Source: Bilabrum cf. latius (Eukaryota). From it: a DNA stretch of 64,000 bases. Numbering within the stretch: the stretch's first letter is position 1; each line of letters starts with the position of its first letter. The stretch lies in contig OZ237735.1 in NCBI GenBank assembly GCA_965178125.1, positions 2,294,001-2,358,000 of the forward strand, in the 5' to 3' direction. This document shows, piece by piece, positions 1-64,000 of this stretch. The notes beneath the pieces are model-generated. The model was not told the origin of the DNA. It did no database searches and saw nothing but the letters and a program-made list of their open reading frames with translations. A program made the translations under genes and the position numbers.

Positions 1-3000
1 TGCTGCGAGATGCGCTTCGTTCAAGTGCAGCATCCAACTCGCTGCTCATTGGCTGAAACTTGTGATTGGTATCACGTTCGTGACTCTTGCAAACCGCTGT
101 TCGAAAGCATTGCTCGTCTACAGTCAAAACTCGTTGATTTCGAGCTCCAGGCAACAGCTCGAATGGGTGATTCGCTGTAGATCGCACTGGTCGCACTGGC
201 TCGTTAACAGTCCGCGGCACTATGAACGAAAATAGTCGCAAGGGTAGAGACCTGGCACACTGATCAATGTCTCTTGTCAACAAGGACACAAGAACCGCGT
301 AGCCACGAGCAAGCTGCATGGAATGTAGCTCTGAATCGGCACGACCCTCCTTCATGGCAGAGGCAAGGACGCTTGCCAACTTTGAAAAAACGCGCCTAAC
401 TCCCGACACACCGGTGCGCTAACTATCAGCGAGTAGGTGCTTCTTGATTCCGACCCACACTCTATTCGCCCAGGAGGCAATCGACAGGGTCGTCGAGCCT
501 CTCATGATTGCACCGCTCGTAGAGACGAGTGGGTCGCCTTCCTCCCAAACAGCTGGGTCAACATTTGCAGCACCATCTGGCCCAGCGGGCGTATTGCTCC
601 AACCCTTCAAGATAGAGGAAGTCACAGCCACGTCGTCTTGCACAGCTGCAGTTGACAAAAGAAGCAACAGTGACTTGCAGTGCTCCATGGAGCTGGACGG
701 CTCCGCAGCAATACGGCGCGCAAGGCTGACACACAATTCAAGGAAGTCGTCGTGGCGTCCGGTGCTTTTCCGCAGAAGGCTAGAGACGATACTGACCATG
801 GAAGATAAAGCATCGCTATGCTGCTGTAGCGGATGCTTCGGAACCAGGAGCCTCTTAGCATATTTCCACAGCTCCTGCTGTCCATAGGCTTCAGTGTAAG
901 CAAAGGCGCCTGCCCTCAAAGATAGTAGCGAAGCTATTGATGGGGTTGCAACTGGCATGGACTGCCAAACTGCGCATGGCAGCCCGCACGAGTAGACCAC
1001 GGAGGTTTTCTTTTCTTCTGAGCAATCGTAATCGCACGATGGGCACCGCCCGAAGGATTTTGCACTGGACATACCGCACTCCCTGCAGACGTACTTCGTG
1101 TTGGTCTAGACTGCACCGTCAAGACGAGCCATGCTCTCAACTTTAATGCCCTCTCTAGCAGCGATGTAAGCCATAAGTGGGTTCAACTCTTGCTAAACTT
1201 TTGAATTGGTTGGCGAAGCCAAAAGGATCTCGCAAGCATCGCCCAACGCTTGCAATTCCAGCGAGACGACATCGTTCGGTAGCCGCGACATCGTTGAAGC
1301 GGCCTTCTCCATGCTTTCATGGGCAGTGAGGCAGGCGTGAAATTGTTTTGCGCACCTGATTAGTTCGGTCATCTCAGCAACGACTGACACACCAGACACC
1401 GACTCAGGCGCACTGGGAAGGCTGTCGAGATACATGTGAGTGCTGTTCCTGCAAGCGCCCTAGCTCCTCGGTGAGCATCCTGAGGAAGCTGAAATGACCG
1501 GACCGAGGTCAAACCCTGGCGTAAGTCGATCGCGGTACAGCTCATCATCCGAAATATCGGCCCCGGTTCTGAACGCTGCACAAGACCCAATTGGTGCAAA
1601 GCCACTACCTGGACCACCAACCTAAGTGGTAATTGCGGTGATTTCTGGTGGAGACCACATGCCCTCACCTATGATAGGCTGCGCACTGACGAAAGGTATG
1701 GAGGATCTGGGTAATTTCTCTTCGGCTCCGCTGGTCGTCACGCTTCGCACCTGCTACATGGATCCCACTGCGTGTCTGGCGCGATAGGCACCGTGCTGGG
1801 AGAGCCAAGCATCGACTTTAGCCATGGCCCGTACTGCCGGAGATGCAAACTATTGCTGCGATTTGTCAGCTCGCGGGGTGACTGGCCCCAAGCGTTCCAG
1901 GGCATCAGCCGAAGGAGGCAATCCATCCGAGAAGCAGTCGCTGCATGCGGACGCAATGGCATCCTCTACCAAGACGAATGGCTCCACGTCTACTTTCGAA
2001 TTCGTGATTCTCTCAAACCAATGTTCTCTCATAAGGATTCGTTGAAGCAAGACCTTTCGAAGCTATTGGGCAAAACGAACAGCCGTGTCAGCAAGAACTC
2101 TCCGCGAGTCGACCAGGCCACTAATGGGCGCAAGTGCAGCACCAGTGTATTGGGGTACACTCTGACAGAGCTCCACGCAACTATCGGACAGATCAGTGAG
2201 CTCGGTCAAGAGGAACTGGTAGTTAGGGTACTCTGTCCTGCAAGTTGCTGATGAGGTAGGCTCGCAACCACGGACAATGCACACCTCAATTCCAGTTCGG
2301 TCCAGCGAGCGCAGCATTGGTAAGTTTGGATTTGCTCGTTGACGCGGTTCAAGGCATTGGACGGCGGTTCCACTGCAAATGGCAGATATCACGTCCCTTT
2401 GTGCGCAAGTGGTTCCATCCATGGCCTGCCGCACCAACATCTGGTGCCTCTGAGCATTTCCCTCGCGGTTCAATGCGTACATCTCCCCAGCTGTACCGAC
2501 CGAAGGACATGAATGGCTCCGCGCGATGGGTGTCCAGGTTCCACACGGATCTGAGGATCGGAAAATCCAGTCATCCATTGATGTCACTCGGTGCCTGACA
2601 TCAAGAAAGCCTTCTGAACTCAACTGCGACTCACCTACCTCTTCGCGCTCAACTTGCAATGAGGGAATTTTAATTGGACTGGACGAGCTACTACTATCGC
2701 TGAAACGACCTAGACGTGGCAGCGAGGAGTCAGCATGCTGTACCTGTACAATTACTGCCCGGCCGCTGAAAGCAAACTGGCTTGCGTCTGAGTCCGTCGC
2801 TACAGTAATCTTGCTGAGCGCGTGCTGTGATAAGACAAACGACTTGTGCATAGTCGTGACGCTACCGCCAGGTATCTAAGCCTCAACTGAGACAGACTCG
2901 AGGTAGTCTAGAAGGCCAACTGCACCAAGACTACTTTCTGAAGCAGCTTCCAAATATGCATGTTTCTGGTAGTCTCTCAAACTAGTGTTGAGCGGAAACA

Positions 3001-6000
3001 CAGCAGGATCGTTTCCAGCGGTGTATTCCCAAGCAAATTGATTGGATCCCCAACAACTGGCATTGCGCAAAGAGGCCGAAGTCAGGCCACCGTTCTGTAC
3101 ACAAGGTACACCAAGCGGACTGCCTGGGTACTAGGCCTGGAGGCGGCGTTCGTTGGTTTCATCAATCGCAGCAATGGTTGCGATGTGAGCGTCCAAGGAG
3201 TCGTTCATTGCCCACTTCAGTTCAGAGTAGCACCCAGTCTTGAGAATAGCGTCTACCTAACGCGCCAGCATCTCTGCATTGAAACCGTCGTAAGGCGTTG
3301 AACCAGCGCCGGCGCGCTCGTGCTCAAATGGTGAGACATTACTGGCAATAGCCGACTGAAGTCGTTCTGCAGACTCAGTCCTTCGCCTGCACACTGAGAG
3401 AACATGTGCCAAAAAGTCACCAACGGTTTTTTTCAATGAAGTGGCCACCTCCGGCACGCTTGGCATGTCTGGTGATCTGAACAGGTACCTAGTTTCCCAG
3501 GACTCCTGCTCAGGAGAAAGTGCCGGCAAGGCACCATCGGCTCCATCGCTTTGCTACGAAGTACTGCTGGAAATGGCACTCTACGCGGTATTCGACAGCT
3601 TGAACCCGTTGAGGATCGCACCGGCAGCATCGAGCAATCTGCGTAGCCCCATCGCAACCATGCGAACTCGTAGTCTGGAGATATGCCCGCCGTCAAAGCT
3701 AGCGGTTGGAGGCTGTGTGATGAAAGATATGCGCAAAATGTCAAGCGTGAACTTGTCATCCTGGCAACCTTTGATGCCATTGATGAGGTTAGCAATGGCC
3801 GGGGCTATGCTCCTGGAGAGAAGCCAGCTTGCAACTGCGAATGGCGATGTCTCATTCTGTGCAATTGAGCTCGATAGAACCATGGCATCAGATAGTCGCC
3901 GAGCAATCTGCAATGCTGAATTGACGTTCTCAAGAAATGTGCAAAGCAGCTGCATCGTGTTTGGGGACCTTGGCCAACGCCTGCAGCCACCGTCGACCTG
4001 CCAGACGTCGGGGTCAACCTTGGGGACCTGCACGTCTGCATCAGCCACCATTGCTTGCCGAATTCGCCGCAAACGCTTTTCCAAGGCCTGCCTTGCATGC
4101 TTGCGGTACATATCACGAGAAGTCATGCTAGACTGGGAGTTTGACGTTCGGTCACTCTTGCTAGTAGTGAAGGCTAGCCTGGCGGCTCGAGCTCGCTGCC
4201 GCTGCGACCACGGTGCCTCGCTCAGCAGGCTCAATCGACGCGTACTGCTCCACTCATCAGCAGACACAACGGAATCATCCTCATCATCGCATTCATCGGA
4301 TTCGCTGTACTCTGTGTGCGGATTGCTGGTGAGTCGACGCCACATCTCTGGAACTGCTCTGTCCCTCTTGTCGCTCACATCGCCGTTGGCTTCATACATC
4401 GCCTTCCACATGCTGCTCCATCCCGAGTTCCTTGCGTCTGATTGAGACGTGTGCCAGTGCGACATCCACTGGGGAGGCATCCATCCTGCTAAACTACTGC
4501 GCGGGGCTGCTGCAACGCCTCTAATGCGATCGATAGCGCTTGGTACTGATGATTCGCCCCCTGCACTAGAAGATGCCATCATGGACCGCACCGCCCGCTC
4601 GCAAGTCGAATCGAACAGCGCTTCATCGTAAACATCCTCGTCAGTGCTGCTATCGTTGCGTTGGAAATCAATGTCAGCAATCTTGCGGCTAACGGGTAGA
4701 ATGTGTCCACGCATTCTGTAGCCTCCTTTGCTGCTATGCCTGGGAGCTTTACCAAAAAGCTTTGCATGCTGGCTCGAGTGGACCTAAGAACTGCTCAAAA
4801 CCTAAAAGCAATCCTCCGGTCGCAGCAAGCCTGTCCTAGCCTAGAGCGAGCACTGAAGCGGCCAGGCATCCCGATTGACTCCAGCCGCATCCATCCTGTT
4901 CTTTGTGCTCCAGCGCAACCTGTCCGAAGGGATTGCTCTCAATACTGCGTCTTCCGGCTTCCGCTCCACTGACTGCCTCCATATCTTCATCCACGGAGAT
5001 TGGCCAGAAGCTGTCGACCCGCCGTTTGAATACTACCACAGCACAAACTCAGCTGCTTCGTCCGGAACCTTAGCACTGGTGTCAAATCGCTCGGAAAGCT
5101 CTCTTTCGAGTTCTGAGGCGCAGTGAGCAACCTATCTCCCAAGCCCCTCAACAGCTACTTGGGCTGCCAAGCAAATCCCTGTCTCCGGTGCCATCCACGG
5201 GTCGGGAAGAGCAGAGGCATCCTCGGCTGGAGGCGAATTTATGATCTTCAAGACGTCCACCGTTGTGCAGGCATCATTCAAACGAAAAAGCTCTGTCGGT
5301 GGCATTGCACGAGATTCTTTGGAGATGTGCTGGAAGCTATCTTCTGCACTCGAGACCATCAGCTCGCCAGGACGGGGCCATCTGCGGTGCACTCGAATGA
5401 ACCAGGCCACCCTCTCGAAGCACATGGTCAGGTACTTCATCCGGAACTCTTCTGACAGTAACGAGTCGACACGCGTGATCTCATCATCGCTTACCCAGTT
5501 CGGGTCGTAATAGTACATGCGATCTTCCTTCTTCTTGTCTTTGTGCTTGGCAGCTTCCAACTTCCGCTCGATTTCAGCTTTCTCCCCACGCAAGCTTGCC
5601 ATGCCTTCCAGCTCGTCGATTCGTTGCGAGTACGCCTTAAAGACGGTGCGCTCAGGATCGCTGCCATCTACGCTAGACTTCAAGTCGTCGAACAGCTGAC
5701 TCAAATTGGCACTGGCCCTTTTAGCCTCAACAAGCGACTTGAAGTTGTTCACCTGATGCCGTCCAAGGCGCATGGGCAGGAGCCATCGAGCAATCTCGAG
5801 GCCATACATCGCACTCGAGACGTACGGAATGCCCAGTTCAGGTAGCACAATGTGGATATTACGGCTAGCGCAGGCCGCCATGGTGGCAGCACTGTCTGCT
5901 ACTGTCTGCAGCTTCTCAAGGAGTCCGGCATCGTCTGTAAAGCCTTGTGTGTCCAAGCCGGATCTCATGCCTGCACCGCCCATGATTGGCTCTGACGGTG

Positions 6001-7083
6001 AGTTCACAGCAGCTGCCTGTCTGCCAGCAAGCACTGCGATGCGGTGGCAGCGCCCTGCCATCTTTCCAAGAGATTCCATCATACGAATCCATGGAGACTG
6101 CTTGCCGTACCCGAAGGGGTTCCTATGGCCTTCATCTGAGGTAGCTTCTAGCTAGTTCAATAGAATTGAAGGAACCTCAGCTGCTGCCTCGCATGCGAGA
6201 GGCATGTAGAAGCTGTGCTGCGCGGTAGGTCTTGTCGACAGAGCAGAGTGCAGCGTCTCCAGGGTGAGAGGCTCGCGAGCACGAACAGAGTTCGTCTCGC
6301 CGGCACCTGCCTCGGCTTCGCTTAGCTACTCCAGATTGGGCTCGTATGGAAAAATGGACTCCTCTTGCCTAGTGAAAATGTCTTCAACAACCTCCCTCGA
6401 TACTCTCAATAGACGGGCTAGCTCAAAGAAGTTGCGAAAGCCAAAGTCGTCGTCGTAGACGGCATGGAATTCCATCTACGACCTCAGTGCAGCACAATGA
6501 TTTTGCAGCAGGCGCTTGTCAGCGCCAGGTACGTTCTGCTTCTTGTCAAAGCCGGGCATTGATTCGAGACTGCGAGCTGCGCTTTGGATGACTGCACGGG
6601 CACCCTTCGCGGAGGCGACACTCTTGCGAAAGGCAGACTTCATGCTGTCGGTTACATCTTCTTCAGATTTCCCCGGAAATCGATCTTCGAAGTGATCTAC
6701 GGGATCATAAGTCGACTCGCTCATTTCTAGAGTATTCTGCAGAAACTAGTGCAGGCCTGCGATCGCGACTGTGTCAACGCGCTGGTACAGCGGCTTGGGG
6801 ATCGCAAACCTCGACCTGTTGGGCTTGTCCGCCGCATCGACTATTGCGCGGAGCTCCTACAATCGAACACCAACCCTGCCTAGCACCTGTTCGTGCGCTA
6901 GTTTACGCTGCTCTAGGACGTGCGAATTGGCCATGGTTGCCACTTTTGAAGCGAGGCGGGCTGCTTTGAGACAGCGGGAAGCCGTCCTACGGGTGAACTC
7001 AAGGTGCATGTCGGGTGCGTTTGTGGGGAACTGCACGCGAAAGTCGTGTGTCGGAACCGTATAGTGCTCGCTGCTGGACGCGG

Positions 7084-7122
<39 letters not shown>

Positions 7123-8390
7123 CGGCGCCACTTGAGGATGCCTTAGAGCCAGCGGTGGCACTGCCCGACCTGCTGCCAGCACCTGAAGCGGCTGCCCCTT
7201 GATCCTCATCGTCCATTGGCGCTTGCACGGAGCTAGCTTTGCTGTCGCTTGAGGAACCGCTCCGGCTGGGTGCCCTGGACTCCTTGTCCACGCGCTGAAG
7301 CAGCGGGGTCGGCATGAGCCGAAGTGATCGCGGGAGCTCGTCTTCAGGCACTGGCAGCGTGCTCACACCAGTAAGTGCAGATGCAGCGGATCCCGATTTG
7401 CTTGGGCTTGGTTCCCCTGCGCCTAGGACGCCGTTGCCCCCACGGCTGTCAAAGTAGCTGTCGAGAACTGCAGCAGCCCCGGACACGAGCACGGACAGGA
7501 TTGACAGCCGCGTCTACCCGCAATCTGTGCGAGGAGGGGGGCGGGCTAGATCTGAACAGGCGCGCACGTCACCTTTCTCGTCGTCAGAGACCTGATCAGA
7601 TGACCGCATCGGGGTCGACGAGCCTGCGCCGCTTGCTGGGCCGATGGACCCGTCCGACCGAGCACTTGCGCACGGCTCGTCCTGATGCTCGCCGGCCTGC
7701 TCTGTACCCTCATCGAAGCTACTCTGCGATGCATAAACATAATCGTATCAAAATACGGCGACTGAGCTCGGATTTCTAAGAATTGCATTAATAGCAAGGC
7801 TGCAGACAGGTTTGAAGGTGGCTTCGCGCAAAATGTACGTAGCTCACGTTAGCAGCCACGTCTTGCGAACGCCCATCCACTTCTGACGAAGCCTGCTTGG
7901 ATTCATCATTACTCTGGGCAAAATATTGCAAGATTTCGTCCAAGTTGCCGTGGCGAACGACGGCCCGGAACAGTTGCTCCGGCTCCGCTATCACATAGAG
8001 ATCCTTCAAAATCTCAACGCCATCGCGGAGCTATGGGGAAACCAAGCGATACGACGTTGAAATCAACTCCGGGTCATGCTTGGACAGCCTGCCGACTGCG
8101 TCCAAGTACTAGTTGAGCAGGCCCCGCAGCTATTGCCTTGCCGCCGGCCCAGCCTGTGGCCGCACGGTCGGCTCAAACACGTCCCTTATGAACGAATCCA
8201 CTGCATTCCCAGCAGAAGATCCAGTATCACCAATTACTTTGCGAAGCAGCCCAAATATACGAGATAGGCTGGCTGAAGCTTGCCGTAAGCTGTTCACTGC
8301 CTCAATCGTCGATGTATCCAGTCGCCTCGCGGCAGCCAATGATGCCTCAAAATTGATGACAAGCATCTTCATGGGGTTCTTTGTATTCAT
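1..8390 (-). CDS. Very large hypothetical protein (>2750 aa, runs off the window end), one predicted intron 7724-7847, many in-frame TAG codons
   Basis: Minus-strand ORF fragments ending at 419, 1193, 1850, 2063, 2876, 3257, 3581, 5132, 6476 and 6857 share one frame and all end in TAG. Manual translation of most linkers, and of 418 down to 1, shows no TAA/TGA. The first exon (8390-7848) joins through GTGAGC...CATCGCAG in phase 0. No domain recognised; start codon tentative. Confidence 0.75.
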
Positions 8391-8565
8391 CGTAGTTGGC
8401 TGTTTAGTCTAGTATGGCAGAAGCCGTCTGCTGCAACCTGCCGACGAATTGTCAAATATGCCTGTCGGTCGCGCACCGATTTGTAATTTGTAAGGTGCTA
8501 TTTTGGCCGAATTCGATCGCCGCGTCGTGTTGGACGATTACTCTTTTATAAGGGCTTAGTAACAT

Positions 8566-10501
8566 ATGCGCGTGGTCACTTTGCATGTCTCGCTTATTCT
8601 CGCCTGTTTGTGCGCCAATGCTTGCGGGAAGAAGCCAAACGTGAGCAAACCCTTGAGCAGACTTTGCATTGCGTGCATCGCCCCGGTTGAGCCGGTCCAC
8701 TCCTTTTGTTCCATTGATTCCTCGTAACGCAGTTTGTATTTATCGTTGCTGATGATTTGCGTCGTGAGTGCTGGCGCATGTATTGCATTATTACCGGTTA
8801 CTCAGTCTCAGTCGACCCTGACCGTATATTCGCACGTCTTGTTCACGATCCTACGCTGCAGCGGAGCTTAGCGGCCATTACGGGTACGGCAGTAGTGTGT
8901 AGACTCCTGCTTTTGAACGGATCATGGCCCGCGGAACAACTTTCATGCATGGCTACACGCAGATCCCGATTTGCTCGCCAAGCAGAACTTCCTTTCTGAC
9001 CGGCAAGCGACCCGATTCGAACAAGGTTTGGTACATTGGCCCGTACTTCCGGGATATCGCGACGTGGCCTGAAGGCAGTAACGCAATCACCTTGCCGCAG
9101 AAGCTCAGGCTGGAGGACTGGAACGTCACCGGGTTCGGTAAGATCTTCCACCCTGGCTCCAGCTCTGGCGGCCCTACAAAGTCCGTTGGGGGCGGCGACA
9201 TGCCCTACAGCTGGAGCGCTGATTGGTAGCAGCTGCCTCCCAACACCACGACTGGTTATTTTTGGTGCGACCAGTTCTACGGGGGCGAGGTACAGAGCCC
9301 AGCGAGCGTGTCGTGGCCGGCAGGCACTGGGTGCGTGCAGAGCCTCGAGTGCCGCGAGTGCCTCGCGAAGCACTTCTCCCTTGGGCTGCAGCCGGGACCG
9401 AGGTTCTCCGCAGCCTTCCCACCGTGTGACGAGTCATGCTTCCCCGACGGCCTGGTGGCAGACGAGGCCATCAGGCACATCCAGTGGAAGAAGCAGCACG
9501 GCCACGACGAGGGCTGGGCCCTCTTCGTCGGAATGAAGAGGCCGCACCTCACATGGATGGCACCAGAGAAATACGCAGATCTTTACAAGAACAGGTCCCT
9601 GCCGCAGCCGCTAAACCCGCGTCCCCCCGCCGGCGACTACCCCACGGTCTCGTTCTACCAGAACGGCGAGATGACAGGGTGCTCGGACCTGTAGGGGGAG
9701 ACTTACGAATGGACCAGCCCGGAGGGGGACGGCCCATTCACACTGATTGACGAAGACCAGTACCCGCGCCTGCGCAAGGCATACGTGGCAAGCATCGCAT
9801 ACATGCAGGCCCAGGTTGGCCGCGTCATTGATGCACTCGATGAGGCTGGATTCGACCCTTGGATCATCGCCACGGGAGACCACGGCTACGCACTCGGCGA
9901 GAATGGGGAGTTCTGCAAGCAGAACCTCTTCGAGACCGGCACGCGCGTCCCATACATCGTGGCCCCACCCCTCGGCAGCACAGGGCCAGACGGCACCCAG
10001 TGGAACCGCAACGTCACGAGCGACGCGCTCGTGGAGCAGCTGGATTTCTTCCCCACCGTGATGGAGGCGCTGGCTGTCCCCAATTACAATAGCGACAATC
10101 GTTCCATGCCTGGGCAGGGCGGAGAGGCGACCTACACGCTCGAAGGGGCCTCGGTTCTGCCTCTGCTGGCTGGCGAGGACAAGCCCGCGTACTTTGACTC
10201 GGCCTTCTCGTAGTTTCCCAGGGACAAGAAGTACATGGGGCTCTCCATCCGGACCTAGGACTGGCGGTTCACGGAGTGGTTTGAATGGGACTTCACCGCG
10301 GGCAAGCCCGTGTCGTGGGACTCGGTGGGCAAGGAGCTGTACGACCACTCTCGTGACACAGGGGCCTACGGCACCTTTGATCTAGAGAGGGAGACTTTGG
10401 CGGGCGATCCGAGGTATGCAGGGGTGGTGCAGCAGCTCCAGTAGCAGCTGCGGAATACGTGGGACACAGACAAGGCGCAGAGGATGCAGCGATTCACGTG
10501 A
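8566..10501 (+). CDS. Iduronate-2-sulfatase-like secreted sulfatase (~581 aa); exons 8566-8640, 8733-8763, 8862-10501
   Basis: Signal peptide MRVVTLHVSLILACLCANAC, then KKPN|FVFIVADDLR|PEL. Catalytic motif CSPSRTSFLTG, plus GKIFH, KRPH, GDHGYALGE, AFS*FPR, SIRT*DWRFTEW and ELYDH. In-frame TAG at 8900, 9227, 9692, 10211, 10256, 10442; ends TGA 10499-10501. Introns GTGAGC..CGCAG (92 nt) and GTGAGT..TGCAG (98 nt). Confidence 0.92.
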
Positions 10502-10623
10502 AGGGGGCAGTCTCGGAGTGGATCTGCCAGCTGTTTGCGTGTGCCAGACTATGAACCAAGTGCATTCCTACACTTTTTTTGCGTTTTATGATATATATGA
10601 CACTACCACGCAGTTTTACTTTT

Positions 10624-12043
10624 TCACTTGTCATCAGTCATGGCCTCTCGCATCGCCGATCGCAATTCCTCCCTTGTCACCGTCTTCGCACCCCCACCCC
10701 CGCTGTCACTGCTGCTGTCCCTGCCCGCCAACACCTCCTTGGTTGTAGGAAGACGCATTCCGAACGTAGTCAGCTCAGCGTCGCCGGCAGGGTCGGCCTC
10801 GCCGGCTCGAGCCGATGCCAAGGCCGACCGGACTGACCTGAAGACCTCCTTGGATGCCCTTGACGCAACGGCCACAGCAGCACTGATCTCCTTGGCATCC
10901 ATGACCCCCTGCCACCCGCCCGGGCTGCTTGCTCCCGCCCTCTCTCCAACGTACGACGGTACCGTGGCTCGTGGCACGGCACTGCTGCAGCCTTGGATTG
11001 GAGCAAGTGTCTCGATTCGGGCCACCGTCTACTCGTTACTACCACGTAGGGTGCCCGTGCCCGGTCCTGCTTCGGTTGCAGCTTGCAAACCTACCATAAC
11101 GCGGGCCGATGCGATTGATTCCTCTTCGGCCGTGGCATCAGCGATCCAACGCCCCCCCACTCGAGACAAAGTGAGCGGGATGGGCATGCAGTCGACGCCC
11201 GCGGCCTCGACCAAAGACACGCCGTCGGCCACGTCGCCATCCAGCTCGATATCGTAGTCCATCCGTGGCGCGACGTGCTGTTCGCTTCCAGCGGACCCAG
11301 CGGCGCTGTGTCCGGTGGCAGTGCCCGGATTTGCATCTGCTGCTGCGGCTTCGATTTCCTCGAGCATGCTTGCGATGCCGTCGGAAGGAGCGGTGGGCTT
11401 GCCGTCGTCGATCGGCTCTACTGGAACTATGCGTAGCCGCGGCAGGCTGCGATGCATTGGGGGAATAACGCACAGAACAAGGATTTTTTGTGCGCAACTG
11501 CTCGCAACAACTGAGTTCGGTTGCGAAATCAACATACCTTGTATCGTTGAGAGCGGCGAATGCTGCCAAGCCGCAGGCATCCAGCACAGAGCCTCCGTTG
11601 CCCAGAACGACCAAGTCAACCCATAGCTGCCACGCATACTTCTTCGGCAGCACGCAGAGGCCAGCAAGATTGATGCATCCCGGCGTGTTGATAAGCGACT
11701 CAACCGCAGTCCGAATCTAGGACGCCGTTTCGTTGGCAGGCTTGCCATCGTAGTCCCGAACGGCAGATGCCCAGAACTGCACTCCCACCCCAATGCTTCC
11801 CTACAGCGGGCTCAATTTTTCTGGTGACGATAACTCAGCTTTCACTATAGCTAGTACATCCACGCCACCATGAAGCGTTTGAACTCTTGCTGAGCCATTT
11901 GCCGAAGGCACCAATCCGCACCGAATTCTGCAGAATCTGAACTCTAACAAGCTCCTTCCATCAGCCCGAACGCCTTCCAAGATGCCATCTTCAATGTACT
12001 TTCTTTCTCCAGCCGAAACAATAGGGTTGACACTGCTTGACAT
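10624..12043 (-). CDS. RRP42: Exosome complex RNase PH-like subunit RRP42/EXOSC7-like (~442 aa); intron 11447-11537
   Basis: SAGERKYIEDGILEGVRADGRSLLEFR...SANGSARV...LCVLPKKYAWQLWVDLVVLGNGGSVLDACGLAAFAALNDT...IADATAEEE matches the Rrp42 pattern. In-frame TAG at 11801, 11717, 11029; ends TGA at 10624. Intron GTATGT..TCGCAG (91 nt). Confidence 0.88.
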
Positions 12044-12204
12044 CCTTAAATGGAGACTATCTGAAGACAACTGCACAGCCGTCGATGGGTGCAAGCATTG
12101 CAGCTTGCAGCGATGCCAATCGTTAGTGCCACCGAAAAAACAGTCTTCACGAAGCGGTGCGTTGCAAATTAATAAGTTCTTTTGATTGGACCCGTCTGGC
12201 TGTC

Positions 12205-13398
12205 ATGTCTGCTTTCGCGCCAAAGCTTTCGAACTCGTTCGAGGGCTTAGTCGAAGGAGTTGCACTTGGAACGTACGGCGGCGGCGACGCTATTCGACTG
12301 TACACTCCAATATTGAGCGTTTCGTCTGATTTACCTCACGATGCTGACTTGAAGCACTGGCTTGGCGCCGAGGCAGTGCGAGTTTGTGACAGATGGAAGA
12401 AAATGTACGCCGAGAACGTGCGGGATGGCTCTGATCCTGGTCTTGTCGGCAAGGTTGGGAAACAAATACCGCGAATCGATCATCTGCAGGTACTTTTCAG
12501 CGATGCTGCGGAATGTTCGAACGTATTTGCCCATGGATGGCTTTTCCAGGACTAGCTGTCTGGGCGCGATGTTTGCAACGGGAAGCAGAAGTATCCCATT
12601 GTGTGCCTGCTTGAGCGTGGCGCGGGTATCCAAACGCGGATTACAGATGATTTAACTGGCCCTGTAGCATCGTGCGGTACGACACTTGTGCCAAGACACG
12701 CTGATTAGCATATCCACAAGACCGACGCCTCCGATGAGCTGTTCGCTGCACTCGGCGGCATGACACCTGCAGAAGCTGGCATGTCCGATGCTGACGCGGC
12801 AGCAATACTCGAAGCACTTGGGGGCGGAGGTGATGGATCTCCCTGGCAGATGGGTAGTGACTCTGCTCGGATCTCGATCCACAGGACGAGGCGAAGAACG
12901 TCATTGGGGGAAGACCCGGGGGGAGTCACCGAAGCAGCCGCGTCGTCGTCGTCGGGCTCATCCCCCTCATCAGGTGCCGCAAGGGGGGCTTTGGACGGCT
13001 CTCCAGACGCAGCCCCACTTGGGACTAGCGCCGTTGCCGCTAGAAAGGGCGACAAAGAAGACGAGCCGCAAATAGCCTGGAGCTGGGTGCTGGTCATGGA
13101 TCCGGAATCTTGGCGAGGCATTGCATGCCTCATTGTCGTGCCAACCGAGGCCAGCCATGCACCCTTGCAGGCGATTGCAAAGCAGGCCAAGGAAGAGGGC
13201 AAGGTGGAGCTGCTACGCAGCGATGCAATCAAGGCAGCGCTCAGCTTGTCGCGCACACAGGCCAGTGACGTTACGTTGTGCTAGGAACTAGATGCTCTTC
13301 TGGGGGCAGGAGGGGCTGGAGCATCAAGTGGGGATGAAGCTGCTGTTGGCGAGGCGGCTGGCAGCGAGGCAGGGTCCGCTTCCGGTGGTGCCATCTGA
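12205..13398 (+). CDS. Hypothetical protein (~397 aa)
   Basis: ORF fragments 12205-12555 and 12760-13284 are one frame, interrupted only by TAG (12553, ~12706, 13282); ends TGA 13396-13398. Divergent from RRP42. No domain recognised. Confidence 0.7.
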
Positions 13399-13525
13399 TG
13401 AATTGCAGAGGCGCTGGAGTAGATTGAAGCGTGATTCCGTACTTGACCTAGCTGGAGTACTTGACGTCAACACTGGCACTATCTTGGATTGAGGTAGGCC
13501 AAGACTCACTTCTCTTATACCTCAA

Positions 13526-16500
13526 TCATTGACCGCGTGGCTCGTACATCTTGGACTCTAAGGCCGCAGCCGCTCGAACGGTTGCAGCCAGTCCACCTTC
13601 CTGGATCGCGTGCCGGTCCCGTGGGGCCACGGAACCGCTGCCCTCTTCTATGACGGAAGTGCTTGCAACCGATTTGTCGCCGCCGAAGGCCCCGTGAACG
13701 GAGCGAACTCCGCGCAGCGCAGTGCTCCCAACCGACATGGTGGGCAATTTCTGCTGCAGTGACAGCCCGAGGCGCAGAAAGTCCTGGTCTTTGCCTATGG
13801 CAGTGCCTAGCTGCATCCTATCGCGATATAAAGGAGGCAGCGTGCTTGACCTTACCCCCTACAAATCTTGCACAGACTGCACAACGGGGCTTTGCGCATG
13901 GTGCAAAGTTGCCTTTGTGCCTGGCTAGACACCTCGCTGTCCGTCTTCGCCGTGCGGCGCCTTTCCTTCGCTTTTCGCTGCCCCCAGTCGCATCGATTGA
14001 ACGAGCGGGTCCTCTGAAGACCCACTTGCTTCAATGTGCCCTGCTGCTTGCTCCATTCCGTGAAGCATGCCCCGGGCAGCTCGCACCGTTTTCGACAGCG
14101 TGGCCTGCAGCGCGCCCCCACGAGCGAAGCTCTTAGACAGCGCATCTCCGGCCGATTCGTCAGGCAGAACGCCAGCAATTTGCCAGTCCTAGTGCCGCGC
14201 GCGGGCTGCCTACGCGCTGCGGGGTGTCAATTTGACGGGCGCAAGCTTGCCTGAGCCATGTGGCTTGCTCCCGTCGTGGGCTGCTTGGCGGATCGTGCCA
14301 GGCTAGAGTCGCCTGCGCTGCTCCTCAATGATCGTTTCCTGTCCGTACATGGACCGTTCCAGCGGGATCAAGGCGCCCTGCCTCTCTGTGACCGGCGACG
14401 AAATCAGGCTGAGAGCTCGAGCAGGCGGCAGTTGGTCCACATTGGTGCCGCTGGCAGGTCCCTGCCGCCTGCCATCCGTGTGCGGCTGCTACCCGTGGTG
14501 ATTCGGAGCTCCTGGGGTAACTACTCTAGCACGTGCTGCTTTCGGAGCTGACTATTCCCCAGTGTAAGAGTATGGCACGTGCTTGGTCGTTTCTGCCAAA
14601 CCCAAGCCAGACGCTGCCCCGTTCTAGTTCGCTTCGGGGGTGCTGCCGCCCGCCTCGCCTTCGCTGTCTCGATCCACTCCACCAATGCCCGACTATGCAA
14701 GGGACTTGTCTCCAGCATCGCTCCTGGTAGGGTATGCACCAGCCCGACTCGGAGCATTGGGCTTCTGCGAGTGCGATTCGCTCTCATCCTTGCCGGTAGC
14801 CTGAATGTCAGCTGCAACAATGCCATCATCGGCGCCACTATCCACCTCCTCATCAGCTGGTGCGTTCGCACCCGCTTGCTCTTTGCCCGCTGGCGAACCA
14901 GTATCAGTCTAGGCCTAGCTTTTCGATTCAGGTGAATCAGGGGCTCCATTCTCAGCGATTGCCCCACCGCTTGCTCCGACCTCACCACCAGCATTCTGGC
15001 TGTCTTCGTCCTGGGCGCCCTCCTTGTTAACGATTAGCTCTTTGCTGTCATCATGAACCCGCGATGCATTGGAGGTGTTGCTATTCTTCGGCGACGTCCC
15101 GGGTGAGCTAGTGGAAGCTTCAATAGCCCCAGCCGATTTGCTGCGGACCTCCGCGTCAACTTGCAGAGAATCGAAATCCGCAACCACCTTGACCGGCTGC
15201 ATGGTGCTAGTGCTAGCTTCCGCTCGGTTGCTACCTGTCGGTCGCGACGCCGAACGAAGCCCGACCGGCGGTTTCTTCCTCCGGCCGAGCCGCCTTCCCA
15301 GCAGTGCCAAAGGAACTTTCCCGCGCGAAGACTCGGTGGATGCCAGCAAGGCCTTCATCGCATCTTCGTACCGCATTCGCTTGCCCAGCTCGTGCTTGTC
15401 CTCGAGAGCCAAATGCTTGCTGAACGCAAGCGCAGTGACCTCGTCTGGCCGTTCGCTCGCTTGCTCGGCCTGGCTCGGCCTGCTTGCTCCATCAGTAGCG
15501 TGTTCATCCTCAATGGCCTAGAAGAGCTTTTGCACCGTTTCCCAGTCCTCACGAACTGCATCGCTATCGGACGTGTCATCTTCCTGCTCATCCGCTGGGT
15601 CCATCTTGGGGTCCCACACGCGAGAGCCCTGGCCAGCCTTCGAGGCCACCGTGCCGCTCGTGGCGGGGCCGGTGGACGACCGCCTGTGGCCATTTGGCCT
15701 CATCTTGCGCGCTACCGTTGACTCTCGTGCCGCGATCCTCACTGCTTTCCCAGCGGCCTCGAAGCCGATTACTGGCCGCAGCAGTGACATGTCACCCTTG
15801 CCCCCCGTGCTTCTCTGCTTGCAGGACAGCAGAAATGTGAGGGCTTCACGAGCGCCCGGGCGCTCTCGTCGATTCGGAGAGAGTAAGCGGATCAGCAGCG
15901 GCAGCATCAGCGGAGTGTGTCGGCGTGGGATCATTCGGGCAATGCGCGAGAGTAGCAGCCTGCGGTGCACTTTTCTGTGCTCTGACAGCAAGCCTCGTGC
16001 AGTCTTTGCCTCCTAAATGCTCTGCTTGGGATCGTCAAGCGCCCTAGGAAGACTCTTCTTTGGCTCTCTCAGTGCACTTTGTGGCCGCGGCTTGCCCCCA
16101 TGCTCCACAACGGGAGCCAGGCCGCAGTCCTCGCGATCGTCGGGAAGCAGCCCATACGTGCTCTTGTCGTGCGAGAAAGGGTGACTCAAGGTCGCGAGCT
16201 CGAGGAGGATCACCCCAAGCGCATACATGTCGTCCTCTGGCGTGGGCAGCGCGTCCTGCGAGGCAGCGCCGATCGCTTCCGCTCTCTCCGGGGACAGGTA
16301 CAGCGCGTCTGCAGAGGTCACAGACGGCACCGCAAGCACAGCTTTGGCCCCGTCGGGAGTGCTCTGATCGCGAAACCGCAGCTTCTTCACGAGCCTGTCC
16401 TTGGCTTTTCGCCGGCGCTTTGAGCGCATCCCAACGGTGGCGTCGGCACCGTCAGGCATGAGGGCATCGGCTCCAGCCGCGGCACCATCCGTCGGCGGCG

Positions 16501-19500
16501 CCACGAGGTCTGCGGGAATCACAGGGAGCTTCGCCACGCACACGGTCCAGCCAACCTCTGGCTGATCCTCGACCGGCACTTGCGGCCGAGGATCCCTCCT
16601 GGCTCTCCTGCCCTGCACAACCCCCTCTTGCTCGATGTCGTCGTCGACATGGTTCCAGGACCGATCCGACTGGGCGTACGCCCCGTCGTGGACGAACACT
16701 GCCCCTGGGATCAAGTTGCCGTGAGCAACACCGACGGAGTGCAGCTGCATGAGTGCCCTCGTCAACTGCAGTGCCCAGGCAAACAGCAGCCGCGGGCCAG
16801 GCCTGGCTGCCCGCTCGTTCTCGGCTCGGCCTCGTGCCAGCACCAGACGGAGAGCAAGCGTCTGGGGCGCTGCACCGGGGCCGTTCCAGCCTGAGATCGA
16901 TTCGGGTGCCCCCCTTCCGGGCCTGGGTCCAGGCACTAGGGGATGCGCCACCACGAGCCTCGATGCCCTCTTGTAGCGAAGGGGCTTGCCTCGCGGGCCA
17001 CCTGCCGTGGCAGACTCTGAAGCGCTTGCGTGGTCAGTCGAGGGCGCATGCACGGCTCGCTCCACCGCCGCCTCGTCAGCATCGGCCACCTCGTCGAGAA
17101 GCTTCCACCAGAGGATGGGGATTAGGTTTGTGCACCCCTTGGAAGCAATTTCCAGAAGTCGCATGCGTCTCGCCACTGCTTTCTCTGCATACGAACAGGC
17201 TGCTTCGGCCAGCCGGATTGGTATCTTGCCTGGTAGTGCAGTCAGCCACGGCTCAGCCATCCCCTACGCCTTCACTATCTGCATGCTGGCGTTCGGATCG
17301 GTGAGAACCGCGCCGCGACTGTGCGTGGGCACCATCGCCATGGAATCAGAGCCGCGTTGCAGCACGGTCGTTCGCGACGAGACGTCTTCGCCCTCCTCGC
17401 CAAACCCATCACCAATCGGAAGCACCGCGCCGTTCTCCAGCAGTTGTACGGCAGACTCGGCTGGAACACCAGGGACCAGTGCATGCGTCAGGCCCCGCCG
17501 CTCTTGCTGCCTGGAAACAAAAGGGACTTGCGTGGCTCCAATCTCGACGGATCGGACAACGATGAACCCCTGAGAGGACGAGGCAGCTGCTGACATGTTG
17601 GTGGCAACGGGCTGCGCGAGGTCTCGCTTGGTTTTCAGTGCAGTCTCGCTTCGAATGTCCTTCCGCGGTGCAAGTCCAGAAGCGACGGGGGGCAGGCGAA
17701 GCACCAATGAAGCGGAGGGATCCTCGGTTTCGATGCTGCGCAAATAGTTGGACTTGATCGCCTGGTCGATCGCATCGATTTCTCGCTGCGCCGCAATAGC
17801 ATCGTCGTATTCACCCTTTGATTTGTGTTCCTTGACCATCGTTGCCAGTGCATTTCGACGACCGTTCCGCTCGGCAAGAGCTAGGTCTGATGCCTTCACT
17901 ACCGTCACAGCCATCTCATTCAATCGAGACAATACGCCAAGTCCAGACACGGCTCTTGGCACCACGCCGGACTCGCTGCTACCTGCGGTTTCACGCCCCG
18001 CGTTACTGCAGGTGTCTGCGTCAGTGTCAGAGGTAATCGGGTCTGGCAGATCATCCCGTCCAGCTCCGCTAGCAGGACCATCCTTAGAACCCGCAGCTCC
18101 AATGGCATCTGATGCAGCCAGCTCGCTGTCCGGCTCGAGAAGTCCAGCATGCGCCCTGGCCTCGTCTTCAGCACGCTTCTTTGCCTCTGCAGCAGCAAGC
18201 TCAGCTTGTCTCGATTGCTCGAGCCGCTACTGCTCACGTTGCGCCTTTGCATGGTTGGTATGAATTTCTGTGACCAGAGCTGAGGCAGTCTTTGTCATGT
18301 GGTCCAGCAGAGACTGGGTCTCGGTTCTCACACCGGATGGGATACTTGCAAGCTTCACTGCCCGCTTGCGTGCCATAAGGACAGAGCGCGGTGACCTGGA
18401 TCCTGACGCGGACGGATCTGGCGGCAGCCCAGTTGCCATTGCATAGGAGCTGCCAAGCGTTCCAGACAGTGTGCCCTGCAGAGATGCAGCGGCATCGATT
18501 CCCATCAGGCCTCCCAGCGCCCCAAAGCCTTGCTCGTTGGGAGCAACCCGCCCCGTCCGTTTAGCCATGTAAGCAGCCCTTGAAGAGCTGTACGTTGCTT
18601 GCAATAGCATGGTCAAACCTGCATCTGCACCCTGCACGATCGATGGCCGGATTGTCGGATCGCGGAGAATGTGGTACTGCGAGGTTCCCGCCGCCGCGAG
18701 AGCCAGTCGTGGCGGTGCATCACCGTGTGAATGACTGCTTCTCGCTCTCTCGAGCTGAGCCAGTTCTTCCTGCGAGGCTTGCAGAAGTGCAAGAAGGCCT
18801 CCGGAAGGCGCGCTCTTCTCAGCCTCTTTCAGTCCACGGACCCACACGAGTCGGTTGAGACCCTTTACATCCCCTTCCACCTCCGCGATGATTCTGCGCC
18901 ACTCCTGCTGCAGCCGCGCCTGCGCGTCCCTGTCCGTTTCCGCTGGCGGACCCACCGCAATTAGCACCTCGCGAGAGAGGGGCAGAGCAGTGATGGCTTG
19001 CGACCCTCGGAGTTGCTTGGCTTTGGCAGCCTCCACGGCCGCGGCCGTTGACGGCCTGGAGTCGCCGTGACGATTCTTCTCGTCTTGTTTGAGCAGCCTG
19101 TCAAGCTCTAGCAGATTCGCTTCAGTTTCTTCCATAAGCATTCCTCTTCTAGTATGCTCACGGGCCGCACTGTCTTCCATTCTCTGCTTTGCAGCTTGCA
19201 GGCTCTGTTGCCGCCGCGAAACGCCGGCCTTGTGGCGAGCAGACAGGTGCTGCCGATGCTCTGGGCCGTAGGCGTTCCTTTGCGCGGTGTAGTTTGGCGA
19301 GGTCCACTGCATTTGCAATGAGTCAAGCTTCTTGGACGCCCGCTCGATGCACCTACGAGCCCGCCTCGAGTAAGCTTCAAACCAGTCGTAGTAGTCTCGT
19401 TCAAGACGCAGGGTCTCCTCGAGCGCCTCCAAGAGACGCTTCCCTGAGGACCCTTCCGATGACATGCCGGACTCGGGGTCCCGCACGGAGAGCCCAGAGC

Positions 19501-22500
19501 TGAAATCGATGCGGCCGCGCAGCAAGCGTGCTCGAGCAGTCATGTCTATGAGCCTTCTGCCAAAGTCCATGACGCGCTCACGTCTCCTTCGAGACCCTCG
19601 CATGGCTTGCCCCAGCCCGCTCGACGTTTCAGGTCTTGAAGCCGTACCTGGTCGAGATGTGGGCGGACTTCTATCCTAGTTGTGGGCTGATACTGCGTGC
19701 CAGATGCCACCGCTGATGACTTCGTCCTCAAAGCCTGTCTTGCCACCGCTCAATGGCACGATTCGCACGAGAGTGTCACCAACAACGACCCCTGCTGCCT
19801 CCGCCTCCGCCTGCCCCACGGTCATCCCGAGCCTCGGCTCCCACTTCATGTACTTTGCGTTGAGTTCTTCCAAATCTCCAAGGCTAGACTCCTCTGCAAG
19901 CTTCCCGGAGCTCTCGTCTTTGATTCGAAGGTTGTCTCGTGCAGCTGCCTACAGCATCCTCTGCCGCCCCTTCCGCTGCATGTACCTGAGTGCCCGCCGC
20001 AGCCTCTCGCGCAGCCGACAAGAGGCATGCCTGCCGCGGCTGAACTAGCCCTTCCATAGACCCTCTGGCAAGTAACTAGGCTCGGGCCAGTCGACGGAAG
20101 ATGCATCGCTTGTATCCGCTTCATCGTCCGTCCCTGGCTGCGACTGGACCGGCTGATCGTCGTCGAGATTACCACCGTCACGGAGCGTGTCAATGGCAAC
20201 TTTGAAGCCCTTCCCTAGAGCGAGATCCGAGTGCTTCTTGGTTACTGTCGAACCATCTGTTCCCTCGTTCTATTGATCGATTCCCCTCTGTTTCCGCATG
20301 GCCATCCTGGCTTTTTCTCTCGCCAGCGCAAGGCTGAGGTCCATCCACATGCGGCGCCTTGGTCCAGTCATCCATTGCGGTACAGGACCAGCAGGAAATG
20401 CTGCATCTTCGGCGCGGTCATCCTCAACTTCACTAGCCGACTCGTCGCCAGCTCCGATCATGGAGGCGTCTGCCGATAGTGCCTGCAGCTGCCCACCGGA
20501 CGATGGCTGAACCGACTTCTTGTCATGTCGTCGATCACTGCTGCTATCAGGCAGCCAGTCTGTTTCTGCTAGCTGGAGCCTTCCGCTCTTTGCATCTGCA
20601 GCTCTGGCTCCGGCCATAGTGGCCTCGTCTACCTTGGCGTTCGCAGACTGCAGCGACCTGGAAACTTTGCCTCCCGTTCCGAGGGCACTATCGATACGTG
20701 TTGCCGTTGCGCTTGCAAGTCTGCCAACGGCATCGGATGTCGATTGCAAGATCTTAGCATTTCCAACCGTGCCATCAGCCTACTTGCTCCCTGACGCTGG
20801 GCCGACGGCTGACCGTGAACCGCGGGCCCCACTGTCCTGCTGCCCCTGCTTCACAGCCTTCTCTGCCTCTACACCGAGCTGACCAAGAGCGTAGACATCG
20901 GCGCTATTTATTGCTACCGAGTAAGCGATCCTGGCAGCTGCTGCCTCCTGCTTGGCCTTCTCCTCCTTCACCACGTCGAGTGGCACGACGAAACGCTTCC
21001 GACCTGTCGCAGTCCTGAAGTCCTCTGGAATCTCCACCTGTGCGCCGCCTGGGCTGGATACAAGCTGCTGCAGCTGGGTCTGTAGCATGGTCTTCCGCCA
21101 CTCGGAGCTCTTCTTTGTCCACCCTCGCTCCACCCAATCCATGGCTTCGTCATCCGGTATCCTGCCGAGGCCGAGCTGCGCCAGGCTTGCCTTCATGTGA
21201 GCCGAGCCTGGGATCCCGAGCAGCTGCAGCATCTCTTTCCGCGAGAAACCCATCGACTGTGCAAGCCGCTTTGCTCTCTAGAACGCAAACTCCACGGGGT
21301 GCACAGAAAATTTAGGCCCGGAGTTCTCTAGCCGCCACGCCATGGTTCCGTCCACCCCGATCTCCCGTACCCAGACCTCCTCCCTTCTCCATTCCGGCAG
21401 TTCCACTCGTAGGCGCGATCCAGGGCCGAACTGGCCAAATATTTGAATTTGCAGCTTGGATCGAGTCTCGTCAGCTTGTTTAAGGGGCTGCAGCAGTGAC
21501 CTGAGATGCTCCCGAGCAGCCGCAGGGTCGGCTCCCTCTTGCCTCTCGTCAGGCATGCGGATCCTCGTACTCAGTTTATCGATTTCCTTGGAGTGCTTGG
21601 GTGCCAATTGTGAGGATTCTACGGTCATGATTGCCCTGGCTCCATCCTCAAATGCTGCGGCGAGTATCTCGTTGCCCTCCTCACGCAGCTGCGAGGCCCG
21701 CTCGCGCATGGGCTAGGACACAACTCGCCTTCGCCTTGCCTCTTCCTCCTTCTCTGGTATCGATGGAACCACGATAGCAGGGTTGTGCTTCAGCGGCGGG
21801 ACCAATCCGTGCTCGATCGGCCTAGCGATCAGAGCATTGACGGCGCTTCGGCCCGCAGACCAGTCCGATGCTCCAGTCGCAGGCGGCAGGGCGACCAGCC
21901 GGTCTGCTTCGAGCCGATCGGCTGCCTCCTACTGCCTCTCCTGGGCCATGGCGGCGTGAATCGCCTCGCGAATCTGTACTTCTTTCTTCTTCGCCGCGAT
22001 TTCTTCGGGCGTGAGTCGGGCGTCTGCTTCGTCCAGCCCGAGGCCTATTCCCCACCACGCATCATTTCCTAACCAAGATCCGTGTCTCTTCCTGTTTGTA
22101 CCAGCTGTTGCTACCATCGAATCCATACCGTGCTACGGATCTATCGAGGAATCTGAGTCGGTCTGATCCATCCAGCATGGCGAGCTAGTCAATCTTGAGG
22201 GCTCCGCGGAACCACCAGCGGACGCTTTCGCCCGTTGCCAGCGCTCCTCGTCCGACTCAGAGCTGTCTTCTGCCCCGTCATTCCCATCGGTGCCGAGCGA
22301 GGGGTCGGCGGCTTTCGATGCGGCCGCACTCGCGGCAGCTTGCCCGAGCGGCTTCTCACCAATGGCGGCCAGCCACTGGTCGCGACCGGCAGCCGAGAGA
22401 TCCAGCAGCTCCAAGCCGAAGCTTGTCTACTCTCCAGAGACTAAATTGCTTCCTACCAATATTTCTAACGCGCTATCACTCATACACGAAGGCCCATCGG

Positions 22501-23086
22501 CGCTAATTTCTGCCAGTTTGCGCTCGAGATCGCTGCTTGTCAGGACTGCGACGATTCGTCGATATCTGCTTAGTTCCTTCTTATCGGAAAGGGTCACTTG
22601 GGATGACGGCTCTTTCAGTGCCTATACTGCTTGCTTGTCCTGCTCGAAGACACGCGCCCAAAACTCCCCCTCGCTCTTGCGAGCAGACTCCCTGCTTCGG
22701 TGCAACCTCCGGTTCCTACGCGACTACGTGGTTGGGTCTTCCGCCCGCATGCGCCTACTTTCTTGTCTCATGTGTGGCTTCCTTGCTTGTAAAACCTCAT
22801 GTGGCTTGCTATTCTGCACACTACCCGTTGCTTTGTCTTTCCACGCCACACCGTTCGACGTGGGGTTCGGGACCCACCTGGTAGATCGAGCGATAGTTTC
22901 ATTGTCCTCAGCGGTGCAGCGAGCGCGAGCTTGTCTCCTAATTCGGGCATTGTATTCTCGCCGGACGGCAAGGATTTGACCAATTGCCCTAAGAAGCCGC
23001 CTTCGCGGGATGCGCAGCTGCAACGGAAACAGTAACCCACACGGAGGGTAGTACGCTTCTGAGGATCGATACCCCCCCGCCTGCAT
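13526..23086 (-). CDS. Giant (~3190 aa) coiled-coil protein with a degenerate protein-kinase (pseudokinase) domain at ~16100-17000 and a possible degenerate WW motif near the N-terminus
   Basis: Thirteen ORF fragments (13526 to 22724) share one frame. At least 20 in-frame TAGs and no TAA/TGA in the linkers I translated; ends TGA at 13526. Kinase C-lobe motifs: WALQLTRALMQLHSVGVAHGNL, YLSPERAE, DDMYALGVILLELATLSHPF. Start ATG 23086 tentative. Confidence 0.8.
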
Positions 23087-23253
23087 ACCACAGTATATGT
23101 ATATTCGATTAGAGCAAAAAGCGGCGTAGTACCTACTAGGAGTGCTTCTGTGTACCTCCACAAAGTTCTGCAACGGAAATGCGCTGTGTGATGAGTGCCC
23201 CGAGGCGCTTGGCTGCTTGCTTGCAATAAAACTGACCGAATTTGCGCGATGAA

Positions 23254-26200
23254 TTACGCATGCGTGAGTCCTTCCTCCCCCAGCCAGGATTTAGAGGCAC
23301 CTTTCCACGGTCCCATCCATCCAGCGCCTCGCGCAAGTCCGTGCCTGCCGCTGGCAGCGCCGGCCCCTGCCCATCCGGAGAGAGAGCCAAGCCCACCCAT
23401 AGGCCCCGCTTCAGACATCCCGCTGCGCATTGCCAGCCCAACGGAGGCTACAGGGGCAACAGCAACAGCCCCAGCTCCCTCGGCGCCACCGAGCACCGTC
23501 CCAGTCCCCTTCGAATCAGTCGCACCGGATCCTCTGCTGCCCGCGGAGGCCACTGACAGCCCAGTCTCGGCCCACAGCAGTTCCGCCTCCCCAATGTCCC
23601 GCGCAGCGGCACACACCCTCCCAACTGCGCCCAGCACGCCGGCAAGACCCGCCCCACCGCGCGAGGCAGAGCTGGGCGTGCCTGAATCCCTGTCCTGGGA
23701 CACATCCCTGGGGCCGTTCGCTGCAGCGCGCCGCATCGGGGCCTGACTTGAGGCACCGAACACCGCGATGCAGCTGCGGAGCTCCCTGACGTAGTCGGAT
23801 TGCACCGACCCCGACGCGGCGGTAAATGCCGCTGCCGCGTCGCGAAGATCGGCCGGAGACCACGACCCGCTCTGGTCAACACCGTGGCGTTGAGGTCCGG
23901 ACCAAGCCCGAAGCAGCTTCCATCCCCCACCAGCCTTCACGAGCGCTGCTGCGAGCATGAGCACGGCAGCGGCAGGACCGCACACGTGCAAATTCGTTCG
24001 GATGACAGGCACGTCCACCCCGCCGCAAGACGAGCCGAGCAGAGACCCGCCTTCCGCTTGCGATATCTCGGGGGACCTGCTGGCGCTCCATCCACCGGTG
24101 AGAACCTCGCAGCCACCTCCTGCCACGAATCCAGCGGCTGCTACAAGCCTCACCATAGCTTGACTCTCGGCAGATGTTGGCTTCGCGGAGTCGTGGGTGG
24201 GTAGAAGCCTGCCCAGCCCACCGGAAGGACCAGTAGCTCCGTCCCTCCCTGCTCCGCTCGCGGCAGGCGTGACCTGAGATGCCTTTGGCGCGACTGCGCC
24301 AGGTGGCCTCGCTAAGCTGCGAGTGGCGTCTGTCCCACGGCTTCTATGCGACGGCACTGCCGTCTCCTCATCGGCGGTGGTTCCAGCCGTGCGTCCCAGC
24401 TGGGCTGACGTTTTGAGCGCCCTCCCCGAGATGAGGAGAGCTGACACAACGCATGCTGCCAGCCCGCGAACGATGCTAAGTTGGTCATTTCTAGTCCCCA
24501 TTCCAGCGGTGTCATCATCCGGCTCGTTGCCGGCAAGGAGTGCCTTGAGGTCGTCAAGCTCGCCGTCGTCATCGCCACCACTCGTCGCTCCCGACCATCG
24601 TCCATCGCCACGAGACTCGGCTATTGACAGCTGCATGGATCGTAGCTGCATGGCTGCAGCCCCCAAAAGAATCATAGAAGAAGGCAGCCACTGCGCCGAA
24701 CCTACCTCAAGCGCATCTGCCAGCCTGCGGCCGACTGCCACGGCCCCGATGCGGGCCACTGGATCAGACTCGTCCAGGGCAGCTGCCGCAGCCTGCGACG
24801 GGTCGGGAGCGTCCACGCTGCCAGCCACAGGGACCTACAAGCCAGCAATCGCAGCGGATGCAGCATGACTATCGCTGCCACCAGTCAGTGCAAGCCCGTC
24901 GAGAACAGAGGACCTTGCCCTCGAGGATTGAATCCACTGCCACAGCGTAAGCGACGCAGCCCCGCCAACTGACATGGCCAGCCTAGTAGCGCTGGCGGCC
25001 CCGTCTGCAGTTCCCGTAGCCAGCACATTTCCACTCAGGCTGACCTGTTGCGGGTCCATTAGTCTAGTCCGTTGCCATTCTCCCGAAGCTGAACTCTGGC
25101 TGCGATCGTCCCGCACGCTCCGGTCCACGTGTTCCAGGTGTCCGGGTGCCACTTCGTGCGATTCCAGGACGATTTCGCGCCAGAACTAGCGCTCTCCCGC
25201 CCTGAGTGCACCGGCAGCCGTCGAGATTCCGGCAGCCGCCTGCCGAACACCAACAGAGGAAGCATCGAGTTTTGATGGCATGCTATCTTCCACACCGGGC
25301 GCGAGTCGCACGGCCATAAGACCAGATAGCTGCGAAGTCGCTGCACCGGCATCCCCGACCCTGTCACCCGAGGGGTTGCCCACCGCCATGGATGCAACAG
25401 CCTGCTTTGCGCTCGTCGCGCTCGATAACGAGACCTGAATGCCCTGGCACCTTGCATCTGCGCCGGCTTCGTCCCCACCGCTTGCAGCCTCGCCACCCTA
25501 TGCGCTGGCACTCCGAGGCCGTTCCTGCGCCCCACCAGCCGCAATGCTAGCTCGGCGCGTCGACTCCACCCCGGCTTCTGAAACGATTTCCCTGCCATCG
25601 GTGTGTCCCGGGATATGCATGCTGCCGTCGAGCCCGAACACGGCATTGCGAGCAATGCCAGCAATCTCGGCTGCCCTGTGACTGGATTCCGTCCCAAGCC
25701 TGGCCCCGAGCGACGGGACAGGCACGCCGCAAAACACGGATTCGGCAGGGACGAGTCTTGCCTGCTGCAGGCTCCAGACGAGGAGCGGCCGATCAGGAGG
25801 GTGTGGGCCCCCGATTGATCTGGTGAGCGCGGCGCCGGCGGCAACGCCGGCACCTGACCGCCCCCGAAGGTGGTGCGAGGCAGGGTTGCATGCGTCCACG
25901 GAAGCATCTGATGTAGTGCCCAACAAATGCTTAAGCGCACCAGCTACTGGCTGCACGGCAGCGCCACACGTTGTGCGATCAAGTGAGTTCAGAAGCTCTT
26001 GCGTGCACAACGCATCGAGGGCCTGCCTGCCGTGGGCAGCAGCCCTGGCTGAGACAGCGTCTGCTTGCTTGAGCCCGCCTCGGTGCGCATTGCAGGCCGC
26101 CGCAGAGTACAGTTGCAGCGCGCTCGCCACGATTGAGCTGCTCACGGCGATGCCAGCCGGGCCCTCCCCAGGCCTGACAAGGCTCGCATCCGCCCCTTGC

Positions 26201-29200
26201 CGTCCTGTGTCTCCCAGCTCCGGCGAGCACGCAGATACAGCTGTCTGTACGACCCCAGGCACCATTTCTTCGTGAGATGCTGCCGTTTGCACATCGGCAA
26301 GGCAGGGTAGGCCTGCTGCTGTAGCAAACGAGCCAAAGAGCTGACCTGTCAGCGATGTGCCAAGCAACAATGCTCGCTCGAACACCATCTCGTTCGGCTG
26401 ATTTGTTCTACCTATTAGTCCGCCAGGGTCTTGCGCAGCATCAATCGAACGGTTGCGCTGCAGATCGATCCAGTGCGGTGCCCCGCTTGCTGCATGCATC
26501 TCACGAATGCCTCCGAGCGGCAAATAGGGCCGCACTGCCGCACGGCACTGTGCGGCCACGATGGCAGATCGCACTGCGTTGTGCTGTGAAACATCCTGCT
26601 GCTATGCCTCGGTCCAATCGGCAGCAGCTCGCGCACCGTGTGGGGTCTGAGGCGCGCCCGTACCGGAGCTGGGGCCCTGGGGCTCTGCGCCGCTGGACGT
26701 GAACGGCTTGGCTAGAAACGAGCTGGCGGTCCACAGGTCAGAGACGAGTCGCGCGTGGCTTCCAAGGGCCTGGGCTTTTTCGGTAGCTATATCTGTCTGC
26801 TAGCCTACCAAAGCGGTGGCTGCAGCGTGCGTTGCCTCTAGCACGCACTGAGTCTGTACCCCTCGCCGCACTGCAACCCGCGCAGCTACGTCTGGCTATT
26901 GAGAGGCAAGCCTGATAGCGATCGAGTCTACGTGAGTGGCTGCCTTCCAGACATCGGCAGCTGCCAAGTCCGCACTGTCTACCAGCGACCGCTGCCCAGC
27001 CAAGCTGCCTAGCGTACCAGCAGAGGACACTTGCAGAGCCAATGCAACCGCCCCCGCCGCCCGCTGAGCTGCCGCATGCGGCCCGATGGAAGGGTTGCAC
27101 GCACGCTGGTCCCATGTCAGGCGGTGCGCTCGAGGTGATCGCGCGAGCGAGCCGAGCCGATCTGCAGGAATCGCAGCGCACGCTAGCGCGGCCTCGGCGG
27201 ATAGAGAGCTAGAAACTCGAGCGCTCGATCTCAGCGATGAGGCAACTGCGTCTGCCATCATAGGCGCAATGCAGTCGGCCATAGCTCGCCTAGCAGCTCG
27301 CACCAGTCGTGCAGGGTCGGCTACGCCACCTGCTGATCTTCCCATCTGTGTCGTGGACCGCGCAACAGCGTCCTGTAGGCGCTGCCTAGCATCTGCACTG
27401 CTACCAGCCAGCGCTCTACTACCGCCTGCTGCCTCGTACGCGACTGGTCCGAATGCATCTGGGTAGTCCATAGCTGATGTTGCTAAGCTTGGCAAACCCG
27501 CTGCTGCAAGTACCCCGACCCCGCCTGTCGGCACGAGGTTGATCCCTGAGCTGGCCCGAAGAATCCGCTGGGCCAGCAACAGGGGAGGGTCGGGGGTGCT
27601 GCCACCAGGCTTTGGCTACTCTGCAGCGCGCTCAACCAGCAAGGGCTAGCTTGGGGCGGACGCTGCGGCATCTTCCAGAACCTCGGCCACCCGAGCAGCA
27701 CCACTGAGGAACTGTAATTCCTGCCACAGCATTGCCTGGTCCCACTCCGCCTAAAGCACCCCCACCTGTGACTTTGCCTGCGCGGCTGCTGCAGCCGATG
27801 CCTCCAGTCTGGCACGAGCAACGCCCGCGGCAGCAGACACGGTCCCGTCCCATTCGATCCCTGGAGTTCGTTTCTCTGTGACCCTGTATTCCAGTGGCAG
27901 CCAGTGCCGACTCGGGGTCGACTGTGCCCCTGCTGTTGCCGCTGACAGCGGAAAGGCAGCACGGCAGGCTTCAGCCATGACTGCAGGTCGAGGCAGATGC
28001 ATGCCAATCCCGGTGGACGATGACACAGGCTTGGCCCCGAACCTGGCGGCTGCACTGCGGAGAAAAGCGAGCATGCGCTTGCTGTGCGACTGCAGATATC
28101 GGAGCCTCGAATCCACACTACTGCTGCTGCTCGCCGCCGAAGCGGGACCATTCCCAAGCGCAGAGCTAGGCATCCCCACCCAAAGAGCTTGAGCCAAAGC
28201 GCTCCGAGTTGCGACTGCCCGACGTGATACTGCCATCCGTGCATGCCCGCTAGTCTTTGCTGCGTCGATCCCGCTGCCGAGGAGACCCCTGACGGCATCC
28301 CCCTCTGTCGCCTTAGACTGCGCGTCGGGTCCGACGAACCCTTGCGCGCACAGCATCGCGGGATCGGACTGGAGGGCCCGCACAGCCTCGGGGCCATACT
28401 TCCACCGCTCTGCCACGGGACGCGGGGTTCCGTCCCACGCAAGAACCGGATGGCCCAGCGCACCCAAGGCAGCCGATGTTTTGCTAGATAGCAACACGTC
28501 AATGTTGCTGGGCAGCAGTCCGGTCGCCTCGCAGCCCGCCCTCCACATTGCAGCAGCGGTGCGACCGCAGCGCGCAAGCTCAGCAAGCGGGCGGATCGCG
28601 TCGTCAGCAGACTTGGCCGGGCTGCAGTGTAGATTGACGAGGGAAGCCAGCGATTCGCCGCATGCGATCAGGGAGGCCTGCCACTGCAGGAGTTCGTCAA
28701 CGTCGCCCACCCCCGAGCTGCCCACGCTCGTGCACCACTCGCCGCCCACAAGGGCCACGGCGGCCGCCGCGTCCGGAGATGTGACCGGAACCGGCAGGGA
28801 AGCTGGACGAGACCTAGAGATGCGGTCTGCGGTTGGGCGCAGCGGCCCCGCAAACTTTGCGGCGCCAACGGCCAAGGCGGTGGGGTGCCAAGCCCGCAGA
28901 TACGCGCTCGCTCGCTTGAACACGTTCACGGCATCAACAACTTTGTCAGTGCTGCCTAGGAGCTGCACGGTGGCGTTGTGCAGCATTCGTAGCAGCCTAA
29001 GTACCGCATCCGACAGGATTCGAGATGCGCCTGACAGCTCCATGATCGGACCGGAGGGCTCGCCATCGTTTGCCCCGGCAGACCCACCCAGCGCGCCCCG
29101 GATGATTCTTCCGAGTGCAGTGGCATGGGCTGTGATCGCTTCTTCGAAGGCCTTCTTGGGATCACCAGCAGAAGCTGTCCGGCAAATGACCGCGTGCAAT

Positions 29201-32066
29201 GCCATGGCATGCCCCACCGCAGCTGGCACAAGCGTGCCATCCAGGGCGTAGTCTTGCGGCTTGTGCACTGACGCGGCAGTCACAGAAAACATGGTTCGCT
29301 CCGGATGTGGGGCGGCCGTGCAGTGCCAGACGGCAGCGGCTGCTTCTGAAGACAACGCAGATAGGAGAGCAACAGCCCTCGGCAGCATGGGGCGGGCGAG
29401 GGACGGCACTGCTTGCAGGAGCGATATTAGTCGCTTCGCTGCCGGTACAAGCTGGGCCAATCTGCGTCTGAACCTCTGGCCTGAGTGCTTGCTGGCTCGT
29501 AATGATGACGACTCGATGCGTTTGGCGAGCCGGCAGCCGCGGAGACTCTGCATCTGCGCCTGGCTGGGCTTGCACAGAGCGAACGATACGTGGTCCAGGG
29601 GATCGGGGTCCGGAACTCCGATGGCAGCCCCCTCACTGCGCCTAGACTGGGGCTCCAAAATGTCTCTCGTTGCGAATTCGAACGCGTCCTCCTCCGCCGG
29701 GCTGTACAAGGCACCACTCACCAGCGAGGAGCCGGACCCTCCCGCTTCCAGCCACACCGAGGCGGTCCTTCCCCACTCCCTGTGGAGGTCAATGCCTATC
29801 CCAGAAAGCACCCCGCACTCCCAAGCACCTCCAGTCCCGGTGGTTCCTCCCCCAATGCCATCACCAGGAGCGGGAGCGAGCCCAGTCCCGGGATCAACCC
29901 CGAGTGCGCAGTACCTGAGCTGCGGGGGCAGCGCAGACGTCGGGCGAAAGTCAGCGCTCATGACTGACCGAATCGCCGGGGCTGCGTACCTACCAATCGG
30001 GGCGCTGAATCCATGGGACAGCAGCGCAATCAAGAGGGAAACTAGAGGGTCATCGCCCAATCCTTGCCCCAGGTCGGCACGGCACGCAGCGCCACCGGAA
30101 GCACCTCCAGCGGCAGCAGCTGCTTTGAGGGCCGCACCTGCGCCTGCAGCACCGGCACCGAGACCAAGGGGGCAGACAAGCAGGCCCAGTAGCACCCATC
30201 GTCGAGCCCTTGCGTGCAGGTGGAGCCAGTGCGCGTCGTGCAGCGCCGCAGCGGATGGCTGCACAAACAGAGCGTCGTTGTCAGCAGCAGGCAGCACCCC
30301 TGCGGGGTCAAGGAGAGCCGCGGCACTGCTGGTCGCTCCCGGTGCTGCCAAGGCAGACGACATGGTCGTGCTATCACCGGAAGCACCATCCGAAACGCTT
30401 CCCATCGACCTGCGCCCAGGCCCGTGGGGAGCGCTGAGCACGGCCCCCCGGGGAACAACCCTGCCCACGCCAGCGCCAGCGAAAGAGGACACGGCGGTAC
30501 CGAACGATTTCCGCGCGCTTATCCCGCTGCCGTGGGCCCCAGCACCGCCACTCAGCACGGACCCGCGCTCGAACGCGACGGACAGTGCTGCGCTTCTCCT
30601 CGAAAGGTTGCTTGAGCTGGAGGACGCACTACTTCCAGATCGCCCGGCGGCGGCGCGGGCGGCGATCGCCGCTGCTTCTGCCGGATCAGCAGGCAGGGCA
30701 GACTCGCCCTCCCCAATGGAAGGCATCGCGGACGAGGTAGCCGACCTGGCGGCGCCGCCGGAACCTCCAGCGGCCGCCGACGGCCTGCCCCTGAACGCAC
30801 CGTGTGCGATCGCGGGCTGTGCCAGCGTGGCCAGCGGCGTGATATCTTCGTCCCAGGCTCGGGAGGCGCCATCGAGTAGGTGCTCGGTCCGCAAAATGCG
30901 CGGCGCCAGGTTCCGCAAACAGGCAGAGTACCAGCCGCTGCAGGCCGGTGCAAAGCTCGCCTGGGCAGCTCGGGTCGGTTCCGCAGACTGCCATCCCGCT
31001 CCGTAGCTGGGGTTTCCGGTGCAGGCGAGTAACAAGCGCTTGCACCGAGCGTAGGGCGTGACGTCCACTGCGGCTCGGGGCACGTTGATCTGGACGGGTC
31101 CTGTTGCTCCGTCGCGAGATGTCTCGGCGGCTGATGCGAACGCGTGAGCAGCGGCTACTAGGCGAGCGTGCTCGCCCCAAGCCCCGATTGCGTGCGCAAG
31201 ACGCAACGCTACCACGGGAATTTCCATCAGGTGCTGCATTGAGGCCGGCAGGGCATCTGCCGGAGCGGCGCAGTTGCCCGATGATGCTCGTCGCCACGCT
31301 CGGCTTGCGAGCGAGTCCGACTTTGATCCAGACTGTGACTACGGACCCGTAGCTAGAGAGTTTCCTTCGGAACCACACATCAATGAACTTGCCTCGGCGC
31401 ACAACGAGCCAGCGTTCTGCCACCAGCTGGCTGCGCTGTCGAGCACTTGAGCGAGTGGGGAGAGGCTGGACTTGATCTCGGTAGCTCGGGCACCGTCGGC
31501 AAGGAATTCGGCGGAGACCGGGTCCGACTGCGAAACCATTTGAATCAAAGATACACATGGGTTGCGCGTTGAGTACATACGCAGATGAGGTAAAGGCAAA
31601 CGAGGCCCACGGTTCTTACAGTTGCTAGCGTTTCAATCGCACTGAAGCACTGTAGCAGTGAAGCTCGGGACCTCTCCCACGATGTACGTTCCGCAGCAGG
31701 TGTATTGGAAGCCGTCCTGGACACCGACGACCTTCTATCCCGTGCTCCATCAGGCTATGGGTGGCTGGACGCCCCGGATGCACCTCCGCCAGGTCGGCGC
31801 TGCGCAGCGGATGAAGCAGATCGATCCCGACCGAACATCCCGGGCCCAACGCTAAAGAGATTTACCATAGTACTGTCTGGGTCTGGCACTGGGACCAGCA
31901 ACGGGGGCACTGCCCAATCCGGAAGCTCGGGACCGGGTCGATCCGATGCTCCGATTGCGGCGCGCAACGCAGAGGATGTGAGAGCAGCAGCATCGCCGAG
32001 CTTGCCAATGATGCGCTCGCCATCGTATACGATCTAGCATGCCGATTCATGCAGCTTGGCACTCAT
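23254..32066 (-). CDS. Giant (~2900 aa) Ala-rich protein with Nap1/NCKAP1 (WAVE complex)-like blocks; intron 31528-31619
   Basis: Fragments ending at 24835, 25186, 25498, 26896, 27751 and 31339 share one frame and end in TAG; the true stop is TAA at 23254. Exon 1 (MSAKLHESAC*IVYDGERIIGKL...) joins via GTAAGA..TCGCAG (92 nt). Blocks RRWVLLGLLVCP, SKHSGQRFRRRLAQLVPAAKRLISLLQAVPSLARP...LSALSSEAAAAVWH and TPGIE resemble remembered Nap1 blocks ([32 protein letters not shown]...PGLLGPK...LSFARDE..WLLRH; KPGVES). The gene itself is well supported; the Nap1 identity is moderate. Confidence 0.65.
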
Positions 32067-32195
32067 TTTGCAAGCCAAATAGGAATGGATCCCTCCTGTC
32101 GCGAAGCCTGGTCGCAAGCTAGTTTTGATTTGTTGGGTGTGGTTTGAGGTATATCCAACGGGTGCGAAACAGAAAGTGGCGATAAAAGATACATC

Positions 32196-35100
32196 ATGGC
32201 CGACGATTTTGGTGGTACCCTAGCTACTCTTCGAAATATATAGGCAGATATTCGCATTCAGCTCGAAGATAGCGAGAAGCCCCTTCAAATAGGAGACAGG
32301 GTTCAGGGCTACTATCCGTCGGAGGATGGGGGAGAAGGGAGCTTTTACGGGGGGCGTGTCGAAAAAATGAACTTGAAGGATGGCACATACTTTGTTGTAT
32401 TTGATGATGGAGACGAAGACGACTTTCATATTTGGGAGCTTCGTCGAGAGCTGTCCCGGGACACCACAGTGGAAGCATTGTCCAGAGATGGAAAGTGGGT
32501 GTCAGGAAAGGTAAGAGGCTCGCACGCAGTCCATCCAGTGCCTGATCTGATCTGGCGACTAGGTTTAATTTTTTGATTGGACCCAACAGCACTTCTCGGG
32601 CGCAGGTGTCTAGCGTTACTGAAGATGGCGAGTACCAGGTAATCGCTGAAGACGGGGCCGTGCTCGAAGGTGGACCGTTCACGCGACGTTAGCTCCGCAT
32701 GCCTCTGAAAATTGGATCCGATGTGTACTACGTTGAAGGCGGGCGCGGGCGCGAGCAGGCAGCGCGGGTGCTGCACCACTCCAGCAGCAGGGGCGAGTAC
32801 GAGGTGCAACTGCTCAGCGAGCGCGACATCGAGGACGAGCAGCGGGCCATCGAAGCCGGAATGGACCCAGACAGTGACGATCTTGATCAAGACAGGAGAC
32901 GCTACGATGACCGAGACCGCAGGGACTCGAGGGACCGCCACGGCAGCAGGCGAAGCAGGCTCCGGGCTGGGCCCCACGAGCTGCGCGCGTGCATCGACGG
33001 CCGCACCGCCTCGAGACTGCTCGCACTCCTGGACGATTCTGACCTCGCCGCTCCGCTCCGAGCCGACAAGCTGGAGGAGTGCCTCAGGCTGTGCGGCGCT
33101 ATCATCGAGGACGCTGCCGTGCAGGCAGTGCTGGAGGCCGCGCAGAACAAGGGCAGGCAGGCCTCCAGGGCACTGGAGAGCAGAGGCATGCGCCATCGGC
33201 TCGTGGTATCGTCGGGCAGGCACGGGGACGGATCACTGCACGCTGGCAGGCGGCAGCGCAGCAGCAGCAGCAGCAGGATGAGGAGGAGCGGCACCCGTCG
33301 GGGGGGCGGGGCCTCATCGGGGGCCGGCGGTGACTACGATAGGGAGCCTGCGTTTGGACCAGGGCAGGCGCCCACGGAGGCGCAGGCGGGCCGGACTGCC
33401 GTGGCCGTGCTGTTGGCACTGGACGACACTCCGGAAGGCCTGCAGGCGTGGTGCATGGCTCGTGGAGCCGCCGCCCTGCCTTTCTTGCAGGCGGGTGCCG
33501 GTTCGTTGGCAGCTCGTGTGGGTCAGCGGCGCCGACTGGGTAGGGCTGCCGGCCGCATGCGGGACGGTGACGGCGCCGAAGACGAGGCGGACGCGGCAGC
33601 GAGAGGGGGATACGTCTCCGAGCTGCCGCCACTAGAGGGCGCGGGTGTGCTGGCCCGCAAGCTGCGAGAGGAGCTGCAGCTCGCGGTGCAGAAACTGGTG
33701 GAGGCGGGGGAACCTGCGCCCGTTGCGCGCGTGCTGTCCGAGATGGACCGCTCATCCGACGGCGGGCTGTCGCTGGACGAACTGAAAGAGCTGTTGCGCA
33801 GGCTAGGGATCGACGACATGGAGCAGACCTAGATGAAGCTGCTTGCAGAGTCGCTCGACTCGGACGGCAGCGGGGACGTGAGCGTGGAGGAGCTCCGTGA
33901 ATTCCTGGGGGATGGTCGCACCGCCGAAGAAGGGGGTGAGGAAGTGGGGCTGGTGGCCACCCGCCTGCGGGCCGCTCTCTTCTCGGCCGCGATCGCCGAT
34001 GGTGACCCGTCGGGTGGAGCGGCAGGCGGGGACGGGGGCCGAGGCGAAGACCTTGGGAAGGGCGAACGCAGCAGGGACAGGGACAGGGGTAGGGACAGGC
34101 GCGGCGCGTCGAGCGGGGCGGGCGACGGCAGCGAGCCGTTGTCCCCCACGCTGCTCAAGCTCATGCGCTCGATCGACACCGACAAGGACGGCAGGGTCAC
34201 CCCGAAGGAGATTCAGATCGCGGCGCAGCAGCTGGGCATTCCTCTGGGTCCCGAGCAGGCCCGCCGGCTCATTGATCGCCTGGACAAGGACAAGGACGGG
34301 TCCGTGTCCGTGGACGAGCTGGCTGCCTTTGTGAACCAGAAGCAGTTTGCGCGCAGCCTGCAGCGAAGGCTGGCGCAGCTGTACCGGTCTCTGGCGCGGC
34401 ACGGCAGGAGCCTGGAGCGCGAGCTCAGGGAGGAGGAGCAGGGCAGGAGGCGGGCGTGGAGGCGACACGACAGGGACATGCGAGAGCGCGGCGGGGGGTC
34501 GGGGATGGGCGGGTTTGACGCCGGCGGCGGGTGGGGCCAGGCAGCGTACTACCCCGAGGACATGGGCGGGGCAACTGCGGAGGACTACAGGGACCAGAGG
34601 GACGGAGACGAGGAGCGGATCACGGGGGAGATGCGGCAGGCCGCTCTCCCCGCGGACTTTGCCTCTGCCGTATCTGTGCGCGAGTGCATGGTCAGGCTGG
34701 GCGCGACCCTCAGCGACTTGCAGATCGACGCCGTGTGCGCCGCTGCGGCGGCCACGGACTCGGGCAGGCCCGACGCCGTGGACATCCGCAAGCTGGTGCG
34801 AGTGGTGGCCAGCGCCTCGGAGGCCTACGAGCAGCGTGAACGGGAGGGTGACGCGGGGGACAAGCCGACCGACGACCCTGTGGCGGATTTGGCAGGCGCT
34901 GGCGGGGCGGCGGACGGCGCGCTGGGCGTGGGAGGCATGGCCTCGGGGGGTTCCGTCGTGGCTGGGATCCGGGGCATCGACGGTCCAGTGCTGCTCAGCA
35001 GCGGCCCCGCGGCGGCCACGCATGAGGAAGGCGGTGCCAGGCTGTCGTACCTCAGACCCGAGGACATTCAGGTGGCGGGAGCAGAGGGCGGTACCGTCGA

Positions 35101-38100
35101 GGCGATGCCCGACGATCTCGTCGCGCCCGACGCGTCCGAAGCGCAGCTGGGTTTCCTCACCGAGGGCATGCTGCCTGCCGAGTCGGCTGGAAGCAGGCGG
35201 AAAGGGCTCGACTTGGCGGCGGTGCGTGCCGGCATGGATGCCGCGTGCGGGCGGTACGGCTGGCACGACACGCTGTGGAGGAGCGCGGTCCGGGGAGCTG
35301 TGGCGGTGCTTGCCTCCCCTTTCGCATCTACACCGGATTCGGGCGGGCCGTCGTTGATTGGCGGGGCGGCGGGTGCGATGGCCGGCGGCGGCATGCCCTC
35401 CACCTCGCGCCAGATCCCGCAGTGGCGGTTGCCCGCGGCGCTGTCGGTGCTGGGCATCGAGGCCTCTCAGGAAGAAGCCATGGGCCAGGTGGCGGTTGCA
35501 CAGCACGAGCTCGGCTCTTCCGCTGCCCTTGCCGCCGGCGGATCCGCTGCCGTCGGCGGGAGCGGGGCTGGCAGCATGCCGCTTTCGGAGGCTATCGTGG
35601 AGCGTGCGGCCAGGCGACTGAGCCAGCTACAGCTGGGCAGGGGCATGTCGGCTCGGCAGCTGTGCCGGATCCGGGCCGCGCTGGACGTCTTTGCCAACCG
35701 TGGCAGCCGTCCTGGGTTTCTCTCTCGATCCGAGCTGGCATACGCTCTCGCTGGGTCCGCCGTGGAAAAGGCGGGGGCCGAGCCGGGGGTACCTGCACGG
35801 GACGGCGCGGCGAGCAGCAGAGCCGGCGATGACCTGCAGAGGACGGGATCCAGCAGCAGCAGCAGCAGCAGCAGGCGGACCAGGGGTGAACTCAGTCTGC
35901 GGGACACGACGTTCGGTCTCGGCGTGCGTCCAGACGACGCTGTTGTGCTCGCAAATGCGGTGCAGTCGGACGATCCCAACGGGCTCGTCGAGGTGGCCGC
36001 CTTTCTGGGCACCCTGCAGCGGGCGGCTGCCGGGCTCTGGGTGCCCGAAGCGTCATCGCCTGCCGTGCGCAGGGCATTGGCAATGCTGTGCGGCCCACTG
36101 ACCATGCTGCCGCAGTCCAGGATCGTCCCCAGCCCGGCCGCGATGCAAGGGGGTGGGGCCGGTCAGGACCTCGCGGTGTCGTTCGGAGGCGGCGCTGGCG
36201 CCGCTGCCGGCGGCAGCGGCCGGCCGGGGGCACCCGACAGAACCGTCTTCACCGGTCTGCCACCGCCGCACGAATTGGGCCCCGCCGTCGCCGCTTTGGC
36301 CCTGGCTCGCCTCCCTCGCACCTACCGCCCCTCGCTGCTGGCAGCCGTGGGTGCAGCACTCCCGCAGCATGGGAACTCCTTCGCGTCTCCCATAGGTTCC
36401 GCAGACGGTGGCGCCGCGCAGTTTCTTGCCCCCGTTCCGGAACCGGACCCAACCGGTGCGGTGCGAGCCGCCCTGCGAAGCGGCCGCACCGAGGAGCCCA
36501 TGGCGTCGACGAGGGCAGGAAGCGGTCCCGATGGCGCGCTGGGGCTGGTGAGGGGCAGGGGGGCGGATGGTCTGGGCCTAGGGCTGGGGTGGTACGACAT
36601 CGTGCCCGACAGTGGGGCGTCCGCCCAGGCTGCGGGCTGCCTCGGGATCGATCGGCCGTCGGCGGTCCCCGGCCTCAGCCGCTTCATGAGCCCGCTGCGG
36701 CTGCTCGGTGCCGAGGACACGGACGTGTGGGCCTTTGGATCGGAGCAGGTGAGACCGCTTGGCACCAGCGGGGCCTCATGCATCCGTTAGGCGGTGGTTG
36801 AGGCCGTGCAGGCGCAGGGCGTTCCCGTGCCGGTGGAGGGCCAGAGGGCCGCAGTGGTGGGTCGCGTGCTGCGCTTCTGCAGGTGCGACCTGGTGAAAGC
36901 GGAACAGGTCGGGATCGGCGCTGGCCTGCCCGCGGCAGGGGGTTTTCCCGGCGCCCAATAGCCCGCTTAGTCCGGGGCGATGATGCCGGGCTCTGGCGCC
37001 CTTGTTCCCCCGCAGCAGCAGTAGCCCGCCTCCACCAAGACCCGTCTCAGGCTCATGGGCCCGGTACAGAGCACGCCGGCGGCTTGGGACAACGCGCGGG
37101 AGGACGAGTGGGACTTCAGTCCCTCCCAGCTTTGGTACGCCAAGGAGCAGGAGCACGCCCGGGAGAAAGCCAGGGCGGAGGGAGTGCCTGGCGCCAACGC
37201 GCCCTACGATGGCCCCTTCGTTGGGCACCTGGTAGGCATGCCCCACGCGGAAGCAAAGGCGCAGTCCGCCACTGCTGTTGCGGAACTCAGGAAGGACAGC
37301 CGGCCGGGGGCGCCGCGCACCGAGGGAACAAGTGCCGGGGCGGCTCTCCCCTCCGACTGGAACCCCGCCAAGTGGCTCGTCAGGACCGACCATCCCAGGC
37401 TGCCGGGCAGGGACGCCGACCCGTACTCCGGCGCGGGGGACGGGAAGGCAAGGCTGTTCTTCGAGCTGTCCATGGTGGTGAGAGTTGACGCTGGCATCGC
37501 GGCGAGCGTGGCGGCTGGCAGGGACCCTTCGGCCGCCTCCGGTGCCCCAGCCGCGGGAGCGGGCCCCGGGATGGGCTCGATCGGCGGGCAGGCAAGTGGC
37601 ACGTCGAGTGGCGGCGGCGGGTCGGAAGAGCTCATCGAGGTGTCCTGTGGGTGGGGCATCGGCGTGCTGGATGCGTGGTGCGCCCAGGGAACAACGCAGC
37701 GGGTGGAGGTGCCCCTCAGGTACGGGCCCGCGCCCGAAGGCCTAGAGTTCATCGAGGATGACAGCAGGCAGCAGCGGAGCGGCGCGCGATCCATCCTCAA
37801 GATGTTTTCGGGGCACACGCCCTCGAGGCTGGTGCTGTCCATCACGCCTGCATCGCGACTCGCGGCCAAGCAGAGGGCCCAGCTGGCCCTGCTTCCGCTG
37901 ACCACCATCGCCCCCACCCACGCCCTGCCCGTGCTGGCAGCCTTCCGGCTGTGCCTGGCGGATGCCCTTAGCATCGAGGATCCCGCGGCCGCCGACGAGG
38001 ACTCCGCCGAAAACCTCGTCTTTGCGCCCGCCAGCGCGGTGCTGCGGCGGCTTATGGGCGACCCCTCCGCGATGGACGCACTCTCGGCCGCATGGGAGGC

Positions 38101-38611
38101 AGCCAAGCCGCACGTGAAAGACCCCTTCGCGCTGCGGGCGGCGCTCGCCTCTGTACTGCTGAGGATGTGGGGCGTGGATGCGGACGTGTCGAGGCGGCTG
38201 GAGATGGCGGCTCGGGCAGTGCACCAGACCGGCCTGGCGGCGGGAGGGGGTGCCGCGGCTCTTGTGCTCGGGGCGGGAGGAGGCCTCGCTGGGGGGGGAA
38301 GTGCCGCAGCTTCCGCCGCTCTTTCAAAGAGCGCGGGGCCTGCTGGATCCGTGTCAGCCCAGGGGCTTGATAGGGCGAGACGGCACTGGGGCCGCGCGGC
38401 GGCCGCCATGGCCGCGCATGCCTTCGCTGCCGGGGACGCAGTGGCAACGTGCGAGCCATTAGTGGGAGAGTCGAGCGCGCAGTGGGAAATGCAGGAAGGT
38501 GCCTCTACGGCGTCCAATGCGCCGGGGCAGGCGAGCCGGCGGGTGGGGTCGAGTGCGCCGTTTGACGTGCTGGAAAGCGCGATGGGCTATGGTGCCAGGC
38601 CCGGCATTTGA
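32196..38611 (+). CDS. NPHP1: Nephrocystin-1-like protein (~2100 aa) with N-terminal Tudor-like repeats, EF-hands and a C-terminal NPHP1-type domain; intron 32511-32605
   Basis: Tudor-like GDRVQGYY...FYGGRVEKMNLKDGTYFVVFDDGDED. EF-hand loops DRSSDGGLSLDE, DSDGSGDVSVEE, DTDKDGRVTPKE, DKDKDGSVSVDE. C-terminal AAWDNAREDEWDFSP, LFFELS, EVSCGW, LALLP...FRLCLADAL, MDALSAAW match remembered NPHP1 motifs (ATWQPKKPKTWTFSP, ILFELG, ELSCGW, LSLLP..YRQILGDVL, MDALRSSW). In-frame TAG at 32241, 32690, 33830, 36788, ~36959, ~36968, 37022; ends TGA. Confidence 0.78.
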
Positions 38612-38918
38612 GGCAGCTCCGTCGACTGGGAGCACCACGAGACCTGAGCCTGAATACTATGGTTGTTGTGCTGCCTATTTGGGCCGTTTCTGGTGCATGT
38701 AAGGTGCGGATCTAGTCCGAAATCACATGGGACTTGTTGCCACGGAGCCTGTGCCTGGGTAGCCGGAAAGGTCCGAGGATCGGATCATGTCAGGAACAAA
38801 CCGGAATCGAGAATCCACCGACCGCAGGGACAGATTGTTCACAAATATCATAGGAACCAGCGAAACGACTGGCACATATCCTCCGTAGTTCTTGTGAGTC
38901 AATTAGAAAGCGTCGATT

Positions 38919-40253
38919 ATGGCGGCAGCAGCAGCCGAACCTACAGGTGATGGCGCCAAGTCTGGATCGGTACCGCAAGTCACGATGGACTCGGCGGATC
39001 CGACCCTGCTGAGCACATCCATGCTATCCGAGGTGACTGGGTTTGCCGAAAGCGATATTAAACAGGAAGTAGAATCGATGTCTGGAGCAGGGGGTCTGAG
39101 CGGAGAAATGCGCCGGTACAAGGTGTCCAAGAAGGGCGACAGCGCCGACCCGTTGACGTTTGTTCTCAAGACGACTCACACCGGGCGAGAGAGCGGTTCC
39201 AAGGCGCTGGGACTCATGAGAGAGGCCCAATTTTACGAGTTCATGACGCAAGGATCCGGTCTGGACTTCACCATCCCCAAGGTGCTCGCCGTATCGTACG
39301 ATGTGGACGCCGGGACCAAGCACATCCTGATGGAAGATCTGTCTTCCTGCGTCCAATCCGGGCAGCTCTTCGGCCCTGGTAGCCCTTTGAATTGGGGCAA
39401 AGATCTAGATGCCGCCGCGGCGAAGTGCAAGGGCATCACCCCGATGCGCGTCGCCGGCGCCGCGTTCATCAACGCGGCCCGACTCCACGGCAAGTACTGG
39501 ATGGACGCCAAACTGACCGACACCAAGTGGCTGCGAGGAGCAAGATGGCCCCTGGGCGAAGGCAAGGAGGCGTGGGAGGCCAGCCAGGCGAGCGTGGTGG
39601 GCGCTTGGAAGAAGCACAAGGAGGACGTCTTGTCAAAGGGGGAGCAGGGGTGGTGGAGCCCCGAGATTGTCGCCCTGTTCGACGCCTCTGTGAGCAAGGT
39701 CTCGTGGGAGTCGCACTGCGATAGGTACAAGAAGAATCCCTGGACGCTCGTGCACGGAGATTTCCACCCGGCCAACATGATGATCCGCACTGAAGGCGAT
39801 GGGGCCGAGGACGCCGCTGCCGAGGCCGACGCAGGCGGCGCCGGCAGTGAAGCCGCTGCTACTGCGGATGCCGTGCTGGAGCAGGCTCGCGCGGACGCTC
39901 ACCGCGTGGTGATGCTCGACTTCGAGGTGGTCGGTCTGGGCTCCGGCCCGCAGGACCTGGGCCAGTACATGATCTCTCATGTGGAGCCAGATCTCCGGCG
40001 CAAGCACGAGGATGCCTTGCTCGGGGCATACCATGCAGAGCTTGTGGCGCACGGTGTGGACGGGAAGGCCTTTACTCTGGAGGACTGCAAGCGCGAGTAC
40101 GCGTTTGGGGCGGCGGAGCGCTGGGTCTGGCTACTGGGCTACATGACGGGCATGTGCCCCGAGCCCGTGAACCGCTTCCTCCATGACCAAGTGCTTGCGT
40201 TCGTAAAGGACCACGGTGTGACCCCTGAAAGCATCGGGCAGCCGAGGTCGTGA
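38919..40253 (+). CDS. Ecdysteroid-kinase/aminoglycoside-phosphotransferase/choline-kinase-like protein (444 aa)
   Basis: Intact ORF with FVLK, REAQFY, ILMEDLS, TLVHGDFHPANMM (Brenner motif) and LDFE...GPQDL; ends TGA; contains no TAG. Confidence 0.88.
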   Translation: MAAAAAEPTGDGAKSGSVPQVTMDSADPTLLSTSMLSEVTGFAESDIKQEVESMSGAGGLSGEMRRYKVSKKGDSADPLTFVLKTTHTGRESGSKALGLMREAQFYEFMTQGSGLDFTIPKVLAVSYDVDAGTKHILMEDLSSCVQSGQLFGPGSPLNWGKDLDAAAAKCKGITPMRVAGAAFINAARLHGKYWMDAKLTDTKWLRGARWPLGEGKEAWEASQASVVGAWKKHKEDVLSKGEQGWWSPEIVALFDASVSKVSWESHCDRYKKNPWTLVHGDFHPANMMIRTEGDGAEDAAAEADAGGAGSEAAATADAVLEQARADAHRVVMLDFEVVGLGSGPQDLGQYMISHVEPDLRRKHEDALLGAYHAELVAHGVDGKAFTLEDCKREYAFGAAERWVWLLGYMTGMCPEPVNRFLHDQVLAFVKDHGVTPESIGQPRS

Positions 40254-40257
40254 ATCC

Positions 40258-40315
40258 AGAGGTGTGTTGCGAGGGTCATTTGATTTAGAGGTGTGTTGCG
40301 AGGGTCATTGGATTT
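40258..40315. repeat. 29-bp tandem duplication in the 3' intergenic space between convergent genes
   Basis: agaggtgtgttgcgagggtcatt(t/g)gattt x2. Confidence 0.85.
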
Positions 40316-40427
40316 AGGTTGCGCGCTCATGCTCTGCTCTATTGAGCGGTGTTGATTGCAAGGACCCATGCACCTCTGTCGGTGCACGCACCCGATCCGG
40401 GAAATCATCTATACATCGATAGTACAG

Positions 40428-41701
40428 TCATACCACGCGCTTCTCGTCGCGGCTGAAGAGCACCTCCTTGTTTTTTTCCTTGTCCTTGCGTTGGCCTTCG
40501 TCTTTGCTGCTGCGTGTGCTTCGCTCATTGTCGGCACCAGCCCCGTCGGACCCACGGTGATGCCTCCGCCGGCTGCTCCTGTCTTCGTCATCCTCATCAC
40601 GGTGATGCCTCCGCCGGCTGCTCCTGTCTTCGTCATCCTCATCACGGTGATGCCTCCGCCGGCTGCTCCTGTCTTCGTCATCCTCATCACGGTGATGCCT
40701 CCGCCGGCTGCTCCTGTCTTCGTCATCCTCATCACGGCGATGCCTCCGCCTAGTATGCCCACGATCACGTCGCCTGCTTCCGTGACCCGATTCTCTCCTT
40801 CGCCTGCGCCTATCGCAGTCTTCATCATCCTTGCTACCAACGCTCCGACTCCGGCGGTGGTGCCTATCCCTGTCCCTTCTGCTGCTGCTCCTGTGTCCCT
40901 CCCGCCTGCTCCTGCTAGACCTCCCACCCCCACTTCTGCGACCGTCTCTGCGCCTACTGCTGTGCCTGTGTCTCCTTCCCGAGTCCCTAGAGCGTCTTGG
41001 CGACCTTGATCTAGACCTGGACTCGTCCCTTGATGCCTCTGAATCGCTAGAGGAGGCAATATCCACCTCTGCGTCGGCGTCTTCGTACCTTGGACGCTGT
41101 GCTCGCATTCCACCGCCTGACGGTTCCTCCGCCCTCCCCGGCCTCGACGAATCAGCCGCGCCACTGCTTCCACTGGCTGATAATGGGGGTCTTCCAGGAA
41201 GGGCGCCAAGCTACGCAAGCTCGGCTCCAAGCGGTAAGGAGGCGAGCGGATCAGCGGCACCTGCTCCAGGTTTCAAGGCCAAGGGCTCAAGTGCCGCTGC
41301 AGGATCGTGACCCATAGCGAGGGAAGCTTCGAGGCTAACCCTATGTCGGCCTTTACTGAGGCCAGGCAGTGCAGTCATTTTGGACAAATTCCCGGCCTGC
41401 GATCGATGAAAGGAATCGTAAATAGCAGCGTGGCTTCGTGCGAGGCTGCCGTAATCGGTACGCGCAAGGCACGCTGAATGAATAAACCCACCTTTTTATT
41501 CATCTTAACTCGCTCCATTAGTTCCAACGATTGCTGTTGGAGGTCAGCCGATGGTGATCCATCCGCCCCCTCGGCGTCGCCTTCGCCCTTGTACGGATCG
41601 TGACCAATCGTATCTTTCCAGATTCCGTGCGTCTTTAGCGAGCCAGATGTCATCATTCTATTGTTGTGAGGCATCTTAACCCGCCCAGCGGTGGCTGGCA
41701 T
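40428..41701 (-). CDS. CXIP4: CAX-interacting protein 4 (CXIP4)-like RS/RH-rich nuclear protein (~392 aa); intron 41397-41491
   Basis: N-terminus MPATAGRVKMPHNNRMMTSGSLKTHGIWKDTIGHDPY closely matches the remembered CXIP4 N-terminus (MPATAGRVRMPANNRVHSSAALQTHGIWQSAIGYDPY). Intron GTGGGT..TCGCAG (95 nt); one in-frame TAG (~41211); Arg/Ser/His-rich tail; ends TGA at 40428. Confidence 0.82.
40553..40750. repeat. 45-bp coding minisatellite (~4.4 copies) encoding RRRHHRDEDDEDRSS in the CXIP4-like gene
   Basis: Unit cacggtgatgcctccgccggctgctcctgtcttcgtcatcctcat repeated head to tail. Confidence 0.92.
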
Positions 41702-41819
41702 GGCTGCAAAGGGGGCGAAAAATGTCCACGAGACTGCCCGTCTAGGTTCCGCTAGCTGACGGCACACTGCGCGGCGCCATTGCTGTGCTGCCCAACAGCA
41801 ACCGACATTGGCGCCGCGC

Positions 41820-42756
41820 ATGGAAAGGCTCCGGAGGGACAGCCGGGCGTTGGATGCGCTTTTTGCAGATCCTGAGGCTAGTCTCCCCGCACAACGGGTA
41901 GACGTGGCGAGCTAGCTTAGTGGAAACCTCTGGAAGTGTCGAACCTCTGGCGATTCCAGCTGGAAGCGCCGTTTCTTCGTCCTTAAGGACGGTTTCTTGT
42001 TGTATTACCCGGAGCAGTCCACCGAAAAGTTTCTTGTGTTTGATTTTCACCCTCGGGGCGTCCTTCCGCTGGATGGTTGTACGATCCAGAGGGTGGAGCA
42101 GGGCCCGACCAAGGCTCTTGCCCACCTCGGGCTTCGCATTTCACACCCTAGCTTCGGCAGGAGAGCCTTGGTGCTGTGCGCAGAGACTGCTGCGGATCGG
42201 GAACGCTGGCTCGTAGCCTTGGAAAACAGCAGATACATCACGTACCGAAACGCGCTTGAGGGCTCGCGGCAGATTGACAGGCTCAAGAGTCAGGTCGCCG
42301 GCGCTCAGCGCGGCCGTAAGGAAGCGTCCAAATCGGTGCGGTAGCGAGAAGACGCCGTTCTTCGAGAAAGAGCCAAGTCGAAAGGGCTAGAGAAGCTAGC
42401 GACGAAGCTGCTGCTGCAGAAGCGCGCGCTGGAGGCCAGCATCGCGCAGGCTGAGAGGGAGCACGGCATCACCATTGCAGTGGATACGAGCATCGATTCG
42501 GCCGCAGTGGGGGCTGCAATGGGCGACCACAGTCCCGCGTTTGGCAGCATGGGGGCAGGAAGCGCTATCTTGCAGGCCAATGGCTCGGCCTCCTCGTACG
42601 AGGGAGGGGCCGGCGCTGGCGCGATGCAGGCGCAGGCTGATGCCCGGGAAAACCTGCTGCCATCGTAGCGGAGATCCAGGGCCATCAGTGGGAGCAGTGA
42701 TCACGAAGGCGAGCTCGAGTCCAAGGGCAGCGCCCCGGGACCCGGACCCAGGGGCT

Positions 42757-42793
<37 letters not shown>

Positions 42794-43922
42794 CCGAATC
42801 AGGGCGGGCGATAGCACCTCCAGCGCGGCTGGCAGCATAGAGGCTGGGCAGCGAGATGCCAGCAAACGCAGTGAAAGCGCAAGGGCTGTAGGTAGCAATA
42901 GTGGTGGTACCTGGCACGCAGGTACAGGGGGTACAGACAGCGACGGCGACGAGGAGTGCGGCATGATCCTGAAACCGAGACCAGACAACGCCCCCGGAAA
43001 CTCCTCCTCCTCGTCATCGTCTGCCCCTGCAGTTGCGTTGCCCTCTTCCTCTTCTCAGCAACACGTGCAAGTCTCTAGCCAAGGTGCTGCCGGCCAGCAG
43101 CAGCAGGTCATGAGCCCGAGGTCCAGGTTCCAGTCGAGCTTGCCGGCAGTGGCAGAGACGGACGGGTCGGACGCGGGAACGGAGGACGACGTGGATTTCG
43201 GCTCCGAGTCGGGCACGCCCATTCCGGTCGCTGCGACCATCCCGGGAGCGGTGGGGGCGGCTGGAGGTCCCATGGAACGATCTGTGCCGGCATCGCACGG
43301 GTCCCCACAGTCGCAACCTCAGCAGCCTCAACCGCCTCGATCGCGGGGGCCGGGAGCGGCCGGCGGTAGCGGAAGCCTCACTGGAGACCAGGTGCAGGCG
43401 CAGGTACCGCCGCCCCCGCCAGTCCCAGCAGCAGGCCCATCGAGCGGGAGGGTCGTGCCTCCGCCTGCACCGTCCCAGGCCCCGCCTGCGCCACCGCTTG
43501 CATCCACGGTTGGCAAGTCCGGTGGCGGCCTGCCACCGCCCCCTCCGCCACCGCTGGCATCGTCCACAGCTACTTCATCTGTTTCTTAGGATGGCCCGAT
43601 CCGCAGGGGCAGCGTAGCTGACGCTCTCGCCCGCCGGGGTTCCGTTGGTGCCGCCTCTGTGCTCCGCAGGTCCTCCATGGCAGCAGCACAATCGACAGAA
43701 GCCGGCGCCGGTCAGGCGGGTGCGCCCAGTGGCACTGCCGGCGGAAGGGTGACCAGCGGCCCGCGCATCAGGCGGTCCACGGTTGCCTCCAAGAAGCCGA
43801 GTGCCCCGAGGGAAGCGGTGCGCCGTGCCATTCAAAAGGCTGCAACTGGTCCCGTCTAGGTCAGCGAGGATGCGGCTGCTGCTGCTGCGGCCATTGCGGG
43901 CGGTGCGCTGGGGGGCAGGTGA
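41820..43922 (+). CDS. PH-domain protein (PLEKHD1-like PH, coiled coil, proline-rich tail; ~700 aa)
   Basis: *LSGNLWKCRTSGDSSWKRRFFVLKDGFLLYYPEQ...FHPRGVLPLDGC...DRERWLVALENS is a PH domain. In-frame TAG at 41913, 42342, 42666, 43587, 43857; ends TGA 43920-43922; poly-Pro tracts. Confidence 0.85.
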
Positions 43923-44229
43923 TGCCTCGCGAGAGTGAGTGAGTGAGTGAGCGTGGCTGCTCGCTGCGGTGCTGTGCACTTGAGGTGTAGTGGCGCGCCC
44001 CAGGCCCGGCTGGCTAGCTTGTCTATCTTCCAGGCGAGTGCCAATCGGATGGTTGACGGGCCTGCCTTGTTGGTGCCGGTCCCAAGGTTTCTTCGCAGGT
44101 ACTATTGTATATCTATTGATAATGATGCCACTTCCAATTGCATCGTGAAACTACAATCCGGATTCCATTGCAACACCCAGCAAGCACGCCCTCAATGCCC
44201 CCCCCCCCTCCCCCCCCCCACTCGGTCAG

Positions 44230-45367
44230 TCACCGGAACATGCTGGAACCCGCGCCGAGCGTCGTGGACGCCGCAGATCCCTGCCCTAGCCCAGAGCCAC
44301 CATCACCCAACGAACCGCCCACTCCACCCGCACCCTCACCCGCCGCGGCGCCAGATCTCCAGCCCCGGATCCCGATCTTCTCTTGCTTGGCCTGTGCCAC
44401 GGCTGCGACGGCCCCCCGCCCGTCAGGCACACGCCGCGCGCTTCCCCTCAGGCTAACAACGGAGCCGCTCGCTCTGCCACTGCCGCCAGCACTGCCCGTC
44501 GTGCGGGGAGAAGCCCCTGCCCCTGCCCCTGCCCCTGCCCCAGGTCCTGCCAGTGGGGCCCCGCCCGATGCGGTGCCCGATCCGCTCATCATGACTTCCA
44601 CGAACGATTCGTAGTTGAACAGCCCGTTGGCATCCACGTCCAGCTGCCCCACGAGCTCCTCCGCCTCTGCTTCGTCCAGCACATCCGCGCCGTAGGTCGA
44701 CAGCGCCTGCACGAGGTCTGAAATCCGAATGTGACCAGAGGGAGACGTGCCTTCAAATACCGCAAAGCTGCGAGCCATGCAATCCATGACACAAAGACCG
44801 GTGGCGAAACGCTGCCCGCTTCAGGTTGCACAAGATATGAGGGGCAAACCCAAGCTCCAGTGCCTAAATCGCTCACCTCTTCTTGACCGCATCCGGGGTG
44901 TATGTTGCGCTCACTTTGCGCGACATCACCTAGCAGAACTCTCCAAAATCGATTTCTCCATTCGAATCTTCACTGCGGATGTAAACTAATGCTAGTCGTG
45001 CTGCATGTGGCTGCCATTGATCTCCCTTCATCCGCCCCAGTTCATCAGATGACTCACTCAATCTCCGCCAGCATGTCCCGGACTTCCTTCTCAGTCGTGG
45101 TAATACCCAGAGTTGTCATTAAGGACAGAAGCTGCGGAAACAGATGCCGAGGACAGCTGTACATTGACCAAGTGCAACCGCACCCGGACCTGCGTGATCG
45201 ATCCATTCAGGGCATTGAAATACCCTCACCTCCTCGGCGTCAATAGTGCCTCCCCCATCCTTATCCACGAGACTAAAGATTTCTCTGAACTCCCGTATCT
45301 CGGCATCAGTCAGGTGCCTGAATGCATCAACCTCCGACCCCGTTTTCGAGCTGCTAGAGCTTGACAT
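44230..45367 (-). CDS. Calmodulin/centrin-like four-EF-hand protein with Gly/Ala tail, copy 1 (~281 aa); introns 45132-45229, 44973-45057, 44768-44876
   Basis: Spliced translation: LTDAEIREFREIFSLVDKDGGGTIDAEE|LLSLMTTLGITTTEKEVRDMLAEID|EDSNGEIDFGEFC*VMSRK...VKKS|FAVFEG...LDVDANGLFNYESFVEVMM. All introns GTGAG..CGCAG; TAG at 44930; ends TGA. Confidence 0.9.
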
Positions 45368-45907
45368 TCGTTGATAAAGCCGCCGCCAGTACAACAGAAA
45401 TGTATATCGACTGCCAAGTGTAGTCCCGGAATCAAAGGAATCAGCCACGAATACCTGTCGATGCGTCAGCCCTGCATTTCAACAAACGGAACTCTTCCAG
45501 CCTGCTGAGCGGCGCCGCTGGCAGTGCAAGCGGTCGCAGGAGCCGGTCGCAATTCTCCAATCATCTGAGTCGGTGCAGCCACAAACAGCTATCGGTGTAT
45601 AGTAAGCTGAACCGCAGCAGCGCGAAGACGTGGCGGCCATGGCGCGGTATGTGCACCAGGCCCTGACCGCAGTGCTGGCGTGGCGGAGGCCGCGGTGCGG
45701 GCTTATTGCAGCGGGGGCCGGGCCACCGCCGTGCTGCAGGCGAGCGTGAAGGCTCTGCCGGGCATAGGTACATGTCATCGTGCCAAAGCGAGCATGATGG
45801 AGCAAGGGAGGTATGTTCGGGACATCTGGTCCTGACAATCAAAGCTACATGCAGCGTGCACAATCCAATAGCAAGCGCCGAGCCATTTGCTGGAGAATAT
45901 TGAAGAA

Positions 45908-47209
45908 TCAATGGCAACCTCGCACATGCCTCCTGAGATCGCCTGCCACACCGAATGACTTGCCGCACACCAAGCACTCGTGCTTGCGCTCGCCCAGATG
46001 CACTGTGGACAGGTGCGTCCTGAGATGGCCTGCCTCCCCGAATGACTTGCCGCACACCACGCACTCATGCTTGCGCTCGCCATGATGCACAGTGGACATG
46101 TGCCTCCTGAGATGGCCTGCCTCCCCGAATGACTTGCCGCACACACTGCACTCGTGCTTGCGCTCGCCATGATGCACAGTGGACATGTGCCTCCTGAGTG
46201 AGCCTGCCCGCCCGAATGACTTGCCGCACACCATGCACTCGTGCTTGCGCTCGCCCAGATGCACTGTGGACATGTGCGTCCTGAGATGGCCTGCCCGCCC
46301 GAATGACTTCCCGCACACCAAGCACTCGTGCTTGCGCTCGCCATGATGCACTGTGGACAGGTGCCTCCTGAGATCGCCTGCCTCCCCGAATGACTTGCCG
46401 CACACACTGCACTCGTGCTTGCGCTCGCCCAGATGCACAGTGGACATGTGCCTCCTGAGGTTTCCTGCCTCCCCGAATGACTTGCCGCACTCCATGCACT
46501 CGTGCTTGCGCTCGCCCAGATGCACAGTGGACAGGTGCCTCCTGAGGTTTCCTGCCTCCCCGAATGACTTGCCACACTCCATGCACTCGTGCTTGCGCTC
46601 GCCCAGATGCACCACGGACGTGTGCGTCCTGAGATCGCCTGCCCGCCCGAATGACTTCCCGCACACACTGCACTCGTGCTTGCGCTCGCCCAGATGCACA
46701 GTGGACAGGTGCGTCCTGAGATTGCCTGCCCGCCCGAATGACTTGCCGCACACCATGCACCGATGTCCTGCCTCGCCTCTGCCTGCCTGTCCCCGCCGTC
46801 TCTTCGCCCTCGATCCGCTCTAGCTGTCTGCTGACCTCGCCTCTGCCTGCCTGCCTCGCTTCTGGCCCAAAGAGGCATCCGTGCCGCCGCCTGCAGCTAC
46901 CCCTGAGCCCGACTGCATTGACGATTCTACTTCTTGCGGCAACATTGCGCTGCTGCTGGACTGTCCCGACGCCACGATGGACGTGGGAACAGCTTCGGCT
47001 CGATCGCTGGCTGGATCTCGGACCCTACCTTTCCCATCTGCGTCTCGCCTGCCCCACTAGCGACTGCTGGTCAATGATAGCGATGCAGCAATCCGGTTCA
47101 TGTGACGGGCGGGAACCTCGACATCGCTTCCACCAGCGTCGCTGTCGCTCGAGTCGCTGCTGACGAGATCGATCACCTCCCCTGAGCATGCACCTGCTGC
47201 TTGCTCCAT
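45908..47209 (-). CDS. C2H2 zinc-finger array protein, copy 1 (10 fingers, ~433 aa)
   Basis: MEQAAGACSGEVIDLVSSDSSDSD (SIM-like), in-frame TAG at 47057 and 46820, then 10 x CxxCGKSFGxAGxLRxHxSxVH in 84-bp units; ends TGA. Confidence 0.9.
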
Positions 47210-47581
47210 GGCTGCCTGGCAGTATCTATATCCAATATTGAATGCTGACACGTTAACAGCCAGGTGGCTGCCGACCACAGAATGACAGGGAATACGAGCT
47301 TTCCTATCCTACGCCCTTTCCTGGTGTACCTTCGACGGCCAGGTCTGATTGGCTCCAACGCAACCCTGTATATAGAAAGGCTATACTTGGGGGATGCCAC
47401 AGCCGAAACAGTAGCGAGGAAAATGACAAGGAGACGGTGAGATCGATCCTTGTCGGTCCGATTGAGGCTGTTTTCATCTTCACAACTTCAAGGTGCTGGG
47501 CCTGGCGTGGCGGCCACGCTCACTTGGAACACCAGCTTCACAGGAAGCAAACAGGCCACGCACAACCCACCACATCCCTCC

Positions 47582-48169
47582 TCACGGAGAAGCACCGTTC
47601 TCGCTCGCTGCCCCTCCTTCGCCAGACGCCTTCTCCACCCTCTCCCTGCGCGCCTGCTGCTGCTTCTGCTGCTGCACCACAGCCCGCTTCTCCCTCCACG
47701 CCTTGCCCTTGATCCGGGCCTCGTCGGACCGCTTCAGCTAGGCCGCCAGCGCGTCCACGGAGAAGGCCTCCTTGAAGTCCATCGCCATCGACGAGGAATC
47801 CACACCCCCGGAGCCCCTCGACGATCCGCCGCTGCCGCTCCCCCCCCCCTTCTGCCCCCCCCCCCCCTCCTCGGGGATGTCCTCCCCAGTCGCGATGGCC
47901 TGCATGGCAGACATCCACCCGCCCCCAGACCGCAGGTCACCGGACCACCACGCCAGGAACTCCGCCTTGGAGATCATCCTGTCCCTGTTCTTGTCCATCT
48001 CCATGATGGCGGCCTCCAGCTCCGCGTGGCTCAGCTTGCTGCCCAGCTGCACGCACAGGTCGGCCAGCTCGGTCGTGTCCAGATCGCCGCTGCCGTCGAG
48101 GTCCGCAGCATCGAGTGTCGATGTGGGCGAGGAGGAGGAGGAGGCTGCTGCTGCTGCTGCTGCGGCCAT
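47582..48169 (-). other. Chimeric ORF at the duplication junction (195 aa): new poly-Ala/Ser N-terminus fused to the duplicated EF-hand C-terminus; new gene or truncated relic
   Basis: MAAAAAAAASSSSSPTSTL comes from the antisense PH-gene tail plus the junction, then DAADLDGSGDLDTTEL... matches the parent gene. One TAG (47738) where the parent has CAG; ends at the homologous TGA (47582). Confidence 0.55.
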
Positions 48170-48496
48170 TGCGGGCGGTGCGCTGGGTGGCAGGTAATGC
48201 CTCGCGAGAGTGAGGGAGTGAGTGAGTGAGTGTGGCTGCTCGCTGCGGTGCTGTACGCTTGAGGTGTAGTGGCGCGCCCCAGGCCCGGCTGGCTAGCTTG
48301 TCTTTCTTCCAGGCGAGTGCCAATCGGATGGTTGACGGGCCTTCCTGGCGGTGCCGGTCCCAAGGTTTCGTCGCAGGTACTATTGTATATCTATTGATAA
48401 TGATGCCACTTCCAATTGCATCGTGAAACTACAATCCCATTACAACACCCAGCAAGCACGCCCTCAATGCCCCCCCCTTCCCCCCCCATCGGTCAG

Positions 48497-49640
48497 TCAC
48501 CGGAACATGCTGGAACCCGCGCAGAGCCTCGTGGATGCCGCAGACCCCTGCCCCAGCCCAGAGCCACCATCACCCACGGAACCGCCCACTCCACCCGCAC
48601 CCGCACCCGCACCCGCCGCGGCGCCAGATCTCCAGCCCCGGATCCCGATCTTCTCTTGCTTGGCCTGTGCCACGGCTGCGACGGCCCCCCGCCCGTCAGG
48701 CACACGCCGCGCGCTTCCCCTCAGGCTAACAACGGAGCCGCTCGCTCTGCCACTGCCGCCAGCACTGCCCGTCGTGCGGGGAGAAGCCCCTGCCCCTGCC
48801 CCTGCCCCTGCCCCAGGTCCTGCCAGTGGGGCCCCGCCCGATGCGGTGCCCGATCCGCTCATCATGACTTCCACGAACGATTCGTAGTTGAACAGCCCGT
48901 TGGCATCCACGTCCAGCTGCCCCACGAGCTCCTCCGCCTCTGCTTCGTCCAGCACATCCGCGCCGTAGGTCGACAGCGCCTTCACGAGGTCTGAAATCCG
49001 AATGTGACCAGAGGGAGACGTGCCTTCAAATACCGCAAAGCTGCGAGCCATGCAATCCATGACACAAAGACCGGTGGCGAAACGCTGCCCGCTTCAGGTT
49101 GCACAAGATATGAGGGGCAAACCCAAGCTCCAGTGCCTAAATCGCTCACCTCTTCTTGACCGCATCCGGGGTGTATGTTGCGCTCACTTTGCGCGACATC
49201 ACCTAGCAGAACTCTCCAAAATCGATTTCTCCATTCGAATCTTCACTGCGGATGTAAACTAATGCTAGTCGTGCTGCATGTGGCTGCCATTGATCTCCCT
49301 TCATCCGCCCCAGTTCATCAGATGACTCACTCAATCTCCGCCAGCATGTCCCGGACTTCCTTCTCAGTCGTGGTAATACCCAGAGTTGTCATTAAGGACA
49401 GAAGCTGCGGAAACAGATGCCGAGGACAGCTGTACATTGACCAAGTGCAACCGCACCCGGACCTGCGTGATCGATCCATTCAGGGCATTGAAATACCCTC
49501 ACCTCCTCGGCGTCAATAGTGCCTCCCCCATCCTTATCCACGAGACTAAAGATTTCTCTGAACTCCCGTATCTCGGCATCAGTCAGGTGCCTGAATGCAT
49601 CAACCTCCGACCCCGTTTTCGAGCTGCTAGAGCTTGACAT
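48497..49640 (-). CDS. Calmodulin/centrin-like four-EF-hand protein, copy 2
   Basis: Near-identical to 44230-45367, including the three introns; one Q>K change (LVKALS) and small differences in the tail; ends TGA. Confidence 0.9.
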
Positions 49641-50203
49641 TCGTTGATAAAGCCGCCGCCAGTACAACAGAAATGTGTATCTGCTGCCAAGTGTAGTCCC
49701 GGAATCAAAGGAATCAGCCACGAATACCTGTCGATGCGTCAGCCCTGCATTTCAACAAACGGAACTCTTCCAGCCTGCTGAGCGGCGCCGCTGGTACTAC
49801 TAGTAGTGCAAGCGGTCGCAGGAGCCGGTCGCAATTCTCCAATCATCTGAGTCATTGCAGCCACAAACAGCTATCAGTGTTTACAACGCTGAACAGCAGC
49901 AGTGCGAAGACGGGGCTGCCATGGCGCGGAATGTGCACCAGGCCCTGACCGCAGTGCTGGCGGTGCGGGGAGGCCGTGGTTGAGGCGGCGATGCGGGCTT
50001 ATTGCAACGGGGACTGGGCCTCCACCGTGCTGCAGGCGAGCGTGAAGGCCCTGCCGGGCATAGGTACATGTCATCGTGCCAAAGCGAGCATGATGGAGCA
50101 AGGGAGGTATGTTCGGGACATCTGGTCCTGACAATCAAAGCTACATGCAGCGTGCACAATCCAATAGCAAGCGCCGAGCCATTTGCTGGAGAATATTGAA
50201 GAA

Positions 50204-51334
50204 TCAATGGCAAACTCGCACATGCCTCCTGAGATCGCCTGCCACACCGAATGACTTGCCGCACACCAAGCACTCGTGCTTGCGCTCGCCCAGATGCACT
50301 GTGGACATGTGCGTCCTGAGATGGCCTGCCTCCCCGAATGACTTGCCGCACACCACGCACTCATGCTTGCGCTCGCCATGATGCACAGTGGACATATGCC
50401 TCCTGAGTGAGCCTGCCCGCCCGAATGACTTGCCGCACACACTGCACTCGTGCTTGCGCTCGCCCAGATGCACAGTGGACAGGTGCCTCCTGAGTGAGCC
50501 CGCATGCCCGAATGACTTGCCGCACACACTGCACTCGTGCTTGCGCTCGCCCAGATGCACAGTGGACAGGTGCCTCCTGAGATTGCCTGCCTGCCCGAAT
50601 GACTTGCCGCACACACTGCACTCGTGCTTGCGCTCGCCATGATGCACAGTGGACATGTGCCTCCTGAGATTGCCTGCCACACCGAATGACTTGTCGCACA
50701 CTATGCACTCATGCTTGCGCTCGCCATGATGCACCACGGACATGTGCCTCCTGAGATTGCTTGCCACACCGAATGACTTGCCGCACACACTGCACTCGGG
50801 CTTGCGCTCGCCCAGATGCACAGTGGACATGTGCCTCCTGAGGTTTCCTGCCCGCCCGAATGACTTGCCGCACACCATGCACCGATGTCCTGCCCCGATT
50901 CTGCCTGCCTGTCCACGCCGTCTCTTCGCCCTCGATCCGCTCTGGCTGTCTGCTGACCTCGCCTCTGCCTGCCTGCTTCGCTTCTGGCCCAAAGAGGCAT
51001 CCGTGCCGCCGCCTGCATCTACCCCTGAGCTTGACTGCATTGATGGTTCTACTTCTTGCGGCAACATTGCGCTGCTGCTGGAGTGTCCCGACGCCGCCAC
51101 GATGCACGTGGGAACAGCTTCGGCTCGATCGCTGGCTGGATCTCGGGCCCTACCTTTCCCATCTGCGTCTCGCCTGCCCCACTAGCGACTGCTGGTCAAT
51201 GATAGCGATGCAGCAATCGAGGTCATGTGACGGGCGGGAACCTCGACATCGCATCCACCAGCGTCGCTGTCGCTTGAGTCGCTGCTGACGAGATCGATCA
51301 CCTCCCCTGAGCATGCACCTGCTGCTTGCTCCAT
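50204..51334 (-). CDS. C2H2 zinc-finger array protein, copy 2 (8 fingers, ~376 aa)
   Basis: Paralog of 45908-47209; TAG at 51182; 8 x 84-bp finger units; ends TGA. Confidence 0.9.
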
Positions 51335-51707
51335 GGCTGCCTGGCAGTATCTATATCCAATACTGAATGCTGATTCGTAAACAGCCAGGTGGCTGCCGAC
51401 TGTAGAATGACAGGGAATACGAGCTTTCCTATGCACGACCTTTTCTGGTGTACCTGTTCGACGGCCAGGTCTGCTTCGCTCCAACGCAACCCTGAATCTA
51501 AAAAGGCTATACTTGGGGGATGCCACAGCCGAAACAGTAGCGAGGAAAATGACAAGGAGACGGTGAGATCGATCCTTGTTGGTCCGGTTCCGGCTGTTTT
51601 CATCTTCACAACTTCAAGGTGCTGGGCCTGGCGTGGCGGCCACGCTCACTTGGAACACCAGCTTCACAGGAAGCAAACAGGCCACGCGCAACCCACCACA
51701 TCCCTCC

Positions 51708-54029
51708 TCACGGAGAAGCACCGTTCTCGCTCGCTGCCCCTCCTTCGCCAGACGCCTTCTCCACCCTCTCCCTGCGCGCCTGCTGCTGCTTCTGCTGCTG
51801 CACCACAGCCCGCTTCTCCCTCCACGCCTTGCCCTTGATCCGGGCCTCGTCGGACCGCTTCAGCTGGGCCGCCAGCGCGTCCACGGAGAAGGCCTCCTTG
51901 AAGTCCATCGCCATCGACGAGGAATCCACACCCCCGGAGCCCCTCGACGATCCGCCGCTGCCGCTCCCCCCCTCCTTCTGCCCCCCCCCCTCCTCGGGGA
52001 TGTCCTCCCCAGTCGCGATGGCCTGCATGGCAGACATCCACCCGCCCCCAGACCGCAGGTCACCGGACCACCACGCCAGGAACTCCGCCTTGGAGATCAT
52101 CCTGTCCCTGTTCTTGTCCATCTCCATGATGGCGGCCTCCAGCTCCGCGTGGCTCAGCTTGCTGCCCAGCTGCACGCACAGGTCGGCCAGCTCGGTCGTG
52201 TCCAGATCGCCGCTGCCGTCGAGGTCCGCGGCATCGAATGCCTCCGCGGCCTCTGCCTCTGTTGCCACGCTGGACTTGAGCTGGACAAAATGGTACATGG
52301 CGCAGCAGCTGGTGACCCAGTTGGCCACGGCGAGCACCATGAGACCGAGGCCGACGACGATGTTGAGGATCTGGGAGGCGCTCCACTGGGCCAGGCAGAG
52401 GGAGCCCACCAAGAACATGAGGTGACCTCGTCCACTGACCGTGGTGAAGATCGGCATGTATTTCTCCACCGCTCGACGTAGGAACATGCCGCAAAACGCG
52501 GTTCTTGCCTCGGTGATGGCGATGAGGATCCCAAACCACATGATCCACCCGTTCAAAACCACAAACACGATCGTCCTGCCCTTTGTTTTCTTGGCGTCGG
52601 CGAAATTGATGAAAATTCCGATAAAGGCCGAGAGGATCGCACAGACTCCGAACAGGAAGGAAAGCACCCGAATCCCGCAGGGGCCCTCTGCCACCCACCC
52701 GCCGAGTTCGCGCATCTGTCCCCACACCGCGGCGGAAACAGACGAGGTAGCGATCTCCATCTGAGCCTCTTCCATGGACTTCGGTTCCACCTCGCGGAGA
52801 TCTTCGAGGTCTCGCACGGCCTTGGCGGCCATGGCTGCATCCCGGCGGGGGGGAGGGGTCGAGGCCACGAGTGGCTGGGTGGGGCTGTCAGCAGCAGCAG
52901 CAGCAGCAGCAGCCCCCGCGGCAGCTCCGCCGCCTGCTGCGCCGTAGGATCCAGATGCCGCGCCGCCGCCTTTCTTTTCCTTGAAGCTTCGGTGCGCGGT
53001 TCGAAGCTTGGCGGCCATTTGAAGCGCCGAAGCGAACTCGCCCGCGCCCGCACCCATGCCCATGCCCATGCCCATCGCGTCGGCTCCATCGGCTCCGGGG
53101 GCGCGCGGGGCCGAGGCTCCCTGCAGCGGGTTCTTGGTCGATGATCCCTTGGAGTCGCTGTATACCCCTACGGTGTCAGTGTCTGGGCCGCTGTCCCCGC
53201 CAGCGGCAGCGGCTCCTTTCGCTTCAAGCTGATCCTTCTTGGGCTTCGGTGGAGGCACCTGCCCCCCGTTCTCGATGATTTTATCCTCCAAAATGCGCTG
53301 CCGCGTCGCCTTAACTGCTGGGGGGAGGAGACTGAAGGCGAGTTTAGCCTTCTGCTCCGGCGAGATGCCGTCGATCATCTCGAGGACGAGGCGAGCATGC
53401 CGCCGGATCTTGGCGGGCAGCCTCGACAAAACTCGCTGCTTGTTGGCTCGTGGGATGGTGTCGTAGATTTCGGCTGCCCCGCGAATATCCAGCTCGAGAG
53501 CACACATGATAAGCTGTTCGACCGAATCTGCGGACAAATCGATGTCGTCGTTCACCTCGAAGGCAAGACGCACGAGGGGTGGCAGGCGTCTCTTGACGTC
53601 CCAGCGGAGGTCTTCCGGCATGCTGTGGTACAGCCGGTAGACGTGCACCGCAGCTTCGATTGGATCATTCTATTTAAAGGCGTCCTCAACATGCCGAATC
53701 GCACTCGAGCTGATTATCGGCTCTCCCTTGGGGCCTCGAGCACTGAGTACCTTTCGTACAAGATCTTGATCCAGGTGTTGAAGCCCACCCAATGCCTCCT
53801 TTGCGTCATCCGGTAGATCTCCCAAGTCTTTGAGGAGACCCGACGCTACCAATTGCACAACGTCAGCCATCCCTTCTGCTGACGCCTCCCGGTGCACCGT
53901 AGGAGGAGATTCTTCATCAGACGAGTCCTGCTCGTACACAGCAGAATCAAGGCGTTTTGCCGGCTTTGTTCCGCCATATTTCTCGCTATTCGATTCGCGC
54001 CTCTTGATTGGCTGGGGTCCGAGCTACAT
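51708..54029 (-). CDS. Membrane protein with a COPI-associated/TVP15-like 4-TM block and a C-terminal EF-hand pair (~773 aa)
   Basis: Hydrophobic helices RVLSFLFGVCAILSAFIGIF, VFVVLNGWIMWFGILIAITE, PIFTTVSGRGHLMFLVGSLCL, ILNIVVGLGLMVLAV; EF-hands DLDGSGDLDTTE and DKNRDRMISKAE. Extended upstream through TAG 53670 to ATG-TAG at 54029; ends TGA. Confidence 0.75.
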
Positions 54030-54139
54030 GCCCGATCCAAGACAGATATAGAAGTGGCACCACGAGCCGCGCCGCCGCCGGGGTCCAAAGCCCCGAGTGC
54101 AGTGCACTCGTCGTCTTCACATCCACTTTCGGGCAATCA

Positions 54140-56176
54140 ATGAAGGCCGCCAGCGAGAAACTTCCTAAAGAATTGTCAGGAACCATGCAGCTCAAGCCAC
54201 AACGTGCGGCATCACAAGCATCGCGAGAAATCAATGTCAAACTCGAAGCCGACGCGAGTGATAGCGCTCCGCCGGCCTTGCAAGTCGATGGCAGAGATGT
54301 TATACGGGTTATGCTGTAGTTTTTGCGAGAAAATTCCCTAAATGAGTCACTTCGCACTCTTCAAGACGAGACTGGGGTCCCTTTGGATGCGGTAGATTCG
54401 CTTGCAGACCTGCGCAGCCTGGTCCTTGCCGGACGATGGGACGCGGTCCTGACCCAGCTAAGTGAAATGTCGTTGCCCCCTGATGTAGTCATGCTCGCGT
54501 ATGAACAGGCTACCCGAGAGATGCTCGAGCTTCGGGAGGCAGACACGGCTCTGGCACTGTTGAAATCAGCCGTACCCCTGCGGCTCATGCGTGGCTTGCA
54601 ACCTGGCCGGTACGCAAGGCTAGAATCGCTTGTGCGCCGTGGTGCGTCCTCTATCCAAGAGCTGTACCCGGCTGGAGCCACCCGTGCGACTCGGAGAGAC
54701 GAAGTCGCGACGGCCATCGAGGAGCACGTGCGCGAAGTCCCGCGGGGACGCCTGCTCGCCGCGCTCGGCGACGCCCTCCGTTGGCGACGAAGGGCAGGGC
54801 TTCTCCCCGCTGGAATGGGATCCCGTCTCGACGTATTCAGTGGAACTGTCCCGCGGCGTCGCGACGCAGAGGAGCTGCCGGCCAGTCGCCGGGCCGGCGT
54901 GGTCCGCTTCGCCAAGGGGACGCGCGCCCTGGCGGCCTGCATGTCCCCGATTGGAGACGCGCTCGTGACCGGCAACTCGGACGGATTCGTGGAGGTCTAC
55001 GACCCGGAATCGGGATCTCTTCGCATGGATTTGGAGTACCAGGAGAGGGACGAGGTGATGGCCCACGAGAGCCCCGTGCTGTGCCTAGACGTCAGCGAGG
55101 ACGGGGAGCTCGTAGCCGCGGGAGACAAGAACGGGGACGTGCGCGTCTGGAGGATCGTCAGCGGCAAGTGCCTGCGCCGGTTCCCGAAGGTGCATCCCGG
55201 CGGTGTGACGAGTGTCGCGATCTCGCGCGACTCGTCCAGGGTGCTGGCAGGCGGCTTTTCCGGGGCCGTCAGGGTGCTGGGCATGCGATCCGGGAAGCAG
55301 GTCAGAGAGCTCCAGGGCCACACGGCGTTTGTCAATAGCGTGCAGTTTTCCGCTGACGGGTCGTTCTGCCTGACTGCGAGCAGCGACGGGACAGCCAGGA
55401 AATGGAACTCTGCCACTGGAGAGGCCGTCCAGGTGCTGCGGCCACCCTCTGCCAGCGCGACTGCGGAAATCGCGGTCGTGTCTGCGCTGTTTGTGCCCAG
55501 GCGGGGCGGCCTTGACGAAGGGGCGCCTGGAAGCGTTGCCGCGGCAAGTGGCAGCCAGGCGGCCGGAATGCCATCGTCATCCACGTCCGCCGCGTCGAAA
55601 TCTAATGCGGGCGGCAGCGTGCTGGTGTGTCCCCGCGGCCCGGCCGCGTTCGTGCTGGGCTCAGGCGGCGAGGTGAAGTCAACCCTGCGGCCTGGACCAC
55701 TTCTCAACGAGCAAAAAGGCAGCAGCGGTGCAGGAGGGGGGAGCAAGCGGTCGACGGCAGCTTCGTCCTCCTCGTCCTCATCTTCCTCGTCTGCCGCGCC
55801 ACCCACCCTTCGAGACGCCTCCGAAGCGGCGCGTGATGCCTCGCTACACCTGGCAGCGGCTGCGGTAGGCCCACAGGGAAGGCTTGCGTACCTGTTCGCA
55901 GATGATGGGGGCATGTACGTGCTGGACATAGCGAGTGGCAAGCAGCTGGCAGCGGTGCAAGCCGCGGGCGAGGGCGCGGAGCCTCTGGGCCTGTCGCACC
56001 ACCCGCACAGGAACCTAGTGGCTAGCTACGCGACGGAGAACAGGGTCAGGCTGTGGCAGCAGGACAAGAAGGCAGCCAAGGCGCGGGTCAAGTCCGGAGC
56101 AGTGGGAGTGGGTGCTGCCGCTTCTGGGGCGGGGCATAGTCACGGGGGGAGTGTGCCCAGCGTGCCGATGTCTTGA
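54140..56176 (+). CDS. SMU1: WD40-repeat spliceosomal protein SMU1 (LisH/CTLH + WD40; ~678 aa; alternative start 54185)
   Basis: DVIRVML*FLRENSL...TLQDETGV.L..VDS...GRWDAVL, YEQ...EMLELRE, VPRGRLLAALGDALRW, LVTGNSDGFVEVYD...G.LR.DL.YQ, GKCLRRF..H..GVTSV, GHTAFVN, HHPHRNLVASY. TAG at 54317 aligns with the conserved Gln of SMU1 LIMQYLKENSL; ends TGA. Confidence 0.95.
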
Positions 56177-56224
56177 GTAGATCCCATTAGTGAAATCGAG
56201 CAAAGCTGGTGTGTTCAATCTCCC

Positions 56225-58912
56225 TTAGTTTGGTCGCCGTGACTTCCAGTACCTTCGGCGTATTTCCTTCATAGTGTACCCCTTCCCGCCGTCACGCTTC
56301 AAGTGTTCAATCCACGCATTTTTCGCGCGTCTTCTTTGGCGTCTTGGAGCTGCCGGACCAGCCGGTGAGCCATGCCCGCCCATGTCCATAGGAGCGCCGC
56401 CGCCACCCCCGCCGCCACCACCCATCATCGCGCTCATCATCATCATCTGCTGCATTTGCTACATCTGCTGCATCTGCGCCGCCGCTGCCTGCTGCGCCTG
56501 CTCCTGGGCCCTCCGTGACTCTTCCCGGATTTCTCGAATGGTCTGCTCTTGGTCTGCTTTAATCTTCTCTACGGCCTCCTCTGCCTTGGTGACCTGCTGC
56601 CTGCACTCCTCCGCCTTCTGCTTCTCTTGCTCGAGCTCAGCCTCGGTGCGCTAACGCTGGGATGCGTTGTCCTCGGCACGCTGCAGCTGGCACAGTGCGG
56701 ACTGTGCCTTCGCATGGAGCTGCTCCACGTCGGCCTTCAGTCGGGCTTGCTCCACGGCGACCGGATCGCGAGCATCGGCGCCGCTTGAGGTCCAGGACTG
56801 TACGATCGCGACCAGATCGGAGCGTCGAGCCCCCACTCCGAACTGAGCCCGTGCCTCCTCGAGCGGTGCTCCGCAAGCCGCGGCTCCAAGCACTTCAGCA
56901 GGCCTCGCTTCTAGTGCCGAGCCCGACGAGAGGGTGGCACCAGCGCCCGACGAGGCCTGCGTGGCAGGCGCTCGCACCGGTGTCGGGTCTCCAGCGGCAC
57001 CGCCCGAGCCCTTGCCTCCCGACTCAGACGAAGACGATGGATCCCCTGCGCCAGCCACAGTCTCGCGAAGCACCGTTGCGAACCGCTCTGCAGCAGCACA
57101 TGCCTCGCCGCTGCCCTCCCTCCTGAACGCCTCCTCAATCCTTTGAACCGCCTCGCCTGCCCAGTCCGACTCGAGGTGCTGCGCAAAATCGTCCCTCAGG
57201 GCTTGCTCGAGCCGGCCACTCCCGCTCATTGCCTCGCGAATGCGCTCCCCGAGCCTGACTCGCGCCTGGGCGGCTTGCTCCGAGGTGCCCTCCGCACCTG
57301 CGATGGCGTCGTCATTGGGAACGCTGTCGCGCAGCCGAACGTAGGCATCGTTCTCTAGCGCGACTCTACGCGCATCAAGCAATGCCGCGAGCATGCTCTG
57401 CGAAAGGCTTTGCCTCGCCTCGGCTGCCTTGGCGCGTATGCGAGCGAGGAGGCTCTCACGCACCGCCTCACATGTCGAGTCGCACAGCTTGCGGGCTGCG
57501 TCCGGCAGCTCGCTGATGGACACGCAGGCCTCTTCGGCCGCAGCTCTGATTATCTCCGATTGCATCATGTCCCGGAGGATCGCCAACAGCCGATCAACTG
57601 CGGCTGGAGACTGCAAAGAAGCCACGAGTTCGGCCGTTGAGCTGCCCTCTTCGGCCTGGCACCCCTCCAGCACAGCGCTGTGAAGGAATTGCGCGTGTGA
57701 GACGGCAACACCGGTCGCGTGGGTCTGCAGCTGCTCCCGCAAGGAGGTCCCATTGATGATCCCGATATCTATCGAGGCGTTGGCTTGCTCTGCGAGCGTC
57801 TTGATCGCGGGGAGCACGCTGCTCGGGACGCACGGCAGACTCGGGTCACCCATGAGGTGCCCAGCGCCGGTCCTTGCAGACAGCTCCTTCCCAGCAATAT
57901 TCTCCAGCATCGTGTCGAGGGCTGTCCGGAGGTTTGTTTGCTGTTCCGGAGGCACCTGGCCGGACCGGGGATCCACGGACAAGGCGGGTACGTGCGCGAG
58001 CTCGCATCGCCTGAAGCAATCTTTCAAGCTTTTCCTCTGCTTGTTTCTTGCCTCGATGTCTCTCTTGGCAGCACGGGTTCCAGATTCAGGCTCCATGCCA
58101 AACACTGTCTCACATAGCTCTCGCTTGTCTGCATCAGTCACCAACAAGTTGCACATGAGCTGCGCTACGCACAGCGTGCCGCTCAAACCGCTCGTCGCCT
58201 GGCCTCGATGGGCCTGAGATCCGGCTGCTTCACCCTCCGCCTGCTCACTGGCGCTGTCCAGGATGATTTCGCTCGTTTCTACGATGTGTGCGACCATTTT
58301 GAGCGCGCTATCACGCGTGATTGCATCTCTCTAGGCGAACAAGAGGGCCCCGCGTGCGGTGAGCAGCAGCGCTGGCAGCACGGTGCGGGTGTCCTGGCTG
58401 GCAGCCTCAGCACCTGATCCTTCGCAATCGATGACCAGCACCGCAGATTCATGGGGCTGCCCGAATGCTCCTGCCGGCAGGTGGATGAAAACCCCGTCGG
58501 CGCCCTTCGTACACGGCTGGGGCTGGTCTGAGGTGACGAACAGGTCCGGGACACGCTTCCCGGAGATTTTGCAGTGTACAAACCTGACTTCGCCGCCGCC
58601 AATCATCTGTGGTTTTGGTGCGGGCGTTTCGAAGGCGTTCTGCACGATCCAGTCGACTGCGTAGTTCATCGTGGTGCTTTTGCCACCTCTCGCGGGTCCG
58701 TTGATCGCGATTGTCGTCAGGGGGGCACCCCCTGGCAGATCTCGTAGTATTCGCTAGATGCCTTCCTCATCAGGAATGCCTATCTGCGGTGCACGATCGG
58801 CAGGTGTTGCGGCTGTCACGCGCCACAGCGGCACGACGCCGGAGAGTTTGATCGCCTGTCTGCAGCCGGAGCCACTGGCAGGACCTTCCGATCCTCCTCT
58901 TCTTGATGCCAT
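56225..58912 (-). CDS. Guanylate-binding-protein/atlastin-like P-loop GTPase with a helical/coiled-coil C-terminus (~895 aa)
   Basis: TIAINGPARGGKSTTMN (G1), FVTSDQPQPCTKG (G2), VLVIDCEGSG (G3). Fragments joined through TAG at 58754, 58331, 56651, 56459; ends TAA at 56225. Confidence 0.82.
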
Positions 58913-59364
58913 CGTGTGTTTCTGCGTGAATGGTGCAGCGTGAGCGAACAGTATGGCGTGTCTCAAGAACGCGCGAACAGCAACACCAACGCTTCCAGAA
59001 CGAATGAGTGCCAATTTTAGACTTGGATTAGCCATACCGCTGTCGCAGTCCAACATCGAGGATGAAAATGTGCACGCAAATAGATACCAAATGCCCCAAC
59101 TCACTAACTTTGGCAAATTTCTTGCAGTGAGTGTACCAGGTGTAACTTGTAGTAATAGTCGCGGGAACGAACGAACGATCTTAATTTTCATGAAATTGCC
59201 ACCTCGCGCGCGGCCCTAGTCGCGGGAACGAACGGAACCATCCATGGATCGGTGCCGCCGCGCGTTCATTTGCGGAACCCACCTAACCACGAGATGAGCC
59301 GCAGGGCTGCCAGTCAATCCTTTAGGTATCAAGCAACGTTAAATACCAGCGCTGGCGTATAGCT

Positions 59365-60609
59365 ATGGAAGGCGATGAATTCAACAACGCGGGAGAGGTG
59401 ATCGATCTCGTCAGCCACGACTCAAGCGAGAGCGACAGCGATGTCGAGGCTCCCGACAAGCACAACAACACAAGGTTTGCTGCATCAAATTCAGCGACTA
59501 CCAGCGTCTAGTGGGGCTCTCCAGACGCATGTCTGAATGGCAGGGCCCGCGGTCCAGCTAGCGATCGAGAAGAAGCTGCCAGTGGGGCCGTCGATCAGAC
59601 TCAAGCTAGTCCTGTGTCCACCGTGCCATCAGTACAATCCAGCAGCAGCACAGTATCACAGCAGGTGGTACAATCAGCAATGCAGTTAAGCTTAGGAGCA
59701 GCTGCAGGTGATACTAGCCATTCCTCGCTGGGGCAGAAGCGGGGAAGGCGGGCAGAGGTTCGCCATCTAGATAATTTCAAGAGGGGAGCGAGGGCAGGGA
59801 AGAAGCGGCGGAAGGAGGCACATACAAACGCGATAGAATTCGAATGCGAGGTATGCGGTAAGGTGCTGGGCTCAATGAAAGGCTTGCGGCAGCATGTGTC
59901 GGTGGTGCACCTGGGCGAGCGCAAGCACGAGTGCATGGTGTGCGGCAAGTCATTCGGTGTGGCAGGCTCACTCAGGAGGCACATGTCCATTGTGCATCTG
60001 GGCGAGCGCAAGCACGAGTGCATGGTGTGCGGCAAGTCATTCGGGCAAGCAGGCGATCTCAGGACGCACATGTCCACTGTGCATCTGGGCGAGCGCAAGC
60101 ACGAGTGCAGTGTGTGCGGCAAGTCATTCGGTGTGGCAGGCTCACTCAGGACGCACATGTCCACTGTGCATCTGGGCGAGCGCAAGCACGAGTGCAGTGT
60201 GTGCGGCAAGTCATTCGGGCAGGCAGGCTCACTCAGGAGGCACATGTCCACTGTGCATCTGGGCGAGCGCAAGCACGAGTGCATGGAGTGCGGCAAGTCA
60301 TTCGGTGTGGCAGGCTCACTCAGGAGGCACATGTCCACTGTGCATCTGGGCGAGCGCAAGCACGAGTGCAGTGTGTGCGGCAAGTCATTCGGTGTGGCAG
60401 GCTCACTCAGGACGCACATGTCCATTGTGCATCTGGGCGAGCGCAAGCACGAGTGCATGGTGTGCGGCAAGTCATTCGGGCAGGCAGGCTCACTCAGGAC
60501 GCACATGTCCATTGTGCATCTGGGCGAGCGCAAGCACGAGTGCATGGAGTGCGGCAAGTCATTCAATGTGGCAGGCTCACTCAGGACCCACATGAAACGA
60601 TGCAATTGA
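59365..60609 (+). CDS. C2H2 zinc-finger array protein, third (inverted, more diverged) paralog (9 fingers, ~414 aa)
   Basis: MEGDEFNNAGEVIDLVSHDSSESDSDVE N-terminus is homologous to copies 1 and 2; TAG at 59509; 84-bp finger repeats ~59839-60606; ends TGA. Confidence 0.9.
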
Positions 60610-61037
60610 TTCGTATGGATATACTAGAAAGCAGACATATTCCAGCCACGCCCCTTGGCTCAACTTCACATTCAATGCAATCACCGCTGTCCTTCTTTAT
60701 TTACTGGGGTTTACCCACGCTGGTGGCCCGACCTCGTCACCCACTGGCACCACCACCTTGCCACTGGCCTCGCCGCCCAGTGTATCCTTGTCAGCTCATG
60801 CCGTGGCCTCACCATGTTATCATTCAGCTAAGAATCATCCCAATAAGTGAAAGCTATGTCTCGGCAATTACTTGAATTCAAGAATTGCGACCTGCCAGGA
60901 GAGCTGCGACCACAGCTCGCACAACAATGCAACTGATGAAGCGATGAAGATTCATTCTGTTTAGTCATACCAGTCTATCCCAAAGTCTCCACAACATTGG
61001 CAGTGAACACTATAAAGCTAGTTCTGCTATCTATACC

Positions 61038-63848
61038 ATGTCATCGGCAGCAGCTGGCAGCGGCGCCGGCCCAGCAGCCCGAATGAATCAAGCTTTGCGC
61101 CATGCCCAAGCTGTCTTCTCAGCGTCCAAAGACGACGATGCCCGAGGTGCTTCGGCTGGAGTTCTAAATACAAAGGCGCTTGTCTTAAATGCCTTGCTTC
61201 GCACAGCTGAAGTAGTGTCTGCATCAGGATCCCGCTGCTAGGACGACATAGATTCGGCTTTTCGAAGCGTAGAGGGTGTTAGCAGAGCGGCAGAGATTGT
61301 CCAAGCACGACAGATGCGCTTAGGTTGGAGTGTAGAAGCAAATGCTTCCAGGGCTGGGCTGGTCAATGCGCACGGGCGAGTTTTGCCCGGTACTACGAAC
61401 GGAGCCGGTACTGAGTAGACACAACGGATCCTCACGATTGAAAATCAAAACACGGTTTCCAGCTCTCTCCGTAAGACTGGCACTTCTGCGCATGTGTGTG
61501 CATTGGCGGCGGCTTCGACCTCTCTGTCTGCTGGCGCTACCACGAGCAGCGGCCGGTACTGCCCTGCAGATCGGCAATCGCAGCAGCATGTCTAGGAAGC
61601 AGCTAGCTTCGTCGAGGAAGTACTTGCCATGGAAGCAGATGGCGATGCATCCAACGGCTCCGGCCTGTCATTTTCGGTCGTGCCAAAGCAGCACCGCTCT
61701 GCGGCTGCTGCCGCCCATGAGGCAGTCGGTGCTACTGGCTCGAAGACACCGAGCCAAAGCTCCGGCTCCAGAGCCGCAGAGGTGCCCCATGTTGACGACG
61801 AGAAACCAGTGACGTCTTCCGATCGCGTTTCTTCATCCCTACCGGTGCCTGTGCAGGCCGCGGCAGAGCCCATCGCGCGCCCGAATCGCCCCCACTAGGC
61901 CTAGCAGCAGCAGCAGAAGCGCCAAGTCCCGAGGCTCAAAATCGACCAGACCCAGGTATAGGGAAGTGACCCTAGCTCAAGCCAGAAAATCCCAGCATCT
62001 GCTAGTGCTATAGGCTCTACGGGTGTCCCCCAGGCGCTGGACTCTCCTAGGCAGCAACCCAAGACGCCGAAGGCGAGAGGGCCGAAGGAGTCAAAGCAGG
62101 CCACGCAGCCGGGATCATCCGGAGCGAAAAATCTTCAGCCCAGGCGATCCCCGAAGCAGCCCCCCCTGGACTCCGGGTCGCTGCCCTCGATGGCTGGCGG
62201 GCCCGGCGCCAGCCCCCCTTCCTCCCGCCCGACAGGCAGCACCCACTCGAAGCAGGTGGCCCGCGGGGAAGCCCCCTCTCGGAGGTCGCCGCGCACTAGC
62301 GGCAGCGGAACCACAGCGCGCGGCACCGACCAGAGCCCCGGTTTGGACTCCCCGCGGCAGCCCGGCAAGCCCCGCCGCGCTATCGGCTCCGGATCCAAGG
62401 CGAGTCTGGCTGCCATGGCTGGACAAGCCCTCAGCGGCGAGGAGGCCGCACCGGCGGCAAAATCCGTGCTCAAGGCACCTGCACCAGCACCAGCACCTGC
62501 ACCAGCACCAGCACCAGCACCTGCACCTGCACCTGCACCTGCACCTGCACCTGCACCTGCACCTGCACCTGCACCAGCAACAAGCATGTTTAGTCGCATG
62601 TTTGGCTCATCGCCGGCCCCAGCCCCAGCCCCAGCCCCAGCCCCAGCCCCAGCCCCAGCCCCAGCCCCAGCCCCAGCTTCAGCTTCAGCTTCAGCTGCAC
62701 GCCCAAGACCCAGACCCCAACCAAGGCCTCGCCCGGCGGCAAGCGCACGACCGCGGCCCCGACCCCGTCCCGGGCCAGCCGCAGGTCCTCGTCCCGGCCC
62801 TGCCAGGCCTCGCCCAGGTGCGGGCGGGCCCAGACCAGGCAGGGCCGCGGCGAGGCCGAGACCATCCCCTGCGATGGGAGGCGCTGCCGGCGGTGCCCCC
62901 GGTGGTCTGCTCGCCGAGATCCGTGGAGGTGCCAGGCTCAAGAAGGCCAAGACTGTGGTCAAGGGGAACAAGCTGCCCGGAGAAGGGGGTGCCTCGGGGG
63001 GAAGCAGCAGCGGGGGTGGTGGGGGGGGGCCGCCGGCGGGCGGCATGATGGCCCAGATCCTGGCCGCCCGCCAGAAGATGGCTGGTGGGGGCACCGGGTC
63101 GAGCAAGAGCAGCAAGCCCAAGCGCAAGTCCAAGGCAGGCTCTGGCGTTCTCGGAAGCAGCTCACACACCGGCAGCAGCAGTAGTAGCAGTATTAGCCGC
63201 GCTTCCAAGAAGTCCTCCGGCAAAGCCAGCAAGTCCAAAGGCACGGGCACAGGCAGGGGTTCCAAAGCGGGCGTGAGCGGGTCAAACCCCAAGAAGAGCC
63301 CCAAAAAAGGACCCAAAGCAGGCCCTAGGCAGCCCGTCTCCGTCGCATCGCTGGGAGCAGGTGCCCCCAGGCCGCAGCCCAGGCCAGCACCAGCACCGGC
63401 TGCGGCTGCTAGGGCACAGCCCCGTCCTTAGCCCCAGCCTAGGCCGCAAGCAAGGCCCCGGCCGCAGCCCAGACCCCAAGCAGGAGAGGGCCGCCCGGGG
63501 AGGCCGCGCCCAGGCAGGCCAGGGCCTGGAGCAGGGGCGGGTCCTGGCAGGCCAGGGCCAGGGAGGCCACGTCCGACGGGCGGTCCGTTCGGCGGTGGTG
63601 GGGGTGCCGGGGGTGCCCCCGGTGGTCTGCTCGCCGAGATCCGTGGAGGTGCCCGGCTTAAGAAGGCCAAGACCGTGGTCAAGGGGAACAAGCTGCCCGG
63701 GGCAGGGGGTGCTTCGGGGGGAAGCAGCAGCGGGGGTGGTGGGGGGGGGCCACCGGCGGGCGGCATGATGGCCCAGATCCTGGCCGCCCGCCAAAAGATG
63801 GCTGGTGGGGGCAAGAAGAAGAAGAAGAAAAAGAAAGGCGGCAAGTGA
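61038..63848 (+). CDS. Proline-rich protein with two WH2 (G-actin-binding) motifs and a poly-Lys C-terminus (~936 aa)
   Basis: Single frame interrupted only by TAG (61239, ~61416, ~61593, 61896, 61902, ~61959, 63429); (PA)n and (PR)n tracts; GGLLAEIRGGARLKKAKT twice; ends KKKKKKKKGGK-TGA. Confidence 0.8.
62476..62675. repeat. 6-bp coding microsatellites (GCACC[T/A])n and (GCCCCA)n encoding (AP)n
   Basis: Directly visible hexamer runs at ~62476-62580 and ~62617-62675. Confidence 0.9.
62891..63812. repeat. ~200-bp internal direct repeat (62891-63092 and 63611-63812) carrying the WH2 module
   Basis: Near-identical sequence at offset 720 encoding GAPGGLLAEIRGGARLKKAKTVVKGNKLPG...GGMMAQILAARQKMAGGG. 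Confidence 0.9.
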
Positions 63849-64000
63849 ACGTTTGGGATCCCGTGTTGCGTTGCAGTGTGCATCTCGAGGCCTTGTTTGT
63901 ACTCATCACCGAGCCTCGCGCTGAGCAGCTGCAGTGGTCGCAACAGCCGAGCGTTGCTGTAAACAATTTGCTGCAGTGTGTAACACAGAAGCATTTCGTA

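What the first reader, a model, noticed from the sequence alone, without database searches (positions are those of the whole stretch)
1..64000. Non-standard nuclear genetic code: UAG is a sense codon (Gln) while UAA and UGA remain stops
Seen: 18 of the 19 genes contain in-frame TAG, and up to 9.5 kb of one frame is broken only by TAG, never by TAA/TGA. TAG occupies conserved Gln sites: SMU1 VML*FLREN at 54317 (remembered human LIMQYLKEN) and sulfatase AFS*FPR at 10211 (remembered IDS AYSQYPR). It also lies inside Gln runs: CAG CAG CAG TAG at 37013-37024, TAG GCC TAG CAG CAG CAG CAG at 61896-61916, MQQM*QMQQMMMM at 56459, QQLQ*QL at 10442. Established: UAA and UAG nearly always share a meaning in nuclear codes. 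Uncoupled UAG=Gln (the NCBI table 15 pattern) is known from very few eukaryotes, such as the fornicate Iotanema and some ciliates. Inference: this GC-rich, Ala/Gly-rich, non-ciliate-looking genome may be an independent, undescribed origin.
Basis: partly seen in the sequence, partly recalled or inferred. Interest (0 to 1): 0.96.

Follow-up and report, generated by a model that had tools for sequence, protein, structure and literature searches.

The report
UAG read as glutamine, eukaryote nucleus
This GC-rich eukaryotic nuclear DNA uses the stop codon UAG as a glutamine codon while still stopping at UGA and UAA, a rare code variant seen before only in one gut flagellate and a few ciliates.

Summary
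With TAG read through, the longest frames are 3254, 2792, 2582 and 2021 codons. The longest is 1195 under the standard code, and 1195 again with TAA read through. In 15 gene-sized frames (17,791 internal codons) there are 105 in-frame TAG and no TAA or TGA, although TAA and TGA are common out of frame. Of 19 complete frame ends, 17 are TGA and 2 are TAA.

TAG stands where relatives have Gln. At 12 TAG sites covered by relatives of 65-98% identity, 9 are Q. Gln beats the next residue by about 13 log10 units. Human SMU1 has Q at 54317. 97 of 135 sulfatases have Q at 10211. Two paralogous sites are TAG versus CAG.

Spliced contigs from three runs in two studies carry the same letters at 40 of 54 TAG sites in 1-20000. 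This excludes sequencing error and RNA editing.

Not testable here: tRNA-Gln(CUA), eRF1 and the organism's lineage, because no genome is held. The code variant itself is known (NCBI table 15 pattern). A GC-rich, UGA-terminating, non-ciliate-looking carrier appeared in none of my seven literature searches.

The parts
2..7747 (-). Giant gene, 2582-codon frame that runs off the window. 24 in-frame TAG. A 5' intron at 7724-7847 is spliced out in an RNA contig.
   Evidence: TAG sites; joint 7723>7848, CT..AC, run X5; intron GTGAGC..TCGCAG
8566..10501 (+). Iduronate-2-sulfatase-like gene. Exons 8566-8640, 8733-8763 and 8862-10501, 581 aa, ends in TGA. Six in-frame TAG at 8900, 9227, 9692, 10211, 10256 and 10442.
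   Evidence: Pfam Sulfatase E 1.1e-25. Spliced joints in X5, X6 and X7. The spliced CDS restores a signal-peptide-like N-terminus and FVFIVADDLRPEL. Q in 97 of 135 homologues at 10211.
10624..12043 (-). Exosome subunit Rrp42-like gene. Intron 11447-11537, ends in TGA. Three in-frame TAG at 11801, 11717 and 11029.
   Evidence: PDB RRP42 E 5e-24; joint 11446>11538 in X5 and X7; the 70% relative P0215 has Q at both exon-1 sites
12031..13398 (+). Frame of 455 codons with no family match, 4 in-frame TAG, ends in TGA TGA.
13526..23290 (-). Giant gene, 3254-codon frame with a weak kinase-like region, 27 in-frame TAG, ends in TGA.
   Evidence: Four ORF fragments of a close relative show Q, Q, Q, E, Q at five TAG sites. 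The single 7974-nt X5 contig covers 12143-20000 with 0 differing letters.
23254..31632 (-). Giant Ala/Gly/Ser-rich gene, 2792 codons, 10 in-frame TAG, ends in TAA.
   Evidence: sequence after the TAA scores as non-coding
32546..38611 (+). EF-hand protein gene, 2021 codons, 6 in-frame TAG including CAG CAG CAG TAG at 37013-37024. Ends in TGA.
38898..40253 (+). EcKL/APH-like kinase gene. Its only TAG (38904) lies before the first Met, so the CDS has none. Ends in TGA.
41760..43922 (+). PH-domain protein gene, 5 in-frame TAG, the last 21 codons before the TGA stop.
43866..52237 (.). Tandem segmental duplication (43866-48114 and 48141-52237). It gives paralogous codon pairs: TAG 46820 with CAG 50942, TAG 47738 with CAG 51864, TAG 47057 with TAG 51182.
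   Evidence: 3920 of 4059 aligned bases identical
51708..54116 (-). COPI_assoc plus EF-hand membrane protein gene, 2 in-frame TAG, ends in TGA.
54137..56176 (+). SMU1 (spliceosomal WD40 protein) gene. One in-frame TAG at 54317, in the LisH motif. Ends in TGA.
   Evidence: Human SMU1 E 5e-105 with Q at the site. Q in 4 of 4 homologues that cover the column, including a 94% relative.
56225..59338 (-). Frame of 1037 codons, 5 in-frame TAG including MQQMqQMQQMMMM at 56459. Ends in TAA.
59287..60609 (+). C2H2 zinc-finger array gene, 2 TAG in the frame (1 after the first Met), ends in TGA.
60948..63848 (+). WH2-motif, Pro/Ala-rich protein gene, 7 in-frame TAG including TAG GCC TAG CAG CAG CAG CAG at 61896-61916. 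Ends in TGA.

Best explanation
The organism's nuclear code reads UAG as glutamine and keeps UGA (the main terminator) and UAA as stops. This is the pattern of NCBI table 15.

Shown: UAG sits inside expressed, spliced, conserved coding sequences at about 6 per 1000 codons, and it corresponds to Gln in relatives and paralogues.

Inferred, not shown: decoding needs a cognate tRNA-Gln with anticodon CUA, which pairs with UAG but not UAA. It also needs an eRF1 that no longer recognises UAG well. TAG then behaves as a third Gln codon (13% of Gln codons here) that exchanges with CAG by C/T transitions.
For: (1) Frames. Maxima are 3254, 2792, 2582 and 2021 codons with TAG as sense, 1195 under the standard code and 1195 with TAA as sense. 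There are 105 in-frame TAG but 0 TAA and 0 TGA in 17,791 codons, while out of frame there are 89 TAA and 538 TGA in 35,552 positions.

(2) Identity of the residue. At the 12 TAG sites covered by relatives of 65-98% identity the residues are Q 9, E 1, A 1, K 1. Standard Gln codons in the same alignments are kept as Q in 76 of 97. The log10 likelihood is -6.8 for Gln, -20.1 for Glu and -21.0 for Lys (underlying). Human SMU1 has Q at 54317. Q stands in 97 of 135 sulfatases at 10211.

(3) Paralogues. Where the two copies differ cleanly at an in-frame TAG, the partner is CAG in 2 of 2 sites.

(4) Expression. Contigs of runs X5, X6 and X7 (two studies) skip 91-124 nt with GT..AG or CT..AC ends at four places where the DNA run X1 is continuous, so they are RNA-derived. 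They show no differing letter. Their listed pieces cover 40 of the 54 in-frame TAG sites in 1-20000, and 17 sites are covered in two or more runs. The spliced sulfatase mRNA encodes a complete 581-aa enzyme only if six TAG are read.

(5) Stops. 17 of 19 complete frames end in TGA and 2 in TAA. Reading TAA as well lengthens only three frames, by 40-163 codons. The two stretches that follow the terminal TAA score -0.11 and -0.06 per codon, against +0.15 to +0.33 for coding sequence.

(6) The sulfatase stays conserved with a 65% relative beyond its last TAG, which lies 19 codons before the stop.
Against: No tRNA gene lies in the window, and no genome is held. The tRNA-Gln(CUA) and eRF1 steps are therefore untested.

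Five of the six sulfatase TAG sites lie in variable columns with no Gln majority.

Both exon-1 TAG sites of Rrp42 align to E in human RRP42. In three distant homologues they align to E/D/E and E/E/E. Only the 70% relative (both sites) and one archaeal chain (first site) have Q. One of five giant-gene sites aligns to E.

UAA as a stop rests on only 2 gene ends plus the absence of in-frame TAA.

Frames were defined from TAA/TGA to TAA/TGA, so a gene that truly ends at UAG would not be seen as such.

The RNA nature of X5-X7 is inferred from the joints. The tool labelled them 'RNA?', and X5 'probably DNA'.

There is no peptide evidence.
Confidence: 0.88

Rival explanations
1. UAG is ambiguous. It is read as Gln inside genes but also ends some genes, depending on context, as in Condylostoma, karyorelicts or UAA in Blastocrithidia.
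For: My frames were delimited by TAA and TGA, so a UAG terminator could hide as a short non-coding-like tail. Four frames have their last TAG only 19-78 codons before the stop. Such codes are described in passages of PMC11687900 and in abstracts listed.
Against: All 19 complete frames reach a TGA or TAA. In the sulfatase, similarity to a 65% relative continues past the last TAG to the C-terminus. In most genes, known domains (WD40, zinc fingers) lie after the last TAG.
Confidence: 0.06
2. Both UAG and UAA are Gln (NCBI table 6 pattern), and UAA is simply too rare in this GC-rich genome to show up.
For: TAA is the rarest stop triplet here, at 2.5 per 1000 out of frame. Both TAA-terminated frames run on for 148 and 161 codons before the next TGA.
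Against: With CAA:CAG at 178:499, 105 TAG would predict roughly 37 in-frame TAA. None breaks the giant frames. With TAA as sense the maxima change only from 3254 to 3294, 2792 to 2954 and 1037 to 1200. The stretches after the two terminal TAA score as non-coding, and one of them is antisense to SMU1.
Confidence: 0.03
3. UAG encodes another residue, such as Glu as in peritrichs, Leu as in the rhizarian exLh, or Ser as in Scotinosphaera.
For: The Rrp42 sites align to E in human and distant homologues. One giant-gene site aligns to E. At sulfatase 10256 the commonest residues are D and E.
Against: Likelihood over the 12 close-relative sites: Gln -6.8, Glu -20.1, Lys -21.0. Leu and Ser are not among the eight best-scoring residues, so both score below -24.2. 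The paralogue partners are CAG. Q dominates the two well-conserved columns.
Confidence: 0.02
4. Artefact or non-translation: sequencing or assembly errors, C-to-U RNA differences, pseudogenes, or programmed readthrough at a few sites.
For: None found. It is listed because a single assembly could carry systematic errors.
Against: No differing letters in four runs from three studies, including spliced contigs, over 1-20000. The 105 sites are spread over nearly all genes with intact frames of up to 3254 codons. TAG is conserved in both copies of a duplication.
Confidence: 0.01

Closest known systems
Iotanema spirale (fornicate, Metamonada): UAG = Gln, UAA and UGA stop (Panek et al. 2017, PMC5304391; passages read)
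   Same: The same reassignment of UAG alone to Gln in a non-ciliate nucleus. The predicted mechanism is also the same: tRNA-Gln(CUA) plus an altered eRF1.
   Different: The paper says UAA is the dominant stop in Iotanema. Here 17 of 19 ends are UGA and GC is 61%. Iotanema's eRF1 has a T32G change in the GTS motif, and eRF1 could not be examined here. Whether the organisms are related is unknown.
Ciliates with UAG = Gln only: Hartmannula sinica, Trochilia petrani, Protocruzia tuzeti (McGowan et al. 2024, PMC11687900; passages read)
   Same: The same code table (NCBI 15). The same kind of evidence: internal UAG at conserved Gln columns, 58-70% in their data and 75% of close-relative sites here.
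   Different: Those genomes terminate almost only at UAA, in 93.5-100% of C-terminal alignments. This window is GC-rich, has genes up to 9.8 kb, and lies on a DNA contig of at least 26 kb in an assembly with contigs up to 212 kb. From my own knowledge, that does not look like a ciliate macronucleus.
UAR = Gln codes (NCBI table 6): many ciliates, hexamitin diplomonads, oxymonads, some ulvophyte green algae, Amoeboaphelidium (listed in PMC5304391)
   Same: A stop codon is captured by Gln through a one-base anticodon change from tRNA-Gln(CUG).
   Different: UAA is not a sense codon here.
Other UAG-only reassignments: rhizarian exLh and some phyllopharyngeans (Leu), Scotinosphaera (Ser) (PMC11687900 passage)
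   Same: UAG and UAA are uncoupled.
   Different: The residue here is Gln. Leu and Ser are not among the eight best-scoring residues, all below log10L -24.2 against -6.8 for Gln.
Code 15 in crAss-like and Lak phages (TAG = Gln; abstracts listed)
   Same: The same codon and the same residue.
   Different: Those are bacterial viruses. This window has spliceosomal introns and nuclear genes such as SMU1 and Rrp42.

Membership tests
NCBI table 15 pattern (UAG = Gln; UAA, UGA stop) | In-frame UAG inside conserved, expressed coding sequences | tested here: met
   105 in-frame TAG in 15 frames. 40 of the 54 sites in 1-20000 lie on listed pieces of spliced contigs with no differing letter.
NCBI table 15 pattern (UAG = Gln; UAA, UGA stop) | UAG columns correspond to Gln | tested here: met
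   9 of 12 close-relative sites are Q, against 76 of 97 for standard Gln codons. Gln is favoured by about 13 log10 units. Q at SMU1 54317 in human. 97 of 135 Q at sulfatase 10211. Partners are CAG in 2 of 2 clean paralogue differences. Against: the Rrp42 sites are E in distant homologues.
NCBI table 15 pattern (UAG = Gln; UAA, UGA stop) | UGA is a stop | tested here: met
   0 in-frame TGA in 17,791 codons against 15.1 per 1000 out of frame. 17 of 19 frames end in TGA. The SMU1 and sulfatase C-termini match relatives.
NCBI table 15 pattern (UAG = Gln; UAA, UGA stop) | UAA is a stop, not a sense codon | tested here: met
   No in-frame TAA. TAA as sense adds only 40-163 codons to three frames. 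The stretches after the two terminal TAA score as non-coding. Only 2 gene ends use TAA, so support is thin.
NCBI table 15 pattern (UAG = Gln; UAA, UGA stop) | UAG is not used as a terminator | tested here: inconclusive
   Frames were delimited by TAA and TGA, so this is partly circular. Only the sulfatase shows conservation beyond a late TAG.
NCBI table 15 pattern (UAG = Gln; UAA, UGA stop) | A tRNA-Gln with anticodon CUA | not testable with these tools
   0 tRNA genes in the window, no Rfam match, no whole genome held.
NCBI table 15 pattern (UAG = Gln; UAA, UGA stop) | eRF1 N-domain altered at the GTS, NIKS or YxCxxxF motifs | not testable with these tools
NCBI table 6 pattern (UAA and UAG = Gln) | In-frame UAA at Gln positions | tested here: not met
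Ambiguous stop/sense codes (Condylostoma or karyorelict type) | The reassigned codon also terminates genes near their 3' ends | tested here: inconclusive
   No frame needs UAG to end, but the test is weak with 19 genes.
UAG = Leu, Ser or Glu variants | UAG columns correspond to Leu, Ser or Glu | tested here: not met
   log10L is -20.1 for Glu. Leu and Ser are outside the best eight, so below -24.2, against -6.8 for Gln.

The most novel reading that the evidence does not exclude
This is an independent origin of the UAG-to-Gln reassignment in a GC-rich eukaryote that is neither a ciliate nor a fornicate. Uncultured relatives at about 65-98% protein identity, whose ORFs are likewise fragmented, would share it. 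It would be the first case in which UAG was lost as a stop in a genome where UGA, not UAA, is the main terminator. That does not fit the usual picture of stop-codon capture under AT pressure.
Probability: 0.5. Interest if true: 0.8.

Novelty: new member of a known kind. Interest (0 to 1): 0.72.

Why it matters
Nuclear codes that give UAG and UAA different meanings are very rare. The papers I read name one fornicate, one rhizarian, one green alga and a handful of ciliates.

A further carrier that is GC-rich and terminates at UGA would be another independent experiment of nature on how eRF1 can be made to ignore UAG while still reading UAA and UGA. It would also test whether such changes need AT-biased genomes, in which UAG is already rare.

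In practice, any annotation of this genome, or of its environmental relatives, under the standard code breaks almost every gene into fragments. The database ORFs of the close relative show this: four fragments of one giant gene. Gene calling for this lineage must use table 15.

Tried and rejected
- Whole-genome route: no genome is held for the window. That ruled out a tRNA-Gln(CUA) scan, eRF1 inspection, 18S placement and genome-wide Codetta-style inference.
- tRNA and Rfam scans of the window found nothing.
- The metagenome scan with SMU1 returned only three distant WD40 loci at 31-32% identity, not the close relatives. DNA of the relatives was therefore never seen. That they share the code is inferred only from their fragmented ORFs.
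- The look-up of sequencing runs listed no holder on record as RNA. I inferred the RNA nature of X5-X7 from spliced joints after laying them.
- A MAFFT alignment of 151 sulfatases timed out. I replaced it with pairwise BLASTP columns.
- Names of the best sulfatase and SMU1 homologues gave no usable taxonomic signal. Only a diplonemid transcriptome protein and a sponge protein carried names.
I dropped the step.
- The PDB alignment to human iduronate sulfatase does not cover the 10211 site.
- Seven literature searches and one follow-up reading found no GC-rich non-ciliate with UAG = Gln. Supplements were closed, so lists of codes in supplementary tables may hold cases I could not see.
- A weak Pfam match to Ntox37 in the giant ORF (E 0.0057, below cut-off) was judged noise.

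Full report
**What the window is.** The window has 61% G+C. It holds about 19-20 genes on both strands. Many are very long and rich in Ala, Gly and Ser.

Recognisable products:
- an iduronate-sulfatase-like enzyme
- the spliceosomal WD40 protein SMU1
- an exosome Rrp42-like subunit
- an EcKL/APH-like kinase
- EF-hand, PH and WH2 proteins
- three C2H2 zinc-finger array genes

No tRNA and no Rfam family lie in it.

**Checking the observation.**
- Under the standard code the longest stop-to-stop frame is 1195 codons.
- With TAG read through, the longest frames are 3254, 2792, 2582 and 2021 codons.
- With TAA read through instead, nothing changes (1195).
- With TGA read through, the maximum is 1292.

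One measure does not single out TAG. The summed length of ORFs of 300 aa or more rises more for TGA (46,700) than for TAG (31,931), because TGA is the commonest stop triplet in GC-rich DNA.

In 15 gene-sized frames (17,791 internal codons) there are 105 in-frame TAG (5.9 per 1000) and no TAA or TGA. The two other frames of the same stretches hold 89 TAA, 283 TAG and 538 TGA in 35,552 positions. TAG is thus about as frequent in frame as out of frame, and the other two are excluded.

14 of the 15 frames have a TAG after their first Met. The EcKL-like gene has its only TAG upstream of it. The Rrp42 gene adds three more.

**Which residue.**

*Conserved columns.*
- The TAG at 54317 aligns to Q in human SMU1 (PDB 6q8f_A, 5o9z_L).
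- It also aligns to Q in 4 of 4 database homologues that cover the column, one of them 94% identical.
- The TAG at 10211 aligns to Q in 97 of 135 sulfatase homologues.
- The other five sulfatase sites lie in variable or gapped columns without a majority residue. Pooled, Q is still the commonest residue (16%, against 22% for the gene's standard Gln codons).

*Close relatives.* Public ORF collections hold fragments from organisms 65-98% identical in protein. The 12 TAG sites they cover read as follows:

| Gene | TAG site(s) | Residue in relative |
|---|---|---|
| SMU1 | 54317 | Q |
| Sulfatase | 9227, 10211, 10256, 10442 | Q, Q, A, K |
| Giant gene 13526-23290 | five sites | Q, Q, Q, E, Q |
| Rrp42 | two exon-1 sites | Q, Q |

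That is 9 of 12 Q. In the same alignments the window's standard Gln codons are matched by Q in 76 of 97. With substitution frequencies taken from those alignments, the log10 likelihood is -6.8 for Gln, -20.1 for Glu and -21.0 for Lys.

*Paralogues.* A 4.2-kb tandem duplication (3920 of 4059 aligned bases identical) gives two clean differences at in-frame TAG. Both partners are CAG (46820/50942 and 47738/51864). It also gives one in-frame TAG kept in both copies (47057/51182).

*Against.* Both exon-1 TAG sites of Rrp42 align to E in human RRP42. In three distant homologues they align to E/D/E and E/E/E. Only the 70% relative (both sites) and a Sulfolobus chain (first site) have Q. I read this as lineage-specific E-to-Q replacement at variable positions, but it is the main observation that does not point to Gln.

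**Not an artefact, not editing.** I laid four public runs on 1-20000.
- Run X1 covers it with two long contigs and no joints.
- Runs X5, X6 and X7 come from two other studies. Their contigs skip 124, 92, 98 and 91 nt at 7723>7848, 8640>8733, 8763>8862 and 11446>11538. The ends are GT..AG, or CT..AC for minus-strand genes.
- The depth of these contigs differs up to 20-fold between neighbouring genes.

I therefore take X5-X7 to be transcript assemblies. The tool only guessed 'RNA?', and 'probably DNA' for X5.

No run shows a differing letter. The listed pieces of X5-X7 cover 40 of the 54 in-frame TAG sites in 1-20000 (X5 39, X6 13, X7 14; 17 sites in two or more runs). 64 further pieces were not listed.

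The spliced sulfatase message starts at an ATG at 8566 and passes a 31-nt mini-exon. It encodes a signal-peptide-like start, the canonical FVFIVADDLRPEL and CSPSR motifs, and 581 residues. That holds only if its six TAG are translated.

**The stops.** 17 of 19 complete frames end in TGA and 2 in TAA. If TAA were also Gln, the CAA:CAG ratio of 178:499 would predict some 37 in-frame TAA for 105 TAG. There are none.

Reading TAA as sense lengthens only three frames, by 40-163 codons. The stretches after the two terminal TAA score -0.11 and -0.06 per codon in a codon-usage model. Coding frames score +0.15 to +0.33 and wrong frames -0.18 to -0.48. One of the two stretches is antisense to SMU1.

Whether UAG ever terminates cannot be settled with 19 genes whose frames I defined by TAA and TGA. 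The one direct datum is that the sulfatase stays similar to a 65% relative beyond its last TAG, 19 codons before the stop.

**Mechanism.**

*Shown:* UAG is a translated Gln-equivalent codon in expressed nuclear genes. It makes up 105 of 782 Gln-type codons (13%). Its share falls with the GC3 of the gene (Spearman -0.57, p 0.03, n = 15).

*Inferred from the published logic for such codes* (PMC5304391, passages): only an anticodon CUA reads UAG while ignoring UAA. So a tRNA-Gln(CUA), one mutation away from tRNA-Gln(CUG), is expected. An eRF1 with weakened recognition of the third-position G is also expected. Neither could be examined.

**Comparison with what is known.** Passages of McGowan et al. 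2024 (PMC11687900) and Panek et al. 2017 (PMC5304391) list the known cases:
- UAG-only to Gln: Iotanema spirale, Protocruzia tuzeti, Hartmannula sinica, Trochilia petrani
- UAG to Leu: a rhizarian and some phyllopharyngeans
- UAG to Ser: Scotinosphaera

Within Iotanema's own clade the change is confined to that lineage (PMC9161772, passages).

In Iotanema and the two phyllopharyngean ciliates (Hartmannula, Trochilia), UAA is the main terminator. Here UGA is, in a 61% GC genome with genes up to 9.8 kb and 91-124-nt GT-AG introns.

Seven text searches (with follow-up) found no description of such an organism. Supplements were closed, and subscription journals are not covered.

The lineage could not be placed. 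The window has no rRNA or strong marker, and the few named homologues were uninformative.

**Verdict.** The code variant is known, so this is a new member of a known kind. Whether it is an independent, undescribed origin stays open, at about even odds. Interest is 0.72.

Noticed in passing
43866-48114 and 48141-52237: Tandem segmental duplication of about 4.2 kb (3920 of 4059 aligned bases identical). It carries a C2H2 zinc-finger array gene and a calmodulin-like EF-hand gene. Copy A also holds a truncated copy (47582-48439, minus strand) of the 3' end of the COPI_assoc/EF-hand gene 51708-54116.
   Followed up: partly
45908-47473 (-), 50204-51613 (-), 59287-60609 (+): Three genes with long arrays of near-identical 28-residue C2H2 fingers (HLGERKHEC linker). 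The arrays are about 88-92% identical to each other and internally repetitive.
   Followed up: no
8733-8763: A 31-nt mini-exon in the sulfatase gene lies between introns of 92 and 98 nt (GTGAGC..ACGCAG and GTGAGT..CTGCAG). Both joints around it were seen in X6 and X7; X5 showed only the 8763>8862 joint.
   Followed up: yes
12143-20000: One 7974-nt X5 contig runs through the convergent genes 12031-13398 (+) and 13526-23290 (-). Their 3' ends lie only about 130 nt apart, so the transcripts probably overlap or the assembler merged them.
   Followed up: no
40428-41495 (-): An Arg/Ser/Asp-rich frame holds a 15-residue unit repeated four times in tandem. The same repeat shows in the other frames. 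It has one in-frame TAG and ends in TGA.
   Followed up: no
11717 and 11801 (Rrp42 exon 1): Both TAG sites are Q in a 70% relative but E in human RRP42 and in distant homologues. One is Q in an archaeal chain. This suggests E-to-Q replacement in this lineage.
   Followed up: partly
relatives P0205-P0208 (database ORFs, no DNA seen): Four ORF fragments 84-98% identical to parts of the giant gene 13526-23290 all come from contigs of the same length (17,453 nt). One starts just after the position of a window TAG. The close relative's gene seems broken by in-frame stops in the same way.
   Followed up: partly
33102-36052, 54361-56139 and other minus- or plus-strand partners of long genes: Long ORFs antisense to the GC-rich genes (up to 766 codons) are by-products of codon bias, not genes. 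They inflate ORF lists.
   Followed up: no

Follow-up and report, generated by a model that had tools for sequence, protein, structure and literature searches.

To our knowledge, only a handful of lineages have nuclear codes that separate UAG from UAA. The account of the fornicate Iotanema spirale describes a nuclear code in which UAG specifies Gln and UAA and UGA are stops, with UAA at 104 of 119 gene ends and UGA at 15, and reports a tRNA and an eRF1 change (GTS motif) (PMC5304391). Among ciliates, Hartmannula sinica, Trochilia petrani and Protocruzia tuzeti are given as reading UAG as Gln and keeping UAA as a stop, in a source that describes this variant as having arisen independently several times, and states that a suppressor tRNA whose anticodon is CUA should not read UAA, so that UAG can change alone (PMC11687900). 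The wider code in which both UAR codons mean Gln (table 6) is attributed there to many ciliates, ulvophycean green algae, hexamitid diplomonads, Streblomastix and Amoeboaphelidium (PMC11687900). Code 15, with TAG as Gln, is described in phages such as the crAss-like phages (PMC9523058), and UAG is reported to encode Glu in a ciliate and in Blastocrithidia (PMC10553269, PMC12153298).

Here, we analysed a 64-kb stretch of DNA (the window), which is gene-dense, has a GC content of about 60%, and contains GT-AG introns of 85-98 nt and giant low-complexity genes. It is very likely nuclear DNA of a GC-rich, gene-dense eukaryote that reads UAG as Gln and terminates translation mainly at UGA and, as a minor stop, at UAA. 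Under the standard code, the longest stop-to-stop frame has 1195 codons. When TAG alone is read, frames of 3254, 2792, 2582 and 2021 codons appear, whereas reading TAA instead brings no gain in frame length and reading TGA gives at most 1292 codons. The longest of these frames (P0001; 13526..23290, minus strand) has 27 in-frame TAG codons, no TAA or TGA before its TGA end, and a weak kinase-domain match; with the triplet frequencies of the window, 3254 codons in a row without TGA or TAA would arise with a probability of about 1e-21. The next two, also on the minus strand, are P0002 (23254..31632), with 10 in-frame TAG codons and a TAA end, and P0003 (2..7747), with 24, which runs off the window and for whose 2582 aa no homolog was found at E <= 0.001 among 8000 candidates scored (lengths 1420-4519 aa). 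The 2021-codon frame (32546..38611, plus strand) encodes EF-hand domains, has six in-frame TAG codons and ends at TGA. Altogether, 14 ORFs comprising 17,349 codons contain 101 in-frame TAG, 485-491 CAG and 175 CAA codons. In 18 of 98 cases, TAG has a codon for Gln as its neighbour, compared with 72 of 654 for Gln codons themselves, and one TAG lies inside a (CAG CAG ATG)n run. Neither a tRNA gene nor an Rfam match was found in the 64-kb window, and the gene for eRF1 lies outside it.

Both other stop codons are kept. Among the 13 complete ORFs of the window, which were defined by TAA and TGA so that a terminating TAG would escape notice, 11 end in TGA and two in TAA. All three complete ORFs of L001, which carries orthologs of several window genes, end in TGA, and the C-termini common to the window and a near relative end at TGA in the window. 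For TAA, the sample is small (64 kb and two ORF ends): no internal TAA occurs in the 17,349 codons, against an expectation of about 35 had the ratio of TAA to CAA matched that of TAG to CAG, and the sequence read through beyond both TAA looks non-coding. At the end of P0002, the only one where GC was profiled, GC falls from about 0.7 to 0.5. We rejected TAA as a sense codon, since the suspicious-looking 160-codon extensions past the two TAA consist of SMU1 read in antisense in one case and of low-GC spacer in the other. Likewise, the UAR = Gln code (NCBI table 6) does not describe the window, which has no internal TAA in these codons and two ORFs that terminate at this codon.

Homologs indicate that the amino acid specified by TAG is Gln. 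In the SMU1 ortholog (54140..56176, plus strand), the column of the TAG at 54317-54319 holds Gln in all 14 homologs covering it, with a gap in one of the 15 homolog rows; human SMU1 and P0276 both have Gln at this site, and L001 has CAG. L001 has a TAG of its own at SMU1 codon 2, which pairs with CAA in the window. A sulfatase ORF (8822..10501, plus strand) contains six in-frame TAG codons. The one at position 464 (10211-10213) is matched by Gln in 14 of 18 homolog rows and by Glu in one homolog, and the one at 9227-9229 by Gln in a 97% identical relative. Of the eight window TAG sites covered in the closest relative (84-97% identity), six are Gln and two are Glu (P = 0.007 for at least six Gln under a neutral one-step model), in proteins called by others, apparently under the standard code, so that a TAG shared by the relatives would go unseen. 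Variable columns hold four of the six sulfatase sites and most of the TAG positions set against L001; the partners there (Ala, Lys, Gly, Ser, Met and Thr) are uninformative on the meaning of TAG. At one well-aligned L001 site (local identity 0.6), the residue opposite the window TAG is Gly, with the codon GGA. A TAG of a PH-domain gene, considered as conserved between the window and L001, was dropped, as the window TAG pairs with GCG and the L001 TAG with CGT. The best named relative was an Emiliania huxleyi cluster for SMU1 (43% identity) and Flectonema neradi for the sulfatase (40%), and an SMU1 tree that included no fornicate sets the window and its two relatives apart from each of the 17 other rows, with a branch length of 1.26.

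We consider it improbable that TAG is a sense codon for a residue other than Gln, the strongest candidate being Glu, or is ambiguous between Gln and Glu. Such a meaning would fit the two Glu sites of the closest relative (sulfatase 291 and P0001 3122) and the Glu found in one homolog at sulfatase position 464, and UAG as Glu has the reported precedents of a ciliate and Blastocrithidia (PMC10553269, PMC12153298). However, both Glu sites of the closest relative lie in locally diverged stretches, and the two conserved columns of SMU1 and the sulfatase are occupied by Gln (14/14 and 14/18). Moreover, Gln prevails at the near-relative sites (6/8) although GAG is a commoner codon than CAG (658 versus 485-491), and TAG clusters with Gln runs.

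Some ciliates have stop codons with a dual meaning, as does Blastocrithidia in the case of UAA. A context-dependent TAG in the window, read as Gln within genes and as a stop at some gene ends, seems to us no more probable than a Glu meaning. Terminating TAG codons would be hidden by ORFs set by TAA and TGA, and in L001 a TAG stands directly after the conserved C-terminus of SMU1 (...RLWV-TAG), where most homologs end. Nevertheless, the SMU1 tail past this conserved end is kept, free of TAG, in both the window and a 94% identical relative, and the L001 tail after the TAG resembles the window tail in length and make-up. In addition, P0001 and its relative share their end point, which is TGA in the window.

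That TAG is a sense codon is also borne out within the window by a family of C2H2 zinc-finger genes. Copy 1 (45908..47209, minus strand; Pfam zf-C2H2, E 1e-50) has 434 codons including its TGA stop, 10 fingers, and in-frame TAG at codons 51 and 130, and copy 2 (50204..51334, minus strand; delimited by Pfam and CDS limits) has 377 codons including its TGA stop, eight fingers, and in-frame TAG at codon 51. A third paralog (59365..60609, plus strand), whose N-terminus is 56% identical to that of copy 1 (96 of 172 aligned residues), has an in-frame TAG at codon 49. One TAG, in the context SSR-TAG-WG, is common to all three paralogs (47057..47059 and 51182-51184 on the minus strand, 59509-59511 on the plus strand), and has thus been kept at the same codon despite N-termini of such low identity. 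This common TAG, which was absent from the earlier note, is the best internal control.

Copies 1 and 2 belong to a 4.27-kb tandem duplication. Self-BLAST matches 43866-46586 with 48141-50882 (94.8% identity) and 46101-48114 with 50223-52237 (94.0%); together with a global alignment, these delimit unit 1 (43866..48114) and unit 2 (48141..52237), at 94-95% identity. In unit 1 are the final 57 nt of the PH-domain gene, along with a calmodulin-like gene, zinc-finger copy 1 and a 3' fragment of an EF-hand gene. Unit 2 has at its right end the genuine 3' end of the full-length gene for an EF-hand/COPI_assoc membrane protein (51708..54029, minus strand; Pfam EF-hand_7 and COPI_assoc). This full-length gene has an ortholog in L001, carries TAG both as codon 2 and at residue 149 of the ORF, and ends at TGA. 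Its truncated duplicate in unit 1 (47582..48114, minus strand) comprises the parent's last 177 codons and stop. The duplication cut the gene, leaving this fragment without the parent's promoter and its N-terminal 600-odd residues. Some joints pass from 43891 to 48143, skipping about 4250 nt, but they were rejected as signs of a haplotype free of the duplication, since their sides comprise just 20-24 letters of GCT-repeat sequence.

Two sites in this duplication differ by TAG versus CAG. At site 1, codon 130 of zinc-finger copy 1, the window reads gctctagctgtc at 46817-46828, the reverse complement of which is GAC AGC TAG AGC (RSADS-TAG-SGSRA; TAG at 46820-46822, minus strand); the partner in zinc-finger copy 2 is gctctggctgtc, with CAG at 50942-50944 on the minus strand (RSADS-Q-SGSRA). 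Site 2 belongs to the EF-hand tail that unit 1 carries in truncated form, and the window at 47735-47746 holds GCG GCC TAG CTG (DALAA-TAG-LKRSD; TAG at 47738-47740, minus strand) versus GCG GCC CAG CTG in the full-length gene of unit 2 (CAG at 51864-51866, minus strand). Each is a single A/G difference on the plus strand (46822/50944 and 47740/51866) in the global alignment of the copies. Since the L001 ortholog of the EF-hand gene has CAG at site 2, CAG is the older state there. Among the pieces listed from four runs of Logan contigs, none spans the TAG of either site (46820-46822 or 47738-47740), and the two copies are similar enough to cross-map.

The earlier note had reported both swaps at these coordinates, with open frames downstream of both TAG codons, and sequence and global alignment agree with it on each point. 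It had further argued that the swaps point to Gln without any outside homolog. TAG is indeed a sense codon and means Gln, but the swaps alone are weak evidence, consistent with this meaning and only mildly above chance, and it is the outside homologs and the window-wide frames that carry the case. The argument is weakened, first, because under a neutral model with the transition bias of the copies and the codon usage of the window, CAG is expected as the one-step partner of TAG with P = 0.274, and two of two with P = 0.075. Second, site 2 lies outside a working gene copy, so that changes at this place, regardless of what TAG specifies, are probably neutral. Third, the region of site 1 tolerates nearly any exchange: the non-finger N-terminus differs between copies 1 and 2 by 14 non-synonymous and five synonymous changes over 148 codons (pN/pS 0.93). 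Finally, at 3-5% divergence, a fresh pseudogene would also be expected to keep its downstream frame open. Such swaps between paralogs are a useful hint, to be counted as a control only after selection on both copies has been checked.

These same features would suit a standard code in which the two TAG codons are nonsense mutations, with copy 1 being a decaying pseudogene pair after the duplication. Both TAG codons are in unit 1, one of them in a truncated gene fragment and the other in the region with a pN/pS of 0.93, and among single-step changes that create a nonsense codon, the one from CAG to TAG is the likeliest (P 0.274). We nonetheless regard this explanation as very improbable. In-frame TAG is also present in zinc-finger copy 2 and in the third paralog, and the 101 in-frame TAG codons of the 14 ORFs include conserved Gln sites of SMU1 and the sulfatase. 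Furthermore, only by reading TAG are the frames of 2000-3250 codons obtained. The duplication core shows 143 substitutions (66 transitions versus 77 transversions) in the global alignment; all 12 types occur and there is no C-to-T bias, for which reason repeat-induced point mutation was rejected. No TGA, TAA or frameshift interrupts the CDS of zinc-finger copy 1 or copy 2, and the gene holding site 1 is probably functional. Least credible of all is a standard code with U-to-C RNA editing of UAG to CAG in the messenger, which would likewise put Gln at TAG sites but should also rescue TAA and TGA, neither of which is found internally in 17,349 codons, and a contig of run X7 spans 54143-54422 without a letter change and with the TAG at 54317-54319 intact. 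That X7 is RNA is only a guess, but it includes a junction of the calmodulin-like gene nearby from which the intron is absent.

With UAG read as Gln, CAG would be the common and TAG the minor Gln codon, and C-to-T transitions would have made both swaps, which would be silent in the protein. The ortholog shows that the direction at site 2 was CAG to TAG, and for site 1 just an exchange between CAG and TAG is implied; site 1 lies in a probably functional zinc-finger gene and site 2 in a fragment left by the duplication that would tolerate any change. A tRNA-Gln with the anticodon CUA presumably decodes UAG and eRF1 may no longer recognise this codon, by analogy with what has been proposed for Iotanema spirale. 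More tentatively, and with slightly less than an even chance in our estimate, the window may represent a fast-evolving, GC-rich lineage of which three or more members have been sampled (60-97% protein identity), with an independently evolved code in which only UAG turned to Gln, TGA as the main stop, and perhaps almost leaderless messengers.

If so, this would be a further independent origin of a UAG-only Gln code outside ciliates and Iotanema, and capture of UAG would not depend on the AT-rich, UAA-dominated setting of the cases known so far. The idea that a preferred stop is fixed and a rarely used one can be captured is put to the test by a GC-rich genome whose main stop is TGA. A full-text literature search did not find UAG as Gln in a GC-rich eukaryote that is neither ciliate nor fornicate. 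In practice, gene callers set to the standard code truncate the genes of this organism at each TAG, and fragmentation is visible in the proteins made public for its relatives, in which pieces of 540, 369, 180 and 182 residues stand for the giant gene.

Among the systems described so far, Iotanema spirale, as far as its code is set out in the source cited above, is alike in that UAG alone is reassigned, to Gln, UAA and UGA terminate, and in-frame UAG falls on conserved Gln positions; unlike the window, where ORFs end in TGA (11/13) or TAA (2/13) at a GC content of about 60%, it has mostly UAA ends. Codes with UAR as Gln share the recoding of a stop to Gln through the one-step neighbourhood of CAG and TAG, but TAA is not a sense codon in the window. 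The phages with code 15 are recorded with the same codon and the same amino acid, whereas the window, in which there are spliceosomal introns, SMU1, C2H2 arrays and WD40 genes, is nuclear DNA of a eukaryote. Finally, the ciliates listed with UAG as Gln have the same code variant as the window, yet UAA is given as their preferred stop, in contrast to the main TGA stop, 85-98 nt GT-AG introns, 60% GC and giant low-complexity genes found here.

Read with the standard code, the window gave 144 stop-to-stop frames of 150 codons or more, the longest of 1195 codons. Reading TAG as a sense codon raised this number to 193, and the longest frames then reached 3254, 2792, 2582 and 2021 codons; with TAA read instead, the maximum remained at 1195, and with TGA read instead it did not exceed 1292. 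These four long frames contain 27, 10, 24 and 6 TAG, respectively, and neither TAA nor TGA. Given the combined frequency of TGA and TAA triplets in the window (0.0147), a 3254-codon frame would be free of both with a probability of about 1e-21. Across 14 ORFs comprising 17,349 codons, we counted 101 in-frame TAG (5.8 per 1000), 491 CAG and 175 CAA, and many of the ORFs read through TAG carry Pfam domains (sulfatase, EcKL kinase, PH, C2H2, EF-hand, WD40/LisH and WH2). In-frame TAG is also present in L001, a related metagenome contig. Among internal controls, the strongest is a TAG common to the three zinc-finger paralogs, which occupies the homologous codon in all of them (47057-47059, 51182-51184 and 59509-59511); in their N-termini, copy 1 and the third paralog are identical at only 96 of 172 aligned residues.

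Two of these paralogs lie in a tandem duplication of about 4.27 kb per unit, which self-BLAST resolved into two matches (43866-46586 versus 48141-50882, 94.8%; 46101-48114 versus 50223-52237, 94.0%). The unit begins within the final 19 codons of a PH-domain gene, whose stop is at 43920-43922, and breaks off within a gene for an EF-hand/COPI_assoc membrane protein, the full-length form of which occupies 51708-54029 on the minus strand. Each unit holds, also on the minus strand, a calmodulin/centrin-like EF-hand gene (44150-45700, second copy at about 48430-49980), a C2H2 zinc-finger gene (copy 1, 45908-47209, 10 fingers; copy 2, 50204-51334, 8 fingers) and the last 177 codons of the EF-hand/COPI_assoc gene (47582-48114 in unit 1). 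Since the remainder of that gene adjoins unit 2 alone, the tail in unit 1 is a truncated fragment and not a second gene copy. The calmodulin-like gene has canonical GT-AG introns of 98 nt (45229-45132) and 85 nt (45057-44973), both joined exactly (CT..AC on the plus strand) by contigs of runs X5 and X7, and probably a third intron. Global alignment of the unit core gave 143 substitutions (66 transitions and 77 transversions). They are spread unevenly, with 1 substitution in the 1067 nt of 44337-45403 (calmodulin-like gene and introns), only 4 in 47466-48114 and 3-5% in the rest of the unit, which suggests gene conversion or a difference in age.

The earlier note had reported that the two units exchange TAG for CAG at two codons, and both its positions and its codons proved correct on reading the sequence and in the global alignment. 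On the minus strand, the zinc-finger gene has GAC AGC TAG AGC in copy 1 (TAG at 46820-46822) and GAC AGC CAG AGC in copy 2 (CAG at 50942-50944), and the EF-hand tail has GCG GCC TAG CTG (47738-47740) versus GCG GCC CAG CTG (51864-51866), each a single-base difference. The note took these swaps to point to Gln. They are compatible with that reading, but insufficient to establish it. Under a neutral model built on the transition bias of the units and the codon usage of the window, CAG is the one-step partner of TAG with a probability of 0.274, followed by GAG (0.217), AAG (0.147), TGG (0.115) and TCG (0.115), so that CAG would be met in both swaps by chance with P = 0.075. In addition, the zinc-finger stretch containing the first swap evolves almost neutrally: taking TAG as Gln, we counted 14 non-synonymous and 5 synonymous differences between the copies over the 148 alignable codons that precede the first finger (pN 0.042, pS 0.045, ratio 0.93), and the exchange is therefore not demonstrated to be silent. 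At the second site the L001 ortholog has CAG, indicating that the change ran from CAG to TAG in the EF-hand fragment, where it would be tolerated whatever the code. The downstream frames are open, as the note had stated, but at 3-5% divergence open frames are expected even in a young pseudogene.

Evidence on the amino acid came from homologs and relatives. The window encodes an SMU1 ortholog (54140-56176, plus strand; E 7e-105 to human SMU1), and in an alignment with 15 homologs the column of its TAG (54317-54319) is Gln in all 14 that cover it; human SMU1 and protein P0276 also have Gln at this position. The sulfatase (8822-10501, plus strand) has six in-frame TAG. At residue 464 (10211-10213), Gln is found in 14 of 18 rows, the remaining four having one each of Glu, Met, Ser and Arg; at residue 136 the sole row covering the column, a 97% identical relative, has Gln; the columns of residues 27, 291, 479 and 541 are variable and of mixed composition. 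The closest relative, represented by proteins from Logan contigs (P0005, P0285 and P0287-P0290; 84-97% identity), covers eight TAG sites of the window. It has Gln at six (SMU1, sulfatase 136, and residues 1688, 2426, 2591 and 3144 of P0001, the 3254-codon frame at 13526-23290, minus strand) and Glu at two (sulfatase 291 and P0001 3122). The neutral model gives P = 0.007 for six or more Gln among eight sites; sites where the relative shares the TAG are invisible because the gene caller cut its proteins there. In L001, three sites had a local identity of at least 0.6: a window TAG facing CAG (SMU1), an L001 TAG facing a window CAA (codon 2 of L001 SMU1) and a window TAG facing GGA (EF-hand gene); at the other 16 sites compared, the sequence aligns poorly or is of low complexity. 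A Gln codon adjoins TAG in 18 of 98 cases, and adjoins Gln codons themselves in 72 of 654. TAG also occurs within runs of CAG, for example at 56435-56485 (CAG ATG CAG CAG ATG TAG CAA ATG CAG CAG ATG) and at 37004-37036 (CAG CAG CAG TAG). As far as sequence comparison goes, these data show that TAG lies within genes, is conserved across paralogs and relatives, and stands for Gln.

Regarding the other stop codons, 11 of the 13 ORFs ending within the window end in TGA and two in TAA, and all three complete ORFs of L001 end in TGA. Read-through past both TAA looks non-coding. For P0002 (the 2792-codon frame, 23254-31632, minus strand), the sole end with a GC profile, GC declines from about 0.7 to some 0.5, and past the other TAA the read-through follows the antisense strand of the end of SMU1. 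Internal TAA was not seen in the 17,349 codons, against about 35 expected if the TAG/CAG ratio is applied to TAA/CAA. A code in which both UAR codons are Gln was rejected, since TAA is not a sense codon in the window. The pattern is that of a predicted code with UAG as Gln and UAA and UGA as stops.

Spliceosomal introns, SMU1, C2H2 arrays and WD40 genes identify the window as eukaryotic nuclear DNA. The closest named relatives are an Emiliania huxleyi cluster for SMU1 (43% identity) and the diplonemid Flectonema neradi for the sulfatase (40%). In an SMU1 tree of 20 rows, none of them a fornicate or a ciliate, the window, a 94% relative and L001 formed a clade (support 100/100) that lay outside the 17 other rows, its branch measuring 1.26 changes per column. 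The lineage is fast-evolving, and its relatives are present in several public assemblies.

L001 (1-8614; 59-67% protein identity to the window for EF-hand and SMU1) carries PH, EF-hand, SMU1 and WH2 genes in this order on a single strand. We found no zinc-finger genes and no duplication on this contig, so both are particular to the lineage of the window. Compared with L001, region 41760-63848 of the window has the EF-hand gene inverted and further genes lying in between: three of the zinc-finger type, two calmodulin-like and one, of 1000 codons, for a P-loop (GTPase-like) protein. Expansion and movement of the zinc-finger family seem to be under way. The WH2-motif protein (60948-63848, plus strand) has an internal duplication, with the block GGLLAEIRGGARLKKAKTVVKGNKLPG...MMAQILAARQKMAGGG present twice, and extended stretches of (PA)n and (RP)n. 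Of its seven in-frame TAG, several fall within PRPQ-type repeats.

Ala, Ser and Gly abound in two giant minus-strand ORFs (2-7747, 2582 codons, and 23254-31632). Pfam matched no domain in one of them and only a zinc ribbon of 20 residues in the other. For the 2582-codon ORF, scoring 8000 candidates of 1420-4519 aa gave no homolog at E <= 0.001. At 40508-40777 a 45-nt unit is repeated five times in tandem, with three copies 100% identical; the array sits where open frames overlap on the two strands (39977-41272, minus; 40356-41009, plus).

Contigs of X5 and X7, which we guess to be RNA runs, start at 54138, 41817, 54034 and 58921, that is, 2, 3, 5 and 9 nt upstream of the ATG of the SMU1, PH, EF-hand and GTPase-like genes, respectively, and end 7 and 18 nt past two stop codons; X1, likely a DNA run, is continuous across these genes (52927-59101). 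These contig borders hint at messengers with almost no leader, contig ends being no proof of RNA ends. Such messengers occur in Giardia and other metamonads. In the EF-hand gene, TAG is the second codon after the start (ATG TAG CTC, 54027-54029, minus strand), and the second codon of the L001 SMU1 gene (about 4535-4537) is also TAG (M-TAG-VDSRD).

By analogy with what PMC5304391, PMC9161772 and PMC11687900 establish for such codes, UAG, and not UAA, would be decoded by a tRNA-Gln with anticodon CUA, accompanied by an eRF1 lacking UAG recognition; genes for neither were found in the 64-kb window. For Iotanema spirale, PMC5304391 describes a changed GTS motif in eRF1 and the reassignment of UAG alone to Gln, with UAA still a stop, and PMC11687900 describes UAG alone as Gln and UAA as a stop in three ciliates, Protocruzia tuzeti, Hartmannula sinica and Trochilia petrani. 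The window has the same code as these four organisms. In contrast to Iotanema spirale, where UAA ends 104 of 119 genes, the window is 60% GC and TGA ends 11 of its 13 ORFs.
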